Shown piece by piece: positions 1-64,000 of a stretch of DNA of 64,000 nt. The DNA comes from Cellvibrio sp. UBA7661 (GTDB taxonomy: Bacteria; Pseudomonadota; Gammaproteobacteria; Pseudomonadales; Cellvibrionaceae). The position numbers and the translations under genes were made by a program. Numbering within the stretch: position 1 is the stretch's first letter; every line of letters begins with the position of its first letter. The stretch covers positions 8,560 to 72,559 of the forward strand of contig NZ_DLHT01000018.1 of NCBI RefSeq assembly GCF_002483365.1, given 5' to 3'. Below the pieces are notes generated by a model. That model was given only the letters and a program-made list of their open reading frames with translations. It did not search any database and was not told where the DNA came from.

Positions 1-277
1 GCTCGGAAAGTGCGTGAGTATCTATCCCCACATAGAGTGGCCCGGTAATACCGGCTTGTGTGCGGTAATCGCAGATGGCCTGACTGATCGCCAATACATG
101 GTTTTCGTTAAAGCTGGTATTGAACGATGAACCGCGATGCCCTGATGTGCCGAAGCTTACGCGTTGTTCAGGAATGCCTACATCCGGTTTGTTGGTGTAA
201 TAGGCATCAATTAATTGGGGCAGGTCTACCAGCAATTCCGCGGGTAAAAGTTGTCCAGCCAGTGGGCTTGTGGGCAT
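1..277 (-). CDS. pgm: phosphoglucomutase, N-terminal fragment (gene runs off the left edge)
   Basis: Own translation of the minus strand from the ATG at 277-275: [52 protein letters not shown]...[14 protein letters not shown]. It contains the phosphohexomutase active-site loop GTSGHRG and is collinear with the enterobacterial Pgm N-terminus. It is absent from the ORF track because there is no stop codon inside the window. Confidence 0.8.
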
Positions 278-431
278 AAAAACTCCTGTTCGACTCGATT
301 CTGCAGATGAATAACAAAGCGCTATAGTAACTCGCTTTGATTTCATTTCTCTATTTCATTTATCAGTTCATTTATCTGCAAATACAACAGGCGTGCGCGC
401 TGTCAACAAGCGGCAAAGAAAGATGCAATCT

Positions 432-965
432 CTACGCGACTAATTTTTTACTGTCATCGAGTATTAAATTCCGATAGGTCTGGACAAAATCATCAGCATG
501 GCGAGGGCAGCCTGTGCCGTTATCAAAATATGCTGCCCAGAGTGAAGCAAGGCCGGCGAATTCGAGTGGTTTTTGAGTATCGATACCTGCGCGGCGGTAA
601 ATCATCCACGCCATGCCGGTTGAGTAACTGAGGTTGGTGATGAGTTCATTATGAGGATTTTTCAAAAACTGTTGCTGGCTGGCCATGCCGCGCTGGAGCG
701 AGGCAAGCTCGGGAAATTGCACGAGATATTGGTCCCATAACTCCAGATGTTTTTCTGCTGTGATCCGGTAGATTCCCAAGCCGTTTGTTTTTTGACAGAA
801 ACAATGTTGTCCCAATAACGACTCCTGTGCAGCAGTGCCAAGTAGCAGGCTTTCAGCGGTATCAGAATCGTCATTTAGCAGCTGCAAGCAGGGTTTAATA
901 ACCAGCTCTCGCAGTTCTTGTACAGCAATACCCATAACAACCTCAATACGCCCCATTTTTGTCAC
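432..965 (-). CDS. hypothetical protein, possibly lysozyme-like/SLT fold
   Basis: 177-aa ORF with no competing frame. AAQES...GLGIYRI...AAYF resembles the E-S / GLMQ / Y signature of soluble lytic transglycosylase-like domains. The resemblance is weak and no signal peptide is visible. Confidence 0.35.
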   Translation of the reverse strand: MTKMGRIEVVMGIAVQELRELVIKPCLQLLNDDSDTAESLLLGTAAQESLLGQHCFCQKTNGLGIYRITAEKHLELWDQYLVQFPELASLQRGMASQQQFLKNPHNELITNLSYSTGMAWMIYRRAGIDTQKPLEFAGLASLWAAYFDNGTGCPRHADDFVQTYRNLILDDSKKLVA

Positions 966-1215
966 AGCAGTGTCCTAAATTGTCAGCATTTATTACCAAC
1001 AGACCGGATTTACTCTCTGTAGTACCGTTTTTGCGAAGCGTGTGATGTCAAAAAGACGGTACAGGATATATCCAGCATAAGTCGCGCCAGTTTCATCTTT
1101 TGCTCACTGTGCAGTGTTTGTATTTGCATTTTGCATAAAAAATTTCCCTTTAAAGCACGGCTATACTCGACATGAATGGCAATAAAACAGGGCAATTAAA
1201 GAGGTAGGGGTTGTT

Positions 1216-2349
1216 ATGCGTATTGGAATCCCAAAAGAAATAAAAACAGGTGAAAACCGTGTGGCGTTAACACCGGCCGGTGCTGCGCAATTGATCAGGG
1301 CAGGCCACAGTGTGTATGTGATGGAAACCGCTGGCAATGCCTCGGGGTTCAGCGACGCAGCATACCAACAAGCGGGAGCGGTGTTGGTGGATTCGTTGGA
1401 GGCGGTTTATGCCAGTGCAGAGTTGATTGTCAAAGTCAAAGAGCCGCAAACCGAAGAGTTTGCGCTGTTGAATGATCGCCACATTTTATTTACGTATCTG
1501 CATCTTGCTGCCAGCCGTCCATTGACCGAAGCGTTGTTGTCCTCTGGCGCGAGTTGTATCGCATACGAAACGCTTGCAGATGCCCAAGGGCGATTGCCGT
1601 TGTTGGCACCTATGTCAGAAATTGCTGGGCGTATGGCGGTGCAGGCAGGTGCGCACCATCTGGAAATGGCGCAGGGCGGAAAAGGGGTGCTATTGGGTGG
1701 AATTCCCAGCGTTGCACCGGCCAATGTATTGATTCTGGGTGGCGGTGTAGTCGGTGCCAATGCCGCTGCCATGGCGGTTGGTTTGGGGGCACAGGTGCGT
1801 GTTATGGATGCCTCTATCGCGCGCCTGCGTTATCTGGATGATCTTTGGCGTGGCCGTGTGATCTGCGAGTACGCAGTACAGGAGCGAATAGAAGCTCATG
1901 CGCAGGATGCGGATCTGGTTATCGGTAGCGTATTAAATACCGGTGCCAGTGCGCCCAAGCTACTTGGTCGCGAATCGATCAGGAAAATGGCTAAGGGGTC
2001 TGTTCTGGTGGATGTGGCCATCGACCAAGGCGGGTGTTTTGAGACTTCGCGCCCGACTACCCATCAACACCCGACTTATATTGAAGAGGGAATAATCCAC
2101 TACTGTGTTGCCAATATCCCCAGCGCGGTTGGGCGCACGGCAACACTGGGTTTGACCAATGCAACGCTTAGCTATATTTTGCGCCTCGCCGAATCAGGCT
2201 TGGCGGCGTTGGCAAGTGATGTCGGGTTTCGTGCAGGGTTGAATATCCATCGCGGCCAATTGACACAAGCGGCTGTCGCGCGTGCATTTTCCCTGCCTTT
2301 TGTAGACGCAAACCAGCTGTTAGATAAGGGCAAACTGTTTACTGGATAA
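1216..2349 (+). CDS. ald: alanine dehydrogenase
   Basis: 377 aa. The N-terminus MRIGIPKEIKTGENRVALTPAG, the Rossmann motif ILGGGVVGANAA and the overall length are typical of Ald. An AGAGG SD lies upstream. Confidence 0.9.
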   Translation: MRIGIPKEIKTGENRVALTPAGAAQLIRAGHSVYVMETAGNASGFSDAAYQQAGAVLVDSLEAVYASAELIVKVKEPQTEEFALLNDRHILFTYLHLAASRPLTEALLSSGASCIAYETLADAQGRLPLLAPMSEIAGRMAVQAGAHHLEMAQGGKGVLLGGIPSVAPANVLILGGGVVGANAAAMAVGLGAQVRVMDASIARLRYLDDLWRGRVICEYAVQERIEAHAQDADLVIGSVLNTGASAPKLLGRESIRKMAKGSVLVDVAIDQGGCFETSRPTTHQHPTYIEEGIIHYCVANIPSAVGRTATLGLTNATLSYILRLAESGLAALASDVGFRAGLNIHRGQLTQAAVARAFSLPFVDANQLLDKGKLFTG

Positions 2350-2500
2350 AGAATAATCGCCTCCGCGTAAATAAAGGGATAGATTCGGCACAAGAATATT
2401 CTTGATCTATACTCAGGCCTAAGTAAGCCGAGAATGCCTGTATGGGGCATATCCGCCCCACATTCATATAACGAGATTTAGTCCCGGAAACCCTAGGTTA

Positions 2501-4942
2501 ATGAGAGATAAAGCGCCTTCCTTTTTTAACGGCATCTCTTTCCAGCTTGCCAAAATCGGCATCATTCTGGCTTTTGTCCTGAGCTTTATATTGAGTTCAG
2601 TACAGTTGTATCTTGATTTTCTGAATCAGGAAAAAGAACTCAAAACCCTTATCGACCGCGTTGTCCAAGTTGCTACTCCACCTGCTGTCCGTTCGGTGTC
2701 CACCTTGGATGATGAGCTGGCTTATGAAGTTGTAAACGGGTTGTTGCGCTACGGCTTTATTTATGAAGTCGTTATTTATGATGATACCGGCAACGTATTG
2801 GCACAGGGCAGTAGCACCCGCCCGGAAGTCAACACGCGGTGGTTGACTAATAAAATTACGGACAATATGCGCGAATACACCACCAATTTATTATTGCCAG
2901 GTTACAGCGACGGTACGTCCGGTAGTATCCGTTTTTCAGTGGATATGGATTTGGCATTAGAAGGATTTTACAACCGTTCAAAAACGGCATTGATGACGGG
3001 ATTACTGCGCAATATGTTTTTGGTGTTGCTGCTTTTTGTGGTGTTCTATTACACGCTGACCAAACCATTGGTGCGTTTGTCCCGTGAAATTAATAACATC
3101 AATCCCGATCATCCGGGCGTTAATCGCCTCACGCATTTGCCGCCCCATCGCAAAGATGAATTGGCGCAGCTCATCGCCAGCTCCAATCAATTGTTGGATA
3201 TTGTTGAACTGTCACTGGCCAAGCGTCGTGCAGTGGAATTGGCGCTGCGCAAAAGTGAAGAGCATTTACGCCAAATTATTGATCACCTGCCGGTCATGAT
3301 CGGTGCGCGCAATATCGCTGGTTATTATTTGTTTGCCAACAAAGCACTGGCTAACGAGTTGGGTTATACACCTGACCAAATGCGCAATTTGCATGTGCGT
3401 CAATTGCTTAAAAATTCAGTGTTTGATATCGACACTATGCTCGCTAATGATTATCGCGTTATTCGCGGTAACGAAGAGCTTGATGTCATTGAAGAGCGAT
3501 TTGTTAGTGCTACAGGTAAACAATTATTTTTGCAAACGCACATTATGCCGCTGGCTTTTTATGATGAAAAAGTGGCTCTGATTGTATCGGTTGATATTAC
3601 CGAACGTAAAAACGCGCAGGCAAAAATGGAATTCATGGCGCATCACGATGCGCTTACCGGTTTGCCGAATCGCCTGCAATTAGTGGAGCGATTGGAGCAC
3701 GAATTGCGCCGCGCAGAGCGCCATGGTTATTTCGGGGCAGTCTTGTTTATTGACCTTGACCAATTCAAAACCATCAACGATTCCCTGGGGCATCCCGTTG
3801 GCGATAAAGTATTAGAAGTAGTTTCCGAGCGCTTGCAGCAGTCTGTGCGAGAAGAGGATTTGGTGGCACGTTTAAGTGGCGATGAATTCGTTGTGGTGCT
3901 GACAGTACTCGACCAAAATATTGAAACAGCTGCTTTGCGCGCTGGCGAGATCAGTGAAAAAATCCGCACAATTATTTCCCAGCCTTACATATACGACAAC
4001 ATGGAGCTGCGCGTAACGTGTAGCGTGGGTGTTGTTGTGTATCCCGATAAAAATAATTCCGTGCATGAATTATTGCGCTATGCCGATACAGCGATGTATC
4101 AGGTTAAAGAAAAAGGTCGTGATTCGATTGAGTTTTTCAATGAAGAAATGGCCGATAAAGTCAGCCGTCAATTGACGATGGAAGGCGATCTGCACCGTGC
4201 GTTGGAAGAGTCGCAATTCGAATTATATTATCAACCCAAAATTCATATCCAAACCGGGCGAGTGGATGGTGCAGAAGCTTTATTGCGTTGGAACCATCCC
4301 ACTAAAGGCATGATATCGCCCGTCGATTTTATTCCCGTGTTGGAAACCTCGGGCATGATTATCGATGTGGGCCAATGGGTGCTGGAGACGGCGTGCAAAA
4401 CTTTGGTGAGATGGCAGCAAGCCGATTTGTGGCGGCCCGGAATGCGCATGAGCATCAACATCAGCCCTCGCCAGTTCCGACGCGCCGCGTTTGCGGATGA
4501 TGTGCTCGCAACCTTAGCAAAATATCCTATTCCTGCCGATTCCCTGGACATGGAAATTACTGAAGGTATTGTTATTCAACGCGTTGATGATGCCATTCAA
4601 ACCATGACAACATTGAGTGAAAAAGGTATTAGTTTTTCACTGGATGATTTTGGTACTGGCTATTCCTCTATCAGCTATCTCAAGCGTTTGCCTGTGACTA
4701 CATTAAAAATCGATAAAGGATTTGTGCGCGATATTATCGACGACCGCAATGACCGCGTGTTAGTGGAAACTATTATTACCATGGGGCGCTTGTTGGATAT
4801 GGAGCTGGTTGCTGAAGGTGTTGAAGAAGCAGAGCAGCTGGCGATTTTGAAATCCTATGGTTGTGATTATTATCAAGGTTACCTGTCTAGCCAAGCCGTT
4901 CCTTTGGAATCGTTTGAGGAAATTCTAACGTGCGACAAATAA
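2501..4942 (+). CDS. membrane sensor with PAS, GGDEF and EAL domains (c-di-GMP turnover)
   Basis: 813 aa. Two TM segments flank a periplasmic region. These are followed by a PAS-like region, a GGDEF domain with variant motif SGDEF (RLSGDEFVVVL), and an EAL domain (GAEALLRW, DDFGTGYSS, KIDKGF). Confidence 0.85.
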   Translation: MRDKAPSFFNGISFQLAKIGIILAFVLSFILSSVQLYLDFLNQEKELKTLIDRVVQVATPPAVRSVSTLDDELAYEVVNGLLRYGFIYEVVIYDDTGNVLAQGSSTRPEVNTRWLTNKITDNMREYTTNLLLPGYSDGTSGSIRFSVDMDLALEGFYNRSKTALMTGLLRNMFLVLLLFVVFYYTLTKPLVRLSREINNINPDHPGVNRLTHLPPHRKDELAQLIASSNQLLDIVELSLAKRRAVELALRKSEEHLRQIIDHLPVMIGARNIAGYYLFANKALANELGYTPDQMRNLHVRQLLKNSVFDIDTMLANDYRVIRGNEELDVIEERFVSATGKQLFLQTHIMPLAFYDEKVALIVSVDITERKNAQAKMEFMAHHDALTGLPNRLQLVERLEHELRRAERHGYFGAVLFIDLDQFKTINDSLGHPVGDKVLEVVSERLQQSVREEDLVARLSGDEFVVVLTVLDQNIETAALRAGEISEKIRTIISQPYIYDNMELRVTCSVGVVVYPDKNNSVHELLRYADTAMYQVKEKGRDSIEFFNEEMADKVSRQLTMEGDLHRALEESQFELYYQPKIHIQTGRVDGAEALLRWNHPTKGMISPVDFIPVLETSGMIIDVGQWVLETACKTLVRWQQADLWRPGMRMSINISPRQFRRAAFADDVLATLAKYPIPADSLDMEITEGIVIQRVDDAIQTMTTLSEKGISFSLDDFGTGYSSISYLKRLPVTTLKIDKGFVRDIIDDRNDRVLVETIITMGRLLDMELVAEGVEEAEQLAILKSYGCDYYQGYLSSQAVPLESFEEILTCDK

Positions 4943-5653
4943 TTAAAATAAGTGGCCGAGCAAATAGGGGATGGCGGTTTCTACTCGCATGATCCGTTGG
5001 CCCAGGTGAACTGCCTCAAAACCAATTTTATTTAGCAATTCAATTTCATAGGCAATAAATCCCCCTTCAGGTCCTACAGCAAGGCTCAGTGAATAATCAA
5101 TAGCGCGCGGGCATTCCGTATGGGTATAGGGGTGCGCAACCAACGCAGTCCTGCCTGCAATAATGTTCGGCAACTCATCTTCCACAAACGGTTTAAAGCG
5201 CTTGTGCAAATGCACCTTGGGCAATTGCGTATCGCATCCTTGTTCCAAACCTAAAATCAATTGCTCGTGAATTGCTTCTGGTTCCAGGAAGGGCGTTTGC
5301 CAATAACTTTTTTCTACGCGATACGAGTTAATCAAGTGAAGCTCTTTCACGCCTAGCGTCGATATGGTTTGGAATATACGGCGTAACATTTTTGGGCGTG
5401 GTAATCCCAATATTAATGTTAGGGGCAGTGGCGGTGGCGGTGCTTCCGTTATCTCTAACTCCAGCACTACTTCTGTCGCAGAGATACTGAGCAGTGTTCC
5501 TTTACCGATGAGTCCATTTAGCATTCCGACTTTATATGTCTCACCGGTTGCGGCACCGTGTATTTCACGGATATGGGAAAGCCGCCGTGCATCGCGAATG
5601 ACTGCTTGGGTGGGTGACAGCAAATCTTCCTGTGTGAGTAGGATCAGGTTCAT
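4943..5653 (-). CDS. rsmE: 16S rRNA (uracil1498-N3)-methyltransferase RsmE
   Basis: C-terminal SPOUT motif LAVGPEGGF...E and a PUA-like N-terminus. The ORF extends to 5692, but the ATG at 5653 (MNLILLTQEDL) gives the usual length of about 236 aa. Confidence 0.75.
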   Translation of the reverse strand: MNLILLTQEDLLSPTQAVIRDARRLSHIREIHGAATGETYKVGMLNGLIGKGTLLSISATEVVLELEITEAPPPPLPLTLILGLPRPKMLRRIFQTISTLGVKELHLINSYRVEKSYWQTPFLEPEAIHEQLILGLEQGCDTQLPKVHLHKRFKPFVEDELPNIIAGRTALVAHPYTHTECPRAIDYSLSLAVGPEGGFIAYEIELLNKIGFEAVHLGQRIMRVETAIPYLLGHLF

Positions 5654-5747
5654 ACGCAATAGCAGACGCAAATGACAACAAATATTTGGCAACCTGTGCC
5701 AGGAATATTTACTGTGGTGAGAGTGAAGTGAAAAATCTGGAGTTGAA

Positions 5748-5823
5748 TGGCGTCCCCGGCGGGAATCGAACCCACATCATACGCTTAGGAGGCATACGTT
5801 CTATCCAATTAAACTACAGGGAC
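5748..5823 (-). tRNA. tRNA-Arg (anticodon CCU)
   Basis: The reverse complement folds by hand into a 76-nt cloverleaf. The parts are acceptor GTCCCTG/CGGGGAC, D arm GTTT..GAAC, anticodon stem TATGC/GCGTA with loop CTCCTAA (anticodon CCT), T arm GTGGG-TTCGATT-CCCGC, discriminator G and an encoded CCA. Confidence 0.9.
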
Positions 5824-5873
5824 ACACCGCACATGTTGTGCGGCGCGGATTATATAGGGTTAGGCGAAAAACA

Positions 5874-6350
5874 TTAAGCCTTGGCGACTGTGTAGGATGA
5901 TGAGAATTGGGTTTTTGCGCCTTGCGCATTATAAAGTGATGGTGCGGTGCCTTTACCGCGCAAAAGCCCCAGCAAATGATTGACAGTTTGTTGGGTGCGC
6001 CCAACCAGCTTGCCATTAATGTCATTCATTTTTTGGCAATCTTCAAATTCACTGACGACCAGTTTCCAGTCATCGCGTAAGGGCAGTGTGGCGGCATTGC
6101 GCTGCAGAAATAGATCCCAACCATGGGCATTGGTCGGTAATCCAAGCGTATTCAATATTTGTTGGCGTTGCTTGGAATTGGTGTTCAGCTGATCAACGAG
6201 CACAATTTTTTGATCGACGATTTGTTGGAGCTCGTTCAATTTGCGTTGTTCCAGCAAGCTTCGTTCATCTACAAGCAATTGTTTGAGTTGTGAAACAGCA
6301 GCGGCATCCTGCGCGATCATCTGGCGCAGTGAATTGATATCGAGAGACAT
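5874..6350 (-). CDS. flgN: flagellar export chaperone FlgN
   Basis: About 158 aa from MSLDINSLRQMIAQDAAAV. It is helical and Q/L-rich in the FlgN manner and lies immediately downstream of flgM. The longer ORF start at 6407 is unlikely. Confidence 0.75.
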   Translation of the reverse strand: MSLDINSLRQMIAQDAAAVSQLKQLLVDERSLLEQRKLNELQQIVDQKIVLVDQLNTNSKQRQQILNTLGLPTNAHGWDLFLQRNAATLPLRDDWKLVVSEFEDCQKMNDINGKLVGRTQQTVNHLLGLLRGKGTAPSLYNAQGAKTQFSSSYTVAKA

Positions 6351-6481
6351 AGCAACCTCTTCATTTTGTGATGGTGCAAATTTGCGGGTGCAAATTAAAT
6401 GACGCAAAACAGGCGAGGGCAGTTAAGAAAAGCGTAGGGGATCCGCTTTCTTTAAGTGCCTTTGCCGATACTCCAGGCGTG

Positions 6482-6796
6482 TTAGCCCAGCAGATCCTCT
6501 TGGTTGAGCATATTTTCTGCAATACGCTCAGGATTAATTTCAAAACGGCCTTCAGCAATGGCGCGTCTGATGTCGGCAACCTTATCCATATCAACGTCAG
6601 GTGAGCTGTTGATCCTGGCTTGCAGGCGGCCTAAATTCTGCGCCTCCTGGCTCAGTACGACCTGGTCGCTCGCGTTGGGCGAAGCAGGTGTTGGGCTGGG
6701 AGCTTGGGTTTTGGTTTCTGGCGCAGGAGCCGCAGGCTTGCTGCGAGCACCTTTGGTGCCGACAGAATCCAGATTGTTGTTGGTATTGAAGTTCAT
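6482..6796 (-). CDS. flgM: anti-sigma-28 factor FlgM
   Basis: 104 aa with a disordered S/P/A-rich N-terminal half. The conserved C-terminus is DMDKVADIRRAIAEGRFEINPERIAENML. Confidence 0.9.
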   Translation of the reverse strand: MNFNTNNNLDSVGTKGARSKPAAPAPETKTQAPSPTPASPNASDQVVLSQEAQNLGRLQARINSSPDVDMDKVADIRRAIAEGRFEINPERIAENMLNQEDLLG

Positions 6797-6912
6797 TTTG
6801 TTTCCCCTATTGCTATCAACTAGTTCAAAAACAAGTAGTGGTAGCGATTAACATCAATAATGTCGCGGTTGCTATACGTGACAGGCGAGAGTTTTTAGAC
6901 TCTCTGGTCTGG

Positions 6913-6939
6913 TTATCGACCAAACCCTGCCTAACTTTA
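6913..6939 (-). promoter_or_regulatory. sigma-28 (FliA) promoter of flgM-flgN
   Basis: The minus strand reads TAAAGTTA-N11-GTCGATAA against the consensus TAAAGTTT-N11-GCCGATAA. It lies about 117 nt upstream of the flgM ATG. Confidence 0.7.
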
Positions 6940-6973
6940 GCAATTATTCGCAATAATTTAATAAAACATTCAC

Positions 6974-7750
6974 CTACAGCGTCCGCACGATCCCTTGACC
7001 GACGACAATGCCACTGATAATCCGCTCGGATGAGTTATTCCGCACCCTGATCTTTTGCCCCACACGGCCATCTGCCATGGCGGTACCAGCGCTACTGACT
7101 TTGATACTGCCCGCGAATGATTCCAGACTCACCAGCTCACCGCGCTTAACAACCGTTGGGGCATCCAGAAGTGCTGTTTTGAACGGTTCTCCCTGACTGA
7201 TATTGCGCTTGGCTTCTTTGCCGATGATGTCTTCGGTTGTTACCAGAAATGCCTGCCTGATACTGCTGATATTAACGAGATGAGTACCTATGTGGCCTTG
7301 GTTAATCAATTCGCCGCGGGCGATGTTGCCTTGTGCCACAGGAATCTCACGGTAAATGTTCGCTTGTGCCGGTATATGAACAGACCATTTTTTGCCGCTT
7401 TCACATTCCGCCTTGACGCTGATGTTGCCGCCATTGCCGGTGCTGTCTTGAAGGGTAAAGACAGGAGCCGACTCACATCGGCTAAGGCGCAAACGTTTAT
7501 CCAGATTACTTACACTGATGTCGATACGTTCATGAGGTGTGGTTGAGTAGGTTTTCGCAAGGAATTGGATAACGTCTTGTTTCAGTTGATGTTGCGGATA
7601 AACAGGTGCTGCAGCGAGATTAAGGGAATAGAAAGAGAAAATAGCCCATGCGGCAGCTGTACCGCGGCTCTGGCGCAGAATATTTCGTAATAAAGTTCGA
7701 TAAAAACTTCTGTAAAAACTAGGAAGTTCCATATTTTGTCCTATCCTCAA
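6974..7750 (-). CDS. flgA: flagellar basal-body P-ring assembly chaperone FlgA
   Basis: 258-aa ORF with a signal-like N-terminus and a C-terminal SAF/FlgA domain (VVKRGELVSL...GRVGQKIRVRN). It sits upstream of flgM. The true start may be the internal Met at 7732. Confidence 0.85.
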   Translation of the reverse strand: MRIGQNMELPSFYRSFYRTLLRNILRQSRGTAAAWAIFSFYSLNLAAAPVYPQHQLKQDVIQFLAKTYSTTPHERIDISVSNLDKRLRLSRCESAPVFTLQDSTGNGGNISVKAECESGKKWSVHIPAQANIYREIPVAQGNIARGELINQGHIGTHLVNISSIRQAFLVTTEDIIGKEAKRNISQGEPFKTALLDAPTVVKRGELVSLESFAGSIKVSSAGTAMADGRVGQKIRVRNNSSERIISGIVVGQGIVRTL

Positions 7751-7789
7751 GGGTAAGAACCGGGTGCCAGATTGAAAACAAAGAGTGAC

Positions 7790-7816
7790 TAAAGTCTGAC
7801 ACTTTTTTGCCGCTAA
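7790..7816 (+). promoter_or_regulatory. sigma-28 (FliA) promoter of cheV-cheR
   Basis: TAAAGTCT-N11-GCCGCTAA, about 97 nt upstream of the cheV start. Confidence 0.7.
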
Positions 7817-7912
7817 GCTGCTTTACAGGTATCAGAGCAAATACTGTGCCGTAAATTTGTTGTCGTTCGGCTCATCGGGAACCGCAATACTGAGAATAAA
7901 AGAGGTAATTGC

Positions 7913-8869
7913 ATGGCTGGGGTAATGGATAGCGTCAATCAGCGCACGCAGCTGGTTGGGCAAAACCGTCTTGAATTGTTGTTGTTCCGGTTAGGTGGGC
8001 AGCAGTTATACGGTATTAACGTATTTAAAGTGAAAGAGGTATTGCAGTGCCCGCAGCTTAATGCGATCCCGGGTCGCAGTTCGGTTGTACGTGGTGTTGC
8101 ACACATCCGTGGCGGTACTTTACCGATCATGGATATGAACCTTGCGATTGGCCGACGCGAACTGCCGGATATTGAGAGCTGTTTTGTGATCATCACCGAA
8201 TACAACCGCACCGCCCAAGGGTTTCTGGTGCGTTCGGTAGAGCGTATCGTCAATATGAACTGGGGCGATATTCACCCGCCACCCAAGGGCGCTGGTAAAG
8301 AGCACTACTTGACGGCTGTTACCCAGGTGGACGGTCAGTTAGTAGAAATTATTGACGTTGAGAAAATCCTTGCCGAAGTTGCTCCACCGCGTGAAGAGGT
8401 CAGCGCTGGGGTAATTGAAGATGGTATTGCAGACCGGGTTGTGCAGAAGCATGTCTTGATCATCGATGACTCCACTATCGCACGCAAACAAATTCAGCGT
8501 GTAGTAGAGAGCATGGGTATTAAAACAACACTTAAAAAGGATGGCTCCGAAGGCTTTAAGTATCTGCAAGATCTGTTGAATGAAGGCAAAGATCCCTATG
8601 CCGAATTGGTCATGATTATTTGTGACATCGAAATGCCGGAAATGGACGGTTATACCTTTACTGCAGAGGTGAGAAATCACCCTAAATTAAAGAATCTGCA
8701 CATTATTCTGCATACATCACTCAGCGGTGTATTTAATGAGGCAATGGTGCGCAAAGTGGGGGCTGATGATTTTCTGGCAAAATTCCATCCAGATGAATTG
8801 GCCAAGCGTGTCAATGATCGCGTGCTGGCAATTACCGGTGAAAGCTTGTTACCGCCGGAAGAGGCGTGA
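7913..8869 (+). CDS. cheV: chemotaxis coupling protein CheV (CheW domain + receiver)
   Basis: 318 aa. The N-terminal CheW-like domain (LELLLFRLGGQQLYGINVFKVKEV) is followed by a C-terminal REC domain (VLIIDDS...ICDIEMPEMDG...KF). Confidence 0.9.
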   Translation: MAGVMDSVNQRTQLVGQNRLELLLFRLGGQQLYGINVFKVKEVLQCPQLNAIPGRSSVVRGVAHIRGGTLPIMDMNLAIGRRELPDIESCFVIITEYNRTAQGFLVRSVERIVNMNWGDIHPPPKGAGKEHYLTAVTQVDGQLVEIIDVEKILAEVAPPREEVSAGVIEDGIADRVVQKHVLIIDDSTIARKQIQRVVESMGIKTTLKKDGSEGFKYLQDLLNEGKDPYAELVMIICDIEMPEMDGYTFTAEVRNHPKLKNLHIILHTSLSGVFNEAMVRKVGADDFLAKFHPDELAKRVNDRVLAITGESLLPPEEA

Positions 8870-8923
8870 TTTTGTGTTGCTGCGATCCGGTAGTACGCAG
8901 CAACTGTTTTACATTGGGAATAT

Positions 8924-9802
8924 ATGATTAATAAAGAGTCTTCTCCTTTTGGCAAATCGCTGGGGCGTGACAATCTCGACCAGGCAGAGTTTGACCAATT
9001 TCGCCAGTTCCTTGAGGACGCTTGCGGTATTTCGCTCGGTGATAACAAGCAATATTTGGTAACCAACCGCATTCGCCGCATATTGGAAGAAAATAATATT
9101 GCTTCCTTTGGTGAGTTGGTGCGGGTCTTGAAGCAAGGTTTCAATCGCAAGTTAAAAGATCAGGTGATCGATTCAATGACCACCAATGAAACCTTCTGGT
9201 TTCGCGATAACTATCCTTACGATCATTTAAAAAATACGCTGCTTCCACAATTGATGGCGGGCAATAACCGCATGTTTGGTCCGGTGCGTATTTGGTCTGC
9301 AGCCTGTTCATCTGGTCAGGAGCCTTATTCGATCAGCATGATGGTAGAGGAATACAAGCGTCAGGCAATGGGTAATCTGGCGCGACCAGTGCAGATTGTG
9401 GCAACGGATTTATCCGCAACTGTTCTGGAACAGGCAAGGCGAGGGGAGTACGACAAATTGTCGGTAATGCGCGGTTTATCATCAGACCGCCTGGAGCGCT
9501 ATTTCGACAATCCAAACCCTACAACCTGGCGTGTCAAAAGCGTTGTCAAAGAGCGGATCGATTTCCGTTCATTAAACCTGATGGACTCCTATGCCGGTTT
9601 GGGTAAGTTCGACATCGTATTTTGTCGCAATGTGCTGATCTATTTTAATGGCGATCTCAAACGCCAGATTCTGCAAAAAATCCACGCAGCGTTAAAGCCG
9701 CAAGGGATTTTATTTCTGGGATCATCAGAAGGTTTGGCAGGTGCTGCGGATTTGTTTGAAATGGTGCGCTGCGATCCGGGAATTCTTTATAAAGCGATTT
9801 GA
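8924..9802 (+). CDS. cheR: chemotaxis protein methyltransferase CheR
   Basis: 292 aa. CheR N-terminal helical domain followed by a SAM-binding fold (VRIWSAACSSGQEPYS, IFCRNVLIYF). Confidence 0.9.
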   Translation: MINKESSPFGKSLGRDNLDQAEFDQFRQFLEDACGISLGDNKQYLVTNRIRRILEENNIASFGELVRVLKQGFNRKLKDQVIDSMTTNETFWFRDNYPYDHLKNTLLPQLMAGNNRMFGPVRIWSAACSSGQEPYSISMMVEEYKRQAMGNLARPVQIVATDLSATVLEQARRGEYDKLSVMRGLSSDRLERYFDNPNPTTWRVKSVVKERIDFRSLNLMDSYAGLGKFDIVFCRNVLIYFNGDLKRQILQKIHAALKPQGILFLGSSEGLAGAADLFEMVRCDPGILYKAI

Positions 9803-9828
9803 TTAAATTTTTCTCTCCTCGTTATCCA

Positions 9829-9858
9829 ATGCCCGCTATAGCGGGCATTTTTGTTTTT
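9829..9858 (+). terminator. rho-independent terminator after cheR
   Basis: Hairpin ATGCCCGCTATAGCGGGCAT followed by TTTTGTTTTT. Confidence 0.8.
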
Positions 9859-9979
9859 GCCTCTGCCGTTTAAAAAGCGGAAATCCTTTGCCGCTTGGTG
9901 TTTGCCGCCCTCATGGGAAGGTGGTATCCCATCTTAAAAAATTCATTTAAATCAATTAGATACAATAAATATTGGTCTT

Positions 9980-9994
9980 TGGCACAGGGGTTGC
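9980..9994 (+). promoter_or_regulatory. sigma-54 promoter of flgBCDE
   Basis: TGGCAC-AGGGG-TTGCT is an exact -24/-12 match (TGGCAC-N5-TTGCW). It lies 70 nt upstream of the flgB ATG. Confidence 0.8.
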
Positions 9995-10064
9995 TTTGTA
10001 GTTAGCAAACGCAGGCGTAAACCGTTTTGGTTGCCGTCTGAACTTACTGCAGGGGCAAGCTGAT

Positions 10065-10466
10065 ATGTCAATTTCATTTCAAAAAGCATTGGGTATCCAC
10101 GAGACCGCACTGCACTTCCGCTCAGAGCGTGCCAGCGTACTTGCCAACAACCTCGCCAATATCGACACGCCAAACTACAAAGCAAAAGATCTGGATTTCA
10201 AGCAGGCGCTGAGCCAAAAAATGAATCCCGGTCCGGGGTTTGATCTGACCACCACTCAAAATCGCCATATCGATGCGAGCGGTTTTGAAACAGACGATGG
10301 TGATGTGCTGTATCGCACTCCACAGCAACCATCGATTGATGGCAACACGGTTGAAGACCAAATTGAACACGCGGAATACATGAAAAACGCGTTGGCTTTT
10401 CAGGCGAGTTTTCAATTTTTAAATAGCAAGTTCACCGGATTGCGTACAGCCATTCGCGGTGATTAA
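10065..10466 (+). CDS. flgB: flagellar proximal rod protein FlgB
   Basis: 133 aa. Contains NLANIDTPNYKAKD and sits first in the rod operon. Confidence 0.9.
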   Translation: MSISFQKALGIHETALHFRSERASVLANNLANIDTPNYKAKDLDFKQALSQKMNPGPGFDLTTTQNRHIDASGFETDDGDVLYRTPQQPSIDGNTVEDQIEHAEYMKNALAFQASFQFLNSKFTGLRTAIRGD

Positions 10467-10523
10467 AGCAGATAAACAAAGTAGTTAATGCGTTTATTAA
10501 ACGAATTTTGTAGGTATTGAATC

Positions 10524-10973
10524 ATGGCACTTGGAACTATTTTTGATATCGCGGGCACTGGTATGAATGCGCAAAGTTTGCGCTTGAATACAACCGCCAG
10601 CAACCTGGCTAATGCGCAATCGGCCAGCTCCAGTGTGAATGAAGTGTATCGCAGCCGTCAGCCGGTATTTGCCGCAATACATCAAGATGCTATGCGTGCC
10701 GCGGTTACCGAAGGTACTTATAGCGATAACGAAGTGGATGCAGCTGCCGGTGTGCAAGTGCTGGGTATTGTTGAAAGCGATGCGCCTTTACAACGCCGCT
10801 ATGAACCCACGCATCCAAAGGCCGATGAAGAAGGCTACGTCTATTATCCCAATGTAAATCCTGTAGAAGAAATGGCCAACATGATTGCAGCATCGCGCTC
10901 ATTCCAAATGAACGTGGAAGTGATGAATTCTGCGAAGCAAATGGTTCAACGTGTTTTAACTCTGGGTCAATAA
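10524..10973 (+). CDS. flgC: flagellar proximal rod protein FlgC
   Basis: 149 aa. Contains SNLANAQS...YPNVNPVEEMANMIAASRSFQMNVEV. Confidence 0.92.
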   Translation: MALGTIFDIAGTGMNAQSLRLNTTASNLANAQSASSSVNEVYRSRQPVFAAIHQDAMRAAVTEGTYSDNEVDAAAGVQVLGIVESDAPLQRRYEPTHPKADEEGYVYYPNVNPVEEMANMIAASRSFQMNVEVMNSAKQMVQRVLTLGQ

Positions 10974-10986
10974 AAGGAGCTGAATC

Positions 10987-11688
10987 ATGAGCGTATCCGG
11001 TACTTCATCAGCCAATAGTGTTACTGACAACTTAAGTATCACTAAAAAAACAGAAACGAAAAAAAATACCAATGAGTTAGGTCAGGCTGCGTTTCTGGAA
11101 TTAATGATTACGCAAATGAACAACCAAAACCCATTGAGCCCGCAAGACAACAGTGAATTTGTTGCACAGTTGGCGCAATTCAGTTCGGTTGAAGGACTGG
11201 AGCGTTTAAACAATAGCTTCAATAGTTTTATGTCGAACAACGCACTGCAAGCGTCGTCATTGGTTGGGCGCAGCGTAACTGTTGAATCGGAAAAAAGTAC
11301 CTTGGTTAAAGGCGGTATTGTGGCGGGTAGTGCTGATTTGGCGTACTCCACAAATAATTTGAAAATCAATATTTACGACGAAAAGGGTGCGCTAGTACAA
11401 GCCATTCCTGTTGGTGAAGTACCCAAAGGTGAAATGGTCTTCCGTTGGGATGGACAAAATATGGAAATCAATGGCGATTTGCTGGATTGGGAAGCAGGTG
11501 ATGATGCCGCCGCTGCAGGTGAATATCGCTTTGAGGTTACCGCTGATCAAGATGGCAAGAATGAAGCGCTGAAAACATCGCTTAGCGCCAATGTGAATAG
11601 TGTGACGATTGGTGAAAACGGCAAATTGATTTTAAACCTCGCAGGTATAGGCGCGGTTGAAGCAGACAAAGTAAAACAATTTAATTAA
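10987..11688 (+). CDS. flgD: flagellar hook capping/assembly protein FlgD
   Basis: 233 aa. Contains FLELMITQMNNQNPLSPQDNSEFVAQLAQFSSVEG, the FlgD N-terminal signature. Confidence 0.9.
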   Translation: MSVSGTSSANSVTDNLSITKKTETKKNTNELGQAAFLELMITQMNNQNPLSPQDNSEFVAQLAQFSSVEGLERLNNSFNSFMSNNALQASSLVGRSVTVESEKSTLVKGGIVAGSADLAYSTNNLKINIYDEKGALVQAIPVGEVPKGEMVFRWDGQNMEINGDLLDWEAGDDAAAAGEYRFEVTADQDGKNEALKTSLSANVNSVTIGENGKLILNLAGIGAVEADKVKQFN

Positions 11689-11737
11689 TGGTTAGATAAA
11701 AAATCCTGAACGTTAAACGTTATGGCTGAGGTGTAAT

Positions 11738-14242
11738 ATGTCTTTCAATACAGCGTTAAGCGGAATTCGTGCAGCTAATACTGATCTGCAAGTGACCGGT
11801 AATAATATCGCCAACGCCAGTACCGTTGGTTTTAAATCGTCACGCGCTGAATTTGGCGATGTATATACGAGCACTTTATTGGGTGGTGGTTCAAATACTG
11901 CGGGTAGTGGTGTGAATATCCAAAATATTCGCCAACAATTTACGCAAGGTAATTTGAAATTTACCCAAAATGAATTGGACTTGTCGGTTAATGGTGAAGG
12001 ATTTTTTGTCGTTGAAAAAAACGGTGAGCGTTTGTATACCCGTGCAGGCACATTCGGGTTGGATAAAAATGGTTACATCGTGAATGGAACCGGCGCGTTA
12101 TTGCAAGGTTTTGCTGCAGATCCCGATGGCAATGTGAGTGGAATATTAAGTGACTTGCGTGTCGATGTAAGTTCGCAAGACCCACGCCAGACTACGGGTG
12201 TATTTGCCTCTTACAATTTGGATTCCAATGAATTGGTATTGGAGACAACAGGACAACGATTTTCTACTAATGGAACTGGAATTGGTAATGCATCACTCGG
12301 TTTGAAACAGCCTTTAACATCAACCATCGATATTGCTACTGCTGTTGCTACACCGGTTTCCCCTATAGTAATCCAATCTCCAACTGCAGGCCCACCAGCT
12401 ATTGCTGCTACTGTGTTGCAGCTATCTCGTACTGCTCCGGGAGGAAGTGCTCAGACTCTGAATATTACAATTTCCCCCGGTTCATATAACAATCTGACTG
12501 CTGTTGCAAATGAAATCAACAATCAGAATTTCAGCAGCCCGGTTCCTCTTAATGTTCAAGCATTTGTTGATACTGATGGGCGTTTGAAAATTCGGGATTT
12601 ATCTGCAGGTGTTGCTTCTCAGTTGAATATTACAGCTGTCGATCCTGATGGTGCTGGCCCTCTTGTAGTCCCTACTAATGGACTCACTACTGCTGTATCG
12701 GCAATCACACCTGCGAATATTACTGAGGGTGAGGCTGCGGCTAACAATAAGTACGCATCACATACTTTGGTAATTCAAGGTCCAGGAACTTCTGCGCCAG
12801 TCACTTACATTAGTAAATATGGTGCAGGTGCAGATGTAACCGCATCGGAGTTAAACTCGCTTGCTGGAATTAGCGCAACGGCACGTACAACAGCAACAAT
12901 TTTAAGAGAAATACCTGCCGTTCCGGCAGTTCCTGGGCCAGCTGCTCCGGCAATTCCGTTTACAAATAGTACAGGTACTTTCACATTAAATGGAGTTGTT
13001 CTGTCATCTGATACATCTGCAACAATGGATGATCTTGCGAAAGAAATTAATAGTCTCAGCAAATCTACTCTATTTGGAATTACTGCGAGCGTTAACGAAA
13101 CAACTGGCGATCTTGAAGTGGTTTCTGCAACCGGGCGTGATTTGGACTTCTCATTTGGAACTACAGGAGATGCAGTTGCGATTGTTGGTAGCCAAGGTGA
13201 GTTACAACAATTAGATACAAATGCGGATCCAGCGCTTGTCAATAGTGCGATTAAAGTGGGGGGAGTGATTACAGTAACAATGCAGGAAGGATATTCGATT
13301 ACCAACAGCACACTCACTACTCCTATTGTTGCTGGTTCAGGCGTTATGTTTGGCGCAATTGGTGATCCGACTTTCTTTACTCCTGTGCCGATTAACGCAT
13401 TTGATCCCAACGATCAAAAAACATTTAACCACGCAACGACTACACCTGTGTATGACAGCCTGGGAAATGTTCATTCAATGCGTCAATATTTTGTGAAGCA
13501 AGCTTACGATCCAGCTGATCCAACAACGTCGCCTAACCATTGGAAAATGTATGTGCAAATTGATGGTCAAAACGTAGGTGATCCCGATCCAACTTTGCCA
13601 TCACCAGACAATATCGCGCCGACTATGGCGTCGTTTGATGTGCACTTCACACCTGAAGGTACTATCAATGCGTCCATGACAGATGCGATCCTTATTTCTA
13701 ACTGGACTCCACTTGGCGAAGATGGACAACCCGTTGGTGCACTGGGGCCGTTGAATGTATTGCAGGGCGGGACTATACCCGTAGCTGAGCCACCAGCCAG
13801 TTCTAATTTTTTGATTGATCTTGAAGGCAGCACCCAATTTGGTAGCGTGTTTTCAGTAGAAGAGTTGGATCAAAATGGTTACGCCACTGGCCGTTTGGCA
13901 GGTTTGGATGTGAGCAATACCGGTATTGTGTTTGCCCGTTTCACTAACGGTGAAGCACAAGTATTAGGGCAGGTGGCCCTGGCTAACTTTGCCAGTGTGG
14001 ATGGTTTGAAACCAACAGGCGATACCATGTGGGCACAGACATTTGAATCGGGTGAGGCGATTGTGGGCGCTCCCGGCTCATCCCAACTGGGGAATGTGGT
14101 GGCTGGTGCGGTGGAAGAATCGAACGTGGATCTGTCGGAGCAATTGGTTAACCTGATTATTGCCCAACGCAACTACCAGGCAAACGCCAAAACCATTGAA
14201 ACCGCGAACGCCACCACCCAAACCATTATCAACTTACGATAA
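11738..14242 (+). CDS. flgE: flagellar hook protein FlgE, enlarged (834 aa)
   Basis: Canonical N-terminus (MSFNTALSGIRAANTDLQVTGNNIANASTVGFK) and C-terminus (VDLSEQLVNLIIAQRNYQANAKTIETANA). Between them lies an insert of about 380 aa (roughly aa 170-552). Confidence 0.9.
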   Translation: MSFNTALSGIRAANTDLQVTGNNIANASTVGFKSSRAEFGDVYTSTLLGGGSNTAGSGVNIQNIRQQFTQGNLKFTQNELDLSVNGEGFFVVEKNGERLYTRAGTFGLDKNGYIVNGTGALLQGFAADPDGNVSGILSDLRVDVSSQDPRQTTGVFASYNLDSNELVLETTGQRFSTNGTGIGNASLGLKQPLTSTIDIATAVATPVSPIVIQSPTAGPPAIAATVLQLSRTAPGGSAQTLNITISPGSYNNLTAVANEINNQNFSSPVPLNVQAFVDTDGRLKIRDLSAGVASQLNITAVDPDGAGPLVVPTNGLTTAVSAITPANITEGEAAANNKYASHTLVIQGPGTSAPVTYISKYGAGADVTASELNSLAGISATARTTATILREIPAVPAVPGPAAPAIPFTNSTGTFTLNGVVLSSDTSATMDDLAKEINSLSKSTLFGITASVNETTGDLEVVSATGRDLDFSFGTTGDAVAIVGSQGELQQLDTNADPALVNSAIKVGGVITVTMQEGYSITNSTLTTPIVAGSGVMFGAIGDPTFFTPVPINAFDPNDQKTFNHATTTPVYDSLGNVHSMRQYFVKQAYDPADPTTSPNHWKMYVQIDGQNVGDPDPTLPSPDNIAPTMASFDVHFTPEGTINASMTDAILISNWTPLGEDGQPVGALGPLNVLQGGTIPVAEPPASSNFLIDLEGSTQFGSVFSVEELDQNGYATGRLAGLDVSNTGIVFARFTNGEAQVLGQVALANFASVDGLKPTGDTMWAQTFESGEAIVGAPGSSQLGNVVAGAVEESNVDLSEQLVNLIIAQRNYQANAKTIETANATTQTIINLR

Positions 14243-14262
14243 TAAAATCACCTGATTACACA

Positions 14263-14298
14263 GCGGCAAAGGGCGGAAGCTCTTTGCCGCTTTCTATT
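14263..14298 (+). terminator. rho-independent terminator after flgE
   Basis: GCGGCAAAG-loop-CTTTGCCGC followed by TTTCTATT. Confidence 0.65.
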
Positions 14299-14373
14299 GG
14301 GGTTTCATTTGCTTTGCTAACCCTATCAAAATAAAGTCTTTGTAATTCAGTTGCTTAAGTGTTATCCAAACAT

Positions 14374-14388
14374 TGGCACTGCTCTTGC
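14374..14388 (+). promoter_or_regulatory. sigma-54 promoter of flgFGHIJK(L)
   Basis: TGGCAC-TGCTC-TTGCA is an exact -24/-12 match, 84 nt upstream of the flgF start. Confidence 0.8.
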
Positions 14389-14471
14389 AAAATCTCCAGT
14401 AATGGCAAATCCGCCAAAAAACTAGCGGCATTTTTATTCCTTATAAAGCTGCTAGCACTGGAGATACTATC

Positions 14472-15215
14472 GTGGATAAAGCACTTTTTATCGCAATGAC
14501 CGGTGCCAAGCACAACATGCTGGCGCAGGCCAATCGCGCCAATAATCTGGCTAATTTAAGCACCACCGGATTTCGTGCTGACTTTGAACAGTCGCGCAGC
14601 ATGGGTGTGTATTACGGCGATGGTCAGCCAACCCGCGCTTACGCCATGACGGAATCCCCCCGCGCTGATTTCACGCCTGGCTCAATGATTGCCACCAACA
14701 ACCCGCTCGACGTTGCGATACAGGGCAATGGTTTTATCGCCGTGCAATCACCCGATGGCACAGAGGCTTATACCCGTGCCGGCAACATGGCTGTGGATGC
14801 AACCGGCATGTTGCGCACTGCCAATGGTCTGCCGGTATTAGGCGCTGGCGGGCCAATCAATATTCCCGAAAATGAAAAAGTCCAGATTGGTGCCGACGGC
14901 ATTATTTCCATTATCGGCCAAGGGCAAGGGCCTGAGGCGATGGTACAAGTCGGGCAAATCAAATTAGTGAATCCCGATATTCAAAATATTGAAAAAGGTG
15001 ATGACGGTTTATTTCGTCAGCGCGATGGTGAAATTGCATTACCTGCAGTGGAAGTGACCTTGCGCAGCGGCATGCTGGAAAGCAGTAACGTCAATGCGAT
15101 CGAAGAATTTACGCAAATTCTTAGTCTCGCACGCCAATATGAAATGCAAGTCAAGGTGATGAAATCGGCGGAAGAAAATTCCGCTGCGTCTGCCCAGTTA
15201 TTGCAAATGTCGTAA
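14472..15215 (+). CDS. flgF: flagellar proximal rod protein FlgF
   Basis: 247 aa with a GTG start. Contains NNLANLSTTGFRADF...LESSNVNAIEEFTQILSLARQYEMQVK. Confidence 0.9.
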   Translation: MDKALFIAMTGAKHNMLAQANRANNLANLSTTGFRADFEQSRSMGVYYGDGQPTRAYAMTESPRADFTPGSMIATNNPLDVAIQGNGFIAVQSPDGTEAYTRAGNMAVDATGMLRTANGLPVLGAGGPINIPENEKVQIGADGIISIIGQGQGPEAMVQVGQIKLVNPDIQNIEKGDDGLFRQRDGEIALPAVEVTLRSGMLESSNVNAIEEFTQILSLARQYEMQVKVMKSAEENSAASAQLLQMS

Positions 15216-15262
15216 TTTTTAATGCGTTGTTTATTTAACGCATTTAACCAGAGGAATAGATC

Positions 15263-16048
15263 ATGCACGCCGCACTCTATGTCAGCAAAACCGGTTTGTC
15301 CGCACAAGATCGCCAGCTCACTACTATTTCCAACAACCTGGCAAACACCAGCACTATTGGTTTTAAACGTGACCGCGCAATTTTTGAAGATTTGCTGTAT
15401 CAAAACCAACGCCAACCTGGCGCGCAGCAAACGCAAGAAACGGAATTGCCTTCAGGTTTGCAATTGGGTGCCGGTGTGCGTGTAGTGGCAACACAAAAAG
15501 AATTTACCCAGGGCAATTTGCAAGTAACAGAGCAGTCGCTTGATGTCGCAATTGATGGCCACGGTTTTTTACAAGTACTGCAACCCGACGGCACTATCGC
15601 TTACACACGCAATGGCCAATTGCAAATCAATGGTGAAGGCCAACTTGTGAATGCAGATGGTTATTTACTGGAGCCTGCGATTATTGTTCCCGAAGGTGCC
15701 AACAAAATTACCATTGGCGCAAACGGTACCGTTAATGCGTACACACCAGGCCAGGTTGATCCACAACAGCTAGGCGATATCACTCTGGTTGATTTTATAA
15801 ACCATTCCGGTTTGCAGCCCATTGGCGGCAACTTGTTTGTGGAAACCGTTGCCAGTGGAAACCCGATTCAGGGAACGCCCGGTGAAAATGGTTTGGGCGT
15901 AATAAAGCAAGGTATGTTGGAAAACTCCAACGTGGATATTGTTGAGGAGATGGTCAACATGATCACCACCCAGCGCGCTTACGAGATGAACTCCAAAGTC
16001 GTTTCCACTGCAGACCAAATGCTGCAATACATCACCCAAAATCTTTAA
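15263..16048 (+). CDS. flgG: flagellar distal rod protein FlgG
   Basis: 261 aa. Contains ISNNLANTSTIGFKRDRAIFEDLLYQ...LENSNVDIVEEMVNMITTQRAYEMNSK. Confidence 0.95.
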   Translation: MHAALYVSKTGLSAQDRQLTTISNNLANTSTIGFKRDRAIFEDLLYQNQRQPGAQQTQETELPSGLQLGAGVRVVATQKEFTQGNLQVTEQSLDVAIDGHGFLQVLQPDGTIAYTRNGQLQINGEGQLVNADGYLLEPAIIVPEGANKITIGANGTVNAYTPGQVDPQQLGDITLVDFINHSGLQPIGGNLFVETVASGNPIQGTPGENGLGVIKQGMLENSNVDIVEEMVNMITTQRAYEMNSKVVSTADQMLQYITQNL

Positions 16049-16063
16049 GTGAGTGATTCAATC

Positions 16064-16783
16064 ATGCGCACTTTTTATATTGGTAAGCATCGTTTATTGG
16101 GATTGTTTGTATTGAAGTCGCTTGCATTAGCGATAGTCGCAATATCTCTCAGCGGTTGCTTTACCAACAAAAAGCCAATGGCAGATGATCCTGCCTATGC
16201 ACCCACAGTGGCAGCCAATATGCCAGTTCCGCAGCGTACAGAAGGCTCTTTATATCAAGACACTTACGGTTTGAATTTATTCAATGACCGCAAAGCGCAT
16301 TTTGTGGGCGATGTTATTACTGTGACCTTAAGTGAGCGTACTGTATCACGTAAATCATCGGGTGTTACTACCAGTAAAAATAGCGGTGTTGATTTTAATG
16401 CGGGTCCTTTGTTAGGTGCTAATCCCACAATCAAGGGGCGGGAGTTAACAACAACACTTGAGCAAGAAAGAACATTTGATGGCAGTGCCGATGCAGATCA
16501 AAGCAATAGTTTGCAAGGCAATATCACAGTGACTGTCGCTGAAATTTTGCCAAACGGTAATTTGATTGTGCGTGGTGAAAAATGGATCACATTAAATCGT
16601 GGCGATGAATTTATTCGCATCAGCGGAATTGTACGGCCCGATGACATCGCACCTGATAACACCATTGTGTCTACCCGTTTGGCGAATGCAAAAATTTCTT
16701 ACAGCGGTTCAGGCGAATTGGCTAGCACACAGCAAATGGGCTGGTTATCGCGTTTCTTTAATAGCGATCTGTGGCCTTTATAA
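16064..16783 (+). CDS. flgH: flagellar L-ring lipoprotein FlgH
   Basis: Lipobox LSGC after a signal peptide, and the FlgH core (GDVITVTLSERT...ITVTVAEILPNGNLIVRGEKW). A GTG at 16049 is an alternative start. Confidence 0.9.
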   Translation: MRTFYIGKHRLLGLFVLKSLALAIVAISLSGCFTNKKPMADDPAYAPTVAANMPVPQRTEGSLYQDTYGLNLFNDRKAHFVGDVITVTLSERTVSRKSSGVTTSKNSGVDFNAGPLLGANPTIKGRELTTTLEQERTFDGSADADQSNSLQGNITVTVAEILPNGNLIVRGEKWITLNRGDEFIRISGIVRPDDIAPDNTIVSTRLANAKISYSGSGELASTQQMGWLSRFFNSDLWPL

Positions 16784-16819
16784 ATAAGCCCGCTGTAACT
16801 TTTCTATAGAGGTATTTTT

Positions 16820-17923
16820 ATGCGTAGTGTTTATTGTTTAGTACTTGGCATCGCATTGGTTTTCAGTAGTGCAGCCCAAGCGGAACGCATTAAAGATATC
16901 GCCAGCGTTGCCGGTGTGCGTGCCAACCAATTGGTGGGTTATGGTTTAGTTGTCGGATTGGATGGAACCGGTGACCAAACAACGCAATCGCCTTTTACGG
17001 TTCAGTCGTTCAACAGCATGCTCAAGCAATTTGGTATCACCGTACCGGAAGGTGCGCGTATGCAAATGAAAAACGTCGCGGCGGTGATGATTCAGGCAGA
17101 ACTGCCTGCGTTTGCAAAACCAGGGCAAACCCTTGATGTCACCGTCTCGTCTATTAGTAATGCAAAAAGTTTGCGCGGTGGCAGTTTATTAGTGACTCCC
17201 CTAAAAGGCCTTGATGGAAAAGTCTATGCCGTAGCTCAGGGTAATTTAGTGGTGGGTGGGCTGAGTGCATCGGGTAATGATGGTTCAAAAATTACCGTGA
17301 ATATTCCTAGTGCGGGCCGTATTCCCAGCGGTGCCATTGTGGAGCGCATGGTGGAAACCAATTTCGCCGCAGGTCAGCCTATTATTTTTAATCTGCATCG
17401 CGCGGATTTCACCACTGCCAATGCTTTGGCAAAAAGTATTAACGCCATGTTAGGGCCTGATGTGGCGCGCCCAATGGATGCTGTTTCTATTGTTGTGAAT
17501 TCACCTGCGAATCCTGCGCAGCGCGTTGATTTTATTTCGATACTGGAAAATATTGAAGTTACACCAGGTGAGGAGGTTGCCAAAGTCATCATCAATTCCC
17601 GTACGGGCACTATCGTCGTTGGAAAAAATGTGCGTGTTTCACCGGTTGCAGTAACTCACGGTAGCTTGACAGTATCGGTAGCAGAAAGTTTAACCGTGAG
17701 CCAACCCAATGCCTTGGCCGGTGGGCAAACTGTTGTTGTGCCCAGCAGCAATGTGCAAGCCAATGAAGAAAATAATCCCATGTTTAAATTTGCACCCGGT
17801 GCCAACCTGGATGACATAGTGCGTTCGGTTAACAACGTAGGTGCGTCACCCAGTGATTTAATGGCCATTTTGGAAGCACTTAAACAATCCGGTGCGCTAA
17901 AAGCAGAACTAGTGGTGATCTAA
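16820..17923 (+). CDS. flgI: flagellar P-ring protein FlgI
   Basis: 367 aa. A signal peptide is followed by [31 protein letters not shown]. Confidence 0.95.
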
Positions 17924-19135
17924 ATGTTACCTATCGACAGCAGTACAGGCATATCGCAAATTAAGGATTCCTATTTGGATCCTAATTCGCTGAATTCTGT
18001 TAAAGCAATGGGGCGCGATAAAGACCCGCAAGCATTAAAAGAAGTAGCGAAAAAATTTGAAGCGATGTTTGTGCAGCAAATGTTGAAAACCATGCGTGAA
18101 GCCAATGAGGCTTTTAGCGAAGGTAATTATTTTGATAGCCAAACCACACGCTTCCATCGTGATATGCTCGATCAGCAAATGGTGCTCAATTTAACCAGCG
18201 GTGCGGGTATTGGTTTGGCGGATCACTTTTATCAGCAAATGCTGAAAAATTATGGCGGCAATATGAAAGCGCCAGAGAATTCATCAAATACTCATGAGCT
18301 TGGCGATCTGTCCGATATTGTTACGCATCAGTCACTGCCACAAGGTGATTCTGCACGTGTAGATGCAAAAAATACAGAAGGTGATGTTGGTGATTCTATT
18401 GATGTATTAGGTGATTGGATCAACGATTTTATGCGCATGAGCGATAACTCGAATGTGCAATCTGTGTTGAGCGGCGAAACGGATAAGGATGCTGAAAATC
18501 CGGTTATTGTTGCACCGTTCATCAATTATGCAGCAATGCCCGCCTATTTGAACAAAGCCAAGTCTGCTGAAATTCGCGTAGGGCAGAAAGGTAGTATTAG
18601 TGATACCCAGGAAAATTTTGTCATGCTGCTAAAGCCTCATGCTGAAAAGGCAGCGGCAGAACTGAATGTTAATCCGGATGTATTGATTGCCCAGGTTGCA
18701 TTGGAAACCGGCTGGGGAAAACACGTTATTCATGATAACCAAGGCAACAACAGTTTTAACCTGTTCAATATTAAAGCGAATACTCAATGGCAAGGCGATA
18801 AGGTGAATGTTTCTACACTTGAATATCGCAATGGTATAGCGGCAAATGAAAAAGCGGATTTCCGTAAATATACCGATTATGCCGAAAGCTTTTCAGATTA
18901 CGTGAGATTGATGAAAAATAATCCGCGTTACGACGATGTATTGGCCGCAGGAACCGATTCAAAAAAATATGCGGAAGCACTACAAGCAGCAGGTTATGCA
19001 ACAGACCCGGAATACGCCAAAAAAATTAAACGTTTGTTGAATAGCGATGCGATTAAATCAGTGGGGGATATCACAGGCACTGTGCTTTCCTCTCTCAATA
19101 TGGCAGCGAAAGCTGGCCGCACATTTGTGGAGTAA
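17924..19135 (+). CDS. flgJ: flagellar rod-assembly protein/peptidoglycan hydrolase FlgJ
   Basis: 403 aa. N-terminal rod-binding motif (KEVAKKFEAMFVQQMLKTMREA) and C-terminal glucosaminidase domain (AQVALETGWGKHVI...FNLFNIKA). Confidence 0.9.
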   Translation: MLPIDSSTGISQIKDSYLDPNSLNSVKAMGRDKDPQALKEVAKKFEAMFVQQMLKTMREANEAFSEGNYFDSQTTRFHRDMLDQQMVLNLTSGAGIGLADHFYQQMLKNYGGNMKAPENSSNTHELGDLSDIVTHQSLPQGDSARVDAKNTEGDVGDSIDVLGDWINDFMRMSDNSNVQSVLSGETDKDAENPVIVAPFINYAAMPAYLNKAKSAEIRVGQKGSISDTQENFVMLLKPHAEKAAAELNVNPDVLIAQVALETGWGKHVIHDNQGNNSFNLFNIKANTQWQGDKVNVSTLEYRNGIAANEKADFRKYTDYAESFSDYVRLMKNNPRYDDVLAAGTDSKKYAEALQAAGYATDPEYAKKIKRLLNSDAIKSVGDITGTVLSSLNMAAKAGRTFVE

Positions 19136-19138
19136 GTC

Positions 19139-21904
19139 ATGAGCGGTATTCTCTCTAACGCCGTATCCGGCTTGCAGGCCAGCCAAAATGCACTGCGTAC
19201 TGCAGGGCATAATATTTCCAACGCCAACACTGCTGGCTATTCCCGTCAGGAAGTAAATTACGTTACTCGCCCTGAACAAAATGCGGGTGGTGCCGGATTT
19301 ATTGGTTCCGGTGTTACCACGGCTTCTATTGAGCGTGTGGTCAACGAATTTGTGACTGCCCAGTTGCGTTTGGATACCTCTACATTTAATCAGTTAAATA
19401 AATTCAACGCCAATATTGGCAAAATGGATAAGTTGCTTGCAGACACCAGCACCGGCTTGTCCGGTGCATTGCAATCCTTTTTTTCTGCAATGCAAAATGG
19501 TGCGAATGATCCTGCCTCTACTCCTGGTCGTCAGTTAATTGTGACGGAAGCGGAAAGCATGAGCATCCGCTTCAATAATCTCAATCAGCGCTTTACTGAT
19601 ATCGAAAAAAGTGTAAATGGTGAAATCCGCACGGTGACCGAGCAAATTAATTCGCTAGCACAATCGGTTGCATCACTTAACCAATCGATTGGTGAGTTGC
19701 GTGCATCCGGCAGTGGCAATGCCCCGAATGATTTGCTGGATAAACGCGATGAAGCCTTGCGAAAATTATCTGAACTGGTATCGATTCAAGTCGTTAATCA
19801 AGCTGATGGCGATGTCAATGTATTTATTGGCAATGGCCAGCCTTTGGTTATTGGTATTAAATCCAGCACGTTTAGCGTAACGAATGATGGAAAGATCCAG
19901 TTAACGGGCAACAATTCCAATGTTGACGTTACCTCTCAAATTACTGGTGGACAACTGGGTGGTTTGGTAGGGTTCCGTGAGAGCGTGCTGTCACCTTCGC
20001 TGAACGAGTTGGGGCGCATTGCATTGACAATGGCGGATCAGTTCAACACTTTGCAGCAAGAAGGTATTGATCTGGATGGTGATTACGGCCAGCGTATGTT
20101 TGGTGATATCAATGATCCGGTACTGGCTGCGAACCGTGTCGCACACGGTAATAATGCATTGCCTTTTGATCGGATTATTTCGGTCACTATTGATGACACT
20201 AATCAATTAAGCACCAGTGACTATTTGTTTGAAATTGTTCCTGGCTCCAGTAATTATTTGGTTACCCGGTTATCCGATAAAACCGTGGTGGAGCAGGGTA
20301 CTTTGTCTGGCGCTTACCCCACCAGCATTTCATTCGATGGCGTGAGCGTTAATTTAACCAGCGGCTCTTTTCAGGGAGGCGACAAATTCACAATCCAGCC
20401 AACTAAAAATGGTTCGCGCGATATTCGTGCTGAAATAAAACGTCCGGAAGATTTGGCATTCGCATCGCCTGTGCGTACAGCAAGCAATACCAGTAATGCT
20501 GGCAGTGGCCTTATCAGTGCTGGTGAAGTATTAAGTTTGGTCGATGCTAACGGCAATCGTTTGCCTGCGTTTTCAAAACCGGGTGAATTATCTCCACCCA
20601 TTTTGATTCGCTTTACATCTGAAACAACCTATGAAGTTCTGGACAATAGTGATCCGACCAATCCCAAACATTTAGTGCCTGCACTGCGTGAACAGATTTT
20701 TATTCCCGGTAGTAGCAATAATATTTTTACCGGCGACATTGGTGAGCATATTGTTGTAGGAAATGGCAGCCGGCTGGGGTTGCCGGAAGGTCGCTCACCG
20801 CAGGTGGTATCGGCACTAAGTGATCCACTTGCCAAAAACGGTTATTTGGCAGAGCAGCTGCATTTCACCATTAAAGATCCTGTTACCGGTTCAGTCAGTA
20901 CGAAAATGCTCACGACAGTTCCCGGTGCAACGGCAATGGAAACCGCTGCACAGATCAGTTCTGTACAAGGTGTGTCGGCACGTGCATTTACTACGGCAAC
21001 CTTAACGGATTTGAATCTGGCAACGGCCGATCTTGCGCCGCCCACACAACTGTATGTGAATGGACAAGCGCTTATTCAATATGATCCCAGCAACACGGCT
21101 TTTCATGCCGATGTGCCTGATATTGCTGTTGATGGTGAGGTTGCTTTTAATAATTACCTCGCACAGCAAATTAACAACAATCCCAATTTAACCAGTTTGG
21201 GAATTCGTGCGCAAAGTAGTACTAATCCGATTACCGGTGCACCGGAATTAAAATTGGTTGCGTCATCCGGTGTGGATTTGGATATCCGTTTGAAATCCTC
21301 ATCCAATAGTAGTGTTGATGTGAATGACAGTAATGGAAATCCTAATGTTCGTTTAGTGGGGGCCGATACCGGGGCAGGTGAATTGCAAGGTATCGTAGTG
21401 GGTGGAAGAATTGATATTACGATGGCAGATGGCATTAGCCTCGGAACAGTTCCCACCGACAGCCCATTATTTGGCGATAGCGCACGCGATACTTTTGCAG
21501 GCTCTTCTTTTGTTGGCTATCAAGTTGCGATCAGCGGACAACCTAAAGCGGGCGATACATTCACAGTTGGTTTTAATACCAACGGAACGAATGACAACCG
21601 CAATGCATTGGCGATGGTTGCGCTTGAATCGCAAGGTATGATGCAAAACGGGACTCTGACACTTGAAGATGGTTATGGCAAGTTAGTTGAAGAAGTCGGT
21701 ACCAAAAGCAGTCTTTCAAAAATCAATACTGAAGCAAGTAAAAGCTTGTTGGAACAAACCCAAACCATGCGCGACAGTATTTCCGGCGTTAACCTGGATG
21801 AAGAAGCGGCAGACTTAATTAAGTTCCAGCAGCTTTATCAAGCGAATGCCCAAGTGATTTCTGTTGTGCGTGAATTGTTTGATACTCTTCTTAGTTCACT
21901 TTAA
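19139..21904 (+). CDS. flgK: hook-filament junction protein FlgK, enlarged (921 aa)
   Basis: N-terminus MSGILSNAVSGLQASQNALRTAGHNISNANTAGYSRQ and C-terminus GVNLDEEAADLIKFQQLYQANAQVISV are canonical FlgK. The central region is much longer than usual. Confidence 0.9.
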   Translation: MSGILSNAVSGLQASQNALRTAGHNISNANTAGYSRQEVNYVTRPEQNAGGAGFIGSGVTTASIERVVNEFVTAQLRLDTSTFNQLNKFNANIGKMDKLLADTSTGLSGALQSFFSAMQNGANDPASTPGRQLIVTEAESMSIRFNNLNQRFTDIEKSVNGEIRTVTEQINSLAQSVASLNQSIGELRASGSGNAPNDLLDKRDEALRKLSELVSIQVVNQADGDVNVFIGNGQPLVIGIKSSTFSVTNDGKIQLTGNNSNVDVTSQITGGQLGGLVGFRESVLSPSLNELGRIALTMADQFNTLQQEGIDLDGDYGQRMFGDINDPVLAANRVAHGNNALPFDRIISVTIDDTNQLSTSDYLFEIVPGSSNYLVTRLSDKTVVEQGTLSGAYPTSISFDGVSVNLTSGSFQGGDKFTIQPTKNGSRDIRAEIKRPEDLAFASPVRTASNTSNAGSGLISAGEVLSLVDANGNRLPAFSKPGELSPPILIRFTSETTYEVLDNSDPTNPKHLVPALREQIFIPGSSNNIFTGDIGEHIVVGNGSRLGLPEGRSPQVVSALSDPLAKNGYLAEQLHFTIKDPVTGSVSTKMLTTVPGATAMETAAQISSVQGVSARAFTTATLTDLNLATADLAPPTQLYVNGQALIQYDPSNTAFHADVPDIAVDGEVAFNNYLAQQINNNPNLTSLGIRAQSSTNPITGAPELKLVASSGVDLDIRLKSSSNSSVDVNDSNGNPNVRLVGADTGAGELQGIVVGGRIDITMADGISLGTVPTDSPLFGDSARDTFAGSSFVGYQVAISGQPKAGDTFTVGFNTNGTNDNRNALAMVALESQGMMQNGTLTLEDGYGKLVEEVGTKSSLSKINTEASKSLLEQTQTMRDSISGVNLDEEAADLIKFQQLYQANAQVISVVRELFDTLLSSL

Positions 21905-21942
21905 TCTTCTGTATCACATTAATTCCTTCATCTCTCCTTGTT

Positions 21943-22012
21943 CCTCTTTAAAGGCTTCTCTTTAAAAAGAGGGCAAGCAGGGAGTCAAACTCCTCCCTTT
22001 GAAAAAGGGAGG
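21943..22012 (+). other. two stem-loops in the flgK-flgL spacer
   Basis: CCTCTTTAAA...TTTAAAAAGAGG forms an imperfect stem. CCTCCCTTT-gaa-AAAGGGAGG forms a 9-bp perfect stem at 21992-22012. Neither has a clear U-tract. Confidence 0.5.
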
Positions 22013-22056
22013 CTTGGAGGGATTAAAAATCTCTTCTTCTTTTATTTCATAAAAAT

Positions 22057-22071
22057 TGGATCAATTCCTGC
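22057..22071 (+). promoter_or_regulatory. possible sigma-54 promoter of flgL (weak match)
   Basis: TGGATC-AATTC-CTGCA keeps the GG and GC dinucleotides at the correct 12-nt offset. It lies 59 nt upstream of the flgL ATG. The other consensus positions are degenerate. Confidence 0.35.
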
Positions 22072-22129
22072 ATTGGTAGACTGTAAGTAATCAATGAGGC
22101 AAACATTTGCCGCTTTAGAGGAGTTGGTC

Positions 22130-24013
22130 ATGCGCGTATCCACCTCACAAATTTATAACATCGCAACTCTGGGAATGGGGCAGGCGCAGTCTGCTGTTAC
22201 CAAAACCCAGGAACAAATGTCGACCGGGAAAAAAGTATTATCGCCTGCGGATGATCCTGTGGCGGCGACGGCAATTTTGCGTCTCAACCAGGAATTGGCG
22301 CGTACCGAGCAATATGGAAAAAATATTAATATTGCAGAGTCCAATCTGAATCTTGAGGAATCGACAACGCAAACCGTGATCGACCTTGTCCAACGTATGC
22401 GTGAACTTGCGGTGAAAGCAGGTAACACAGCTATTTATACGTCTACCGATTACAAAGCGCTTGCAGCAGAAGTGGATACACGGATTGCCGAGCTTGCGAA
22501 CTTGCAAAATACCCGCAATGCATCGGGCCAGTATATTTTTGCGGGTTATAAAGGTGATACCAAACCGTTTGTCAGTGATATTGGTGGTAATTTCACGTAT
22601 ATGGGCGACGAAGGGCAATTGCGTTTGCAAGCGTCCACATCGGTAACTGTGGCGGTCAGTGACTCTGGTAAAAAGCTATTTGTAGATATCCCCAGTGGGC
22701 ACAACACATTTACTACCTCTGCTGGTACAGGGAACAAAGCCATTCCTCCTGCAGTGATTTCGGTAGGTGAGGTAATTGACCAGCAAGAATTTGATCGTCT
22801 TTATCCAGAAGATTTACAGGTTATTTTTACCAAAAATGGTTCAGTGGTGAATTTCACTGTCACTGAGCGTGCCAGTGGAAAAATATTACTGCCTGCGCAA
22901 CTGTATGTGGCGGGGGATGATATTGAAGTCGCGGGTGCGAAATTTAAAATTTTGGGGAATCCTTATGCGGGTAACCCTGCCATTCCTGCTGAATTGGATT
23001 TTGGTGCAGTAGGTGCATTTGATTTTTCCGTAACACCAACGAATGTTTCCATTACTGTTGGTGGAAAAACAGAAACTCTGCTGCTTGATCAAAACGTCAC
23101 TAACGCAACGGATTTGACTGCTGCTTTTAACAGCGTAGCAGGTACGCCCAGCAATGCGGACAAACTGGCCAATTTGGGTATTACCGTTGACTCAACCGGT
23201 TTTCATTCTCCAACCGGTTTGAATATTACCGTGCGTAACGGTACGCCGGATACTGATACAGCGTTGGGATTTAACACGCAAAGTAATGGGACTACTTCCG
23301 TTAATTTGCCTTTTGCTTTTGTCAGTGCAGAAGATTTCAGTACATCACCTACGACATTTCAATTGGAAGTGAATGGCCGGACTGAGTCAATTACCTTCAA
23401 TCAAAACATAACCAACGTCACTGATTTGGCCAACGCATTTCGTACACCGGATAATGCTGCCAAGCTTGCGCGTTTGGGAATTACAGTTACTGATCAGGGA
23501 TTAATTTCAAATACCAATGCCACCATTACTATCAAGGGTGGCAATCTGGATGTAAATAATGTCACTGGTCTGAACACGCAGGATACGGGTACTTCTTCAA
23601 CCCGTGGTGTACTTATCGAAACCGGCGATAGTTTTTTTGTGGAATCCACCAACAAGCAAGGCTTACTCACCACGCTCACACGTTTTAGTGAGGCAATGAA
23701 ATCTGTTGTGGATACACCGGAAAGCAAAGAGGTATTAGCCAAGATCGTTGCCAAAACCTTGACCAATTTGCAAAACGCAGTAACCAATCTTACTTCTGTG
23801 CAGGGTGAAATGGGATCGCGCTTGAATACACTGGAGAGTAGCAAGGAGTTAAATCTGGATATTACGTTGTCTACCAAGACAGTATTGTCCGGCTTACAGG
23901 ATTTGGATTATGGCGAAGCCTCTATTCAATTAACCATGCAATCATTGGTGTTGAATGCAGCACAACAAAGCTTTGCCAAAGTTAGCCAGTTATCGCTTTT
24001 TACTTATTTATAA
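22130..24013 (+). CDS. flgL: hook-filament junction protein FlgL, enlarged (627 aa)
   Basis: Start MRVSTSQIYN preceded by an AGAGGAG SD; the ORF-track start at 22094 is less likely. Flagellin-like N-terminus (LSPADDPVAATAILRLNQEL) and C-terminus (LQDLDYGEASIQLTMQSLVLNAAQQSFAKVSQLSLF) flank a long insert. Confidence 0.9.
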   Translation: MRVSTSQIYNIATLGMGQAQSAVTKTQEQMSTGKKVLSPADDPVAATAILRLNQELARTEQYGKNINIAESNLNLEESTTQTVIDLVQRMRELAVKAGNTAIYTSTDYKALAAEVDTRIAELANLQNTRNASGQYIFAGYKGDTKPFVSDIGGNFTYMGDEGQLRLQASTSVTVAVSDSGKKLFVDIPSGHNTFTTSAGTGNKAIPPAVISVGEVIDQQEFDRLYPEDLQVIFTKNGSVVNFTVTERASGKILLPAQLYVAGDDIEVAGAKFKILGNPYAGNPAIPAELDFGAVGAFDFSVTPTNVSITVGGKTETLLLDQNVTNATDLTAAFNSVAGTPSNADKLANLGITVDSTGFHSPTGLNITVRNGTPDTDTALGFNTQSNGTTSVNLPFAFVSAEDFSTSPTTFQLEVNGRTESITFNQNITNVTDLANAFRTPDNAAKLARLGITVTDQGLISNTNATITIKGGNLDVNNVTGLNTQDTGTSSTRGVLIETGDSFFVESTNKQGLLTTLTRFSEAMKSVVDTPESKEVLAKIVAKTLTNLQNAVTNLTSVQGEMGSRLNTLESSKELNLDITLSTKTVLSGLQDLDYGEASIQLTMQSLVLNAAQQSFAKVSQLSLFTYL

Positions 24014-24289
24014 TCTTCATCGCTCTATGAATCACTTTATGAATTGATGCTCACTACTTTTGTTGATTGCCTGACATCAATTCATGGAGTGTCCGCAAAA
24101 TGAGTGCGTCACCATCGCCGCTCTATATCGTCTCACTACATCATCGTCTTACTATAATGAAGACTTGATGTAATGGCATGTAAGTCATAATTTATACGCA
24201 GGTCAGTTATCTTTTGCTAATCTTGCACTATAGCGTTAGTCTGCCTTTAGCCATTATTAAGAGTTGTTCTATTACGTAGAGTTGTATTT

Positions 24290-24616
24290 ATGGATATCAA
24301 CCCTTTGCTTGACCCTTTAGTTCGTGCGCTCAGTCAATCAAAAGCTCTTTTGTCTCTTGCCCAAGCGGGTGATTGGGAATCGTTTGAAACCTTGGTGCAA
24401 CAGCGCCAGCAGGGTCTTTTATCGCTTAGCGACCACGAGTACCTGCAATCATTAGCGCAAGCGGATCTTGAAACTGAAGCGGCAGGATTAATTGAAGAAA
24501 TTCAGTTGATCAACAAAGAATTATCTTCTCTGGCGGAAGCAAACCGGGATAATGCCGCGTCAGAATTGCGTCAAAATGGAAGAGCAGCAAAAGCAATTGA
24601 TGCGTATGGCGGCTAA
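24290..24616 (+). CDS. FliT-like flagellar chaperone (tentative)
   Basis: 108 aa and all-helical. LSLAQAGDWESFETLVQQRQQ resembles the FliT signature (A..G.W..L..LE..R). The gene sits inside the flagellar locus. It does not look like FliS. Confidence 0.5.
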   Translation: MDINPLLDPLVRALSQSKALLSLAQAGDWESFETLVQQRQQGLLSLSDHEYLQSLAQADLETEAAGLIEEIQLINKELSSLAEANRDNAASELRQNGRAAKAIDAYGG

Positions 24617-24704
24617 TTGACGTCATGCGTGTTGCTTATAACGCTTTGTGCTTATTTTTAGTAATTCCTCGTACAAAAAGTTTATTCCTGCCATAAAAAA
24701 TTTC

Positions 24705-24731
24705 TAAAGCTCCTTCTGGATGTGTCGATAA
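24705..24731 (+). promoter_or_regulatory. sigma-28 (FliA) promoter of fliC1
   Basis: TAAAGCTC-N11-GTCGATAA, about 114 nt upstream of the fliC1 ATG. Confidence 0.7.
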
Positions 24732-24844
24732 CCTAGTTAGAAGTGCTGATTAAGCTGTTAGCGTCAGACTTCATCAACCGACACTAGCAGCATGGCCTTC
24801 CTACTTGATCAGCCACTGCGTACTTTAAATCCAGGAGATTCATC

Positions 24845-26872
24845 ATGGCTTTAGTAATTAACACAAACGTCGCCTCTCTGAATGCACAACGTCAGTTGAT
24901 GAGCTCAGGCAACGCGCTTGACCGCTCCACCGAGCGTTTGTCTTCCGGTATGCGTATTAACTCTGCAAAAGACGACGCTGCCGGTTTGGCGATCGCCAAC
25001 CGTATGACCTCACAGGTTCGCGGTCTTGACCAAGCAATCCGTAACGCTAACGACGGTGTATCTCTGATTCAAACCGCTGAAGGTGCGCTGTCAGAATCTA
25101 CCAACATCCTGCAACGTATGCGTGAACTGTCAGTACAGTCCGCAAACGGTATCTACAACGCCAGCGACCGCGCCACTCTGAACGCCGAGGTAAAACAACT
25201 TGTCTCTGAATTGGATCGTATCGCCAAAACCACCGCGTTTAACGGCCAAAATCTGTTAGATGGCAAGTTAGGTAAAGTGGAGTTGCAAGTAGGTTCTGCG
25301 GCTAACCAAACCGTAACATTAAAAGTTCCAGCGATGGATGCCAAAACTCTGGGTATGGGTTCTACCAGCGTGGATTTGATGGGCGGTTCTACTACCGCAA
25401 TTGCAGATACTCTGGATTTGGCAGAAAACGACGTGATGATCAATGGCCAGTCAATCATTGCCGCTGGTGAAAGTTGGATTGGTGGTACCGATGACCTTGA
25501 TGAGTTGATTGATAAAATCAATACCAACGTTAATGGTGTTACTGCTTCTACTTTAGCTGTTGCTGAGGCAACCAGTGTAGGTACTGGTATTTTGGAAGAT
25601 GCCCAACAAATGGAAGTAGCTGTTACCAAGCTGGATGGCAGTATAACTACAGTTATTGTACGTGATACCAAAAACCTGAATGATTTGGTAGATAAGCTCA
25701 ATTCTGAGGGTAATGGTTTAATCAGTGCTTCGTTGAATGACGAGGGTAAATTAACCATAAGCGCTGAAAATGCAACTCAAATCGCTGTGACTGACGGCGC
25801 CAGTGCAGGCGGTACCGGTATTACAACTGCGGGCACTGCGAAACTGGTATTGACTGCGGACAATGATGATCCAATTACTATCACTCGCGGCTCAACCGGT
25901 ACCCTTGAAGATTTGGCTGCATTAGGTTTCCGCGAAAACAACAAAGCCGGTACAGTGGAAGGTGGTGGTATGTCAGATCCTACCACTGAGTGGGGTGCAG
26001 GCGATTTAAAAATCAATGGTGTAGTCATTGATAACGATGAGACTGATAGTTTGCAGGGAAAAGTTGATGCGATAAATCGTTCATCGGTTGAGACTGGCGT
26101 GCAGGCAAGTGCGTTTACAAGTGCTGCATTAGACTTCGATGGCGTTGATTTGTCTGCCTTAGCAGGTACCTTCGAACTTAATGGTGTTAGTGTTGCTGCT
26201 GCCACAAGCTTGACGGGCATTGTGGATGCGTTTAATGCCGTGTCAGATTCAACCGGTATTACAGCTACTTTGTCGGGTACACGGGTAATTATTGAGGGTA
26301 ATGTAGCCTCAATGACGTTTGCTGACGGTGGTGGTGGTGTTGTGGCTGCGTTAGGCGCATCTAATCTTGAATATATTGAAGATGGTGCCTTTGTTTCGGG
26401 TGCGGTGGGCGCAGCTACTGTTGATGGTGGTATTAAGTTGACCAGTGTTAGCGGCAACCCTATCCAAATTGATTTTGCAGCCGATTTAAGTGATGGAGAT
26501 CGTGATGCAAACTATGGCTTCTTGGAGAGTAACGCTGCTGGTACAGCTAGCTTCGGCGCAGCAATCTCATCAATCAGCATCGACACCGCTGCAAACGCTC
26601 AAAAAGCAATTAAGGTAATCGACAACGCATTGACCACCATCAGTGATGTGCGTTCAGAGTTGGGTGCGATCAACAACCGTTTGGACTTCACCATCTCCAA
26701 CCTGGCGAACATTTCAGAGAAGACTTCATCAGCGCGTTCACGTATCACTGATGCTGACTTCGCAGCGGAAACTGCAAACCTGAGCCGTTCACAAGTGTTG
26801 CAACAAGCGGCCTCGGCGATGTTGGCTCAGTCTAATGCTCGTCCACAACAAGTACTGTCTCTCTTGAGATAA
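24845..26872 (+). CDS. fliC: flagellin, copy 1 (675 aa)
   Basis: [18 protein letters not shown]...[22 protein letters not shown] at the N-terminus and [45 protein letters not shown] at the C-terminus. The central variable region is about 400 aa. Confidence 0.95.
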
Positions 26873-26881
26873 TACAGGCTA

Positions 26882-26925
26882 CTTCCGGGCTAGCTAATCC
26901 CAGCTAACCCGGAAGAACATTTTTA
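26882..26925 (+). terminator. hairpin/partial terminator between fliC1 and flaG
   Basis: CTTCCGGGCTAGCT-loop-AGCTAACCCGGAAG forms a 14-bp stem with one mismatch. It is followed by AACATTTTT. Confidence 0.55.
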
Positions 26926-26939
26926 GTGAGGAACAGATT

Positions 26940-27326
26940 ATGAATGACATCACTAAAGTTGCTTCGAATCCGGTACAAGCGAAAGCTTCGCCGGTTTCGT
27001 CGTTGCCTGGCGCAAGAGGTCAAAAAACCGGCAATGATTTGCCGCCTGCCGCAGAAGCGGCAAGATCTTTACCTAAAGATCCTGTCAATTCTCAGGCGGT
27101 GCAAGAGCGTGTTCAGGCAGCCGTGGCTCAAATGAATGAGTATATTCAGTCAACCCAGCGCGATTTAAACTTCTCATATGATCCTGATTCAGGTGAGACA
27201 GTTGTGAAAGTTTTGGATCGCACAACGCAAGAAGTTATTCGTCAAATCCCTGATGAAATTTTCTTGCGGCTGGCGCAAAGCCACACCCCGGATGAGCCTG
27301 GTCAATTATTCAGTGCACAGGCATAA
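26940..27326 (+). CDS. flaG: flagellar protein FlaG
   Basis: 128 aa. Contains LNFSYDPDSGETVVKVLDRTTQEVIRQIPDEIFLRLAQ, the FlaG family signature. Confidence 0.85.
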   Translation: MNDITKVASNPVQAKASPVSSLPGARGQKTGNDLPPAAEAARSLPKDPVNSQAVQERVQAAVAQMNEYIQSTQRDLNFSYDPDSGETVVKVLDRTTQEVIRQIPDEIFLRLAQSHTPDEPGQLFSAQA

Positions 27327-27391
27327 AACCCTTTTAAAACAATAGGTTGTAACGGTTTTAAAAGAGCGGTTTGGCGAGTGTTTTAAAACGA

Positions 27392-27422
27392 ATAGGGCAG
27401 CGAAAGCTGCCCTATTTTTTTT
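27392..27422 (+). terminator. rho-independent terminator after flaG
   Basis: ATAGGGCAGC-gaaa-GCTGCCCTAT followed by T8. Confidence 0.85.
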
Positions 27423-27557
27423 GTTTAAAAAATGTAAAACCGATTTGGTTTTTTATTTTTTTAAATTAAAAGCAGAGAAAATTTTCAGCAAATTTGCGTT
27501 TCCAATAACTGTCAATTGTGTTTTTGATAAGCGTACTTTTTCTCCTTAAAAATGTTT

Positions 27558-27572
27558 TGGCATGGTCTGTGC
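27558..27572 (+). promoter_or_regulatory. candidate sigma-54 promoter of fliC2
   Basis: TGGCAT-GGTCT-GTGCA has GG and GC at the correct offset. It lies 200 nt upstream of the fliC2 ATG. I found no sigma-28 consensus in this 445-nt spacer. Confidence 0.5.
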
Positions 27573-27771
27573 AAAATCGGCTTTAGGCGACCGTATAGAA
27601 ATCCTGTTTAGTGCAACCCCCGTTAATCAGTGGGTAGCAAATTTCTTAAAAGTCTTGCCACGAAGTTCTGACAGTCCATGCAAGTCGATTAACCGATGGC
27701 TTTGAACTTCATTAGTCGGCTTGTCACAGCAATAGAAACTGTGAACAGGAACAATCATTAGGAGATTTATT

Positions 27772-29811
27772 ATGCCTCTAGTCATTAACACCAATGTCGC
27801 TTCCTTGAATTCACAGCGTCAATTGATGAGCTCAGGAAATGCGCTCGATCGGGCAAGCGAACGCTTGTCCTCTGGCCAACGTATTAACTCTGCGAAAGAC
27901 GATGCTGCGGGTCTGGCTATTTCCAACCGCATGACATCGCAAATCCGCGGTCTTGACCAAGCAATCCGCAATGCGAACGATGGTGTATCACTGATACAAA
28001 CTGCGGAAGGTGCCTTGCAGGAATCGACCAATATTTTGCAGCGTATGCGCGAACTGTCCATTCAGTCTGCGAACGGAATTTATTCCGATGCTGACCGCAA
28101 AACACTGGATGCGGAAGTACAGCAATTGATTCTGGAATTGGATCGTATTGCGACGTCTACATCCTTCAACGGCCAAAAATTATTGGATGGTTCGCTTGGA
28201 AAAGTGGATCTACAAGTCGGTTCCGATGCAGGCCAAACCATCACCATGAAAATCCCCGCAATGGATGCCAAAACCTTGGGTATGGGCTTTGTGGGTGTGG
28301 ATATGTTGGGTGGCGAGATTGATTTGGCTGCATTGCAAATCGACGAAAACGATATTCTCATTAATGGTCAATCTGTTGCTAAATCGCTGGAGAGTTTTGA
28401 TGGCTCCACCGAAACGATGGATAAATTGATTGAACTGATTAATAAAAATGTGTTGGGCATTAATGCTTCTACTTATGCTCAGGCAACGGCGACTGGCGCT
28501 GGTACAGGTGTACTGGAAAGTGGCCAAATATTTGAGATTGCGATTACCAAACTGGATGGCTCACAAACCACTATCCAGGTCACCAATACGCAAAACCTGG
28601 ATGAGTTGGTAGATAAAATTAACACTGAAAGTGGTGGCTTGTTGAGTGCCTCGGTTGGTGAGAACAGTAAGTTGAGTATTGCAGGTATTAATGTCGCAAG
28701 CTTTACGGTCACGGACGGAAGCGTGCCGGCCGGCTCTGCTGGCGGTAACATTGCAGGTACTTATTCTGGCCGCCTGGTGCTTGAATCAGAACATGGTGAT
28801 CCAATTACTATCACTCGTGGATCGACCGGTGACTTGGCGCAACTGGATGCTTTGGGCTTCCGTGAAAATACCAATCCGGGAAATATTGAGGGTATAGGAA
28901 TTGATACTCCCAATGTGGCCTGGAATGTGGGTGATCTCAGCATCAACGGTGTGATCATCTCCAATAAAAATACTGACTCTTTAGCGGGTAAAGTTGCGGC
29001 AATTAACGCTGCGCAAGAAGATACCGGCGTTACTGCTGAAGCATTTGTGTCTGCAACCCTGGATTTTTCTACCACCGATATATCAACCATCACTGGCACG
29101 TTTGAGCTGAATGGTGTCGTGATTGATATGGATGCTCCGGCAGCGGTTACCAGCGTTGCGGACATTGTGGCCAGATTTAATGCCGCTACCGATTCAACCG
29201 GTGTTTCAGCGAGCTTGCTAGGTACCCGTGTCGTTCTGGAAGGTTCTGCTTCATCGCTCACCTTCAGAGATGGTGCCGGTTCAGTAGCAACCGCATTGGG
29301 CGGGGCGTTGCTGGCTCATTCAGACTTCAACAACAACCCGGTGCCTGCCGCTGTTGCTGATGGCGATAGCGTGAATGGTGGTATCAAGCTGAGCAGTGAA
29401 AATGGTTCTCCTATTAGCGTGAAGTTGGGTGCTAATGCTGATCCTGATACCTTGGGGATTTTGGAATCCAACGTAACTGCCGAGGGAGCATTCGGTACCG
29501 CGATCGCCTCTATCAGTATTGATTCGGTCGAAGGTGCACAAAAAGCGTTGGGCGTTATTGATAACGCGTTGACTACGATCAACGATGCCCGTTCACAGTT
29601 GGGTGCGATCAACAACCGTTTGGACTTCACTATGTCCAACCTGGCAAACGTGTCTGAAAAGACATCGGCCTCGCGTTCGCGCATTGTGGATGCAGACTTT
29701 GCAGCAGAAACCGCTGCATTGAGCCGTGCGCAAGTCTTGCAACAGGCAGCCCAAGCGATGTTGGCGCAAGCCAATGCGCGCCCTGAGCAGGTATTGCAGT
29801 TACTCAGATAA
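27772..29811 (+). CDS. fliC: flagellin, copy 2 (679 aa)
   Basis: Collinear paralogue of copy 1 with near-identical termini ([18 protein letters not shown]..., ...[23 protein letters not shown]). The central region is diverged. Confidence 0.95.
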
Positions 29812-29855
29812 GTTGGGTTTTCGATACATAGAAAACGACAACGCCTTCCGGCACA

Positions 29856-29891
29856 TAAAAAACCGTCGCAACTTGTTGCGACGGTTTTTTT
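29856..29891 (+). terminator. rho-independent terminator after fliC2
   Basis: AAAAAACCGTCGCAAC-ttg-TTGCGACGGTTTTTTT is a perfect long stem with a U-tract. Confidence 0.9.
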
Positions 29892-29960
29892 ATGGCTTTT
29901 TTCAGCCAGTTTCAAGTAGCTCGGCTAGTCTTAAGAAAGTGAAAAACCGGATTCCATTGC

Positions 29961-32618
29961 ATGATCACAATTAGGCGTATGCCAGCAGCACTGTGGGTGT
30001 TGCGTATTCTTTTACTGGCGCTGGTGTATTTCATTGCCGGACGTTTGTCGTTGCTTTTAGCCATTCCTCCTGGTTTTGTCACCGGATTGTTTCTCCCCTT
30101 GGGCATTGCGTTAGGTGCTGTGCTGATTTGGGGATATTCAATGGGAGTTGGGGTTTTCCTTGGCTCTTTGTTACTTAATATTTCTGTCAGCAATGCCCCT
30201 GACTTGTCCGGGCCGACTGTTTTACTTGCGGCTGAAATTGCCAGTGGCAGTGTGCTGGCAAGTCTTGCTGGCCGTGCGCTGATCCGCCGTTTTGTGGGAT
30301 TCCCTGATAGCTTGACCGATGAGCGGAAAATTTTTGCGTTTTTTGCGTTCGGAGGACCTGTTGCTACCAGTCTGAGTGCAAGTGTAGGTGTATTGGCATT
30401 GTGGGTTAATGATGTCATCCAAACCAAACAAATACTTCACAGTTGGTGGACATGGTGGGTGGGCGACACCATTGGTGTATTAATCGCTACACCACTGATG
30501 TGTGTATTGTTTGCGGAGCCGCAACATTTTTGGCGGGGCAGGCGCCTTACTGTAGGTGTGCCGCTGGTTGTGAGTAGTTTGATCGTGGTTGCAGTGTTTG
30601 TTATGTCGAGTAATAACGAACACAAAAAACTTGCAGATCAATTTCAACAACAGGCACGTTTGGTTGATGATACGGTTCAATCCAGCATGTCGGGTGTTGT
30701 TTATACATTAGCGACATTGCGCGGATTATTTTCAGCCTCAGAAGAGGTTACCCGTGAAGAGTTTTCAGCATTTATCAATGATGTGCTTGTCGATAAACAG
30801 GGGGTATCTGGATTCTCATGGAACCTGCGAGTGATGCATCGCGATCGTATTGCGTTTGAAAATAAAATGCGCGCTGAAGGCATGAAAAATTTTTATGTTA
30901 ATGAGAAAAGTGCAAGTGATGCCTTCATTATTGCGCCTGAACAGGAAGAATACGTTGTTATTACTTATATAGAACCATGGACAGAAAATGCGTCTATTTT
31001 AGGTTTTAATGTGGCGTCTGATCCCACTCGCGCAATTACCGTCAACCGTGCACGGGATAGTGGCTCATATGCAATGACACAGCCAGTACAGTTGCTACAA
31101 GATGTTCAGCTATCACCCGGTGTGATTGTGTATTTTCCTGTGTACGACATCATCAAGCGTTTGGATACAGTAGCTGAACGTAGGGAGCATATCCTTGGTT
31201 ATGCAACGGCGATTGTGCGCATTCATGATTTAATTAATTCGACATTGACTCCATTTTCATCGGGTGATTTTCATCTTGATATGGTCGATGTAACAGAGCC
31301 TGATAAACCACACATATTTTATCGTGTAGGTGAAGCCCATGTTCCGCCTTATGCACAGGAGTTTATCTATCGGAAAAACATCGCTCTTGGGGGAAGAATA
31401 CTGCAGCTGACGATTAGTCCAACAGAAAAATTTTTAAATGAGCATGTCAGTTTACAATCCTGGTTTGTGTTGGCTGGGGGGTTGTTATTTTGTAGTTTGT
31501 TGGGTGGTTTCTTATTGCTGATTAGCGGCAGAACACAGCACATTACCAATTTGGTAGAGCAGCGCACTAAAGAGCTGGCTGCTATTTTAGAGAATGCGGT
31601 CGAATCTATTTTAGTGGCGGATGAGCACGGCATTATTCAAAAGGCAAATCAGGCGGCAGCAAAACTATTTCAATATCCTCTGGAGCAATTTACCAGCTTG
31701 CATATTGCGGATCTCATTCCGATGTTAGGCGATGCATTTGCATCTACTAATACACAAGCAATAGCAAGCGAATTACGTGAAAGCTTCGGACGTTGTAGCA
31801 ACGGCAAAGAAGTGGCGATTGAATTGAGTGTTAGTCCTGTAGACATTCACGATCGTCAATTTTTTACTTTTATCATTCATGATGCGACTGAGCGGCGAAA
31901 AGTAGAGCGATTAAAAAGTGAATTTATTTCCACGGTCAGCCATGAATTGCGTACACCGCTAACCTCGATTAAGGGCGCTTTAAGTATTGTCACCAGTGGC
32001 ACCATGGGCGAGTTGCCCAGCAACATAAATAATTTATTGGGAATTGCGAGTAGTAATGCGGAAAGGTTATCCCGTTTGGTGAACGATATTCTGGATATCG
32101 AAAAATTGGAATTCGGTAATGTGCAATTAACCCTCAAGCCACACAGGGTGTATCCACTGCTACAACAGTCGATTGAACAAAATTTTGGTTACGGAGCACG
32201 CTACGGGGTGAAGTTACAGTTAGATGTACCTTCGGAGTCAGCTATGACTGCAGTAGCCAATATGGATGCAGATCGGTTCTTGCAAATCATGGCTAATCTG
32301 ATCTCCAATGCGGTGAAGTTTTCTTTTCTGGACGGTGTCGTGAAGATTGTTTTGGCCACTGAGGGAGAGAAAATAAGAATCTCTGTTATCGATGAAGGGC
32401 AGGGTATGGCTGATGATTTTCGTCAGCATGTTTTCAAAAAATTTGCCCAGGCTGATTCGTCAAATACCCGGCGGCGCGATGGTACCGGGTTGGGGTTAAG
32501 TATTACCAAGGTTATGATTGAACGAATGGGTGGGAAAATTGATTACCGTTCTGCTTTAGGTAAAGGAACCACATTTTTCTTTACTTTGCCTCTGCATGTA
32601 GGCGATGTAGGCGAATAG
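29961..32618 (+). CDS. sensor histidine kinase with MASE1, CHASE, PAS, HisKA and HATPase domains
   Basis: 885 aa. The domains, in order, are: a multi-TM MASE1-like N-terminus (LVYFIAGRLSLLLAIPPGFVTGLFLPLGIALGAV); a CHASE-like extracytoplasmic domain (ITYIEPWTENASILGFNVASDP...YFPVY); a PAS domain; the H box STVSHELRTPLTSI; and the N, G1 and G2 boxes (NLISNAVKF, DEGQGM, GTGLGLSI). Confidence 0.85.
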   Translation: MITIRRMPAALWVLRILLLALVYFIAGRLSLLLAIPPGFVTGLFLPLGIALGAVLIWGYSMGVGVFLGSLLLNISVSNAPDLSGPTVLLAAEIASGSVLASLAGRALIRRFVGFPDSLTDERKIFAFFAFGGPVATSLSASVGVLALWVNDVIQTKQILHSWWTWWVGDTIGVLIATPLMCVLFAEPQHFWRGRRLTVGVPLVVSSLIVVAVFVMSSNNEHKKLADQFQQQARLVDDTVQSSMSGVVYTLATLRGLFSASEEVTREEFSAFINDVLVDKQGVSGFSWNLRVMHRDRIAFENKMRAEGMKNFYVNEKSASDAFIIAPEQEEYVVITYIEPWTENASILGFNVASDPTRAITVNRARDSGSYAMTQPVQLLQDVQLSPGVIVYFPVYDIIKRLDTVAERREHILGYATAIVRIHDLINSTLTPFSSGDFHLDMVDVTEPDKPHIFYRVGEAHVPPYAQEFIYRKNIALGGRILQLTISPTEKFLNEHVSLQSWFVLAGGLLFCSLLGGFLLLISGRTQHITNLVEQRTKELAAILENAVESILVADEHGIIQKANQAAAKLFQYPLEQFTSLHIADLIPMLGDAFASTNTQAIASELRESFGRCSNGKEVAIELSVSPVDIHDRQFFTFIIHDATERRKVERLKSEFISTVSHELRTPLTSIKGALSIVTSGTMGELPSNINNLLGIASSNAERLSRLVNDILDIEKLEFGNVQLTLKPHRVYPLLQQSIEQNFGYGARYGVKLQLDVPSESAMTAVANMDADRFLQIMANLISNAVKFSFLDGVVKIVLATEGEKIRISVIDEGQGMADDFRQHVFKKFAQADSSNTRRRDGTGLGLSITKVMIERMGGKIDYRSALGKGTTFFFTLPLHVGDVGE

Positions 32619-32721
32619 CCTGATTCAGAGAGCCTTGCAGCATAAAAGGTACATGAATTGGCGTAGTTTGTGCTCTATTGGATATAAGGGAAATCTTTCC
32701 TTAAAAAGCGGCAAAACCGGC

Positions 32722-32748
32722 TAAAGTTTGCCCGTGCGCTGCCGCTAA
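32722..32748 (+). promoter_or_regulatory. sigma-28 (FliA) promoter of fliD
   Basis: TAAAGTTT-N11-GCCGCTAA is a near-perfect consensus match, 38 nt upstream of the fliD ATG. Confidence 0.75.
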
Positions 32749-32785
32749 CTTATGGCAAGCGGTAATTTTTGGCGTGGAGGTACCT

Positions 32786-34846
32786 ATGGTGAACAGTACA
32801 TCGAGCACAACCAACAACAATGGCGCGACAGGCTCCAGCATTATCAGTGCTCTGGGGACCGGTTCGGGCATTGACTCGAATAAGCTGGCTGACCAGTTGA
32901 CCGAAACTGCCCATATCGTGCAGACCAACAGGCTGACCTCCAAGAAAACCTTATTGGAAACCCAAATTTCCGATTACGGCCTGCTGCGTAGCTCTCTATC
33001 CAAACTTGAAACCGCTGCCGCCGCTTTGGGGAGCTCCGATACATTTAACGCCAAATCCTTATCGGTGCCCGATACCAATCTCCTCAGTATTACCAAGCTT
33101 GATGCGAAAGCCGCTGCGGGTGGTTATCAAATCAAAGTCGAGCAAACTGCACAGTCCCAATCGCTAAGTTCCGGTACTTTCAGCTCCATGACTGACCCTA
33201 TCGGTAAAGGTACCTTGGTCATCCGTTTGGGTGAATGGAATGCAGGTTTAAATGATTTTGAAGTTGATGCCAGCAAGAGTGCCGGTGGAACAATCACCAT
33301 TGATGACGGCAACAACTCCCTGATTGGCCTGCGTGATGCAATTAACAAAGCGAACTTTGGTGTCGCTGCAAGTATTGTGAGCGATGGTGGCTCTTACAAA
33401 CTGTTACTGACGTCCAAATCGGGTGCCAAAAATGAAATAGAAATCACCGCAACAGAAGATCCGGGTGCACTTGGCCTTGCAAGTTTTGATTTTAATGAAA
33501 CCACGCGTAATTTGACCCAACAACAAGAAGGGTTGGATGCAAAAGTGCGTGTGAATGGCTTATTGGTAAGCCGCGAATCCAACCAAATCAAAGATGTTGT
33601 TGATGGGTTGGAGTTTGATTTATTTGGTGCTTCGCTGACTGAAACTATCAGTATTTCGATTAATGAAGACAAATCTGTTGCAGAAAAAACCATTCGTGAT
33701 TTTGTAACGGCATACAACACGTTTAAAACAGAAGTTGAAAAATTAGTGGGTTTTGATGCAGAGCTGAAAGATTACGGCAGTTTGAAAACCGATCCTCTCG
33801 CAAAAAATTTGATGCAAGGTATCCGCAATTTTCTCTCCAGTTCGATCCCGGGTTTAAGCGATGGTTTTACTGCGCTTTCCAGTCTGGGTATCCGCACCGA
33901 GAGAGATGGCTCACTGAAAATTGTTGAAAATGAAGAAAATACAGGTTTTCGCGCAGCAATCGATACCCATTTCGATAAGGTGCGGGATTTGTTTGTGCCC
34001 AAGGTATCGGCATCCGTAACCAATATTGAAGTTTCCAAATACACAGCGCAAAGTAAACCTGGCACCTATGATGTTGTGATTACCCAGCAACCTTCAAAAG
34101 GAAAACTGACCGGTGCAGCAATAGGTGTCGCCTTTCCGCTAGACACTACCGGAAAGGATTACAACTTCAAACTTAAATTGGATGGCATTGAAACGGGCTT
34201 GATTACTTTGCCCGCCGGAAAAACTTATACAACTGAAGGTGAGTTGGCTGCTGAAATCCAAAGTTTGATCAATTTGGACACTAATTTAAAAACAGTGAAG
34301 TCAACGCTTGCGGTGAGTATTGAAGCAGGAAAGTTGGTGTTTACCTCTAATTCTTACGGCAGCTCCAGTAAAGTGGAATTTACAGCGATATCAACTGATA
34401 TGGCGGATTTGGGAATTAGTCTTGGTGCAGGTGTGTCGGGCACCGATGTTGGTGGAACTGTGGCCGGAAGAGCTGCGTTTGGTTATGGCAATGTGTTGCT
34501 GCCTGCATTGGGGACTGATGCAGAAGGCTTGAGCATGACAATTCAACCAGGTGCAACGGGCGGCACGGTTACATTTTCGCGCGGTTTTGCTGGTGGTTTA
34601 ACCAACATTGTGAATGATTACCTTAAATCTTCCGGTGTCATTAAAGAGCGCGAAGAGAATATCAGCAAAGAAATTAAAGGTGTCGAGGAAGATCAAACTG
34701 ATTTGACTCGTCGCAGTGATGCCTATAGAGCGCGCTTGATGGCGCAGTTCCAGGCAATGGAAAGCATTGTCCGCTCACTCAACTCTACTGGTGATTTTTT
34801 GGATGGTATTCTCGATCGCTTACCTTTCACAGCCAAAAATAGTTAA
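32786..34846 (+). CDS. fliD: flagellar filament cap protein FliD, enlarged (about 686 aa)
   Basis: The ATG at 32786 sits 5 nt after a GGAGG SD. FliD N-terminal (GSGIDSNKLADQL...QISDYGLLRSSLSKL) and C-terminal (YRARLMAQFQAMESIVRSLNSTGDFL) motifs are present. Confidence 0.9.
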   Translation: MVNSTSSTTNNNGATGSSIISALGTGSGIDSNKLADQLTETAHIVQTNRLTSKKTLLETQISDYGLLRSSLSKLETAAAALGSSDTFNAKSLSVPDTNLLSITKLDAKAAAGGYQIKVEQTAQSQSLSSGTFSSMTDPIGKGTLVIRLGEWNAGLNDFEVDASKSAGGTITIDDGNNSLIGLRDAINKANFGVAASIVSDGGSYKLLLTSKSGAKNEIEITATEDPGALGLASFDFNETTRNLTQQQEGLDAKVRVNGLLVSRESNQIKDVVDGLEFDLFGASLTETISISINEDKSVAEKTIRDFVTAYNTFKTEVEKLVGFDAELKDYGSLKTDPLAKNLMQGIRNFLSSSIPGLSDGFTALSSLGIRTERDGSLKIVENEENTGFRAAIDTHFDKVRDLFVPKVSASVTNIEVSKYTAQSKPGTYDVVITQQPSKGKLTGAAIGVAFPLDTTGKDYNFKLKLDGIETGLITLPAGKTYTTEGELAAEIQSLINLDTNLKTVKSTLAVSIEAGKLVFTSNSYGSSSKVEFTAISTDMADLGISLGAGVSGTDVGGTVAGRAAFGYGNVLLPALGTDAEGLSMTIQPGATGGTVTFSRGFAGGLTNIVNDYLKSSGVIKEREENISKEIKGVEEDQTDLTRRSDAYRARLMAQFQAMESIVRSLNSTGDFLDGILDRLPFTAKNS

Positions 34847-34877
34847 TTCGCAGAATTAGCCGTGCGCGATTTTTCAC

Positions 34878-34908
34878 TCAGGTGCGCAGCCTGTTCGCGC
34901 ACCTGACA
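34878..34908 (+). terminator. stem-loop/terminator after fliD
   Basis: TCAGGTGCGC-loop-GCGCACCTGA, with a T-rich tract a few nt downstream. Confidence 0.55.
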
Positions 34909-35051
34909 TTCATGTATTTCCCCGTTTTTTTTGATTCCTTATTGTTCTTTGCTGAATCTTGATCTTTGAATCATAGTTTGCGGTATACCTATTCTTTAGC
35001 TATTTGATGAATAAGCCATTTCATAATTAACAATCAACGGGTGGGTAGCTT

Positions 35052-35741
35052 ATGTCAAAGGTATTTGCACTTATTCCTGCGCGTGGTCGATCCAAGAGCC
35101 TCTGGCAAAAAAATATTGCTCCTGTACTGGAGCAACCCCTTATCGCCTATAGCATTCAAGCAGCCCATGATTCAGAAGTGATCGATGCAATTTTTGTCTC
35201 GTCTGATGATGACCAGATCCTGTCAGTTGCGCATTACTACAATGCGGAGCGATTTAAACGCGATCCGCATCTGGCAAAAGATGAATCAACCATAGATGCT
35301 GTCGTGGCAGAATTTATCCATCGCATGAAGCTGGCGGGTAAAGACATTGTTATTTTATTGAAACCTACATCACCACTGCGTACAGCAAGGCATATCCGTG
35401 AAGCACTTGCAGAGTTTAATGATTTTCCTACCTGCCAGAACCTAATCAGTGTTTATGAAATTAATAATGCGTACATGAGAGCCTATGTTGGCGGTGGGGA
35501 ATTTTTACATCCTCTGGCTGGTGAGCATTCATCTTATTATTGTAGAAAGGATTTGCCATCGCTTTACATGCCCAATGGTGCAATTTACATTTTCAAAGTT
35601 GATGACTTTATGCGTGAGGAAAAAATTCCGCTCACGCATATTGTTCCATACTTGATGCCAGCGTCTGACAGTATTGAGGTATGTAGCGTGAACGATCTAC
35701 AGCTTGTGGAGAACCGTTTGCGCGAAAGAATCAATTCCTGA
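35052..35741 (+). CDS. acylneuraminate (nonulosonate) cytidylyltransferase-family protein
   Basis: 229 aa. IPARGRSKSLWQKN matches the IPARGGSKG.P.KN motif of the CMP-NeuAc/CMP-pseudaminate/legionaminate synthetase family, and LKPTSPLR is also conserved. Confidence 0.7.
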   Translation: MSKVFALIPARGRSKSLWQKNIAPVLEQPLIAYSIQAAHDSEVIDAIFVSSDDDQILSVAHYYNAERFKRDPHLAKDESTIDAVVAEFIHRMKLAGKDIVILLKPTSPLRTARHIREALAEFNDFPTCQNLISVYEINNAYMRAYVGGGEFLHPLAGEHSSYYCRKDLPSLYMPNGAIYIFKVDDFMREEKIPLTHIVPYLMPASDSIEVCSVNDLQLVENRLRERINS

Positions 35742-35751
35742 ACTGAATGGC

Positions 35752-36498
35752 TTAAGGGGATTTTTTCAGTTCTTCTGCTTCCTTTTTTAACGCTTCTTCA
35801 AATTCACGTTGTTCCTGTTCAAGTTTACGTTGCTCTTTATCCGCGTCAGGCACTAACGGGGTTAATTGTTCTTGTGCTTTTTTCTGCGCATTCTCTTTTG
35901 CTTCATTCACCGTGGCATCGACTTTTTGATTGACCTTCTCCGCTACCGCCTCTACAGGGTTGTTAATAATATCCTGAACATTTTCCAACGCTTTTTGTTT
36001 TTCCTCGACGACTTTTTTGGCCGCCTGTGCTTTGTCGTAAGCGCGTTGTAGTTCTTGTGGTAGCACTGGTGTAAGTTTCTCTTTTGCTCCTTCAATCTGT
36101 TCAGAGAATATTTCGGGAGTGCCATCTTTAATCAACATAACTGCCATTTGGTTGGTGTCCGCATTCCAGACCATAGCCGCTTTGTCGGTTATAGCTTTTG
36201 CTTGCGGTGGTGCATAGCGGGATGCCACATAAAACAGAGCGCCTTCCTGTTGAATCTCCTGGGCGGTGCGTAGCAGCTTCATGGTGGGCTCATACTTATC
36301 GCCCAATAATGCTGTCATCCGATCCTTAATGATGGGGGCTTCAAAAAAGTTGACTTCATTCGGGTCAAATCCCACCAAGGGTTTTAGGAATGACCACATG
36401 AGCTTGCTTTGCAATTGATTGCCGATTAACAGTGAGGACACGCAAGCCGAAAGAAACAGGCAAATACACATAATAGAGAGTGGTTTGATCAAGCGCAT
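35752..36498 (-). CDS. hypothetical lipoprotein with K/E-rich coiled-coil tail
   Basis: 248 aa. Signal peptide plus lipobox (LFLSAC). The C-terminal 90 aa are highly charged and helical. No family was recognised. Confidence 0.5.
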   Translation of the reverse strand: MRLIKPLSIMCICLFLSACVSSLLIGNQLQSKLMWSFLKPLVGFDPNEVNFFEAPIIKDRMTALLGDKYEPTMKLLRTAQEIQQEGALFYVASRYAPPQAKAITDKAAMVWNADTNQMAVMLIKDGTPEIFSEQIEGAKEKLTPVLPQELQRAYDKAQAAKKVVEEKQKALENVQDIINNPVEAVAEKVNQKVDATVNEAKENAQKKAQEQLTPLVPDADKEQRKLEQEQREFEEALKKEAEELKKSP

Positions 36499-36700
36499 AA
36501 AGAATCCGTTGAATCAGTCAGTAGAATTAGTGCGGCAGTGTACGCAATGGGCGATATAACGTACATAAGCTGTTTTTAGGCCGGGTTGGTTGTTTACTGT
36601 GCTATTGCAGTTACGCCCACAGTTACTTCCGTAAATAACCTCAAATTATGCAAGGTTATTTGCTATATTTTGATTTTCTTTCATACACAAGGAAAGCGTC

Positions 36701-37450
36701 TTGAAAATTTTAGTAGCTATTAAGCGCGTACCGGATGCGAATACCCGGGTACGTCCTCTTGCAGATGGAAGTGGTGTAAATATTGCCAATACCAAAATGG
36801 TGTTGAATCCATTTTGCGAAATTGCCGTCGAGGAGGCCATCCGCTTTAAAGAGCGCGGCATCGCCAATGAGGTAGTGGTTGTCAGTATCGGTGCTTCAGT
36901 CGTGCAGGAACAGTTGCGGAGTGCCCTGGCCTTAGGAGCGGATCGCGCTATCCACATTCTGTCGGATATACCTCTAGAGCCATTGGGTAAAGCCAAAGTG
37001 TTAGCTAATGTTGTCAAGCAGGAAAATCCAGGGTTGGTGCTGTTGGGTAAGCAATCTATTGATGGTGACCACAACCAGGTTGGCCAGATGCTGGCGGCCT
37101 TATGCAAGTATCCTCTGGCGACATTTGCCTCGCAGATCGAGCTAAAAGGCAATGAGATATGGGTGACGCGAGAGTTGGATGTTGGCCTGCAAACCCTTGC
37201 GCTCCGTTTGCCTGCGGTCGTTACAACAGATTTGCGTCTTAATGAGCCGCGTTATCCCACTATGCCGAATATTATGAAGGCGCGTCAGAAACCGCTGGCG
37301 ATTATTCCCATCGCTGAATTGGCCGTGGATGTTGAACCCCGTTTACGGGTGTTTGATTACCAGGCTCCAGCTGAGCGTAAGCCCGGCATTAAAGTGGGTA
37401 GTGTGGCGGAGTTAGTGGAAAAGTTGTGGCAGGAGGCCGGGGTGATATGA
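36701..37450 (+). CDS. etfB: electron transfer flavoprotein beta subunit
   Basis: 249 aa with a TTG start. Contains MKILVAIKRVPD...NPFCEIAVEEA...GKQSIDGD, the typical EtfB signature. Confidence 0.9.
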   Translation: MKILVAIKRVPDANTRVRPLADGSGVNIANTKMVLNPFCEIAVEEAIRFKERGIANEVVVVSIGASVVQEQLRSALALGADRAIHILSDIPLEPLGKAKVLANVVKQENPGLVLLGKQSIDGDHNQVGQMLAALCKYPLATFASQIELKGNEIWVTRELDVGLQTLALRLPAVVTTDLRLNEPRYPTMPNIMKARQKPLAIIPIAELAVDVEPRLRVFDYQAPAERKPGIKVGSVAELVEKLWQEAGVI

Positions 37451-38415
37451 GTACAACACATGAATCACGCGCAGCATTGGTTGTTATTGAGCTTGATGGT
37501 ACAGAGTTTTGCGATATTAATTGGAGAGTGATGGGCGCTATTGCCCGCCTGCGGGAATTTGGCGCATTAAACGTGGACTTGTTGCTGGCAGGATGGAAAT
37601 GTGGAGCGGCCGTTGATATTGCCGCAGCAATCCCGGGAGTCCGGCAAGTTCTGGTTGTGGATGACGAACGCTGTGAATTCCAGCTGGCAGAGGTTGTTGT
37701 ACCTTGGCTGGCAGCACTTGTTGATGGTTATTCTTACGTGCTGATCGGCGCAACAGCATTCGGTAAGAATCTGTTGCCGGGTGTGGCCGCTCTTGTTGAT
37801 AGCCAGCCCGTGACCGATGTCATCGCCATAGAAGCACACAATGTCTTTGCTCGTACTTGTTACGCCGGTCGGGTAATTGAGCGTGTTGCAAACCTGCAGC
37901 CAATCCAGTTACTGAGTATTCGCGGTACTGCGTTTGCTGCAATCACGCAAAGAAGCTCATCGATTCCGGCACCAATAACAAGGCTCACACCTCCAGCCGT
38001 TCAGGAGCATAGCCGTGTTGTCCGGCAGGAGCGGGTAGCATCTGAACGGCCAGAGCTCACATCGGCACGGGTTGTGGTCTCTGGTGGGAGAGGAATACAA
38101 AGCCGTGAGAACTTTCAATTACTGTACCGATTGGCGGATAAGTTATGTGCAGCGGTTGGTGCATCCCGCGCGGCCGTCGATGCTGGTTTTGCTACAAATG
38201 ACATGCAGGTTGGCCAGACGGGGAAGGCGGTTGCTCCGGAGTTGTATATCGCAGTAGGTTTGTCGGGTGCAGTTCAGCACGTGGCGGGCATGCGTGATGC
38301 TAAGGTAGTTGTGGCAATTAATAAGGACCCGGATGCCCCTATTTTTCAGGTGGCAGACTACGGGTTGGTTGCAGATTTATTTGAGGCAGTGCCGGAGTTG
38401 ATTGAGCGTTTATAA
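37447..38415 (+). CDS. etfA: electron transfer flavoprotein alpha subunit
   Basis: The ATG overlaps the etfB stop (ATGA). The C-terminal FAD-binding motif is VSGGRG...GASRAAVDAGF...QVGQTGK.V.P.LYIA.G.SGA.QH.AGM. Confidence 0.9.
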   Translation: MSTTHESRAALVVIELDGTEFCDINWRVMGAIARLREFGALNVDLLLAGWKCGAAVDIAAAIPGVRQVLVVDDERCEFQLAEVVVPWLAALVDGYSYVLIGATAFGKNLLPGVAALVDSQPVTDVIAIEAHNVFARTCYAGRVIERVANLQPIQLLSIRGTAFAAITQRSSSIPAPITRLTPPAVQEHSRVVRQERVASERPELTSARVVVSGGRGIQSRENFQLLYRLADKLCAAVGASRAAVDAGFATNDMQVGQTGKAVAPELYIAVGLSGAVQHVAGMRDAKVVVAINKDPDAPIFQVADYGLVADLFEAVPELIERL

Positions 38416-38506
38416 AGCGAATAAGAAGCCGCTTTTCTTGATGATTTTCGCTACAATGTCGCCTCTGTTTTTATCCCTCTTCTTTATTTTTCAGGTTTTA
38501 TTGCGC

Positions 38507-38704
38507 ATGACATTCGAACAATTCGAAACTTGGGCCATGTATATTTGTGTTGGTGGCTTAGTAGTGTTTATGTTTTTTATTGTGTGGGATCTCGCTAAAA
38601 AATCCAAAGCCGGCAAGTTTGGTACTTTTGTGCTGTTCGGTGTGCTTGGATTTGCGATTATGGTTTTTGTTATCAAAGAAGTATTCGTCCATATTCTCGG
38701 TTAA
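38507..38704 (+). CDS. small two-TM membrane protein (DUF2788-like)
   Basis: 65 aa from MTFEQFETWAMYI. It has two hydrophobic helices separated by WDLAKKSKAGKFG. The family name comes from memory of similar small proteins. The longer ORF start at 38402 overlaps etfA and is rejected. Confidence 0.45.
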   Translation: MTFEQFETWAMYICVGGLVVFMFFIVWDLAKKSKAGKFGTFVLFGVLGFAIMVFVIKEVFVHILG

Positions 38705-38759
38705 AGCATTGAAATTTATTTTTTAGTGCTTCAACCCTGCGCCTACAACTGGATACCTT

Positions 38760-40958
38760 ATGCTCCATTTTTTTGTTCCCGCCACTAAGGTGCAAAAAGA
38801 CCGCGCCATCATGCGTGAAACAGATGCACGCGTAGCCAAGTACAGCCGACGTGGCTTGATACTGAACTTCATCGTCTTTGTACTGTGTTTGGCATTCGGT
38901 GATTTTCAGGAAAAAGAGCACAATCTAGCCATTGTCCTGGTGACGGGCCTGCTGCTGGTGACACTCGGGCGTAGTTACTATCTCTTCCGTTTTGACACTC
39001 TCTATGCGCGTGCGCCAACACGTTGGCGCAACCAATACTTTTTTGCATCTTGCCTTGGTGCTGCCTGGTGGAGCGCAATTCTGGTAACGCTCACCTGGGT
39101 ACAGGGTATGCGTGATGAAACACTGGTGATGTGGCTGTACTCGGTAGTGTTTTATTCCAGTGTTGCCAACGTATTTGCGCCTTACAGACATTTTCTCAGT
39201 TTGTATTTAGCGATAGGCCAGATTCCTGCTGCCATTACCGCAATTTTATTAGGTACTGCAGAAGGTGCCCTCTATGGCTGCATCATGCTGGTGTTTTATG
39301 TGATGCTCAGTCACCAGGGCAAAGTAACATCACTAGCGTATTGGGAGCGTTTGGAGGCTCATTATTCACTGCGCGAGCGCGCACAGGGGTTGGAAAATGA
39401 AAAGCGTAGTTCCCAAGCGCAAATTGAATTAAAAAATGAATTTCTGGTTAATCTCGGGCAGGAAATCCGTTCATCTATCAGCGATGTAATGAGTACTTTG
39501 TCATTGATCGATGACAGCCAATTATCTGAACATCATCGCGAGTTACTGGCGACGGCGAATAAAGCCACTGGCAGACAAATCGATCTGGTTAACAACGTCG
39601 TTGATTTTTCCAAAATTACGACGAAAACCTTGGTACTCGATGAAGTTGAATTTGATTTGCGCCGGGTTTTGGAAAAATTTGTCCAGGATTTTACGCTCGA
39701 TGCGCATCAGCAAGGTATAGAGCTGTATTACAACTTTGACCCTAATATGCCATTGCGGGTGAAGGGCGATGTCACGCGCCTGAATCAAATCCTGGCAACA
39801 CTACTCAACCATACACTGAAAGCGAGCCGAATAGATCATGTGTATATTGAGGCCCGTTTTCATCAAGAGCAGGATGACTTCGGTGAGCTGCAAGTCATTA
39901 TCAGTGACGGCGAAAAAAATATCGCCGGTGAAAATGATCCTGAAGCTTATGAAAGCAAACAGACGGGTATCGGCCTTTCAATTTGTAAAGGTTTGGCTGA
40001 GTGTATGGGTGGAAGTATTCATCTGCGCGAAAATAAAAATCGCGGCAACCGGATTTTTATTAATGTCGCATTGCAGGTCATTTCCCATGAAGAGCGCCGT
40101 TTTGGTTCTGAACAAAAGTTGCGTGGTAAACGAGCGCTTTTAGTAGATTTGCCAGATAGTAATGCCAACGCGTTGGCCGATGAGATTAATGCTTGGGGTA
40201 TGAGTACCACCATTGTGGCCGGGCAAGAGCAGGCAATTGCCAAATTGCGCGAGCAACGGGCCAGCTCAGCGCCGTTTGATATGGTGCTCATTTTTACCAA
40301 GCTAAACAATATGAATGGTTTGGCGTTGTCCCGTGAGATTGTGTCTCACCCCGATATTGCAGATGTTAAACAAATTATTGCGATGAGTATTTTGCAGAGC
40401 GATAGCCCGGAGATGAAATTACACCTGCGTACTTATCCGCAGGTGAGCATTATTGAAAAACCCATTATGCGCCGCCGTCTGCTTGATATTGCAGTGCAAA
40501 AATTATTAAACCTGAATAGTGAAGATGAGCAGCGAAAAACCATTGATAAAGAAACTGTTGGAATGGTGGTTGTGCCGCGAGTCTTGCTGGTGGAAGATCA
40601 TCGTGTCGATCAAATGGTCATCAGCGCTATGCTCAAAAAACTCGGCTGTTATGTGCAAGTAGCGCAAAACGGTTTGGAGGCGGTAGAAATTGTTGAAAAA
40701 GAGCGCTTTGATTTGGTGTTGATGGATTACGACATGAAAGAGCAAGACAGTATTGTTGCCACAGAAAAAATCCGCAACTATGAACGCATGACACACAGTG
40801 TGCGCCGTCTACCTATTATTGCTGTAACCTCAGCACAATCTGAAACCGATCAGGATGTCTATCTGTCTGCGGGTATGGATGATCACATTAGCAAGCCGAT
40901 CCGCTACGATGATCTGGATGTGAGGCTTCAACGTTGGCTTGAACAGTCTGGCGTTTAA
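38760..40958 (+). CDS. hybrid sensor kinase-like protein with degenerate H box, a pseudo-receiver and an intact receiver
   Basis: 732 aa. A roughly 6-TM N-terminus is followed by a DHp-like segment reading FLVNLGQEIRSSIS, where kinases have SHEIRTP. The ATPase boxes are partly degenerate (LLNHTLKAS, SDGEKN, QTGIGLSIC). The first receiver lacks the acceptor Asp (MVLIFTKL). The second receiver is canonical (LVEDH, LVLMDYDM, AVTS, SKP). Confidence 0.75.
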   Translation: MLHFFVPATKVQKDRAIMRETDARVAKYSRRGLILNFIVFVLCLAFGDFQEKEHNLAIVLVTGLLLVTLGRSYYLFRFDTLYARAPTRWRNQYFFASCLGAAWWSAILVTLTWVQGMRDETLVMWLYSVVFYSSVANVFAPYRHFLSLYLAIGQIPAAITAILLGTAEGALYGCIMLVFYVMLSHQGKVTSLAYWERLEAHYSLRERAQGLENEKRSSQAQIELKNEFLVNLGQEIRSSISDVMSTLSLIDDSQLSEHHRELLATANKATGRQIDLVNNVVDFSKITTKTLVLDEVEFDLRRVLEKFVQDFTLDAHQQGIELYYNFDPNMPLRVKGDVTRLNQILATLLNHTLKASRIDHVYIEARFHQEQDDFGELQVIISDGEKNIAGENDPEAYESKQTGIGLSICKGLAECMGGSIHLRENKNRGNRIFINVALQVISHEERRFGSEQKLRGKRALLVDLPDSNANALADEINAWGMSTTIVAGQEQAIAKLREQRASSAPFDMVLIFTKLNNMNGLALSREIVSHPDIADVKQIIAMSILQSDSPEMKLHLRTYPQVSIIEKPIMRRRLLDIAVQKLLNLNSEDEQRKTIDKETVGMVVVPRVLLVEDHRVDQMVISAMLKKLGCYVQVAQNGLEAVEIVEKERFDLVLMDYDMKEQDSIVATEKIRNYERMTHSVRRLPIIAVTSAQSETDQDVYLSAGMDDHISKPIRYDDLDVRLQRWLEQSGV

Positions 40959-41008
40959 CAAGGTATGAGCAAAGAAGCGTTTATATTCGTAAACCTGCAA
41001 GCTGGGTC

Positions 41009-41045
41009 AAAATGCCGCTGATAAAATCAGCGGCATTTTTATTTT
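41009..41045 (+). terminator. rho-independent terminator
   Basis: AAAATGCCGCTGAT-aaa-ATCAGCGGCATTTTTATTTT. Confidence 0.85.
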
Positions 41046-41184
41046 CAGGCAGCTGATTTTAAAACTATGCTGTAAGGCATGCATGCCTTCAATATCACCA
41101 GATCACTATTATAAAACTACTATAAAAAACCAAACAAACCATCAAACACTACATATAAAACAAACAGCGCATAAAGGGTTGGCA

Positions 41185-44100
41185 ATGAACAGAGTTCATC
41201 AGAGTAATACCATTTCGTCTGTCTTCATGTCGTTTCTCCATCTTGTGGGGGCGGTAGCAGTCATTTTTGGCTTGGCGGCCTGCGGGAAAACAGAACCTCC
41301 CCCGAGCACAGTGAAAAAAGAGCAGTCCACGCAAGAAACTGTTGTTGGAGCCAAAATACTGGTGTTCAGTAAAACAGCAGGTTGGCGTCATGATTCCATT
41401 CCTGCAGGCATTGAAGCCTTGCAGAAGCTGGCAGCTGAAAATCAATTTACGGTTGTTGCGAGCGAAGATTCAAGTGTATTTACAGATGCTGAGCTCAGCC
41501 AATTCAATGCAATCATTTTCTTAAACACAACGCTCAATATTCTTGATGAGAATCAGGAATTGGCAATGGAGCGATACATTCAAGCAGGTGGTGGTTTTGT
41601 TGGGGTGCATGCCGCAGCAGATACGGAGTGGGAAGGTGACTGGTTTTGGTATCGCAACCTGGTGGGCGCTGTTTTTAAAAACCACCCGAATGAGCCAAGT
41701 AATGTGCAGGTGGCAACCGTCAATTTCACTGATAAAAAACATCCTTCAACCGAAAAAATGCCAGATGCGTTTTCTATGGCAGATGAATGGTACAACTATC
41801 GCGATATGTATGAATTTATCAACGTCGTAGCCAAGGTTGATGAATCTACTTATGTCGGCGGTGAGCATGATCACGATCATCCTATTTCCTGGTATCACGA
41901 ATACGATGGTGGCCGTGCGTTTTATACTGGTATGGGACATTCAGCTGAGGTTTATTCCAATCCTGATTTCCTGAAACATTTGTTGGGTGGTATCACCTAC
42001 GCAGTTGGTCTCAACCATCGCCCGGGTTTTACACCGCGTTTGGATTACTCCAAATCCCGTCCGGAAAATAATCGTTTCATTAAAAAAACCTTGGTTGAAA
42101 ATTTGGATGAGCCAGTCAAGTTGGCATTTTTTCCTAATGGCGACGCTCTTATTGCATTGCGTCCGGGAAAATTCCAGCGTGTTGATTACAAAACCAATCA
42201 ACTAAGCGATGCCGGAAAATTAGTGACTGCTTATGATAAATATCAGGAGTGGGGGCTTGTTGGTGTAGCGGTAGATCCTGAGTTTGCAACCACGCAAGCT
42301 ATTTATGCAGCCTTCACTACAAAAGATGAAGCGGGAAATATCTATCAGCGGTTGTCCCGTTTTTTGTGGCGCAATAATCAGGTAGATGCAGCGACAGAGC
42401 AAATGATCCTGCAGTATCAGATTGATAATAACTGCTGTCACACCGGTGGTGATTTACAGTTTGGCCAAAATGGCGAATTGTTTTTTTCAACGGGCGATAA
42501 CACCAACCCACATGATCAAGATGGTTACGCTCCTGTAGATCTTCGCCCTGGTATGAAGAAAAATGATGGTATGCGCGGGCCCGGCAACACTCAGGATTTG
42601 CGCGGTAAAGTATTGCGCATCAAGCCGAAAGCAGAAGGCGGATACGATATCCCGGAAGGGAACCTCTTCAGTGATGCTGCCCAAGGTCGCCCAGAAATTT
42701 ACGTAATGGGTGCGCGTAACCCATACAGTATTACTTACGATAAAAAAACCAGCACATTGTTTTATGGTGATGTCGGACCTGATGCAAGCAACGACTCTGA
42801 AGAAAAAGGTTCACGCGGTTACGATGAGGTTAACCGTGTAACAGCGCCAGGAAATTTTGGTTGGCCGTTAGTTATTGGCCAAAATCGCCCATACAAACAA
42901 TACGATTACGTCAATAAAAAAACGGGCGAGTTCGTTGATGTAAATGCCCCTGTTAATTATTCACCGAACAACACGGGTGCAAAACAATTGCCACCTGCAC
43001 AACCGGCATTTATTGCATATCCTTATGGGATTTCCGATGTTTTCCCTGAATTGGGTACAGGTGGACGTACAGCATTGGTTGCCGATGTTTATCGTGCGAA
43101 CGAGTATCCCGAATCAGTAAATCGCTATCCAGCGTATTACAACGAAAAATTATTTATTGTTGAATTTATGCGCGCCTGGGTAAAAGCCGTAAGCTTCGAT
43201 GCACAAGGGCGCATTCATAAGATTGAACCATTTGCACCGCAAATTAATTATGCATTACCGATTGATGCACGCTTCTCACCCGATGGCACTTTGTATGTGC
43301 TTGAATACGGTCTTTCGTGGTTCACCGGAAATCCAGATGCCCGTCTTGCCCGTATTGAATACGTAGGTGCAGGCAATCGTCCACCTATTGCAGAAATTGC
43401 TGTCAATAAAAGCCAGGCGGGAATTCCTGCTGCCATTCATGCATCAGCCAAAAAATCAGTCGACCTCGACAGCGATAAGATGGCTTATAAATGGGTATTG
43501 GGGTGTGCGGATAATAGTTGTCCACAACGGCAGTTGGGTGACGCTACTGAAGTGAACTTATCGTTTGATAAGGCTGGAAAATACAATTTGGCATTAACCG
43601 TGACAGATGTTCATGGTGCAACTTCATCCACAAATACCCAACTTGATATTGGCAATGAGCCTTCGCAGATCGAATTTTCGTTAAACCAAAACCAATCATT
43701 TTATTGGGCTGACACAAGCAAGCTGAACTACACCTTCACTGTTCAGGATCAAGAGGACGGTGCCGTTACCGAGGTCGACAACAGCAACCCGTTAATCACA
43801 TTTGAATATATTTCACCGGTCAGTAAAAAAGGGCAGGGGCATCAGGTTGTAGATGTTATCCAACAAGCAAAAGCATTGGTTGATGCGAATAATTGTCTTG
43901 GTTGCCATAAGGTAGATGAAAAGCTGGTTGGCCCGGCATTTCGCGATGTTGCCCGTAAATACCAAAATGACCCGAATGCAATTAAGTATTTGGTCAATAA
44001 ACTTGCTAACGGCGGTGCCGGTGTTTGGGGTGAGATGAATATGCCAGGCTTCTCTGGCTTGAGTGATGCAGATCGTACTGCGTTGGCGACTTATGTTTTG

Positions 44101-44706
44101 TCGCTGGCAGAAGATAACTCGCCTAAAGGTTTACCTTTATCTGGCGTAGTTGCGCTTGAATCCCATCAAAAAAATGTAACCGGCTTAACAGCGAATTCAC
44201 CATACAGCAGTCTTGGAGATGCCTATAAATTCTCAGCCAGTTATACCGATAAAGTTGCTAATGGTATGCCGTCGATCCAAACGGTTCAGGAGTTCAAGTT
44301 AGTCCCTTATCGTTTTGATTTTGATAGTGTATTTAACCCTGACCTGGCATCCAAAGGTGTAGCACAAGATACTTTCAGGGAGATTAAGACGATCAAGTTC
44401 AATGCGGATGATAATTGGGCTGGTTTTGCAATAGGCCGATATGATTTGTCATCGGTGAAGTCATTAAAAATTGGGGCACTCTTTTTCAAAGAGCCAACCA
44501 AATGGTTAATTGAAGTTCGCCGCGCAAATGCACAAGGTGACGTATTGGCGGAGGGTGTACTGACTCCCCAAGAGCTTAAAACCTACGGCCGTACAGAGAT
44601 TGTATTAAAAGAGTCTACAGGCTTCTTTGATCTGTATATCCAGGTGAAGCCCGAACAAAAAACGTCTGCTGAGTTGCGTTTGCAAGATATTAGTTTTGAA
44701 AAATAA
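41185..44706 (+). CDS. multidomain lipoprotein: ThuA-like + PQQ-type (sGDH-like) sugar dehydrogenase propeller + PKD + cytochrome c + CBM-like domain
   Basis: Start taken at MNRVHQSN (lipobox LAAC). Five domains follow. (1) A ThuA-like region (ILVFSKTAGWRHDSIP...GGGFVGVHAA...HPISW). (2) A glucose/sorbosone-dehydrogenase-like region (GLVGVAVDPEF...HTGGDLQFG...LRGKVLRI...GARNPY...NFGWP). (3) A PKD repeat (YNLALTVTDVHGAT). (4) A heme site CLGCH with a distal Met region (GVWGEMNMP). (5) A C-terminal beta-sandwich-like domain of about 190 aa. Confidence 0.75.
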   Translation: MNRVHQSNTISSVFMSFLHLVGAVAVIFGLAACGKTEPPPSTVKKEQSTQETVVGAKILVFSKTAGWRHDSIPAGIEALQKLAAENQFTVVASEDSSVFTDAELSQFNAIIFLNTTLNILDENQELAMERYIQAGGGFVGVHAAADTEWEGDWFWYRNLVGAVFKNHPNEPSNVQVATVNFTDKKHPSTEKMPDAFSMADEWYNYRDMYEFINVVAKVDESTYVGGEHDHDHPISWYHEYDGGRAFYTGMGHSAEVYSNPDFLKHLLGGITYAVGLNHRPGFTPRLDYSKSRPENNRFIKKTLVENLDEPVKLAFFPNGDALIALRPGKFQRVDYKTNQLSDAGKLVTAYDKYQEWGLVGVAVDPEFATTQAIYAAFTTKDEAGNIYQRLSRFLWRNNQVDAATEQMILQYQIDNNCCHTGGDLQFGQNGELFFSTGDNTNPHDQDGYAPVDLRPGMKKNDGMRGPGNTQDLRGKVLRIKPKAEGGYDIPEGNLFSDAAQGRPEIYVMGARNPYSITYDKKTSTLFYGDVGPDASNDSEEKGSRGYDEVNRVTAPGNFGWPLVIGQNRPYKQYDYVNKKTGEFVDVNAPVNYSPNNTGAKQLPPAQPAFIAYPYGISDVFPELGTGGRTALVADVYRANEYPESVNRYPAYYNEKLFIVEFMRAWVKAVSFDAQGRIHKIEPFAPQINYALPIDARFSPDGTLYVLEYGLSWFTGNPDARLARIEYVGAGNRPPIAEIAVNKSQAGIPAAIHASAKKSVDLDSDKMAYKWVLGCADNSCPQRQLGDATEVNLSFDKAGKYNLALTVTDVHGATSSTNTQLDIGNEPSQIEFSLNQNQSFYWADTSKLNYTFTVQDQEDGAVTEVDNSNPLITFEYISPVSKKGQGHQVVDVIQQAKALVDANNCLGCHKVDEKLVGPAFRDVARKYQNDPNAIKYLVNKLANGGAGVWGEMNMPGFSGLSDADRTALATYVLSLAEDNSPKGLPLSGVVALESHQKNVTGLTANSPYSSLGDAYKFSASYTDKVANGMPSIQTVQEFKLVPYRFDFDSVFNPDLASKGVAQDTFREIKTIKFNADDNWAGFAIGRYDLSSVKSLKIGALFFKEPTKWLIEVRRANAQGDVLAEGVLTPQELKTYGRTEIVLKESTGFFDLYIQVKPEQKTSAELRLQDISFEK

Positions 44707-44741
44707 AACTGGTATCTATAGATAATTACTGTTGAAAAAAT

Positions 44742-44771
44742 AAAAAAACCACGCTTGCGTGGTTTTTTTAT
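44742..44771. terminator. bidirectional rho-independent terminator
   Basis: AAAAAAACCACG-cttg-CGTGGTTTTTTTA lies between convergent genes. Confidence 0.9.
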
Positions 44772-44813
44772 TGAAAGTTTTTTGTTGTTTTTTATGGTTG
44801 TTGAATCGTGAGT

Positions 44814-45749
44814 TTATGAGTTTACCGCTGTAATTGCATCTGCACTGACGACACAGTTTCGGCCTGATTTTTTTGCCAGATATAATGCATTATCAGCTCG
44901 TTCAAAAAATTCATTAACGTGTTCTTTGGGAGATCCCTGGTAAGTGGCGATGCCAACGCTGATGGTCATATTGAGCATTTTGCCATTGTGTGAAATAGGT
45001 GTTTCGGCAATTTGCTGACGAATGCGCTCGGCAATAATTTTGGCTCCTTCGGAGTCTGTTTTTCCAAGTACAACTACAAATTCTTCGCCGCCATAACGGA
45101 AGGTGATATCACTGCCACGACATACGGATTGGATGGTTTTGGCTATTTCGCGGAGCACCATGTCACCGCGATTATGTCCGTATTCATCGTTAATTTTTTT
45201 GAAAAAATCAACATCGATGATTAACAAGGATAATGGCGTTTTGTGGCGTTCTGCCATTTGCAACTCACGGCGCAAGGCGGTATCCAAAGCGGCGCGATTA
45301 CCCAACATAGTAAGCGGATCAAGCAGGGCAAGGCGCATGGCCGTTTGGTAGCGGATTGAGTTGCGCAGTGGGTAAATCAGCGAGCTTAGTAAAAACTCCA
45401 GCGTAATTAATTCAGCTTCAACAAAGCGTTTACTGCGACTAAAAATGATTTCACCCAGATAGCCTTCATCGGTAGTCAAACGATAATCGCAGTGATGCAG
45501 GCATTCACGGCCCACTTTTAAGACATTGCTACCGTCACTGAACTTAAAAACCAGACCAGATACATTGACCAAGGATTGGATGTGTTTGTAAAACAGATTG
45601 AGGATTTCCCCGGTGTCCAGGCTCATTTGTAACGCCTGGGACAGGCGTACCCGAGTGCTGAGCTCCTGTTCAGGTGTCAGGGGGATGAGAGGAATGTTGG
45701 CTGCGCCATTTACCTGATGGGAATTAGTCACCAGAGTCATGTCCCGCAT
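44814..45749 (-). CDS. diguanylate cyclase (N-terminal sensory domain + GGDEF)
   Basis: 311 aa. Active-site GGEEF with an RxxD I-site five residues upstream (RGSDITFRYGGEEF), plus DVDFFKKINDEYGH. Confidence 0.85.
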   Translation of the reverse strand: MRDMTLVTNSHQVNGAANIPLIPLTPEQELSTRVRLSQALQMSLDTGEILNLFYKHIQSLVNVSGLVFKFSDGSNVLKVGRECLHHCDYRLTTDEGYLGEIIFSRSKRFVEAELITLEFLLSSLIYPLRNSIRYQTAMRLALLDPLTMLGNRAALDTALRRELQMAERHKTPLSLLIIDVDFFKKINDEYGHNRGDMVLREIAKTIQSVCRGSDITFRYGGEEFVVVLGKTDSEGAKIIAERIRQQIAETPISHNGKMLNMTISVGIATYQGSPKEHVNEFFERADNALYLAKKSGRNCVVSADAITAVNS

Positions 45750-45972
45750 ATTCTTTACCTGTCACGTTAAAAGTTATTCGTCGCCTAATTGCCGTTTTTG
45801 AATAATTAGGCGCCAGTGAAAGGTGTTTAGCGAAATTCATGCCATTCGATTTTTATAATTTTATTTCCATTAAAATCAAATAGTTGGCGGGTTCTGCGGA
45901 TGTTGGGCGGCAGTGTTATCGTCAGGAAGTCAACAGGTTGAATGCGGTAAAGCGGAAATCTTTTGCCGCCAG

Positions 45973-47367
45973 TCAAAAGTTTGTCGGCAAAAGTATGCAG
46001 AGACACAGACCGCCAGTGGGGCGGTTTTCTGCCCAGATCCGGCCTTTGTGTAGGGACACGCTTCGATGGGCAATAGCGAGCCCGAGACCGTAACCACCGC
46101 TCTCGCGTGTACGTGCCTGATCGGTGCGGAAGAAAGGTTGGAATATATCGGCAAGAGTATCTTCAGGTACACCAGGCCCCTGATCCATGATGTCTATCCG
46201 GTAGTGTTCGCCATCACCGGTTTTATCCAATTGGATGCAGATTTCGGAGTTGTGGGGTGTGTAAAGTATTGCATTGCGCAATGTGTTTTCAAAAACGCCT
46301 AACAGCATGTTCCCATGGGTTGAAACAAGTGCTTCTTCCAATGGGGATTTGAAACGGATATTGATATTTTTGTCGTAGGCATCCTGTTGGTAGTTATCCA
46401 TCAGGGTTTGCAACATGCTGACCAAATCCACGACATCATCCAGTACCCAGCTATCTTGACCTTGTACGGGTAAAGTCAAAATTTCGGTGATGATGTCATT
46501 GAGATAATCTGCCGCCTGTTTGATGCGTGCCAATTCATTATCTACTACACCATTACTGCGTTGACGAGCCAATGCAAGCGCAATTTGCAGTCGCGCCAAA
46601 GGGGTCCGTAACTCATGCGAAACGTCTTTAATCAGGCGTTTCTGTTCTTGCATCGATTTTTCCAGCCGCTCAGTCATGTGATCAAAATCACGGCCAAGTG
46701 CAGCAATTTCATCGTTGCGCCCGCGGAATTGTTCACTGATGCGCACACTTAAATCACCGCGCGCAATTTGCTGGGTGGCCTTTTGCAGTGTGTTGATACT
46801 GCGGGTGAAATGACGTGCAAGAAAAAAACAGGCAGATCCACTGACTAATATTGATACCAGTAATAATGGCCAAATGTTATCGAGGAAAAGCTCCCAAATA
46901 ATATCCCGATCCTGGCCTTCATCGCGTCCTGCAGAAATAGTAATTAATTTCACACTATTGCCATCACTTAACGTGATGTAGCGCCCGAATAATTTACGGT
47001 TGCGGTCTTGAACCTTATCGAAGGGGTGTTTGAACGTGAGTCGCGGTGCGAGAAACATGACTCCCGGTGGTAGTGGACGATCAAGCAGGTCACGGTTTTC
47101 CTTATCGATAACGTACACAAACCGCGTTGACCAGGCAGGCATTGCGCGCAAGTCCTGAATCAATTGTTGGGTATTGCGGTTGACCGCATTACCCACCATT
47201 TGGAAGAGCAAACGTTTTGCAGGATCATCATCATTGGTCATGCTGCTATGTTGCAGATTGCCATCTGGCGTCATGTCGAACCAATGCACAACAATATTGG
47301 TGCCGATAATAATCGCCACCGTAATCAACCAAAATGTAAGAAATATTTTTAAATAAAGGCGTGTCAT
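45973..47367 (-). CDS. cpxA: envelope-stress sensor histidine kinase, CpxA-like
   Basis: 464 aa. Architecture is TM, periplasmic domain, TM, HAMP, H box DVSHELRTPLARLQ and an ATPase domain (DQGPGV, GGYGLGLAI). It overlaps the upstream regulator gene by 1 nt. Confidence 0.7.
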   Translation of the reverse strand: MTRLYLKIFLTFWLITVAIIIGTNIVVHWFDMTPDGNLQHSSMTNDDDPAKRLLFQMVGNAVNRNTQQLIQDLRAMPAWSTRFVYVIDKENRDLLDRPLPPGVMFLAPRLTFKHPFDKVQDRNRKLFGRYITLSDGNSVKLITISAGRDEGQDRDIIWELFLDNIWPLLLVSILVSGSACFFLARHFTRSINTLQKATQQIARGDLSVRISEQFRGRNDEIAALGRDFDHMTERLEKSMQEQKRLIKDVSHELRTPLARLQIALALARQRSNGVVDNELARIKQAADYLNDIITEILTLPVQGQDSWVLDDVVDLVSMLQTLMDNYQQDAYDKNINIRFKSPLEEALVSTHGNMLLGVFENTLRNAILYTPHNSEICIQLDKTGDGEHYRIDIMDQGPGVPEDTLADIFQPFFRTDQARTRESGGYGLGLAIAHRSVSLHKGRIWAENRPTGGLCLCILLPTNF

Positions 47368-48074
47368 TAATTTACAGGATCATCATCGTTCATCGTTAAC
47401 ATGTACCCGGCACCGCGTACATTGATGATCAGATCCTTTGATGAGCCTGCAGCAGTAATTTTTTTGCGGATGTTGCTCACATGTACGTCGATGCTGCGAT
47501 CGTAAGGAGTTAGCTTGCGGTTAAGCGCTTGTTCGGTCATGTCATCTTTGCTAATGACCTGTCCGGCGCGACGTACCAATATTTCCAAAACACTGAATTC
47601 AGTTCCGGTGAGGGCGACTTCCTGATTATCCCAGGTTGTTGTACGTGTTCCCAAATGCAGTGACAACTTTCCGGAAGTCAGACGCTCAACGCTATTGGGC
47701 GATGCTTCTTTGTGGTTTGCGCGACGCAAGATAGCGCGAATGCGTGCAACTAACTCGCGTGGGTCACAGGGTTTGGATAAATAATCATCGGCACCGATTT
47801 CCAAGCCGATAACACGGTCAACAGTGTCACCTTTAGCTGTGAGCATAATCACCGGTGTCTGATTGTGCTGGCGCAAATTTTTCAACACATCAAATCCATT
47901 GCGCACGGGCAGCATCACATCAAGCACGATAACGGAATAGGGATGTTTCAATGCAAGATCAAGAGCCGTTTGACCATCAAAAGCGGTATCTACCGAGAAA
48001 CTTTCAGTTTGGAGGTATTCGGTCAGTAATTGACTGAGTTCTTTGTCGTCGTCGATGAGTAGAACTTTAAGCAT
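47367..48074 (-). CDS. cpxR: OmpR-family response regulator, CpxR-like
   Basis: 235 aa. By eye it aligns along its whole length with E. coli CpxR (LLIDDDKEL...TPVIMLTAKGD..DRV.GLE.GADDYL.KP...RELVARIRAILRR...LTGTEF..L...LTP.DR.ID.H.SN.R.K). Confidence 0.75.
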   Translation of the reverse strand: MLKVLLIDDDKELSQLLTEYLQTESFSVDTAFDGQTALDLALKHPYSVIVLDVMLPVRNGFDVLKNLRQHNQTPVIMLTAKGDTVDRVIGLEIGADDYLSKPCDPRELVARIRAILRRANHKEASPNSVERLTSGKLSLHLGTRTTTWDNQEVALTGTEFSVLEILVRRAGQVISKDDMTEQALNRKLTPYDRSIDVHVSNIRKKITAAGSSKDLIINVRGAGYMLTMNDDDPVN

Positions 48075-48260
48075 GGTCGTATCTAATCCCCTGTTGGAAG
48101 GCGCTGAGTGTGCACCAGGCCTTGTTGAGAGTCATGATTCTTTGGAATTCATTAACCAATCTTAACATTATCCGCACCATAATGGATTCACAGGCTCGGA
48201 TACAGGCTGCCGGGCATGAGAGCTGAATCAGCCTGACCATACTGCCAGAGGAATATTGTT

Positions 48261-48767
48261 ATGAAAGCGATCAGATTATTGTCTGTTGGGGTCATCCTGT
48301 TGAGTGCAGCCAGTGTAATGCCGGCTATGGCGGGGGACTCGGGAAAGCGTTGTGATGTTAAGCATCATATCGGCCAGTGGGGTGGGCATGACGGTATGGG
48401 AGAGCGCGAGTTGCGCCACCTTGGGCATGCATTGGATTTGACTGATGAACAAAAGGCAACACTTGCAAGCCAGCGTGACGCCAACAAAGCAGCGCGCGAA
48501 GCACTTCACTCCAGGTTGTCTGGTGCGCGTACGGCATTGGCAACAGCTGTAGAAGCTGGCGCGAATGAAGCGGAGTTAACGGCATTGGCAGATACTTTGG
48601 GCAAATTACAAGCTGAACAAGTGCTTGCAAGTCTTAAAGCGCGCCAGGCGTTTCTCGCTGTACTGACAGATGAGCAAAAGACAAAAATGACCGAGCTCAA
48701 GTCCAAGCGTATGGAGCGTAAAAAAGAACATAAATCGGAGCGCAGAGAAACCCAATCATCATCGTGA
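48261..48767 (+). CDS. cpxP: periplasmic LTXXQ-motif protein, CpxP/Spy-like
   Basis: 168 aa with a signal peptide and two LTXXQ motifs (LTDEQKATL, LTDEQKTKM). It is divergent from cpxRA, as in the enterobacterial cpx locus. Confidence 0.65.
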   Translation: MKAIRLLSVGVILLSAASVMPAMAGDSGKRCDVKHHIGQWGGHDGMGERELRHLGHALDLTDEQKATLASQRDANKAAREALHSRLSGARTALATAVEAGANEAELTALADTLGKLQAEQVLASLKARQAFLAVLTDEQKTKMTELKSKRMERKKEHKSERRETQSSS

Positions 48768-48794
48768 ATATGGATTCCCTCTTGTTTGACTAAA

Positions 48795-48816
48795 ACCCCG
48801 CTTGGCGGGGTTTTTT
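48795..48816 (+). terminator. rho-independent terminator after the cpxP-like gene
   Basis: ACCCCGC-ttgg-CGGGGTTTTTTGTT. Confidence 0.85.
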
Positions 48817-48954
48817 GTTAGTGGATCATGGATTAGATCTAATTTCCGGATGGGATCCGTATCGGGCTTGCTTGTGTAAGACATTCTTGGGAAAATTCGC
48901 GCCGTTTTTAGCGATCCTGCTATTTCCCGTTTACTCCTGCTTCCCGAGGTTATC

Positions 48955-49500
48955 GTGGCACAGATAGGTCTGTTTTTTGGTAGTGACGAAGGTAATACCG
49001 AGCGCGTTGCTTATCGCATCCAAAATCGTTTTGGTGCCGATGTTGTTGACGTTCGCGATATCAGTGATGCTACACAATTGGATTTTGCCAATTACGACAA
49101 AATTATTTTGGGAATTCCCACATGGGATTTCGGCCAGATCCAATCGGATTGGGAAGAGTTTTGGGATGATATTGCTGCGGTAGATTTTTCTGGCAAGCAA
49201 GTTGCGTTATTTGGTCTGGGTGACCAATTTGGATACGGTGATTATTTCCTTGATGCAATGGGAATGCTGCATGATGTGATTATCCAGTCCGGCCCTGAAA
49301 TAGTAGGGCATTGGCCAACGGATGGTTACGAATTTGAAGCATCAAAAGCAGAAATTCCCGGTGCAGGTCATTTTGTTGGTTTGGCATTGGATGAAGATCA
49401 GCAAGAAAATTTGACGGCTGACCGCTTGAACCGTTGGTGCACTCAGGTTCATGTTGAATTCGGTTTGGATTCACCGCTAAATCTACTGGATGACAATTGA
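48955..49500 (+). CDS. fldA: long-chain flavodoxin
   Basis: 181 aa with a GTG start. The IGLFFGSDEGNTE FMN-phosphate loop is present and the protein is collinear with E. coli FldA. Confidence 0.85.
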   Translation: MAQIGLFFGSDEGNTERVAYRIQNRFGADVVDVRDISDATQLDFANYDKIILGIPTWDFGQIQSDWEEFWDDIAAVDFSGKQVALFGLGDQFGYGDYFLDAMGMLHDVIIQSGPEIVGHWPTDGYEFEASKAEIPGAGHFVGLALDEDQQENLTADRLNRWCTQVHVEFGLDSPLNLLDDN

Positions 49501-49535
49501 TTTCAAAGCGGTATTCCGCTGGGTAATTAAAAAAT

Positions 49536-49559
49536 AAAGGACGCATATGCGTCCTTTAT
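49536..49559. terminator. bidirectional terminator between fldA and cmoB
   Basis: AAAGGACGCA-TA-TGCGTCCTTT is flanked by A and T runs. Confidence 0.85.
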
Positions 49560-49590
49560 TTTTAAACCGTTTTTTATTGCAAGAGCGTCA

Positions 49591-50610
49591 TCAGGCTTCT
49601 GCCACGAAAACGGCGCGAATAGGGGCAGGGTGTCCTTCAGCCGTCAAAGCAGGATTGTCAGGGTGTAAAAATTCGGGCAGGGAGTGAAAACGCATCCATT
49701 CTGTGGAGCGTTGTTCTTCTGTGGTGGTGGGGCACACATCGACAACACGTGGATTATTAAATCCCATCTTGCGCAGCCATGACAGCATGGTTGCGCAGCT
49801 TGGTAAAAACCACACATTATTCATCATGCCATAGCGCCCCTCGGGTACTAATACATCCCCAAGCTCGCCTTCAATCACCAATGTCTCTAGCACAAGTTGT
49901 CCGCCGGGGCGCAGGGTATTTTTTAACTCCAGTAAATGATCCATTGGCGAACGACGATGATAAAAAACGCCCATTGAAAATACCGTATCAAATGCTTGTA
50001 GCTTTTCTGGTAAATCTTCGATGCCAAGTGGTAATACATCCACAGGATAATTGGCGCCAGCAAAATGTTTCACCATATGAAATTGCACAATAAAGCGTGG
50101 CGATGGATCTATTCCAATAACGCGCTTTGCACCTTCCCCTAACATGCGCCAGCAGTGATAACCATTGCCGCAGCCTACATCAAGAATTAGCCGATCTTTT
50201 AATGGTGCGAGGTGAGGAAGAACCCGATCCCATTTCCAATCAGAGCGCCATTCGGTATCGATATGGATATCATGAATGAAATAAGGACCTTTGCGCCACG
50301 GAATGAGTTCCTGCAACGCTGTGCGAATGTCATTGCGTGTGGCTTCATCGCAATCGTTACTAGAGCCAATTTGTACGCGTTGTGATAATTCAATCTGACT
50401 GGCAACAATACTGGGGAGTTTTGCCAGTGAGGCTTTCCAGTCAGCCAGGTCACCGTAACGTTTTTCACATAATCCGGCTGTGATCTGTTCGGGAAGTTTT
50501 TCTGCCCATGCGGCGAGGGGGGAGTCTTTTAATGCAAGTAATAAAGTGTCGTAATTAATAGAGGTCACTTGGTGTCTTCTGTAACATTGTTGATAACTAT
50601 TTGATTGCAA
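49591..50610 (-). CDS. cmoB: tRNA U34 carboxymethyltransferase CmoB
   Basis: 339-aa ORF. A class I methyltransferase core ([15 protein letters not shown]) follows the CmoB-specific N-terminus (WRKGPY...[10 protein letters not shown]). The gene overlaps cmoA. Confidence 0.9.
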
Positions 50611-51331
50611 TCAAAGAGGCAAAATTAAAACATTGGAACCAAACATCGACGCTATTGAATCCGGCCAAGCGTAAACGTTGGCGATGTGAGTCAAGTGTTT
50701 CAGGGACTAAATAATTTTCAATAGCTGCGCGTTTTTGCGCAATTTCCAAATCGCTATAACCATTAGCGCGTTTAAAGTTATGGTGTAACTCAGTCATTAA
50801 TTGTTGGTGCGGCTCGTCATCGAATACGACTTTTTCAGAGATAATTAATACTCCCCCGGGGTTTAGCCCTGCGCAAATGCGGCGCAACATCTCCAACCGT
50901 TCTTCAATTGAAATAAACTGCAAAGTGAAATTTAACACTGCCATAGACGCATTATGGATCTTCACATCCTGAATTTGCGCTTCCATCAATTCCACTGGAA
51001 TTTCACCGCTGTCTGCGGCGATTACTTGTGCGCAGCGGGCAATCATCGCCGCTGAATTATCGACCCCGATGATTTTGCAATTAGCGGCCTGTATACGATG
51101 ACGCATTGCCAGAGTGGCTGCACCAAGTGAGCAGCCCAAGTCATAGCATTGACTATTGGCTTGAACATAACGCTCTGCCAGATTGCCGATCATATTAATA
51201 ATAGTGGCGTAACCTGGAACCGAACGTTTGATCATGTCAGGGAAAACGTCCACCACGCGTTGGTCAAATGCAAAGCGGCTAACGTCTGCCAGTGGATTGG
51301 CGTAAATAGTATCGGAATTGTTCTTTTGCAT
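50597..51331 (-). CDS. cmoA: carboxy-S-adenosyl-L-methionine synthase CmoA
   Basis: Contains [20 protein letters not shown] and [11 protein letters not shown]. Start taken at MQKNNSD; the ORF extends to 51355. Confidence 0.9.
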
Positions 51332-51489
51332 AATGCTGACTGGTTGGTGGCACATTTATCAGGAGGTAATGGTGCGCGCATTGTACTCTGCAAATGTTTA
51401 TGACAACAAATTAAGAAGTTCATAAAAGTGTCATATTCCTGAAGGAATATTTAATAAATCGATTCTTATCCGTTATAAGTTGTCTATCT

Positions 51490-53268
51490 ATGTCTTTGCA
51501 GAGTCCCGTCCTGAATCCTCTAACCCTGCAACAAGAGTTGAGGCGCTTGATTGAGTTCAAGCTGCTTACGCCAGTATTTCAACCAATTATAGCGCTAGAG
51601 AATCCCCGCATTATTGGCTATGAAGCTCTAATCCGTGGTCCGCAAGAGAGTGCGCTTCATAAGCCGGATCTGCTGTTTTCTATCGCGCGCGAGTCACGCT
51701 TGTTGGCAAGTTTGGAATTTGCCTGCCGGGAGGTGTCTTGCGAGCGTTTTGCCGAGTTGGAGTTGCCGGGCAAATTATTTTTAAATATGAGCCCTATTAG
51801 CTTCACTGACAGCCAATATCGCGATGGAGTTACCCGTGAAATTTTACAGCGTGTAGGGCTGGATGCGGAACGCGTAGTATTTGAGTTGACCGAGAGTCAG
51901 CCACTGGATGAGCTTGATTTACTGAGGGCAGCATCTGATCACTTCCAGCGTCAAGGATTTGCAGTTGCGCTGGATGATTTGGGCGCGGGCTATGCAGGTT
52001 TGCGTGTATGGAGTGAGTTGTGCCCTGATTATGTCAAAATTGATCGGCACTTTATTAGTGGTATAGATAAAGATCCTGTGAAGCGCGAATTTGTGCGTGC
52101 CATGTTGGATATTGCCCATCGTATTGGTCATAAAGCAATTGCAGAGGGAATTGAAACGGCGGCAGAGTTTAATACGCTGATGGCAATGGGGGTTGAGTAT
52201 GCACAAGGATATTTTATTGCCCATCCCCATGCAGATCCCTCTACAGTCCTGCCTGAAAAAATAACGCAGCTGGCAGGTATGTCCAGACCGCGCTATCAAG
52301 ACCACTTTACCCGCACAGTAAGTGAGATCGTCACAGACTCTGTGAGTATTTGTTCAACTGAATCTGCCGAAAACGTGGTGAAAATGTTTCGTGCGGACGT
52401 TCGTTTGAGCTGTGTTCCGGTAGTTGATGGTGATACACCATTGGGAATGGTGAGTCGCGCAGAGCTATTGAATATCTTTTCGCGTCGTTTTGCACATGAA
52501 CTTCATGCCGATAAGCCAATTAAAGATTTTATTAGTTCTTTATCAATTATTGTCGATATCAATACAGAACTTAAAGTAGTAGGACAAATTATCAGTGAAG
52601 ATCCACAGCAAAATCTTAGCGTGGATTTTATTGTGTGCGAACAGCAGCGCTATCGTGGTGTAGGTAAGGTGCGTGATTTATTGCGTGCGATTACAGAGGA
52701 AAAATTGCGCGCTGCGCGCCACAGCAACCCGTTAACGCAATTACCCGGCAATGTTCCTTTATACGAATGTGTAGATCATTTGCTTTTGACCCAAAAGGAA
52801 TTCGTTGTTGCTTACTGCGATATCAATCACTTTAAACCTTTTAATGATGCATTTGGTTATAGCGCAGGCGATGAGGTGATATTGCAGTTGGGGAAAATTC
52901 TGAGCGAGAGCGTTGATGAGCGATGTGATTTTGTTGGCCATGTAGGGGGCGATGATTTTATCCTGGTGTTTTGCAGTGCCAATTGGCAACAGCGTTGCGA
53001 ACAAATACTGCACAAATTTGAAAGTGTCAGCCGTCAATTTTTGCCTGGTAATTCACCTGAATATTGGAGTTTTGATCGGCAGGGGCGGCGGCAAAAATTT
53101 GGAGCATTGACCCTGGCAATAGGTTGCGTCCTTCCTGATGTAAATCTATGCAAAACCCATCATCAAGTTTCACAATTACTGGCTGAGGCCAAACACAGTG
53201 CCAAAATGCAGGGCGGTAACCAGTTATTTCAATCTCGCCGCCGCAATCCTTCTGTCGATGCGACCTGA
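51490..53268 (+). CDS. EAL phosphodiesterase fused to a CBS pair and a GGDEF-like domain
   Basis: 592 aa. The EAL domain has YEALIRGP, DDLGAGYAG and KIDRHF. The CBS-like middle region contains CVPVVDGDTPLGMVSR. The C-terminal cyclase-like domain has INHFKPFNDAFGYSAGD and the variant motif GGDDF. Confidence 0.8.
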   Translation: MSLQSPVLNPLTLQQELRRLIEFKLLTPVFQPIIALENPRIIGYEALIRGPQESALHKPDLLFSIARESRLLASLEFACREVSCERFAELELPGKLFLNMSPISFTDSQYRDGVTREILQRVGLDAERVVFELTESQPLDELDLLRAASDHFQRQGFAVALDDLGAGYAGLRVWSELCPDYVKIDRHFISGIDKDPVKREFVRAMLDIAHRIGHKAIAEGIETAAEFNTLMAMGVEYAQGYFIAHPHADPSTVLPEKITQLAGMSRPRYQDHFTRTVSEIVTDSVSICSTESAENVVKMFRADVRLSCVPVVDGDTPLGMVSRAELLNIFSRRFAHELHADKPIKDFISSLSIIVDINTELKVVGQIISEDPQQNLSVDFIVCEQQRYRGVGKVRDLLRAITEEKLRAARHSNPLTQLPGNVPLYECVDHLLLTQKEFVVAYCDINHFKPFNDAFGYSAGDEVILQLGKILSESVDERCDFVGHVGGDDFILVFCSANWQQRCEQILHKFESVSRQFLPGNSPEYWSFDRQGRRQKFGALTLAIGCVLPDVNLCKTHHQVSQLLAEAKHSAKMQGGNQLFQSRRRNPSVDAT

Positions 53269-53359
53269 GTATTCCCACTCAATAAGCCAACAATAATAAG
53301 CCTAGCACTCGGGTAATCCTGAGCTATCCTTACTGTGATTTCTTTCTGGAGGTAAAGGC

Positions 53360-55006
53360 ATGGCTGATCTTGGCTATTACAAGATGCACGCGCTGATTAT
53401 TGATGATTTCGAAAATTTCCGTGGCACACTTTATAAGATGTTGATGGATCTGGGGATAGGGAATGTTGATACAGCAGCAAGCGGCGAAGAGGCACTGCGT
53501 TTTTGCAGGGCACGCACCTACGACCTGATTCTCTGCGACAACAACCTTGGCAAAGGCAAAAGTGGTCAGCAGGTGCTGGAAGAGCTTCGCTCGACCGACA
53601 ACCCCTGTGCTGACAGTCTGTTTATACTGGTTTCGGCAGAATCCAGTAAAAGCATCATTATGGCTGCCTATGACTATGAGCCCGATGCCTATCTTGCCAA
53701 GCCAATTACACCGAAAGCGCTTGACCAGCGTCTGAGTCGTTTAATTGAACAACGCGCTGAGTTAAAAGCAATTCAGGTAGCCCAAAAAGCGGGGGATAAC
53801 CAACAGGCAATCAAACTCTGTAAAGAGCTTATCGCCAATGGAAGCCGCCACACCAATAGTTGCCAAAAATTATTGGGCCAACTTTATTTAACCAACAATG
53901 ATGTGGCTGCTGCAGAAGAGCTGTATCGCACAGTGTTGGATAATCGTGAATTGGAATGGGCTCAGTTGGGAATGGTGCGAACAAAATTGGCGCAGCATGA
54001 TTATCTGGGCGCACAACAGTGGTTGGAAAATATTCTGCAGGGAAATCCCCTTTGCATGAAAGCGTATGATTTGCAGGCAGAGCTTTTCAAATTGCAAAAT
54101 GATACGGAAGGCTTGCAAAATATTTTGCAGAAAGCCACTGATATTTCACCTCTTTCTATTCTTAGGCAGCAAGCGTTAGGCGATGTTGCGCAACAAAATA
54201 ATGATTTGGTTACGGCTGCAAACGCACTAAGGCGTGCAGTTAAACTTGGCGAGCACTCCTGTTTTGATAAAGCAGAGGTGCATTCATTATTTGCCCAAAC
54301 AACAATTGATTTGCATTCAATCGATAAAGAGTTAGCCAAGCCTTTGGTTCGTGATGCAATTAATTGCATAGTGAATTATGAGGATAACTTCGGTAAAACC
54401 CAGCTCAAAAAAGCCGAATCATTACTCCTTGAAAGTCAATTGCAGGTATGTGCTGGCGATCAGCGTCGTGCACAAGAAGCATTGAGTAGTGCGCAAACTG
54501 TTTTAGGTAACACCAAGGATGCCGATGCGCTTCCTGTACAAATTGAAATGGTTCGTGCCTTACGCGTTCTTGGTAAAACAGATGAGGCACAAAGACGCTT
54601 GGCGGATCTGTTACAGCATTATGCAAGTAATGAGGATCAATTGCAGAAGTTGGATGTGTTGTTGGACGAACCGCGCAGTGAAAAAAACAAGCTGATGGTG
54701 GCGGAGATTAATAAAAAAGGTATTGCTGCCTATAACGCCAAAGATTTTTCCACAGCCGCAGATTCATTCAAAATTGCATTGCAAAAGCTACCTAACCATG
54801 TTGGTCTTCGGTTGAACTATGTGCAGGCTATGATCGACAAATTGAAAAGTAATTTTGAACAGGCTACCAGCGAAAAAATACAGCAGGCCTTTACCAAAGC
54901 GAGTGCAATCATTTCCTCGCAGCATCCCCAATATCAACGTTATCGCCAGTTGAGTGAGGTCTATACCAATTTGGTAAAAGCGTATGAAAAAAATAGTCGA
55001 GGTTAA
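53360..55006 (+). CDS. response regulator: receiver domain fused to TPR-like helical repeats
   Basis: 548 aa. The REC domain has all key residues (IIDDFE, LILCDNNLG, LVSAES, LAKP). The remaining 400 aa or so are repetitive helical TPR-like sequence. No DNA-binding or enzymatic output domain was recognised. Confidence 0.75.
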   Translation: MADLGYYKMHALIIDDFENFRGTLYKMLMDLGIGNVDTAASGEEALRFCRARTYDLILCDNNLGKGKSGQQVLEELRSTDNPCADSLFILVSAESSKSIIMAAYDYEPDAYLAKPITPKALDQRLSRLIEQRAELKAIQVAQKAGDNQQAIKLCKELIANGSRHTNSCQKLLGQLYLTNNDVAAAEELYRTVLDNRELEWAQLGMVRTKLAQHDYLGAQQWLENILQGNPLCMKAYDLQAELFKLQNDTEGLQNILQKATDISPLSILRQQALGDVAQQNNDLVTAANALRRAVKLGEHSCFDKAEVHSLFAQTTIDLHSIDKELAKPLVRDAINCIVNYEDNFGKTQLKKAESLLLESQLQVCAGDQRRAQEALSSAQTVLGNTKDADALPVQIEMVRALRVLGKTDEAQRRLADLLQHYASNEDQLQKLDVLLDEPRSEKNKLMVAEINKKGIAAYNAKDFSTAADSFKIALQKLPNHVGLRLNYVQAMIDKLKSNFEQATSEKIQQAFTKASAIISSQHPQYQRYRQLSEVYTNLVKAYEKNSRG

Positions 55007-55008
55007 TT

Positions 55009-55731
55009 GTGAATTCTATATCTGATCATCATTCTGATAGTCATAACTCCGCACAGGTTCCTATTGATTTTGCATTCGTGCTGGCTTCGAGTGTGCACGA
55101 TATGAAAAACTCATTGGGGATGTTGTTGCACACGCTTGCAGAAATGATGGAGAGCTCCCCACCAAAAGATGCCGAGCAAGCACGCTTTTTTTCGACATTG
55201 GAGTATGAGGCTGCGCGCATCAATGGCGAGCTGGTTCAGCTGCTATCACTCTACAAGATGGATGAGAAAACCTTGGCGATATTGATAGATGAGCATCATG
55301 CTATCGATATTATTGAAGAGCAAATTGCCCGGAATGATACCTTATTAAAATCACGCAATATTGATATACAAATCGATTGTGATCCTGATTTGGTTTGGTA
55401 TTTTGATAATGAATTGGTGGGGGGCGTATTAAATAATTTGATTGTAAATTGTGCGCGTTACTGCAAAAAGCAGCTGTTGGTGAGTGCAACAGAAGAAAAT
55501 GGTTTTTTATGTATTGCAGTGGCTGATGATGGTCAAGGTTATCCCGATAGCATGCTATTGGGGCCATTGCCACAAGCAGCAGTATCTTTTAATTCCGGTA
55601 ATACCAAGCTGGGTTTGCTATTCGCGCGCAAGGTGCTTGAATTGCACAAAACCAAAAAAGGGCAAGGGTACATGACGATTGCCAACAATGGACCTTTGGG
55701 GGGCGGCGTGCTGAAATTGTATTTACCTTGA
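55009..55731 (+). CDS. soluble mini histidine kinase (DHp + HATPase only)
   Basis: 240 aa. The GTG start lies 2 nt after the upstream stop, with a GAGG SD. NtrB-like H box SSVHDMKNSLG; N box NNLIVNCARY; G1 DDGQGYP; G2 GNTKLGLLFA. No TM or sensor domain. Confidence 0.7.
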   Translation: MNSISDHHSDSHNSAQVPIDFAFVLASSVHDMKNSLGMLLHTLAEMMESSPPKDAEQARFFSTLEYEAARINGELVQLLSLYKMDEKTLAILIDEHHAIDIIEEQIARNDTLLKSRNIDIQIDCDPDLVWYFDNELVGGVLNNLIVNCARYCKKQLLVSATEENGFLCIAVADDGQGYPDSMLLGPLPQAAVSFNSGNTKLGLLFARKVLELHKTKKGQGYMTIANNGPLGGGVLKLYLP

Positions 55732-55823
55732 TGATGCCGGATACATCCAGATTGGGTGTTGAAATCACCTGACTGCTATTGCATCATCTAAGTCCAATTT
55801 TTTCTATTTTCAGGTTTGATCCT

Positions 55824-56699
55824 ATGCTTAAAATCCGCTTTAAAGATAATAAATACAATGCGGTATGGCTGGTTGAGCCGAAAATCACTATAGGTCGTTC
55901 GGCAACAAATGCATTAGTCATTGATGATCCTTTAGCCAGTGATGTCCATATGGAGGTGTTGGTTGATAATGAGCATCTCACACTGCGTAATTTGATACCT
56001 ACGCAGCCGGTAATCGTCAATGGACAGGCAGTGACGGGTGCTTGTGAGCTTAAACCGGATGATCAAATTAGTTTGGGTCGTGTTGAGCTTGTCGTGATCG
56101 ATCCCAAACGCGAAGCCAAAATTGTTGCAGAAGAATCTGCCAACGTGACGCAACTGCGCACTCCGCAAGTGACGGGGTGGTCCCTCAAGGCTCACCATAC
56201 TGCGCTGGCCAACAGAATATACCCGTTAAAAGAGACCAATGTTATTGGTCGTTCTAATGATTGTGACATCAGTTTGGCTGCTGCACATTTATCCCGCCGT
56301 CATGCCCAACTGCAAATAATTGACGGTATGTTGTTTGTCAAAGATTTGGATTCAGCCAATGGCACTTTCCTGAATGGTAAACGTGTTGCGGAGGCCAGGG
56401 TAAGACGTGGTGATGAATTGCGATTCGATGCTCTGACATTCGGTGTCATGGGGCCGACTGATGATATGGCCAAAACGACGGTGCGCAAAGCTCCTGTAAA
56501 ACCTGATGTGCCTGAAATAAAACCCAGGCCTGCGCGTGAAAAAGCATCTACACCGACTCGTGCTTCATCACCTAATCGCTCCGCTGCTGCTATGCAGCCA
56601 CAGCCCGCGTCTGATAACGTCAAAGGTAGATTCGGATTAATTTTCTTGGGGGTATTGGCTGTTATAGTTATAACAACCCTGATCTTAACGAGAAAATAA
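55824..56699 (+). CDS. membrane-anchored protein with two FHA domains
   Basis: About 291 aa from MLKIRFKD. FHA1 carries IGRS...SDVH...VNG. FHA2 is canonical (IGRSNDCDI...SRRHAQL...SANGTFLNG). A P/S/T/A-rich linker and a single C-terminal TM (FGLIFLGVLAVIVITTLIL) follow. Confidence 0.75.
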   Translation: MLKIRFKDNKYNAVWLVEPKITIGRSATNALVIDDPLASDVHMEVLVDNEHLTLRNLIPTQPVIVNGQAVTGACELKPDDQISLGRVELVVIDPKREAKIVAEESANVTQLRTPQVTGWSLKAHHTALANRIYPLKETNVIGRSNDCDISLAAAHLSRRHAQLQIIDGMLFVKDLDSANGTFLNGKRVAEARVRRGDELRFDALTFGVMGPTDDMAKTTVRKAPVKPDVPEIKPRPAREKASTPTRASSPNRSAAAMQPQPASDNVKGRFGLIFLGVLAVIVITTLILTRK

Positions 56700-56773
56700 T
56701 TATTGAAGCTTTGCAGAAAATGGCCGAAACCCTGTGATGCCACAGACAGATACTGCCGCACTCAGGTGATCTT

Positions 56774-58117
56774 ATGAACATTTCTTCCTTAAATAACCCT
56801 TCCGTTTCAACGAACGTACCGGGTAATAAAACAGCCGGTACACCCACAGATGCCGATAAATTAGCGTCCAAAACCGGGGATTTCACCCCAGGTGGAAAAA
56901 ACAGTGTCGTTACGGCAAGTACAATTCTATCCGTCAGTTTTGAGGATAAGCGTCAAACTGCCCTGCAAATAGTTAACCGTACCCTCGCTCAGGCCTATGA
57001 AAAAATCAGCTCGCGAGGGCAGGCAGCCAGTGCGGAATACGAAACCTTTGAACCACTCACCGCTGAGAAAGTTGCCTCTAATATTCTTGGCTTCATCGAG
57101 CGTAGACTGCAAATGGACGTTGCTGACGGTGCATCCCAAGAGGAGCTGCAAGCACGATTAGAAGCAGGCTTGGCGGGCTTTAAAAAAGGCTTTGCGGAAG
57201 CGAGTGAGAAGCTGGAGGCATTGAGTCTGTTGTCTCCGGAAATTAAGGCTGATATCGGGAAAACCTATGATTTGGTGCTTGAAGGTGTGGATGAGTTGCG
57301 TGCTAAATTCATCCAATCTACCACTGAACAGATTCCTGCAAGCCCATCGAAAACTGAATCTGAAATTGTGAAAACAGCAGCACCTAAAGCCTCTTCGCCT
57401 GCAAAGCTTGATGTACCGGATTTTCTTCCTGCTGCTGGCGCTGTCCCTGCCGCCAATAGCTACATGGGATATGGCAATTATGAGTATGGTCGCGCTCGTG
57501 AATTCAGCTTTGAGCTGAGAACAAAAGAAGGCGACATAGTGACGATCAAGGCAAGCTCCAGTGAAGGTTTTGCTGTCGAGGCTGGTCGCGCTTCCCGGGG
57601 TAATCAATCTGTAAGCGCCATGAATGCGAGTTATAGCTCCAGCGAATCCTTTTCGTTCTCAATCGAGGGTGAATTGAACGAAGATGAGTTGGCTGCAATT
57701 AATGATTTGCTGGGGCGAGTAAATGATCTTGCCGGACAATTTTTTGAAGGCAATTTAGATTCTGCATTTGAGCAAGCAATGAATCTGGGATACGACGCTG
57801 AACAGATCGGCAGTTTCTCACTCAATCTGGCTCAGGCAGAAATACAGCAGGTCACCCAAGCTTATCAAACGTTTGAGCCAGGTAATAATGCTGGAGGTAT
57901 CGATAAGCCTGCATTGCTAACTGACCAATTGTTGCCATTAGGAAATTTTATTAAAAATTTGTTAGATAGCTTGGATCGCGCTTCTATTTTTGATGAGCCT
58001 AAGTCGCTGTTGTCTGGTATGGCAGAGAAAATTACTGGCGAAGGTGAAATGGATCAATTACAAGGCAAACGATTCCGCGACTTCATCGAGGAAATGTTTG
58101 CTTTGGAATTGCGTTAG
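56774..58117 (+). CDS. hypothetical acidic protein, no recognised family
   Basis: 447 aa with an AGGTGA SD. It has an S/T/N-rich N-terminal tail, helical acidic segments and a central P/A/S linker. There is no TM segment or signal peptide. It may belong to a DUF family, but I cannot assign one from sequence alone. Confidence 0.6.
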   Translation: MNISSLNNPSVSTNVPGNKTAGTPTDADKLASKTGDFTPGGKNSVVTASTILSVSFEDKRQTALQIVNRTLAQAYEKISSRGQAASAEYETFEPLTAEKVASNILGFIERRLQMDVADGASQEELQARLEAGLAGFKKGFAEASEKLEALSLLSPEIKADIGKTYDLVLEGVDELRAKFIQSTTEQIPASPSKTESEIVKTAAPKASSPAKLDVPDFLPAAGAVPAANSYMGYGNYEYGRAREFSFELRTKEGDIVTIKASSSEGFAVEAGRASRGNQSVSAMNASYSSSESFSFSIEGELNEDELAAINDLLGRVNDLAGQFFEGNLDSAFEQAMNLGYDAEQIGSFSLNLAQAEIQQVTQAYQTFEPGNNAGGIDKPALLTDQLLPLGNFIKNLLDSLDRASIFDEPKSLLSGMAEKITGEGEMDQLQGKRFRDFIEEMFALELR

Positions 58118-58203
58118 TCGTTAATAATAGGGTTTTATTAATTTGATGTTTTATGAGTCGGCAGCAATAATTGTTGCTCCGCCATACTTATGAAGATTTT
58201 GTT

Positions 58204-58452
58204 ATGAAACCCGTGTATCTCTATTCAACCCTTGGCTGTCATCTATGTGAGATGGCCAAGGAGATTGTGTCCCCTTTGTTAAACTATTATTCCCTCTATC
58301 TGGAAGAAATCGAAATCGCTGAATCAGATGAATTGGTTGAGCGTTATGGTGTGCGAATTCCAGTATTGAAATCGCCACATCATTTAGATGAGTTGGGCTG
58401 GCCATTTGATACGAGCCAGGCAAAAGCTTTTTTAGACAGAATAACAACTTGA
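58204..58452 (+). CDS. glutaredoxin-like thioredoxin-fold protein
   Basis: 82 aa from MKPVYLYSTLGCHLCEMAKE, with a CxxC motif after beta1 and a later cis-Pro region (IPVL). It resembles the small glutaredoxin-2/DUF836 family. Confidence 0.65.
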   Translation: MKPVYLYSTLGCHLCEMAKEIVSPLLNYYSLYLEEIEIAESDELVERYGVRIPVLKSPHHLDELGWPFDTSQAKAFLDRITT

Positions 58453-58591
58453 AGTATTAGGTATTTTTTGCCGGTCCAACGCTATTTGGATTTCAAGCAC
58501 TGAACAGATATCTCACAGAGTTCCTCATGTTGGCAGGGCTTCCTCCAGTAACATTCCGTTAGCTAATGACTTCTGATTCTCCCGACTATAT

Positions 58592-58620
58592 AAAAAACGG
58601 ACTTCAGATAAAGTCCGCTT
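58592..58620 (-). terminator. rho-independent terminator of the Lrp-family gene
   Basis: The minus strand reads AAGCGGACTT-tatctg-AAGTCCGTTTTTTA. Confidence 0.7.
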
Positions 58621-58691
58621 TATGAAGATCAATCAAGGGTGGCAACCAGACTCACTGGGTTTTTATATTTTGGTAATACGCCAGTGCATTA

Positions 58692-59162
58692 TTAAATGGG
58701 TAATTGTGTCGTGAATTTTACTTGCTTCAATGCAAATGCTGAATTAATTGAGCCTATATTTGGTAGGTGAATAAGGGTTTGCTTCATCAAGCGCTCATAA
58801 TGTTCAACGCTCTCTACAACCACACGTAATACATAATCTTTTTCGCCACTTGTCGAATAGCACTCAACGACTTCTGGTATGGCCTGCACCGTTTCCTCAA
58901 ATGCCTCAAGAGAAGGGGCGTCGTGGTTCTTGATAGTGATATAGGCATGAACGGTCACGCCGAGATTGAGTAGCTTTGGATCAAGTAATGTAACCTTGCC
59001 TCGAATTACTCCCTCAACCTCCAATCGCTTTAGTCGGCGCCAGCAGGGGGTGTGGGAAAGGCCGATCATATTGCCTAAATCTGCCATTGAATAATCGGCG
59101 TTTTCCTGGAGTGCGCGCAGAATTTTGCGGTCGTATTCATCGAGCTCAACAGACTTGCCCAT
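58692..59162 (-). CDS. Lrp/AsnC-family transcriptional regulator
   Basis: 156 aa. HTH region (LDEYDRKILRALQENADYSMADLGNMIGLSHTPCWRRLKRLE) followed by a C-terminal RAM/AsnC ligand-binding domain. Confidence 0.9.
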   Translation of the reverse strand: MGKSVELDEYDRKILRALQENADYSMADLGNMIGLSHTPCWRRLKRLEVEGVIRGKVTLLDPKLLNLGVTVHAYITIKNHDAPSLEAFEETVQAIPEVVECYSTSGEKDYVLRVVVESVEHYERLMKQTLIHLPNIGSINSAFALKQVKFTTQLPI

Positions 59163-59415
59163 AAGTGATTCCTGAGGTGTAACATAAAAGAGGTATTCTA
59201 GGATGAGATTATTGATATTGCAATAAATTGAGGATAAGTTTAATCGTGTTGTCGAATTCAGCTCGGCTTTTCATAAAAATTTACCTACTTTAGGGCATTT
59301 ACTAGGAAGCAAATCAGCCTGCATATTGTGATTGATGTCATGGGCGTGTATCGTAACGCCTCTTTTGTTAGGCATCTTGTTGCCAATTTTCGGGGTTTTA
59401 GAGCAGTTGCCGTGA

Positions 59416-60102
<687 letters not shown>

Positions 60103-60188
60103 TTGACCGACCTACAGTAAAAACAGGCTCTGCGGAGCCTATTTTTTTGTCTTCGATTTTTACAGCCTTTATTAAATTTTCTTACATT

Positions 60189-60896
60189 ATGAGCCTGATT
60201 CTTGCCTTGGATTCTTCTACGGACGCTTGTTCTGTTGCCCTTTATCAAGAGGGGGAGTTGAACAGTGTGTTTGAATTGGCTGCGAAGAGCCATACTCAAA
60301 GACTGTTGCCGATGGTTGATGAGTTGCTCAAACAATCCGGAATCTCCCTGAAGGAGCTTGATGCGATTGCGTTTGGTCGTGGGCCAGGCTCATTTACAGG
60401 TTTAAGGATTTGTGCCGGCATAGTCCAAGGCCTGGCGTTTGGCACCCAACTACCTGTTATTCCTGTATCCACGCTTGAAGCTCAAGCCTTGGCATATACG
60501 CGTGCAAATCCTGATAACCAATATCCAATAATCGCTGCGTTGGATGCGCGCATGAATGAGGTTTATTGGGGGATGTTCCAACCACACCGGAATAGTGTTC
60601 AAGCAGTAGGTAATGAACAGGTGATGTCTCCTGAGGCGTTGGTTAACGATCCCCGCGTCCAATCATTAGATGGCCATTTTGTGGCTATAGGTTCGGGGTG
60701 GCATTATCCAGATATGCAAGTATCAGGTGCCAAGGCTATAGTTATGGACACTTATCCTCATGCAAGCGATATTGCGCTCATCGCTGCGGAGCACTGGACA
60801 CAGGGGCGGGCTGTCAATGTGCTTGATGCCCAACCTGTTTACTTGCGCGATAGTGTTTCCTGGCAAAAGCGTCAGCGCATCCGTCATTCAGATTAG
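60189..60896 (+). CDS. tsaB: tRNA t6A37 biosynthesis protein TsaB
   Basis: Start [18 protein letters not shown]. Contains [10 protein letters not shown]. Typical YeaZ/TsaB length of about 235 aa. Confidence 0.88.
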
Positions 60897-60910
60897 ATTG
60901 GGTAAGTTTT

Positions 60911-62251
60911 ATGATGCAATCCCCGCACACACAAATAGATTTCAATGAAAATCTACTTCGTTTTTTGCAAGCATCTCCCACACCTTTTCATGCTGCAAAA
61001 AATCTTGCTGATCAATTGTCTGAGGCTGGTTTTACCCGGCTGCATGAGGGCGATGCCTGGAACTTGGAGCCCGGCGGCCGTTATTGGTTAACGCGCAATG
61101 ACTCTTCAATTCTTGCATTTATTTATGGTCACTCCCCGTTAGCTGAATCAGGTATACGCATGCTTGGTGCGCATACCGATAGTCCTTGCCTTAAAGTGAA
61201 GCCTCGCGCAGAGCTGAATCGCCGTGGTTACTTTCAATTAGGAGTCGAGGTATATGGTGGAGCCTTATTGGCCCCTTGGTATGATCGCGATTTATCAATG
61301 GCGGGACGTGTTACCTACTGCGATGAGCACGGCAGTATCGCAAGCGAATTAATAGATTTTGGTAGGCCAGTTGCCATCATCCCTAGTTTGGCAATTCATC
61401 TTGATCGGGAGGCGAATAATGCCCGCTCAATCAATTCGCAAAAAGATATAGTGCCATTGGTATTGCAGTTGCCTGCAGATGACTCACCGGCTCCCAGGTT
61501 TCGGGAGTTATTGCAGGCCGAGCTTCAACGTAATAACCCAAGCTTGGCAATCAAACAGGTTCTTGATTATGAAATCAGTCTTTATGATACCCAGCCTCCC
61601 GCTTTAGTAGGGTTGGAGAACGATTTTATTGCAAGCGCAAGACTGGATAATTTATTAAGTTGCTTCATAGGGTTGCGATCATTACTTAATGCAGATAATA
61701 AAGTGTCAAGCTTGCTCATTTGTACAGATCATGAGGAGATTGGTAGCGCTTCTTGTTGCGGTGCCAAAGGGCCTATGCTGCAACATTTTCTTGAGCGATT
61801 GCTGCCAGATGCTGAAACCCGTGTTAGAACGATTGAGCGTTCAATGATGATCTCTGCTGACAATGCACACGGAATACATCCCAACTTTATGGATAAGCAT
61901 GACGAAAATCATGGGCCATTATTGAACCGGGGCCCCGTGATTAAAATTAACGCCAATCAGCGATATGCGACTACCAGTGAAACCAGTGCTTTTTTCCGAC
62001 TTCTGTGTGAACAGGTGAAGGTTCCTGTGCAATCTTTTGTGGCGCGCACAGATATGGGATGCGGAAGCACTATTGGACCAATAGTCGCATCCGAAGTTGG
62101 CGTAAAAACAATTGATGTAGGTGTGCCGACTTTTGCAATGCATTCAATTCGGGAATTGGCGGGTGCTTTAGATAGTTGGTATCTCTATCTGGTTGCTAGC
62201 GCTTTTTTCACTTATCCGAACGTGCCATTGGCAAGAATTGCCACCACATAA
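60911..62251 (+). CDS. apeB: M18-family aminopeptidase
   Basis: 446 aa. Contains SPTPFHA...[13 protein letters not shown]...DHEEIGS...SADNAHG.HPN...MHS, the aspartyl-aminopeptidase metal-ligand pattern. Confidence 0.88.
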
Positions 62252-62461
62252 AAACGCCTGAGTATTAAAAGCATTTTCAGTAAGACAACTTTAATCTGCC
62301 GTATATAATGTAGATGAAAGCGCAGTCACTCGCATAACTGTTGTGATCCAGTGCTAAGACTGGGTACTGAAGCGCCATGTGAGTTTATCGCCTGTTTATA
62401 ATTCATCTCTAAGAGTCTTACTTGTCCTTATGAATGATGCCCTGTAGTTGTGGAGTGAGAA

Positions 62462-63490
62462 ATGGCGATTAGCCTTGATGTCTTAGCGTCTTTTGCGCCG
62501 TTTAACACCCTGAATCATGAATATATTATTCAAGTAGCGGAAAAAGCCAACCTGCGTGAAGTGACTAAAGGCACTATTATCTTCAAACGCGGCAGACCAT
62601 TTCCTGAAAAAGTATATTTGGTCAGTGGTACTGTTGATTTGATTGATTCAGGCTTCCAAATCAATACTATTAATCCCGCTAGTGAATCGCGCCGTTCTCC
62701 TCTAAATATCACCCAGCCAACGCAAGTATCTGCTGTTGCCAAGTCGGACGTTACGCTTTTGTCTGTCGATAGTGATTTTCTTGATTTGGTACTTGCTTGG
62801 AGCGAGTCCAATGATGAGGAGGCAGAAACATCTGGTGTGAGCCTGCATGACGACAGTGATTGGATGTCTTCACTGTTGCAGTCGCCTCTATTTAGTCGTT
62901 TACCTCCAGCTAATATCCGTCAGCTATTCATACGATTCAAAGCACAAAAAGTGCAAGCTGATGAAATTGTTATTCGTCAGGGCGAGCGCGGTGACTTTTT
63001 TTATGTGCTGGAGTCGGGTAGTGCCATCGTAATGGATACAAGCGATAAGATATTGGCGGCATTGCGCCCAGGACAATATTTTGGTGAGGAAGCATTGGTG
63101 GGGGATACCACACGCAATGCCACTATTAAAATGATCACCCCCGGTAAAGTGATGAAGCTCGACAAAGAAGATTTTCGTGAGTTATTGCAAGAGCCGGTTT
63201 TAAAGTATGTTACCGCAGATGAGCTGAAGGCACGTTCAGATGATATGCCAGCCTACCAGATCATTGATGTTCGATTACCGGTTGAGCGAAGGGGAGAGTC
63301 AGTCCCGGAAAGCCGGAATATTCCCCTCAATCAATTACGCAACCATCTCAAGAATCTCGATGAGACAATTACCTATGTCGTAACCGATGATTCTGGGCGA
63401 CGCTGTGATGTTGCAGCCCATCTACTTGCCCAAGCTGGTTTTAATAGTTGTATCCTAAAAGATTCAGCAGCGCATTACGCTGGGCTCTAA
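62462..63490 (+). CDS. protein with two cyclic-nucleotide-binding-like domains and a C-terminal rhodanese-homology domain
   Basis: 342 aa. The second cNMP domain is canonical (FGEEALVGDTTRNATIKM). The rhodanese-like end (YQIIDVR...NIPL...YVVTDDSGRRCDVAAHLLAQAGF) has Asp where the catalytic Cys normally sits. Confidence 0.7.
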   Translation: MAISLDVLASFAPFNTLNHEYIIQVAEKANLREVTKGTIIFKRGRPFPEKVYLVSGTVDLIDSGFQINTINPASESRRSPLNITQPTQVSAVAKSDVTLLSVDSDFLDLVLAWSESNDEEAETSGVSLHDDSDWMSSLLQSPLFSRLPPANIRQLFIRFKAQKVQADEIVIRQGERGDFFYVLESGSAIVMDTSDKILAALRPGQYFGEEALVGDTTRNATIKMITPGKVMKLDKEDFRELLQEPVLKYVTADELKARSDDMPAYQIIDVRLPVERRGESVPESRNIPLNQLRNHLKNLDETITYVVTDDSGRRCDVAAHLLAQAGFNSCILKDSAAHYAGL

Positions 63491-63594
63491 TGCTGCCAAA
63501 TCGGTTTGCTTGCCTGTATCATGTCGGCCAGATCTTCTTCACCGAATTTTAATGACATCAAGCAACTGCCAAGAACAGAGATAGATAGGGCACT

Positions 63595-64000
63595 ATGAAT
63601 AAACAACGTGTTTTAACTGGTATTACCACTACTGGCACTCCTCACCTTGGAAACTATGTCGGCGCGATACGTCCGGCAATTCAAGCAAGTCAAAGTGCCA
63701 ATGTGCAATCGTTTTATTTTTTGGCTGATTTCCATGCCCTGATCAAATGTCAGGATCCCGATTTGGTTCATCAATCTACCCGTGAAATTGCTGCAACCTG
63801 GCTGGCTTTAGGCTTGGATACCGACAACGCTATTTTTTATCGTCAATCTGATGTGCCTGAAATTCCTGAATTATGCTGGGTATTGACTTGCATGGCGGCA
63901 AAGGGATTGATGAATCGTGCACATGCATATAAAGCATCTGTTGATAGTAATCTTGCGGCAGGCGAAGACACCGATTTTGGTATTACCATGGGACTGTATT
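63595..64000 (+). CDS. trpS: tryptophan--tRNA ligase, N-terminal fragment (runs off the right edge)
   Basis: Own translation: [29 protein letters not shown]...[10 protein letters not shown]...FYRQSDVPE. It has a class I HIGH-type motif (TPHLGNY) and the TrpRS-typical N-terminus. Confidence 0.85.

Follow-up and report, generated by a model that had tools for sequence, protein, structure and literature searches.

Enlarged outward-facing regions in the axial flagellar proteins of Cellvibrio

Organization of the locus

The window, which is the whole stretch of 64,000 nucleotides that was analysed, contains a Cellvibrio gene cluster for a polar flagellum (Table 1). Its gene order is flgNMA, cheVR, flgB-L, a fliT-like gene, fliC1, flaG, fliC2, a sensor kinase gene, and fliD. 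The gene immediately downstream of fliD encodes a cytidylyltransferase (CTP_transf_3).

The identities and sizes of the enlarged proteins and of the rod proteins are established from the open reading frames plus Pfam matches. The sizes given in the original prediction for FlgE, FlgK, FlgL, both FliC proteins, and FliD all match the reading frames, and the four rod proteins have the ordinary sizes ascribed to them. All axial proteins on the outside exceed their canonical sizes and the rods do not; the hook shows the largest relative growth, about twofold. The additions occupy outward-facing positions between conserved termini, as had been proposed, and each peptide quoted in support is found in the protein to which it was assigned. 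FlgF and FlgG comprise 242-265 aa in almost all of 80 related loci.

Table 1. Features of the polar flagellar gene cluster, with positions in the window.
Feature	Position	Strand	Basis or remark
flgB (133 aa) and flgC (149 aa), proximal rod	10065..10973	+	Canonical size
flgE, hook protein, 834 aa	11738..14242	+	Pfam: Flg_bb_rod, LlgE_F_G_D1, FlgE_D2, Flg_bbr_C, Flagellin_IN
FlgE insert, residues ~165-553	12230..13396	+	phmmer gap against a 434-aa polar FlgE
flgF (247 aa) and flgG (261 aa), rod	14472..16048	+	Canonical size
flgK, first hook-filament junction protein, 921 aa	19139..21904	+	Pfam: FlgK_D1, flgK_1st_1, Flg_bbr_C
FlgK insert block, residues 559-786	20813..21496	+	Paralog of residues 329-546 in the FlgE insert
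flgL, second junction protein, 627 aa (start codon ATG at 22130; the 639-aa ORF opens at 22094)	22130..24013	+	Pfam: Flagellin_N, weak Flagellin_C
FlgL tandem repeat, 2 x ~104 aa	22988..23614	+	hhalign self-match, E 1.8e-18
fliC1, flagellin, 675 aa	24845..26872	+	Pfam: Flagellin_N, Flagellin_C, Flagellin_IN
fliC2, flagellin, 679 aa	27772..29811	+	Pfam; 52% insert identity with FliC1
fliD, filament cap, 686 aa (start codon ATG at 32786; the 690-aa ORF opens at 32774)	32786..34846	+	Pfam: FliD_N, FliD_C
Canonical FliD D3 'IN' motif	33287..33415	+	Flagellin_IN, 29.9 bits; aligns with Salmonella 'IRDAINDADSGIAASIV'
FliD extra segment, ~220 aa	33932..34594	+	phmmer gap against Salmonella FliD

Composition of the enlarged proteins

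The hook protein FlgE has a single insertion site, at which 389 residues stand in place of a loop of about 7 residues (positions 169-177 of a 434-aa polar FlgE). With phmmer, only residues 5-164 and 554-834 align to this shorter protein, and the insertion between residues 164 and 554 falls where the FlgE_D2 match begins. The insert contains three beta-beta-alpha-beta modules, at residues 239-301, 342-388, and 413-473. AF2 gives a pLDDT of ~70-96 over the insert and low confidence in the D0/D1 core, so that the model does not fix how the insert is oriented on the tube. Foldseek ranks H. pylori FlaA and P. aeruginosa FliC D2/D3 as the best matches of the insert. For the FlgE model, flagellin outer domains rank at the top and hook cores come next, all of them flagellar proteins (9ygu at E 9e-6; 8erm at E 1e-5, with a target TM-score of 0.50). 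The insert fold, a confident prediction, resembles flagellin outer domains (D2/D3 of P. aeruginosa FliC). FlgE homologs at 57-86% identity are named Cellvibrio and comprise 782-836 aa.

The first junction protein FlgK is colinear with Salmonella FlgK in its N-terminal half (residues 1-445 and 1-440, respectively), and its orthologs in Cellvibrio have 923-935 aa. The insert block of FlgK matches its FlgE counterpart in hhalign with a probability of 97.7% and E 2e-12 over 197 columns, and blastp gives 29% identity over 186 aa. Of 10 related loci, 8 have the paired block, at 26-32% identity. FlgE residues 376-485 also match FliC residues 417-505 (hhalign E 4.5e-6). The inserts of FlgE, FlgK, and FliC share a common ancestry and are of the Flagellin_IN or flagellin outer-domain type.

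The outer region of FliC1 consists of two homologous units of ~185 aa, residues 188-368 and 379-565, and hhalign detects this internal duplication at E 2e-8. Residues 1-328 align with residues 1-325 of the P. aeruginosa PAO1-type b-type FliC (5wk5) at E 2e-77. The alignment is colinear through D0, D1, and the D2/D3 outer unit, to which the duplicate at 379-565 is added. FliC is a Pseudomonas b-type flagellin in which the D2/D3-like outer unit is duplicated. P. aeruginosa FliC has 488 aa, in contrast to the 675-679 aa here, and the second unit of ~185 aa accounts for the difference.

FlgL owes its extra mass to two tandem copies of a 104-aa repeat (residues 287-390 and 391-495 of the 627-aa protein). 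The repeat belongs to a different sequence family from the other inserts. Compared by hhalign with the inserts of FlgE, FlgK, FliC, and FliD, the repeats score no better than reversed-sequence controls. The repeat has a pLDDT of ~90, and the core of the AF2 model matches FlgL of Legionella and Xanthomonas. Cellvibrio FlgL occurs in two size classes, one of ~520-535 aa (529 aa in C. japonicus) and one of ~625-660 aa. These classes lie about one repeat length apart and are read as one versus two repeat copies.

FliD follows Salmonella FliD colinearly over residues 19-382 (Salmonella 3-360). The extra segment sits between the equivalents of Salmonella residues 360 and 389, with the alignment gap running from FliD 382 to 604. 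It has no sequence match in the PDB, and Pfam is empty in the part scanned. The growth of FliD appears, at the level of sequence, as a separate insertion of ~220 aa without detectable relation to the modules of FlgE, FlgK, and FliC.

Identity is lower in the inserts (0.26-0.71) than in the cores (0.85-0.87). This much weaker conservation is counted as a sign of surface exposure.

The Flagellin_IN motif

The original prediction held that all the enlarged proteins carry a repeated motif resembling Flagellin_IN; the motif is indeed that of this family, which is known from flagellins, hook proteins, and FliD. The gathering threshold of this family (PF07196) is 22.7 bits. FlgE passes it with 24.6 bits at residues 408-465, while a second FlgE module, at 241-287, stays below it with 13.7 bits. 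FliC1 and FliC2 pass with 36.6 and 35.8 bits, each in two stretches; the excised FliC1 segments a and b reach 24.6 and 21.4 bits. FliD passes when its segment is scanned alone, at residues 172-214 in the 690-aa numbering. Neither of the excised FlgK segments matches Flagellin_IN, even at E <= 10, and neither FlgL repeat matches it.

An iterated module HMM matches only FlgE (residues 240-288 at 9e-13 and 414-466 at 8e-22), FlgK, FliC, and FliD, and finds nothing in the rods, FlgL, the other genes, or a reversed database. The FlgK of the window is below significance with this HMM, as it is with Flagellin_IN, so that only the profile-profile match to FlgE connects it with the module. A regular expression for the motif core, composed after the data had been seen, occurs 10 times in the six proteins, compared with 1.6 +/- 1.4 times in shuffles and 0 times in the other 11 proteins.

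The idea of a shared module is borne out for FlgE, FlgK, and FliC, whose inserts share homologous blocks. It does not extend to the other two proteins. The motif reported for FlgL lacks statistical support in the Flagellin_IN scan and in hhalign with its reversed controls. The FliD peptide quoted as extra sequence matches, residue for residue, the motif in the canonical D3 domain of Salmonella FliD (467 aa).

Distribution among relatives

Eight genome loci share gene order and protein sizes with the window. All Cellvibrio loci examined have this arrangement, including that of the model strain C. japonicus Ueda107, in which FlgE has 803 aa, FlgK 923 aa, FlgL 529 aa, the FliC proteins 698 and 675 aa, and FliD 684 aa. 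The hook protein reaches 1,464-1,603 aa in related lineages, and many relatives have bigger hook proteins. The enlarged axial proteins are therefore typical of the lineage, genus-wide, and not special to one genome. The genus-wide trait is apparently new to the literature.

Comparison with known flagella

In Campylobacter jejuni, FlgE domains D3 and D4 widen the hook from 180 to 280 Å and add robustness (PMC5097172), FliD has an extra D4 domain, and FlgL has a bulky D2 (PMC12221982). Campylobacter FlgK has diverged in step with the hook (PMC5691160). As in Campylobacter and Helicobacter, the hook, junction, and cap proteins of Cellvibrio gain outward-facing domains and keep their D0/D1 cores. 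The two FlgE proteins are close in length (851 aa for C. jejuni, 834 aa here), and the extra C. jejuni domains branch from D2 (PMC5097172; PMC12221982), the region in which the Cellvibrio insertion also lies.

The inserts themselves differ. With phmmer, C. jejuni FlgE aligns in the core only (query 567-834 to 5jxl 611-850), and the same holds for 5az4, whose extra domains do not align with Cellvibrio FlgE. C. jejuni FlgE is absent from the Foldseek matches of the FlgE insert, among which flagellin D2/D3 rank first. Campylobacter and Helicobacter are Epsilonproteobacteria, whereas Cellvibrio belongs to the gammaproteobacterial order Cellvibrionales. Published accounts confine D3/D4 to Epsilonproteobacteria, so the Cellvibrio FlgE domains would be of independent origin.

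A further likeness is to the b-type FliC of P. aeruginosa, with which FliC1 aligns and whose D2/D3 crystal structure (8erm) the FlgE insert resembles in its predicted fold. Here the module is found inside the hook protein and FlgK, unlike in the Pseudomonas-like loci sampled, where it is not seen (FlgE 406-456 aa, FlgK 656-688 aa).

The giant flagellins of Bermanella and Oleibacter, which are marine gammaproteobacteria, have expanded outer regions, some with tandem repeats, and form thick filaments (PMC6248924). They exceed 1,000 aa (Thomson et al. 2018, PMC6248924), compared with 675 and 679 aa here, which places the Cellvibrio flagellins below the giant class. The main text of that study names the hook only when separating flagellins from FlgE and FlgL, and does not mention FlgK, FliD, or Cellvibrio.

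Proposed explanation

In this lineage, insertion and duplication of self-folding domains have enlarged the outward-facing parts of the axial proteins and have left the tube-building D0/D1 core and the rod proteins of the cell envelope unchanged. When the proteins are considered together, the extra domains of this lineage probably add a further outer shell, so that hook, junction, and filament would be thicker and reinforced. Added subunit contacts would make the flagellum stiffer and more stable, an effect that D3/D4 have in the Campylobacter hook. The homologous blocks of FlgE and FlgK would let the first junction ring carry on the outer lattice of the hook. The Cellvibrio trait would parallel the reinforced flagellum of Campylobacter, and the continuous extra outer layer of the original prediction can reasonably be inferred.

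It is possible, though rather unlikely, that the enlargements are independent and uncoordinated, with tolerant outward loops gaining, duplicating, and losing domains protein by protein. The driver would then be drift or pressure from phages, grazers, or antigen recognition, and the large size of all six proteins in Cellvibrio would be an accident of the lineage. The sizes are decoupled among relatives, where a FlgE of 448 aa occurs with a FlgK of 848 aa, and FlgE of 1,464-1,603 aa with a FlgL of 416 aa; a second lineage pairs FlgL of 306-308 aa with FlgE of 808-1,214 aa. Such independent variation argues against one coordinated layer, and the claim that the enlargement is a single coordinated package fails on these relatives. 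FlgL size is uncorrelated with that of FlgE (Spearman -0.20) or FlgK (0.19) across loci that are not phylogenetically independent. The two FlgL size classes inside the genus, the unrelated additions of FlgL and FliD, and the position of the inserts as the least conserved parts of the proteins point the same way.

Against independent growth, the sizes of FlgE and FlgK correlate (Spearman 0.76 across 30 loci, which are not phylogenetically independent), and the persistence of the paralogous FlgE-FlgK block in most of the clade's loci implies that it has been retained for a long time. Identity is fairly high in FlgE modules b (0.71) and c (0.62), and the inserts of FlgE and FlgL are predicted by AF2 to be well folded.

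Cellvibrio species are degraders of plant cell-wall polysaccharides. This lifestyle and the CTP_transf_3 gene after fliD, which could suggest nonulosonic-acid glycosylation, are circumstantial points for extra domains that serve mainly as functional surfaces, either adhesin or glycan-binding tethers to substrates or scaffolds for flagellar glycosylation; the same can be said of the enzymatic or adhesive roles that other studies report for flagellin outer domains (PMC7643111). Such a role is improbable, as Pfam finds no carbohydrate-binding, lectin, or enzyme family in any insert, a complete glycosylation island is absent from the window, and the Foldseek matches of the FlgE model are flagellar proteins.

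Gene cluster and protein sizes

The window contains a polar flagellar gene cluster of the standard kind. Its open reading frames and Pfam identities agree exactly with the protein sizes listed in the original prediction, and every peptide quoted there was found in the window proteins. The overall interpretation, in which all surface-exposed axial proteins are enlarged and carry related modules as a continuous outer layer, is supported in part.

Features of the flagellar region (window coordinates)
Feature	Position	Strand	Length or content
PAS-GGDEF-EAL gene	2501-4942	+	
FlgB	10065-10466	+	133 aa
FlgC	10524-10973	+	149 aa
FlgD	10987-11688		233 aa
FlgE	11738-14242	+	834 aa
FlgE linker	12902-12973		residues 389-412
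FlgF	14472-15215	+	247 aa
FlgG	15263-16048	+	261 aa
FlgH, FlgI, FlgJ	16049-19135 together		244, 367, 403 aa
FlgJ	17924-19135	+	403 aa
FlgK	19139-21904	+	921 aa
FlgL	22130-24013 (ORF start 22094)	+	627 aa (ORF 639)
FlgL repeats	22988-23614		
FliT-like	24290-24616		108 aa
FliC1	24845-26872	+	675 aa
FlaG	26940-27326		128 aa
FliC2	27772-29811	+	679 aa
Sensor kinase (MASE1-CHASE-PAS)	29961-32618	+	885 aa
FliD	32786-34846 (ORF start 32774)	+	686 aa (ORF 690)
Cytidylyltransferase (CTP_transf_3)	35052-35741	+	229 aa
Hybrid histidine kinase	38760-40958	+	
GGDEF gene	44814-45749	-	

Occurrence in Cellvibrio

FlgE homologs with 57-86% identity are all 782-836 aa long, and those with a name belong to Cellvibrio (C. 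japonicus 803 aa, C. fontiphilus 816, C. zantedeschiae 816). A genome search with FlgK reached only eight loci, all from Cellvibrio or close relatives (Cellvibrionaceae) and all with the gene order of the window. They have FlgE of 808-822, FlgK of 932-935, FlgL of 629-653, and FliC of 578-704 aa, and canonical rod proteins. The model strain C. japonicus Ueda107 (CP000934.1) has FlgE of 803, FlgK of 923, FlgL of 529, FliC of 698 and 675, and FliD of 684 aa. The enlargement is therefore genus-wide and present in long-public genomes; Cellvibrio and its relatives typically have such sizes, which are no oddity of this genome. Literature searches found no description of the enlarged Cellvibrio axial proteins. 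The study of giant flagellins (>1,000 aa) in Bermanella and Oleibacter (Thomson et al. 2018, PMC6248924) mentions neither Cellvibrio, FlgK, nor FliD, and the hook appears there only where flagellins are separated from FlgE/FlgL. With 675 and 679 aa, the window FliCs were rejected as giant flagellins on length.

Structure of the enlargements

The excess of FlgE is a single insertion, since residues 5-164 and 554-834 align to residues 4-169 and 177-434 of a 434-aa polar FlgE. In an AlphaFold2 model from a 48-sequence alignment, the insert has a pLDDT of ~70-96 and comprises three beta-beta-alpha-beta units (modules a, b, and c) at residues 239-301, 342-388, and 413-473. Its top Foldseek matches are flagellin outer domains: those of FlaA from Helicobacter pylori (E 9e-6) and, with E 1e-5 over 220 columns and a target TM-score of 0.50, the D2/D3 crystal structure of P. 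aeruginosa FliC (8erm). Homology to the D3/D4 domains of Campylobacter jejuni FlgE was rejected, as those flagellin domains are the best structural matches and the sequence likeness to C. jejuni FlgE is limited to the core. Modules b and c are joined by a Pro/Ala-rich linker, REIPAVPAVPGPAAPAIPFTNS, which is poorly conserved (0.26 identity) and in which model confidence drops at residues 391-400.

FlgK is colinear with Salmonella FlgK up to residue 445, and its residues 559-786 share homology with FlgE 329-546: hhalign gives a probability of 97.7% with E 2e-12, and in blastp the two are 29% identical across 186 aa. The FliC protein aligns over residues 1-328 to residues 1-325 of the P. aeruginosa b-type flagellin, and its outer region is duplicated internally, residues 188-368 matching 379-565 (E 2e-8). 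This excised region had no match in a PDB sequence search. FlgE 376-485 matches FliC 417-505 with E 4.5e-6.

What FlgL has beyond its ~415-aa relatives is a 104-aa unit repeated in tandem (E 1.8e-18) with a confidently modelled beta-beta-alpha-alpha-beta-beta-beta-alpha fold; Foldseek matches of the full FlgL model are dominated by the conserved core. Cellvibrio FlgLs (P0332 and other homologs) fall into two size classes of ~520-535 aa (C. japonicus 529) and ~625-660 aa. The difference of about one repeat suggests that copy number varies between one and two within the genus.

Mean identity to the window proteins in Cellvibrio alignments is 0.85-0.87 in the FlgE cores and 0.26-0.71 in the insert, and 0.69-0.76 in the FlgL helical termini and 0.45-0.54 in the repeats. 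Judged from these alignments, such low conservation is the pattern expected of outward-facing domains.

FliD 19-382 is colinear with Salmonella FliD 3-360. The motif assigned to the extra sequence of FliD lies in this stretch and aligns to Salmonella 'IRDAINDADSGIAASIV'. The true extra sequence lies between residues 382 and 604 and is ~220 aa long; a PDB sequence search finds nothing for it, nor does Pfam in the part scanned.

Shared module

Pfam Flagellin_IN (PF07196) passes in FlgE, FliC1, and FliC2, and in FliD as an excised segment; a scan of whole FliD does not report it, and FlgK and FlgL fail. An HMM of the module seeded with five sequences was rejected as too narrow, with scores for FlgK, FlgL, and FliD no better than those for FlgI/FlgD. 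An HMM iterated from the Pfam-supported stretches gave 0 matches in a reversed database and matched 29 of 62 FlgE, 9 of 55 FlgK, 28 of 31 FliC, and 1 of 7 FliD proteins, and none among rod proteins, FlgL, or other genes. It is specific but FlgE-dominated, and still misses the FlgK of the window. The module is thus real and limited to externally exposed axial proteins, yet it does not unite all six. The proposed relationship holds for the inserts of FlgE, FlgK, and FliC, which are homologous, and not for FliD, whose motif is Salmonella-like, or for FlgL, whose repeats score against the other inserts at the level of reversed controls.

Wider distribution and size gradient

In a search of 1.84 billion representative proteins, the closest relatives of FlgE form three groups. 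The first comprises many hook proteins of still greater length, measuring 939, 951, 1030, 1060, 1180, 1222, 1307, 1329, 1330, 1478, and 1580 aa. Proteins of 640-690 aa begin to align at residue ~330-400 of the window FlgE, and in canonical ones of 405-460 aa only FlgE residues 1-165 and 550-834 are aligned. The 1,330-aa FlgE comes from Ca. Pelagadaptatus aseana (Cellvibrionaceae), and this taxon and Aestuariicella/Pseudomaricurvus are the only ones named among the relatives' protein clusters. A wider survey took in 80 metagenome loci, each located through the conserved rod protein FlgG. Rod protein sizes are nearly constant throughout.

Axial protein sizes (aa) by FlgG identity to the window
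FlgG identity	FlgE	FlgK	FlgL
68-97%	median 802, range 448-1,603	848-1,146	406-659
57-63%	median 447	median 668	median 422
~54% (separate lineage, lake metagenomes)	808-1,214	886-1,037	306-308 (canonical)

The 'giant' hooks of 1,464-1,603 aa occur at the metagenome loci L020:1897-6291 and L024:2913-7724 (FlgG 78-79% identical), and also as P0132 and P0137. An FlgK of 1,146 aa adjoins them, yet FlgL is ordinary (416 aa). The 1,464- and 1,603-aa forms each recur on several contigs and are thus not assembly artefacts. The iterated HMM detects one Flagellin_IN-type module in each of the L020 and L024 proteins, so the bulk of the added sequence there is of another kind. That larger FlgEs simply contain more such modules was rejected, as no more than two can be detected in any representative >900 aa.

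The lake lineage with ~54% FlgG identity (L065-L070, L082, L085-L088) has a short FlgJ (107-169 aa) and fliD immediately after flgL. Several of its FlgKs match the module HMM. Eight of 10 related loci show the relation between the FlgE and FlgK blocks (26-32% identity). No locus of the lake lineage shows it, and BLAST of the FlgE insert against the FlgK insert finds no similarity there.

Interpretation

Modular insertions occupy outward-facing sites, the rods are unchanged, and the insert homology is accompanied by conservation within the lineage. By analogy, the added domains would thicken the hook, junction, and filament and provide additional inter-subunit contacts. In C. jejuni, D3/D4 make the hook more robust and increase its width from 180 to 280 A (PMC5097172), FlgK has diverged to fit the hook (PMC5691160), and FliD and FlgL have extra bulk (PMC12221982). 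The main rival is the uncoordinated expansion of insertion-tolerant loops. The decoupled axial protein sizes among relatives speak for it; FlgL size is uncorrelated with FlgE (-0.20) or FlgK (0.19) across 30 phylogenetically non-independent loci. Against it, FlgE and FlgK covary (Spearman 0.76 in the same non-independent loci), and their common block is retained.

The Cellvibrio enlargement parallels that of Epsilonproteobacteria, and appears to have arisen independently. A broader reading, offered tentatively and with more doubt than confidence, is that reinforced or 'armoured' hooks arose in Cellvibrionales and at least one freshwater-metagenome lineage separately from those of Epsilonproteobacteria, through the placement of flagellin-type outer domains in FlgE and FlgK. 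The hook, first junction ring, and filament would then present one continuous lattice of related domains, and in relatives the process would have continued to 'giant hook' proteins of 1,000-1,600 aa, a class not yet described. In the structural literature, extra FlgE domains are treated as particular to Campylobacter and relatives (PMC5097172). This view would be widened by the finding that throughout a gammaproteobacterial genus, the tractable model C. japonicus included, the hook protein has double the usual size, is composed of flagellin-like modules, and shares a paralogous block with FlgK, and by the hooks reaching 1,600 aa in uncultured relatives. The significance is comparative-structural and involves no new mechanism. 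Together these findings would offer a second, independent system for the effect of outer domains on hook stiffness, the adaptation of the junction to a thicker hook, and the movement of domains between axial proteins.

Other genes of the cluster

In FlgJ, a ~130-aa stretch separates the rod-binding domain (55-105) from the glucosaminidase domain (237-374), and the protein is longer than in many related loci (309-341 aa). No fliS was found among the scanned ORFs adjoining fliD. The sensor histidine kinase between fliC2 and fliD has MASE1, CHASE, PAS, HisKA, and HATPase domains. Five Cellvibrio loci have a homolog after fliC2 (L001, L002, L004, L007, and L008; incomplete at the locus end). C. 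japonicus Ueda107 lacks the kinase and has fliC2 directly followed by fliD. The CMP-sugar synthetase-like cytidylyltransferase lies directly 3' of fliD and is a possible hint that flagellar proteins are glycosylated with nonulosonic acid. The cluster is surrounded by signalling genes, namely the PAS-GGDEF-EAL gene, the hybrid histidine kinase with receiver domains, and the GGDEF gene, which may exert c-di-GMP control over motility.

Follow-up and report, generated by a model that had tools for sequence, protein, structure and literature searches.

Hanks-type Ser/Thr kinases, PP2C phosphatases and FHA proteins make up modules such as PpkA-PppA-Fha1 of the Pseudomonas H1-T6SS and PknB-PstP-FhaA/FhaB of mycobacteria. 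EspA from Myxococcus also carries N-terminal FHA domains. The REC-TPR protein VieB from Vibrio cholerae binds to its kinase and inhibits it, under the control of VieB's own Asp residue (PMC4352251). In the window analysed here, a stretch of 64,000 nucleotides from Cellvibrio sp. UBA7661, four plus-strand genes (g1 to g4) with the domains given in a first-pass annotation lie in tandem; all four open reading frames are real, none has been characterised so far, and it is we who infer their functions. The first-pass annotation had taken them for a candidate single system that couples a His-Asp pair to FHA domains, and knew of no characterised pathway of this kind. The precedents that it overlooked are the REC-TPR regulator VieB and the known coupling of FHA domains to a histidine kinase in Myxococcus EspA, and g3 partially matches the NCBIfam model NF052573 ("serine histidine kinase EspA"). 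It remains true that no characterised pathway was matched by any of the four proteins: PADLOC gave zero matches, every NCBIfam match of the four proteins was far under its cut-off and no paper mentioning DUF5610, the domain of g4, was found.

With a probability of about 0.6, g1 to g4 are three separately controlled units lying side by side in Cellvibrio and not one operon or pathway, that is, a mosaic of independently transcribed units (g1-g2, g3 and g4) brought into tandem in the Cellvibrio/Gilvimarinus/Marinimicrobium lineage.

A response regulator and a sensor-less kinase form the only invariant pair

Gene g1 (53360..55006, plus strand) encodes a response regulator of 548 amino acids with a CheY-like receiver at residues 12-125 (Pfam Response_reg, E 2e-17) and an all-helical TPR-like output, for which several Pfam TPR families (TPR_19/14/16/12/2/1) match residues 136-519. 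The nearest solved structures are those of CheY (E 7e-14). In an alignment of 25 orthologues D15, D16, D60, A93, K114 and P115 are invariant, S92 is nearly so, and helical blocks are conserved at about 160-300 and 428-530; these data bear out the earlier description of an intact receiver joined to TPR-like repeats.

The product of g2 (55009..55731, plus strand, GTG start) is a cytoplasmic histidine kinase of 240 amino acids made up of DHp and CA domains, as judged from Pfam, NCBIfam and alignment. Its HATPase_c match has 27.4 bits, just over the Pfam cut-off of 26.4, and many histidine-kinase models match partially, starting from about residue 26, the DHp helix. The H, N, G1 and G2 boxes are kept in 12 orthologues, with H30 (SVHDMKNS), N147, D173-D174-G175-x-G177 and G197..G202-L203 invariant and N143 nearly invariant, and no input domain appears in the profile matches, in agreement with the view of g2 as a bare DHp plus ATPase kinase. 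At the junction, GAGG (54998-55001) lies inside g1 and is followed by the TAA of g1 (55004-55006), two bases and the GTG at 55009, as had been read off the letters, and g2 is translationally coupled to g1.

Sampling covered the loci of highest similarity, which share phylogenetic ancestry, and the counts given here and below therefore do not represent independent events. Gene g1 lies immediately upstream of g2 in all 49 g2-anchored metagenome loci that could be judged; the two genes lie beside cmoA, which is present in 39 of 42. Unit g1-g2, the sole invariant pair of the region, would be a self-contained two-component pair. The kinase would autophosphorylate on His30 and pass the phosphate to Asp60 in the CheY-like receiver of g1, whose output may be protein-protein binding through the TPR-like half, probably including a VieB-like feedback on its own kinase.

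A promoter-like element recognised by conservation (TAGCAC ... GCTATCCT, 53303..53330, plus strand, with the -10-like hexamer TATCCT at 53325-53330) precedes g1. The motif GCTAT(T/C)CT about 30 nt upstream of the g1 ATG is kept whether the upstream gene is divergent cmoA or, as here, a gene for an EAL-CBS-GGDEF protein of 592 amino acids (51490..53268, plus strand). This protein contains EAL (E 1e-55), CBS and partial GGDEF domains by Pfam and, as its GGDEF motif reads GGDDF, is probably a c-di-GMP phosphodiesterase only. Many orthologous loci have no such gene between cmoA and g1, and it is considered an optional neighbour outside the core.

The double-FHA protein g3 and its predicted promoter

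In the list of open reading frames g3 starts at TTG 55779; since every orthologue begins with MLK(I/L)RFKNNK, the true start is ATG 55824, which gives a protein of 291 amino acids (55824..56699, plus strand) and exactly reproduces the gaps of 92 nt (g2-g3) and 74 nt (g3-g4) noted earlier. Two FHA/Yop-YscD_cpl domains (Pfam, E 4e-31) and a single hydrophobic segment at residues 270-288, corresponding to the predicted C-terminal transmembrane helix, confirm the assigned architecture. GR, SRRH and SANGT are retained in FHA2 of all 20 orthologues compared, the conserved Ser and Asn are absent from FHA1, and a KTTVR motif downstream of FHA2, a candidate phosphorylation site, is nearly invariant. 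Assignments of g3 as TagH (59 vs 120), FhaB/FipA (88 vs 125) or SctD (23 vs 86) were rejected, all scores being below the NCBIfam cut-offs.

Consensus scanning and conservation revealed a predicted sigma-70-type promoter of g3, TTGAAA-17 nt-CATCAT (55759..55787, plus strand; conserved form TTGAAA-N17-CATTAT). In Cellvibrio, Gilvimarinus and Marinimicrobium the consensus GTTGAAATC-N13-CTAT(T/A)GCATTATC is located 35-38 nt upstream of the g3 ATG, and a weaker version is present in loci in which g3 is divergent from a PP2C gene (L047, L046, L060). Across 3.6 Mb the strict pattern occurs 57 times, in the majority of cases at this position. A hairpin predicted there by RNA folding was neither conserved nor significant (z -1.6).

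Neither a Pfam scan for Pkinase and PP2C of the window's principal ORFs (about 40, non-overlapping) nor tblastn of the window with the kinase and PP2C from related loci (no match at E <= 1e-3) detected such enzymes, in line with the remark that the phospho-threonine readers have no local writer. The puzzle is answered by six other Cellvibrionales loci, in which g3 is divergent from PP2C and g3-g4 adjoin this gene, not g1-g2; in five of the six, a Hanks-type Ser/Thr kinase (Pkinase/FGE-sulfatase) is also present. A Pfam check found Pkinase plus FGE-sulfatase and PP2C in L043, L047, L055 and L066; in L046 it found only PP2C. The Pseudomaricurvus locus L047 has the order uvrB, STK(-), PP2C(-), g3, g4, flavodoxin, TonB-dependent receptor, cmoA(-), g1, g2. 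Judging from sequence, the kinase and PP2C of these loci are the 'missing' writer and eraser for g3, and in the Cellvibrio genome g3 may work with a membrane Ser/Thr kinase and a PP2C phosphatase encoded elsewhere. Within the three-unit reading, g3 would be a tail-anchored phospho-threonine adaptor with its own conserved promoter.

The DUF5610 protein g4 has features of late flagellar genes

The acidic protein of 447 amino acids encoded by g4 (56774..58117, plus strand) had been placed in no recognisable family, but residues 65-175 match Pfam DUF5610 (PF18433) with 89.9 bits. A pI of 4.5 and an N-terminus rich in Ser, Thr, Asn and Gln agree with the earlier description; the protein contains 0 Cys and 0 Trp. 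Clustered at 50% identity, the full-length family falls into 1,731 groups. In an AF2 model of moderate confidence (pLDDT 66.7), residues 1-60 are disordered, a weakly modelled helix (56-81) and a helical bundle (97-180) follow, and after a disordered linker (184-225) come long beta-hairpins and helices; this C-terminal beta-rich module is conserved (FSFxLTTxDGDxVTI ... GELDExELxAINDLL). A structure search had been suggested for g3 and g4, and for the g4 model the sole meaningful PDB match, to the helical domain, was 3sjr (CV_1783; Foldseek probability 0.90, target-normalised TM 0.56), a match that brings no characterised function.

Upstream of g4 a sigma-28 (FliA)-type promoter-like site, TGAAGCTT-N11-GCCGAAAC (56704..56730, plus strand), was detected by consensus score. 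It fits TAAAGTTT-N11-GCCGATAA in 12 of 16 positions, and its 3' end is 43 nt before the ATG. Orthologues have GCCGATAA or GTCGATAA at the same position and reach 13-16 of 16, the site of the window (GCCGAAAC, 12/16) being the weakest among Cellvibrio orthologues. Scores of at least 12 were obtained for 68 of 84 distinct upstream regions of the g4 family vs 33 of 3000 random windows (1.1%), and the motif is kept in orthologues, in paralogues and in homologues from Alteromonadales. Sites of this architecture also lie upstream of flgM (6939-6913, minus strand) and of a flagellin gene (24705-24731) in the window, whose flagellar cluster occupies 5.8-35 kb, with export substrates 20-50 kb upstream of g4. 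Cys and Trp are almost absent from the g4 family (0 Cys in 313 of 322 members), and FlgD, E, F, G, J, K and L, both flagellins and FliD of the window also have 0 Cys, in contrast to the EAL-CBS-GGDEF protein (13), g1 (9) and g2 (4). These sequence features suggest that g4 is one of the late flagellar genes, and as the third unit it would be transcribed from its own FliA-type promoter. It may act in, or be exported by, the flagellar system.

Gene g4 is stand-alone in Alteromonadales, its paralogues occur in unrelated contexts, and it stands by itself in Psychrosphaera, Alkalimarinus and Alteromonas as well as on four other contigs. Among g4-anchored genome loci, 30 of 56 have the arrangement HK-FHA-DUF5610, 6 have PP2C/FHA-DUF5610 and 19 are without an FHA gene; g4 is probably no obligate partner of g3.

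One pathway or three units

In Cellvibrio, Gilvimarinus and Marinimicrobium the four genes keep their order even where protein identity falls to about 40%, but only g1-g2 is invariant. The first-pass view of one operon forming a scaffolded phospho-relay at the membrane, from the g2 to g1 His-Asp pair to g3 and on to g4, draws on the shared strand, the short gaps and the order g1-g2-g3-g4-g5 in 30 genome and about 15 metagenome loci. Here g5 (58201..58452, plus strand), a glutaredoxin-like DUF836 protein (Pfam Glrx-like), is the most constant downstream neighbour and follows directly after g4, g3 or even g2 in related loci. As no convincing terminator was found in the g2-g3 and g3-g4 gaps, read-through from g1-g2 is possible. 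Against a single operon, g1, g3 and g4 each have a separate conserved promoter-like element that stays with its own gene whatever the upstream neighbour; in 20 of 58 g2-anchored metagenome loci nothing related follows g2 and a convergent gene comes next; g3 is followed by g4 in 15 of 29 loci and directly by g5 in 14; g3-g4 are paired with STK/PP2C in place of g1-g2, and g4 stands alone in other orders. In addition, FHA2 keeps its phospho-threonine-binding residues, and phospho-threonine is not a product of histidine kinases. We regard this view as quite unlikely.

In 37 of the 58 g2-anchored loci (about two thirds) g3 comes after g2, and the reason could be a genuine functional connection instead of inherited synteny. 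In Cellvibrio-type lineages g1-g2 might have functionally replaced or joined the kinase/PP2C as regulator of g3, with g4 independent; g1 could, for instance, bind g3 through its TPR domain, TPR and FHA both being protein-binding modules. Gene g3 adjoins g2 exactly where STK/PP2C is missing, and in g1-g2-g3-g5 loci g3 has 62-72% identity vs 50-55% for g1 and g2. Yet both contexts share the g3 promoter and have alike g3 sequences, including the phospho-threonine-binding residues, many g1-g2 loci lack any g3, and a single inherited rearrangement is enough to account for the adjacency, both blocks of L047 being at most 6 kb apart; we regard such partial integration as unlikely. Quite unlikely, too, is a cytoplasmic g4 without a flagellar role that serves the g3/kinase module as substrate or client, FHA2 reading its Thr-rich N-terminus once this is phosphorylated. 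The disordered S/T-rich N-terminus and the adjacency of g3 and g4 in HK- and PP2C-linked contexts alike (36 of 37 g4-anchored loci with g3) would fit a client, but the N-terminal region is without sequence conservation, half of the g3 loci lack g4, most family members have no FHA neighbour, and the sigma-28-type promoter is family-wide, as is the lack of Cys and Trp. The reading as three units remains the preferred one.

Comparison with known systems

By architecture as described, VieB is the closest known relative of g1: its N-terminal receiver contains a conserved Asp and is followed by a TPR region and a C-terminal half without DNA-binding or enzymatic domain, its kinase gene is adjacent, and it acts by binding that kinase (PMC4352251). 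A c-di-GMP phosphodiesterase gene is nearby in both cases, VieA at the Vie locus and the optional EAL-CBS-GGDEF gene here. In contrast to the small, sensor-less g2, VieS, the partner of VieB, is a large hybrid kinase that senses the periplasm and contains REC and Hpt domains, and VieB is a third, auxiliary component beside the conventional regulator VieA whereas g1 is the sole regulator encoded here.

Like the Hanks kinase/PP2C/FHA modules, g3 combines a canonical phospho-threonine-binding FHA domain and a membrane anchor with, in the six related loci, a divergent PP2C gene (and a membrane Ser/Thr kinase in five). It differs from them in that kinase and phosphatase are missing from the window, that no T6SS, injectisome or divisome genes are near g3, that of its two FHA domains the first is degenerate, that the anchor is a C-terminal tail, and that the related-locus kinase has an FGE-sulfatase-like outer domain.

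Gene g4 and its relatives resemble FliA-dependent late genes such as flgM and flagellin of the window in their promoter type, and the protein resembles the flagellar export substrates of the window in its disordered N-terminus, acidic pI and lack of Cys. Unlike flagellar genes, g4 has no flagellar Pfam match and is usually located outside flagellar clusters, the likeness being one of sequence. Its fold has no PDB match past the DUF5610 helical domain. CV_1783 from Chromobacterium violaceum (PDB 3sjr), on whose structure DUF5610 is probably defined, shares with g4 the helical bundle matching residues ~65-175 and consists, with 117 amino acids, of that domain only, whereas g4 also has a disordered N-terminal stretch, a linker and a beta-rich C-terminal module.

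Organization of the region and conservation of gene order

The four same-strand ORFs proposed by the first-pass annotation were all found on the plus strand of the window, namely those for the REC-TPR regulator g1 (53360-55006, 548 aa), the sensor-less histidine kinase g2 (55009-55731, 240 aa), the double-FHA membrane protein g3 (55824-56699, 291 aa) and the acidic DUF5610 protein g4 (56774-58117, 447 aa). The GTG start codon of g2 lies two bases past the g1 stop codon and a GAGG is present just 5' of it, confirming the 2-nt spacing, the GTG start and the GAGG SD described for this junction. In the ORF listing g3 starts at TTG 55779; because 20/20 orthologues begin with MLK(I/L)RFKNNK, its start was set at ATG 55824, and with this start the described gaps of 92 nt and 74 nt are regained.

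A genome scan anchored on g4 yielded 66 loci, all from Cellvibrionaceae, 56 of which could be judged for gene order by tblastn. The order cmoA (minus strand), an EAL-CBS-GGDEF gene where present, g1, g2, g3, g4 and g5 (a glutaredoxin-like DUF836 gene, 58201-58452 in the window, plus strand) is found in 30/56 loci, and the full order from g1 to g5 is still seen in Gilvimarinus and Marinimicrobium, where identity is about 40-50%. At 19 loci of the same scan a g4 paralogue is present without an FHA gene or shared neighbours, and at six loci g3-g4 lie away from g1-g2, with a PP2C gene directly upstream and divergent from g3. Pseudomaricurvus has both blocks, but apart, in the order uvrB, Ser/Thr kinase gene (STK, minus strand), PP2C (minus strand), g3, g4, flavodoxin, TonB-dependent receptor, cmoA (minus strand), g1 and g2. 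Beyond Cellvibrionales, in Psychrosphaera, Alkalimarinus, Alteromonas and on four other contigs, a single g4 homologue is surrounded by unrelated genes, mostly on the opposite strand.

Among 80 metagenome loci obtained in a scan anchored on g2, g1 is located directly 5' of g2 in 49/49 and cmoA upstream of the pair in 39/42. The kinase gene is followed by g3 in 37/58 and by nothing related, with a convergent gene next, in 20/58, and the FHA gene is followed by g4 in 15/29 and directly by g5 in 14/29; as the loci are interrelated and were chosen by similarity, all these locus counts describe lineages, not independent events. From the adjacency counts across loci it is evident that g1-g2 is the only invariant unit.

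The EAL-CBS-GGDEF gene upstream of g1 (51490-53268, plus strand) separates cmoA from g1 in some of the otherwise collinear genomes and is missing from others. Its product has an intact-looking EAL domain (EAL, DDLGAGYAG, KIDR, EGIE, QGY), a degenerate GGDEF motif (GGDDF) and only a partial match to the GGDEF profile.

A REC-TPR regulator and a sensor-less kinase

Pfam analysis upholds the description of g1 as an intact receiver joined to a TPR-like part without DNA-binding or enzymatic output, with Response_reg at residues 12-125 (E 2e-17) and matches to TPR families within residues 136-519. In 25 orthologues D15, D16, D60, A93, K114 and P115 of the receiver are invariant and S92 is nearly invariant; acidic pocket, phospho-accepting Asp, Ser/Thr and Lys are all in place, and CheY is nearest among solved structures. 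Beyond the receiver g1 is all-helical, with the TPR matches and two conserved blocks at about 160-300 and 428-530. The single-sequence structure model (pLDDT 47.7) was too poor for a fold search and only its helical secondary structure was used.

As had been proposed, g2 consists of a DHp and an ATPase domain only (HATPase_c, 27.4 bits versus a cut-off of 26.4), and many histidine kinase models from Pfam and NCBIfam align to it from residue 26 or so. H30, N147, D173-D174-G175-x-G177 and G197/G202-L203 are invariant in 12 orthologues (49-81% identity) and N143 is nearly invariant, which gives the phospho-accepting His within the DHp and the N, G1 and G2 boxes of a HisKA-type kinase. Across g1 and g2 orthologues at 37-83% identity, the catalytic residues are invariant or nearly so. 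The two genes are tied by translational coupling and by adjacency in all 49 loci, and phosphate is predicted to pass from g2 to g1. Unit A of our reading, g1-g2, would be a two-component pair that is complete in itself and acts by binding proteins through the TPR half of g1. With a CheY-like REC-TPR regulator and a sensor-less kinase dedicated to each other, the conserved pair represents an uncharacterised two-component variant.

At the Gilvimarinus chinensis locus (5294-7877) a g1 homologue, matched only over residues 12-497, is followed by g3; a g2 kinase was not detected in between, which suggests a possible loss of the kinase from this species.

The FHA protein and its probable kinase and phosphatase partners

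The reported two FHA domains and single C-terminal hydrophobic segment of g3 were found by Pfam and at residues 270-288, respectively. The second domain, FHA2, displays the GRS, SRRH and SANGT motifs, corresponding to the Gly-Arg, Ser-x-x-His and Asn-Gly loops of FHA domains (PF00498), and GR, SRRH and SANGT are present in 20/20 orthologues, both where g3 follows g1-g2 (HK-linked) and where it is divergent from PP2C (PP2C-linked). In FHA1, GR and His occur in most orthologues; as the conserved Ser and Asn are missing, FHA1 probably does not bind pThr. Directly after FHA2 a D-x-x-K-T-T-V-R motif (56470-56484, residues ~216-220) is near-invariant across orthologues, HK-linked and PP2C-linked alike, and KTTVR is a candidate Thr phosphorylation site.

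A PP2C and an STK gene were found divergently upstream of g3 at five loci (L043, L047, L055, L060 and L066) and PP2C alone at one (L046). The STK of 780-890 aa, which combines Pkinase and FGE-sulfatase domains, is located beyond PP2C, and uvrB lies further out. In all five STK (at ~3.2-5.9 kb of each locus) the FGE-sulfatase (SUMF1-like) domain is C-terminal and follows a hydrophobic segment, and the PP2C at these five loci has a hydrophobic C-terminus. Because hydrophobic segments were read directly from the STK and PP2C sequences and g3 has one as well, STK, PP2C and g3 all appear to be membrane-anchored. In the window itself, no Pkinase or PP2C was detected in a Pfam scan of its ~40 main non-overlapping ORFs, in agreement with the earlier remark that the pThr readers have no obvious local writer, and tblastn of the 64 kb with kinase and PP2C of the related loci gave no match.

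The NCBIfam models for TagH, SctD and FhaB scored below their cut-offs on g3 (59 versus 120, 23 versus 86 and 88 versus 125, respectively) and no secretion-system or divisome genes occur in the window or related loci; on scores and gene context, an assignment of g3 to T6SS TagH/Fha, T3SS SctD/YscD or FhaB/FipA was rejected. We regard g3 as an FHA adaptor of the ordinary kind that goes with Hanks kinases and PP2C. As unit B it would be a tail-anchored pThr adaptor partnered by a Ser/Thr kinase and a PP2C encoded elsewhere in the genome. Membrane STK, PP2C and double-FHA protein would form a conserved Cellvibrionales module with KTTVR as candidate phospho-site, of which g3 would here be a relocated adaptor.

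g4 belongs to the DUF5610 family

The acidic protein g4 had been described as lacking any recognisable family. This does not hold, as residues 65-175 match DUF5610 (PF18433) with 89.9 bits versus a gathering score of 26.4. The family comprises 1,731 clusters at 50% identity (E <= 0.001); homologues from other orders were reached with a profile built from divergent members, and two of three homologue searches with a word pre-filter gave almost only Cellvibrio sequences. Two modules are conserved, the DUF5610 helical domain and a C-terminal module with FSFxLTTxDGDxVTI followed by GELDExELxAINDLLxQVxxLAxxFFxGD. The AF2 model of g4 (pLDDT 66.7 overall, 80-90 in folded parts) shows a disordered stretch at residues 1-60, a weakly modelled helix at 56-81, a helical bundle at 97-180, a disordered linker and then long beta-hairpins and helices. 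Foldseek of this model against the PDB gave nothing at E <= 0.001; the sole match kept was 3sjr (CV_1783), to the helical domain, and porin and MACPF matches to the beta-rich part were dropped (TM < 0.1). Nothing useful was obtained in PDB sequence searches with g4 alone or with a 33-sequence profile, and nothing relevant was found in the literature on DUF5610/PF18433 or CV_1783/3SJR.

Family members are acidic (median pI 4.5) and very poor in Trp (0.07% of residues), and 313/322 are devoid of Cys. Cys is likewise absent from every flagellar export substrate in the window, as against 13, 9 and 4 Cys in the EAL-CBS-GGDEF protein, g1 and g2, respectively. The disordered N-terminus, the acidity and the near-absence of Cys and Trp across the family hint at possible export, which for g4 may occur through the flagellar apparatus.

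Short relatives of g4 of ~180-205 aa, which contain the DUF5610 helical domain only, were seen at five loci (L061-L064 and L102; ~8001-8540 in L062 and L064). In L064 and L102 g2 is followed immediately by the short form, an intervening FHA gene being absent.

Promoter-like elements and transcription

Each of the three units is preceded by a conserved element. A GCTAT(T/C)CT sequence is conserved about 30 nt before the ATG of g1, with either the EAL gene or cmoA upstream. In the 92-nt gap before g3 a promoter-like TTGAAA-17 nt-CATCAT is located at 55759-55787 (plus strand), and alignment of g3 upstream regions gave the consensus GTTGAAATC-N13-CTAT(T/A)GCATTATC, 35-38 nt 5' of the ATG. This element is kept in Cellvibrio, Gilvimarinus and Marinimicrobium and is recognisable in three PP2C-divergent loci; its strict pattern has 57 matches in 3.6 Mb and is carried by 46/84 distinct g3 upstream regions.

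In the 74-nt gap before g4, a sigma-28-type site, TGAAGCTT-N11-GCCGAAAC (56704-56730, plus strand, 12/16 matches), lies at the upstream distance suitable for the TAAAGTTT-N11-GCCGATAA promoter of the FliA regulon. In orthologues this position is occupied by GCCGATAA or GTCGATAA (13-16/16), and the Alkalimarinus homologue has TAAAGTTT-N11-GACGCTAA instead. Scores of >= 12/16 were reached by 68/84 distinct upstream regions of the g4 family versus 33/3000 random 160-nt windows (1.1%), and by 17/22 members without an FHA neighbour, including those of Psychrosphaera and Alteromonas. As internal controls, the motif is found before flgM/flgN (6939-6913, minus strand) and the first flagellin gene (24705-24731); the second flagellin gene (27772) has no upstream sigma-28-type site scoring >= 12/16. 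From these motifs transcription of g4 is predicted to depend on FliA, and unit C would be a FliA-controlled DUF5610 protein.

At 55727-55793 base pairing is possible between the g2 stop region (TGATGATGC) and the -10 region of g3 (GCATCATC), and a T-rich tract follows, an arrangement that resembles a terminator overlapping the g3 promoter. This hairpin is limited to this strain, lacks conservation in relatives and falls short of significance (z -1.6), and it was not taken as a terminator. As no terminator is evident between g1-g2, g3 and g4 and this hairpin is neither significant nor conserved, read-through between the units is possible. No RNA element was found in an Rfam search of 51-59 kb.

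Further genes of the window

A flagellar cluster (5874-34846) contains flgN and flgA (minus strand), cheV, cheR, flgD, E, F, G, H, I, J and K, an FlgL-like gene, two flagellins of ~675 aa and fliD. An 885-aa MASE1-CHASE-PAS histidine kinase (29961-32618) is encoded between the flagellin genes and fliD, an unusual site for a sensor kinase. Second-messenger genes encode PAS-GGDEF-EAL, stand-alone GGDEF and cNMP-binding/rhodanese proteins (2501-4942, 44814-45749 and 62462-63490). Other genes encode a hybrid kinase bearing two receivers (38760-40958) and a 1,207-aa protein in which ThuA, glucose/sorbosone dehydrogenase, PKD and cytochrome c domains are fused (41083-44706).

Interpretation of the region

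Considering the conserved residues, adjacency statistics and promoter motifs, we read the region as a mosaic of three units, A (g1-g2), B (g3) and C (g4), with a probability of roughly 60%. The first-pass annotation had seen in it one undescribed cassette; its genes and domains are as described, but the reading as one cassette has only partial support, the integrated new pathway is weak and the three-unit reading is preferred. A single four-gene pathway, for which the order kept from Cellvibrio to Gilvimarinus and Marinimicrobium would speak, is quite improbable given that only g1-g2 is invariant. A takeover of g3 by g1-g2 in particular lineages would fit the many loci at which g3 follows g2; FHA2 and KTTVR are the same in HK-linked and PP2C-linked genes, and we regard such a takeover as unlikely. 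That g4 is a cytoplasmic pThr client of g3 would agree with their shared order at part of the loci and seems rather improbable, with g4 homologues standing alone elsewhere and the family having the composition of exported proteins. A role of g1-g4 in anti-phage defence was dismissed, as none of them matched the PADLOC models.

If the mosaic of three units is true, no single system stands behind the "undescribed His-Asp-to-FHA pathway", and modelling a four-protein complex would be misplaced effort; three smaller leads remain. The DUF5610 lead is the most general of them, because it is applicable to many marine and soil Gammaproteobacteria, and would provide a first functional clue for a family of >1,700 clusters at 50% identity that seems to be part of the late flagellar programme and has an exported-protein composition. 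A bolder reading, which we consider less likely than not, is that DUF5610 proteins are previously unrecognised FliA-controlled late flagellar proteins of Gammaproteobacteria exported via the flagellar type III apparatus. On this reading, the tail-anchored FHA adaptor and STK/PP2C kept beside g4 in Cellvibrionales might control the export or the activity of g4 through Thr phosphorylation.

Comparison with known systems

In the Hanks kinase/PP2C/FHA module, kinase and phosphatase are encoded beside the FHA protein, an arrangement that is absent from the window. The first-pass annotation knew of no characterised pathway in which a His-Asp pair is coupled to FHA domains in one operon; for histidine kinases with FHA domains a precedent is offered by Myxococcus EspA, which reportedly combines FHA domains and a histidine kinase in one protein, and the NCBIfam EspA model matches g3 partially. 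A literature search for FHA, TPR, response regulator and histidine kinase together gave only general reviews.

For g1 the likeness is to VieB, in which a receiver is joined to TPRs and which, controlled by the Asp of that receiver, binds its kinase and inhibits it (PMC4352251). Like VieB, g1 has a receiver followed by a TPR region and no DNA-binding or enzymatic output, a likeness of domain architecture. VieB shares an operon with a hybrid sensor kinase and a REC-EAL-HTH regulator, to which it is added as a third component, whereas the partner of g1 is a 240-aa sensor-less kinase, and the EAL neighbour of g1 has no receiver and is missing from many orthologous loci. If the three-unit reading is true, g1-g2 would extend beyond Vibrio the idea embodied by VieB, that of a receiver-controlled TPR protein acting on proteins and not on DNA.
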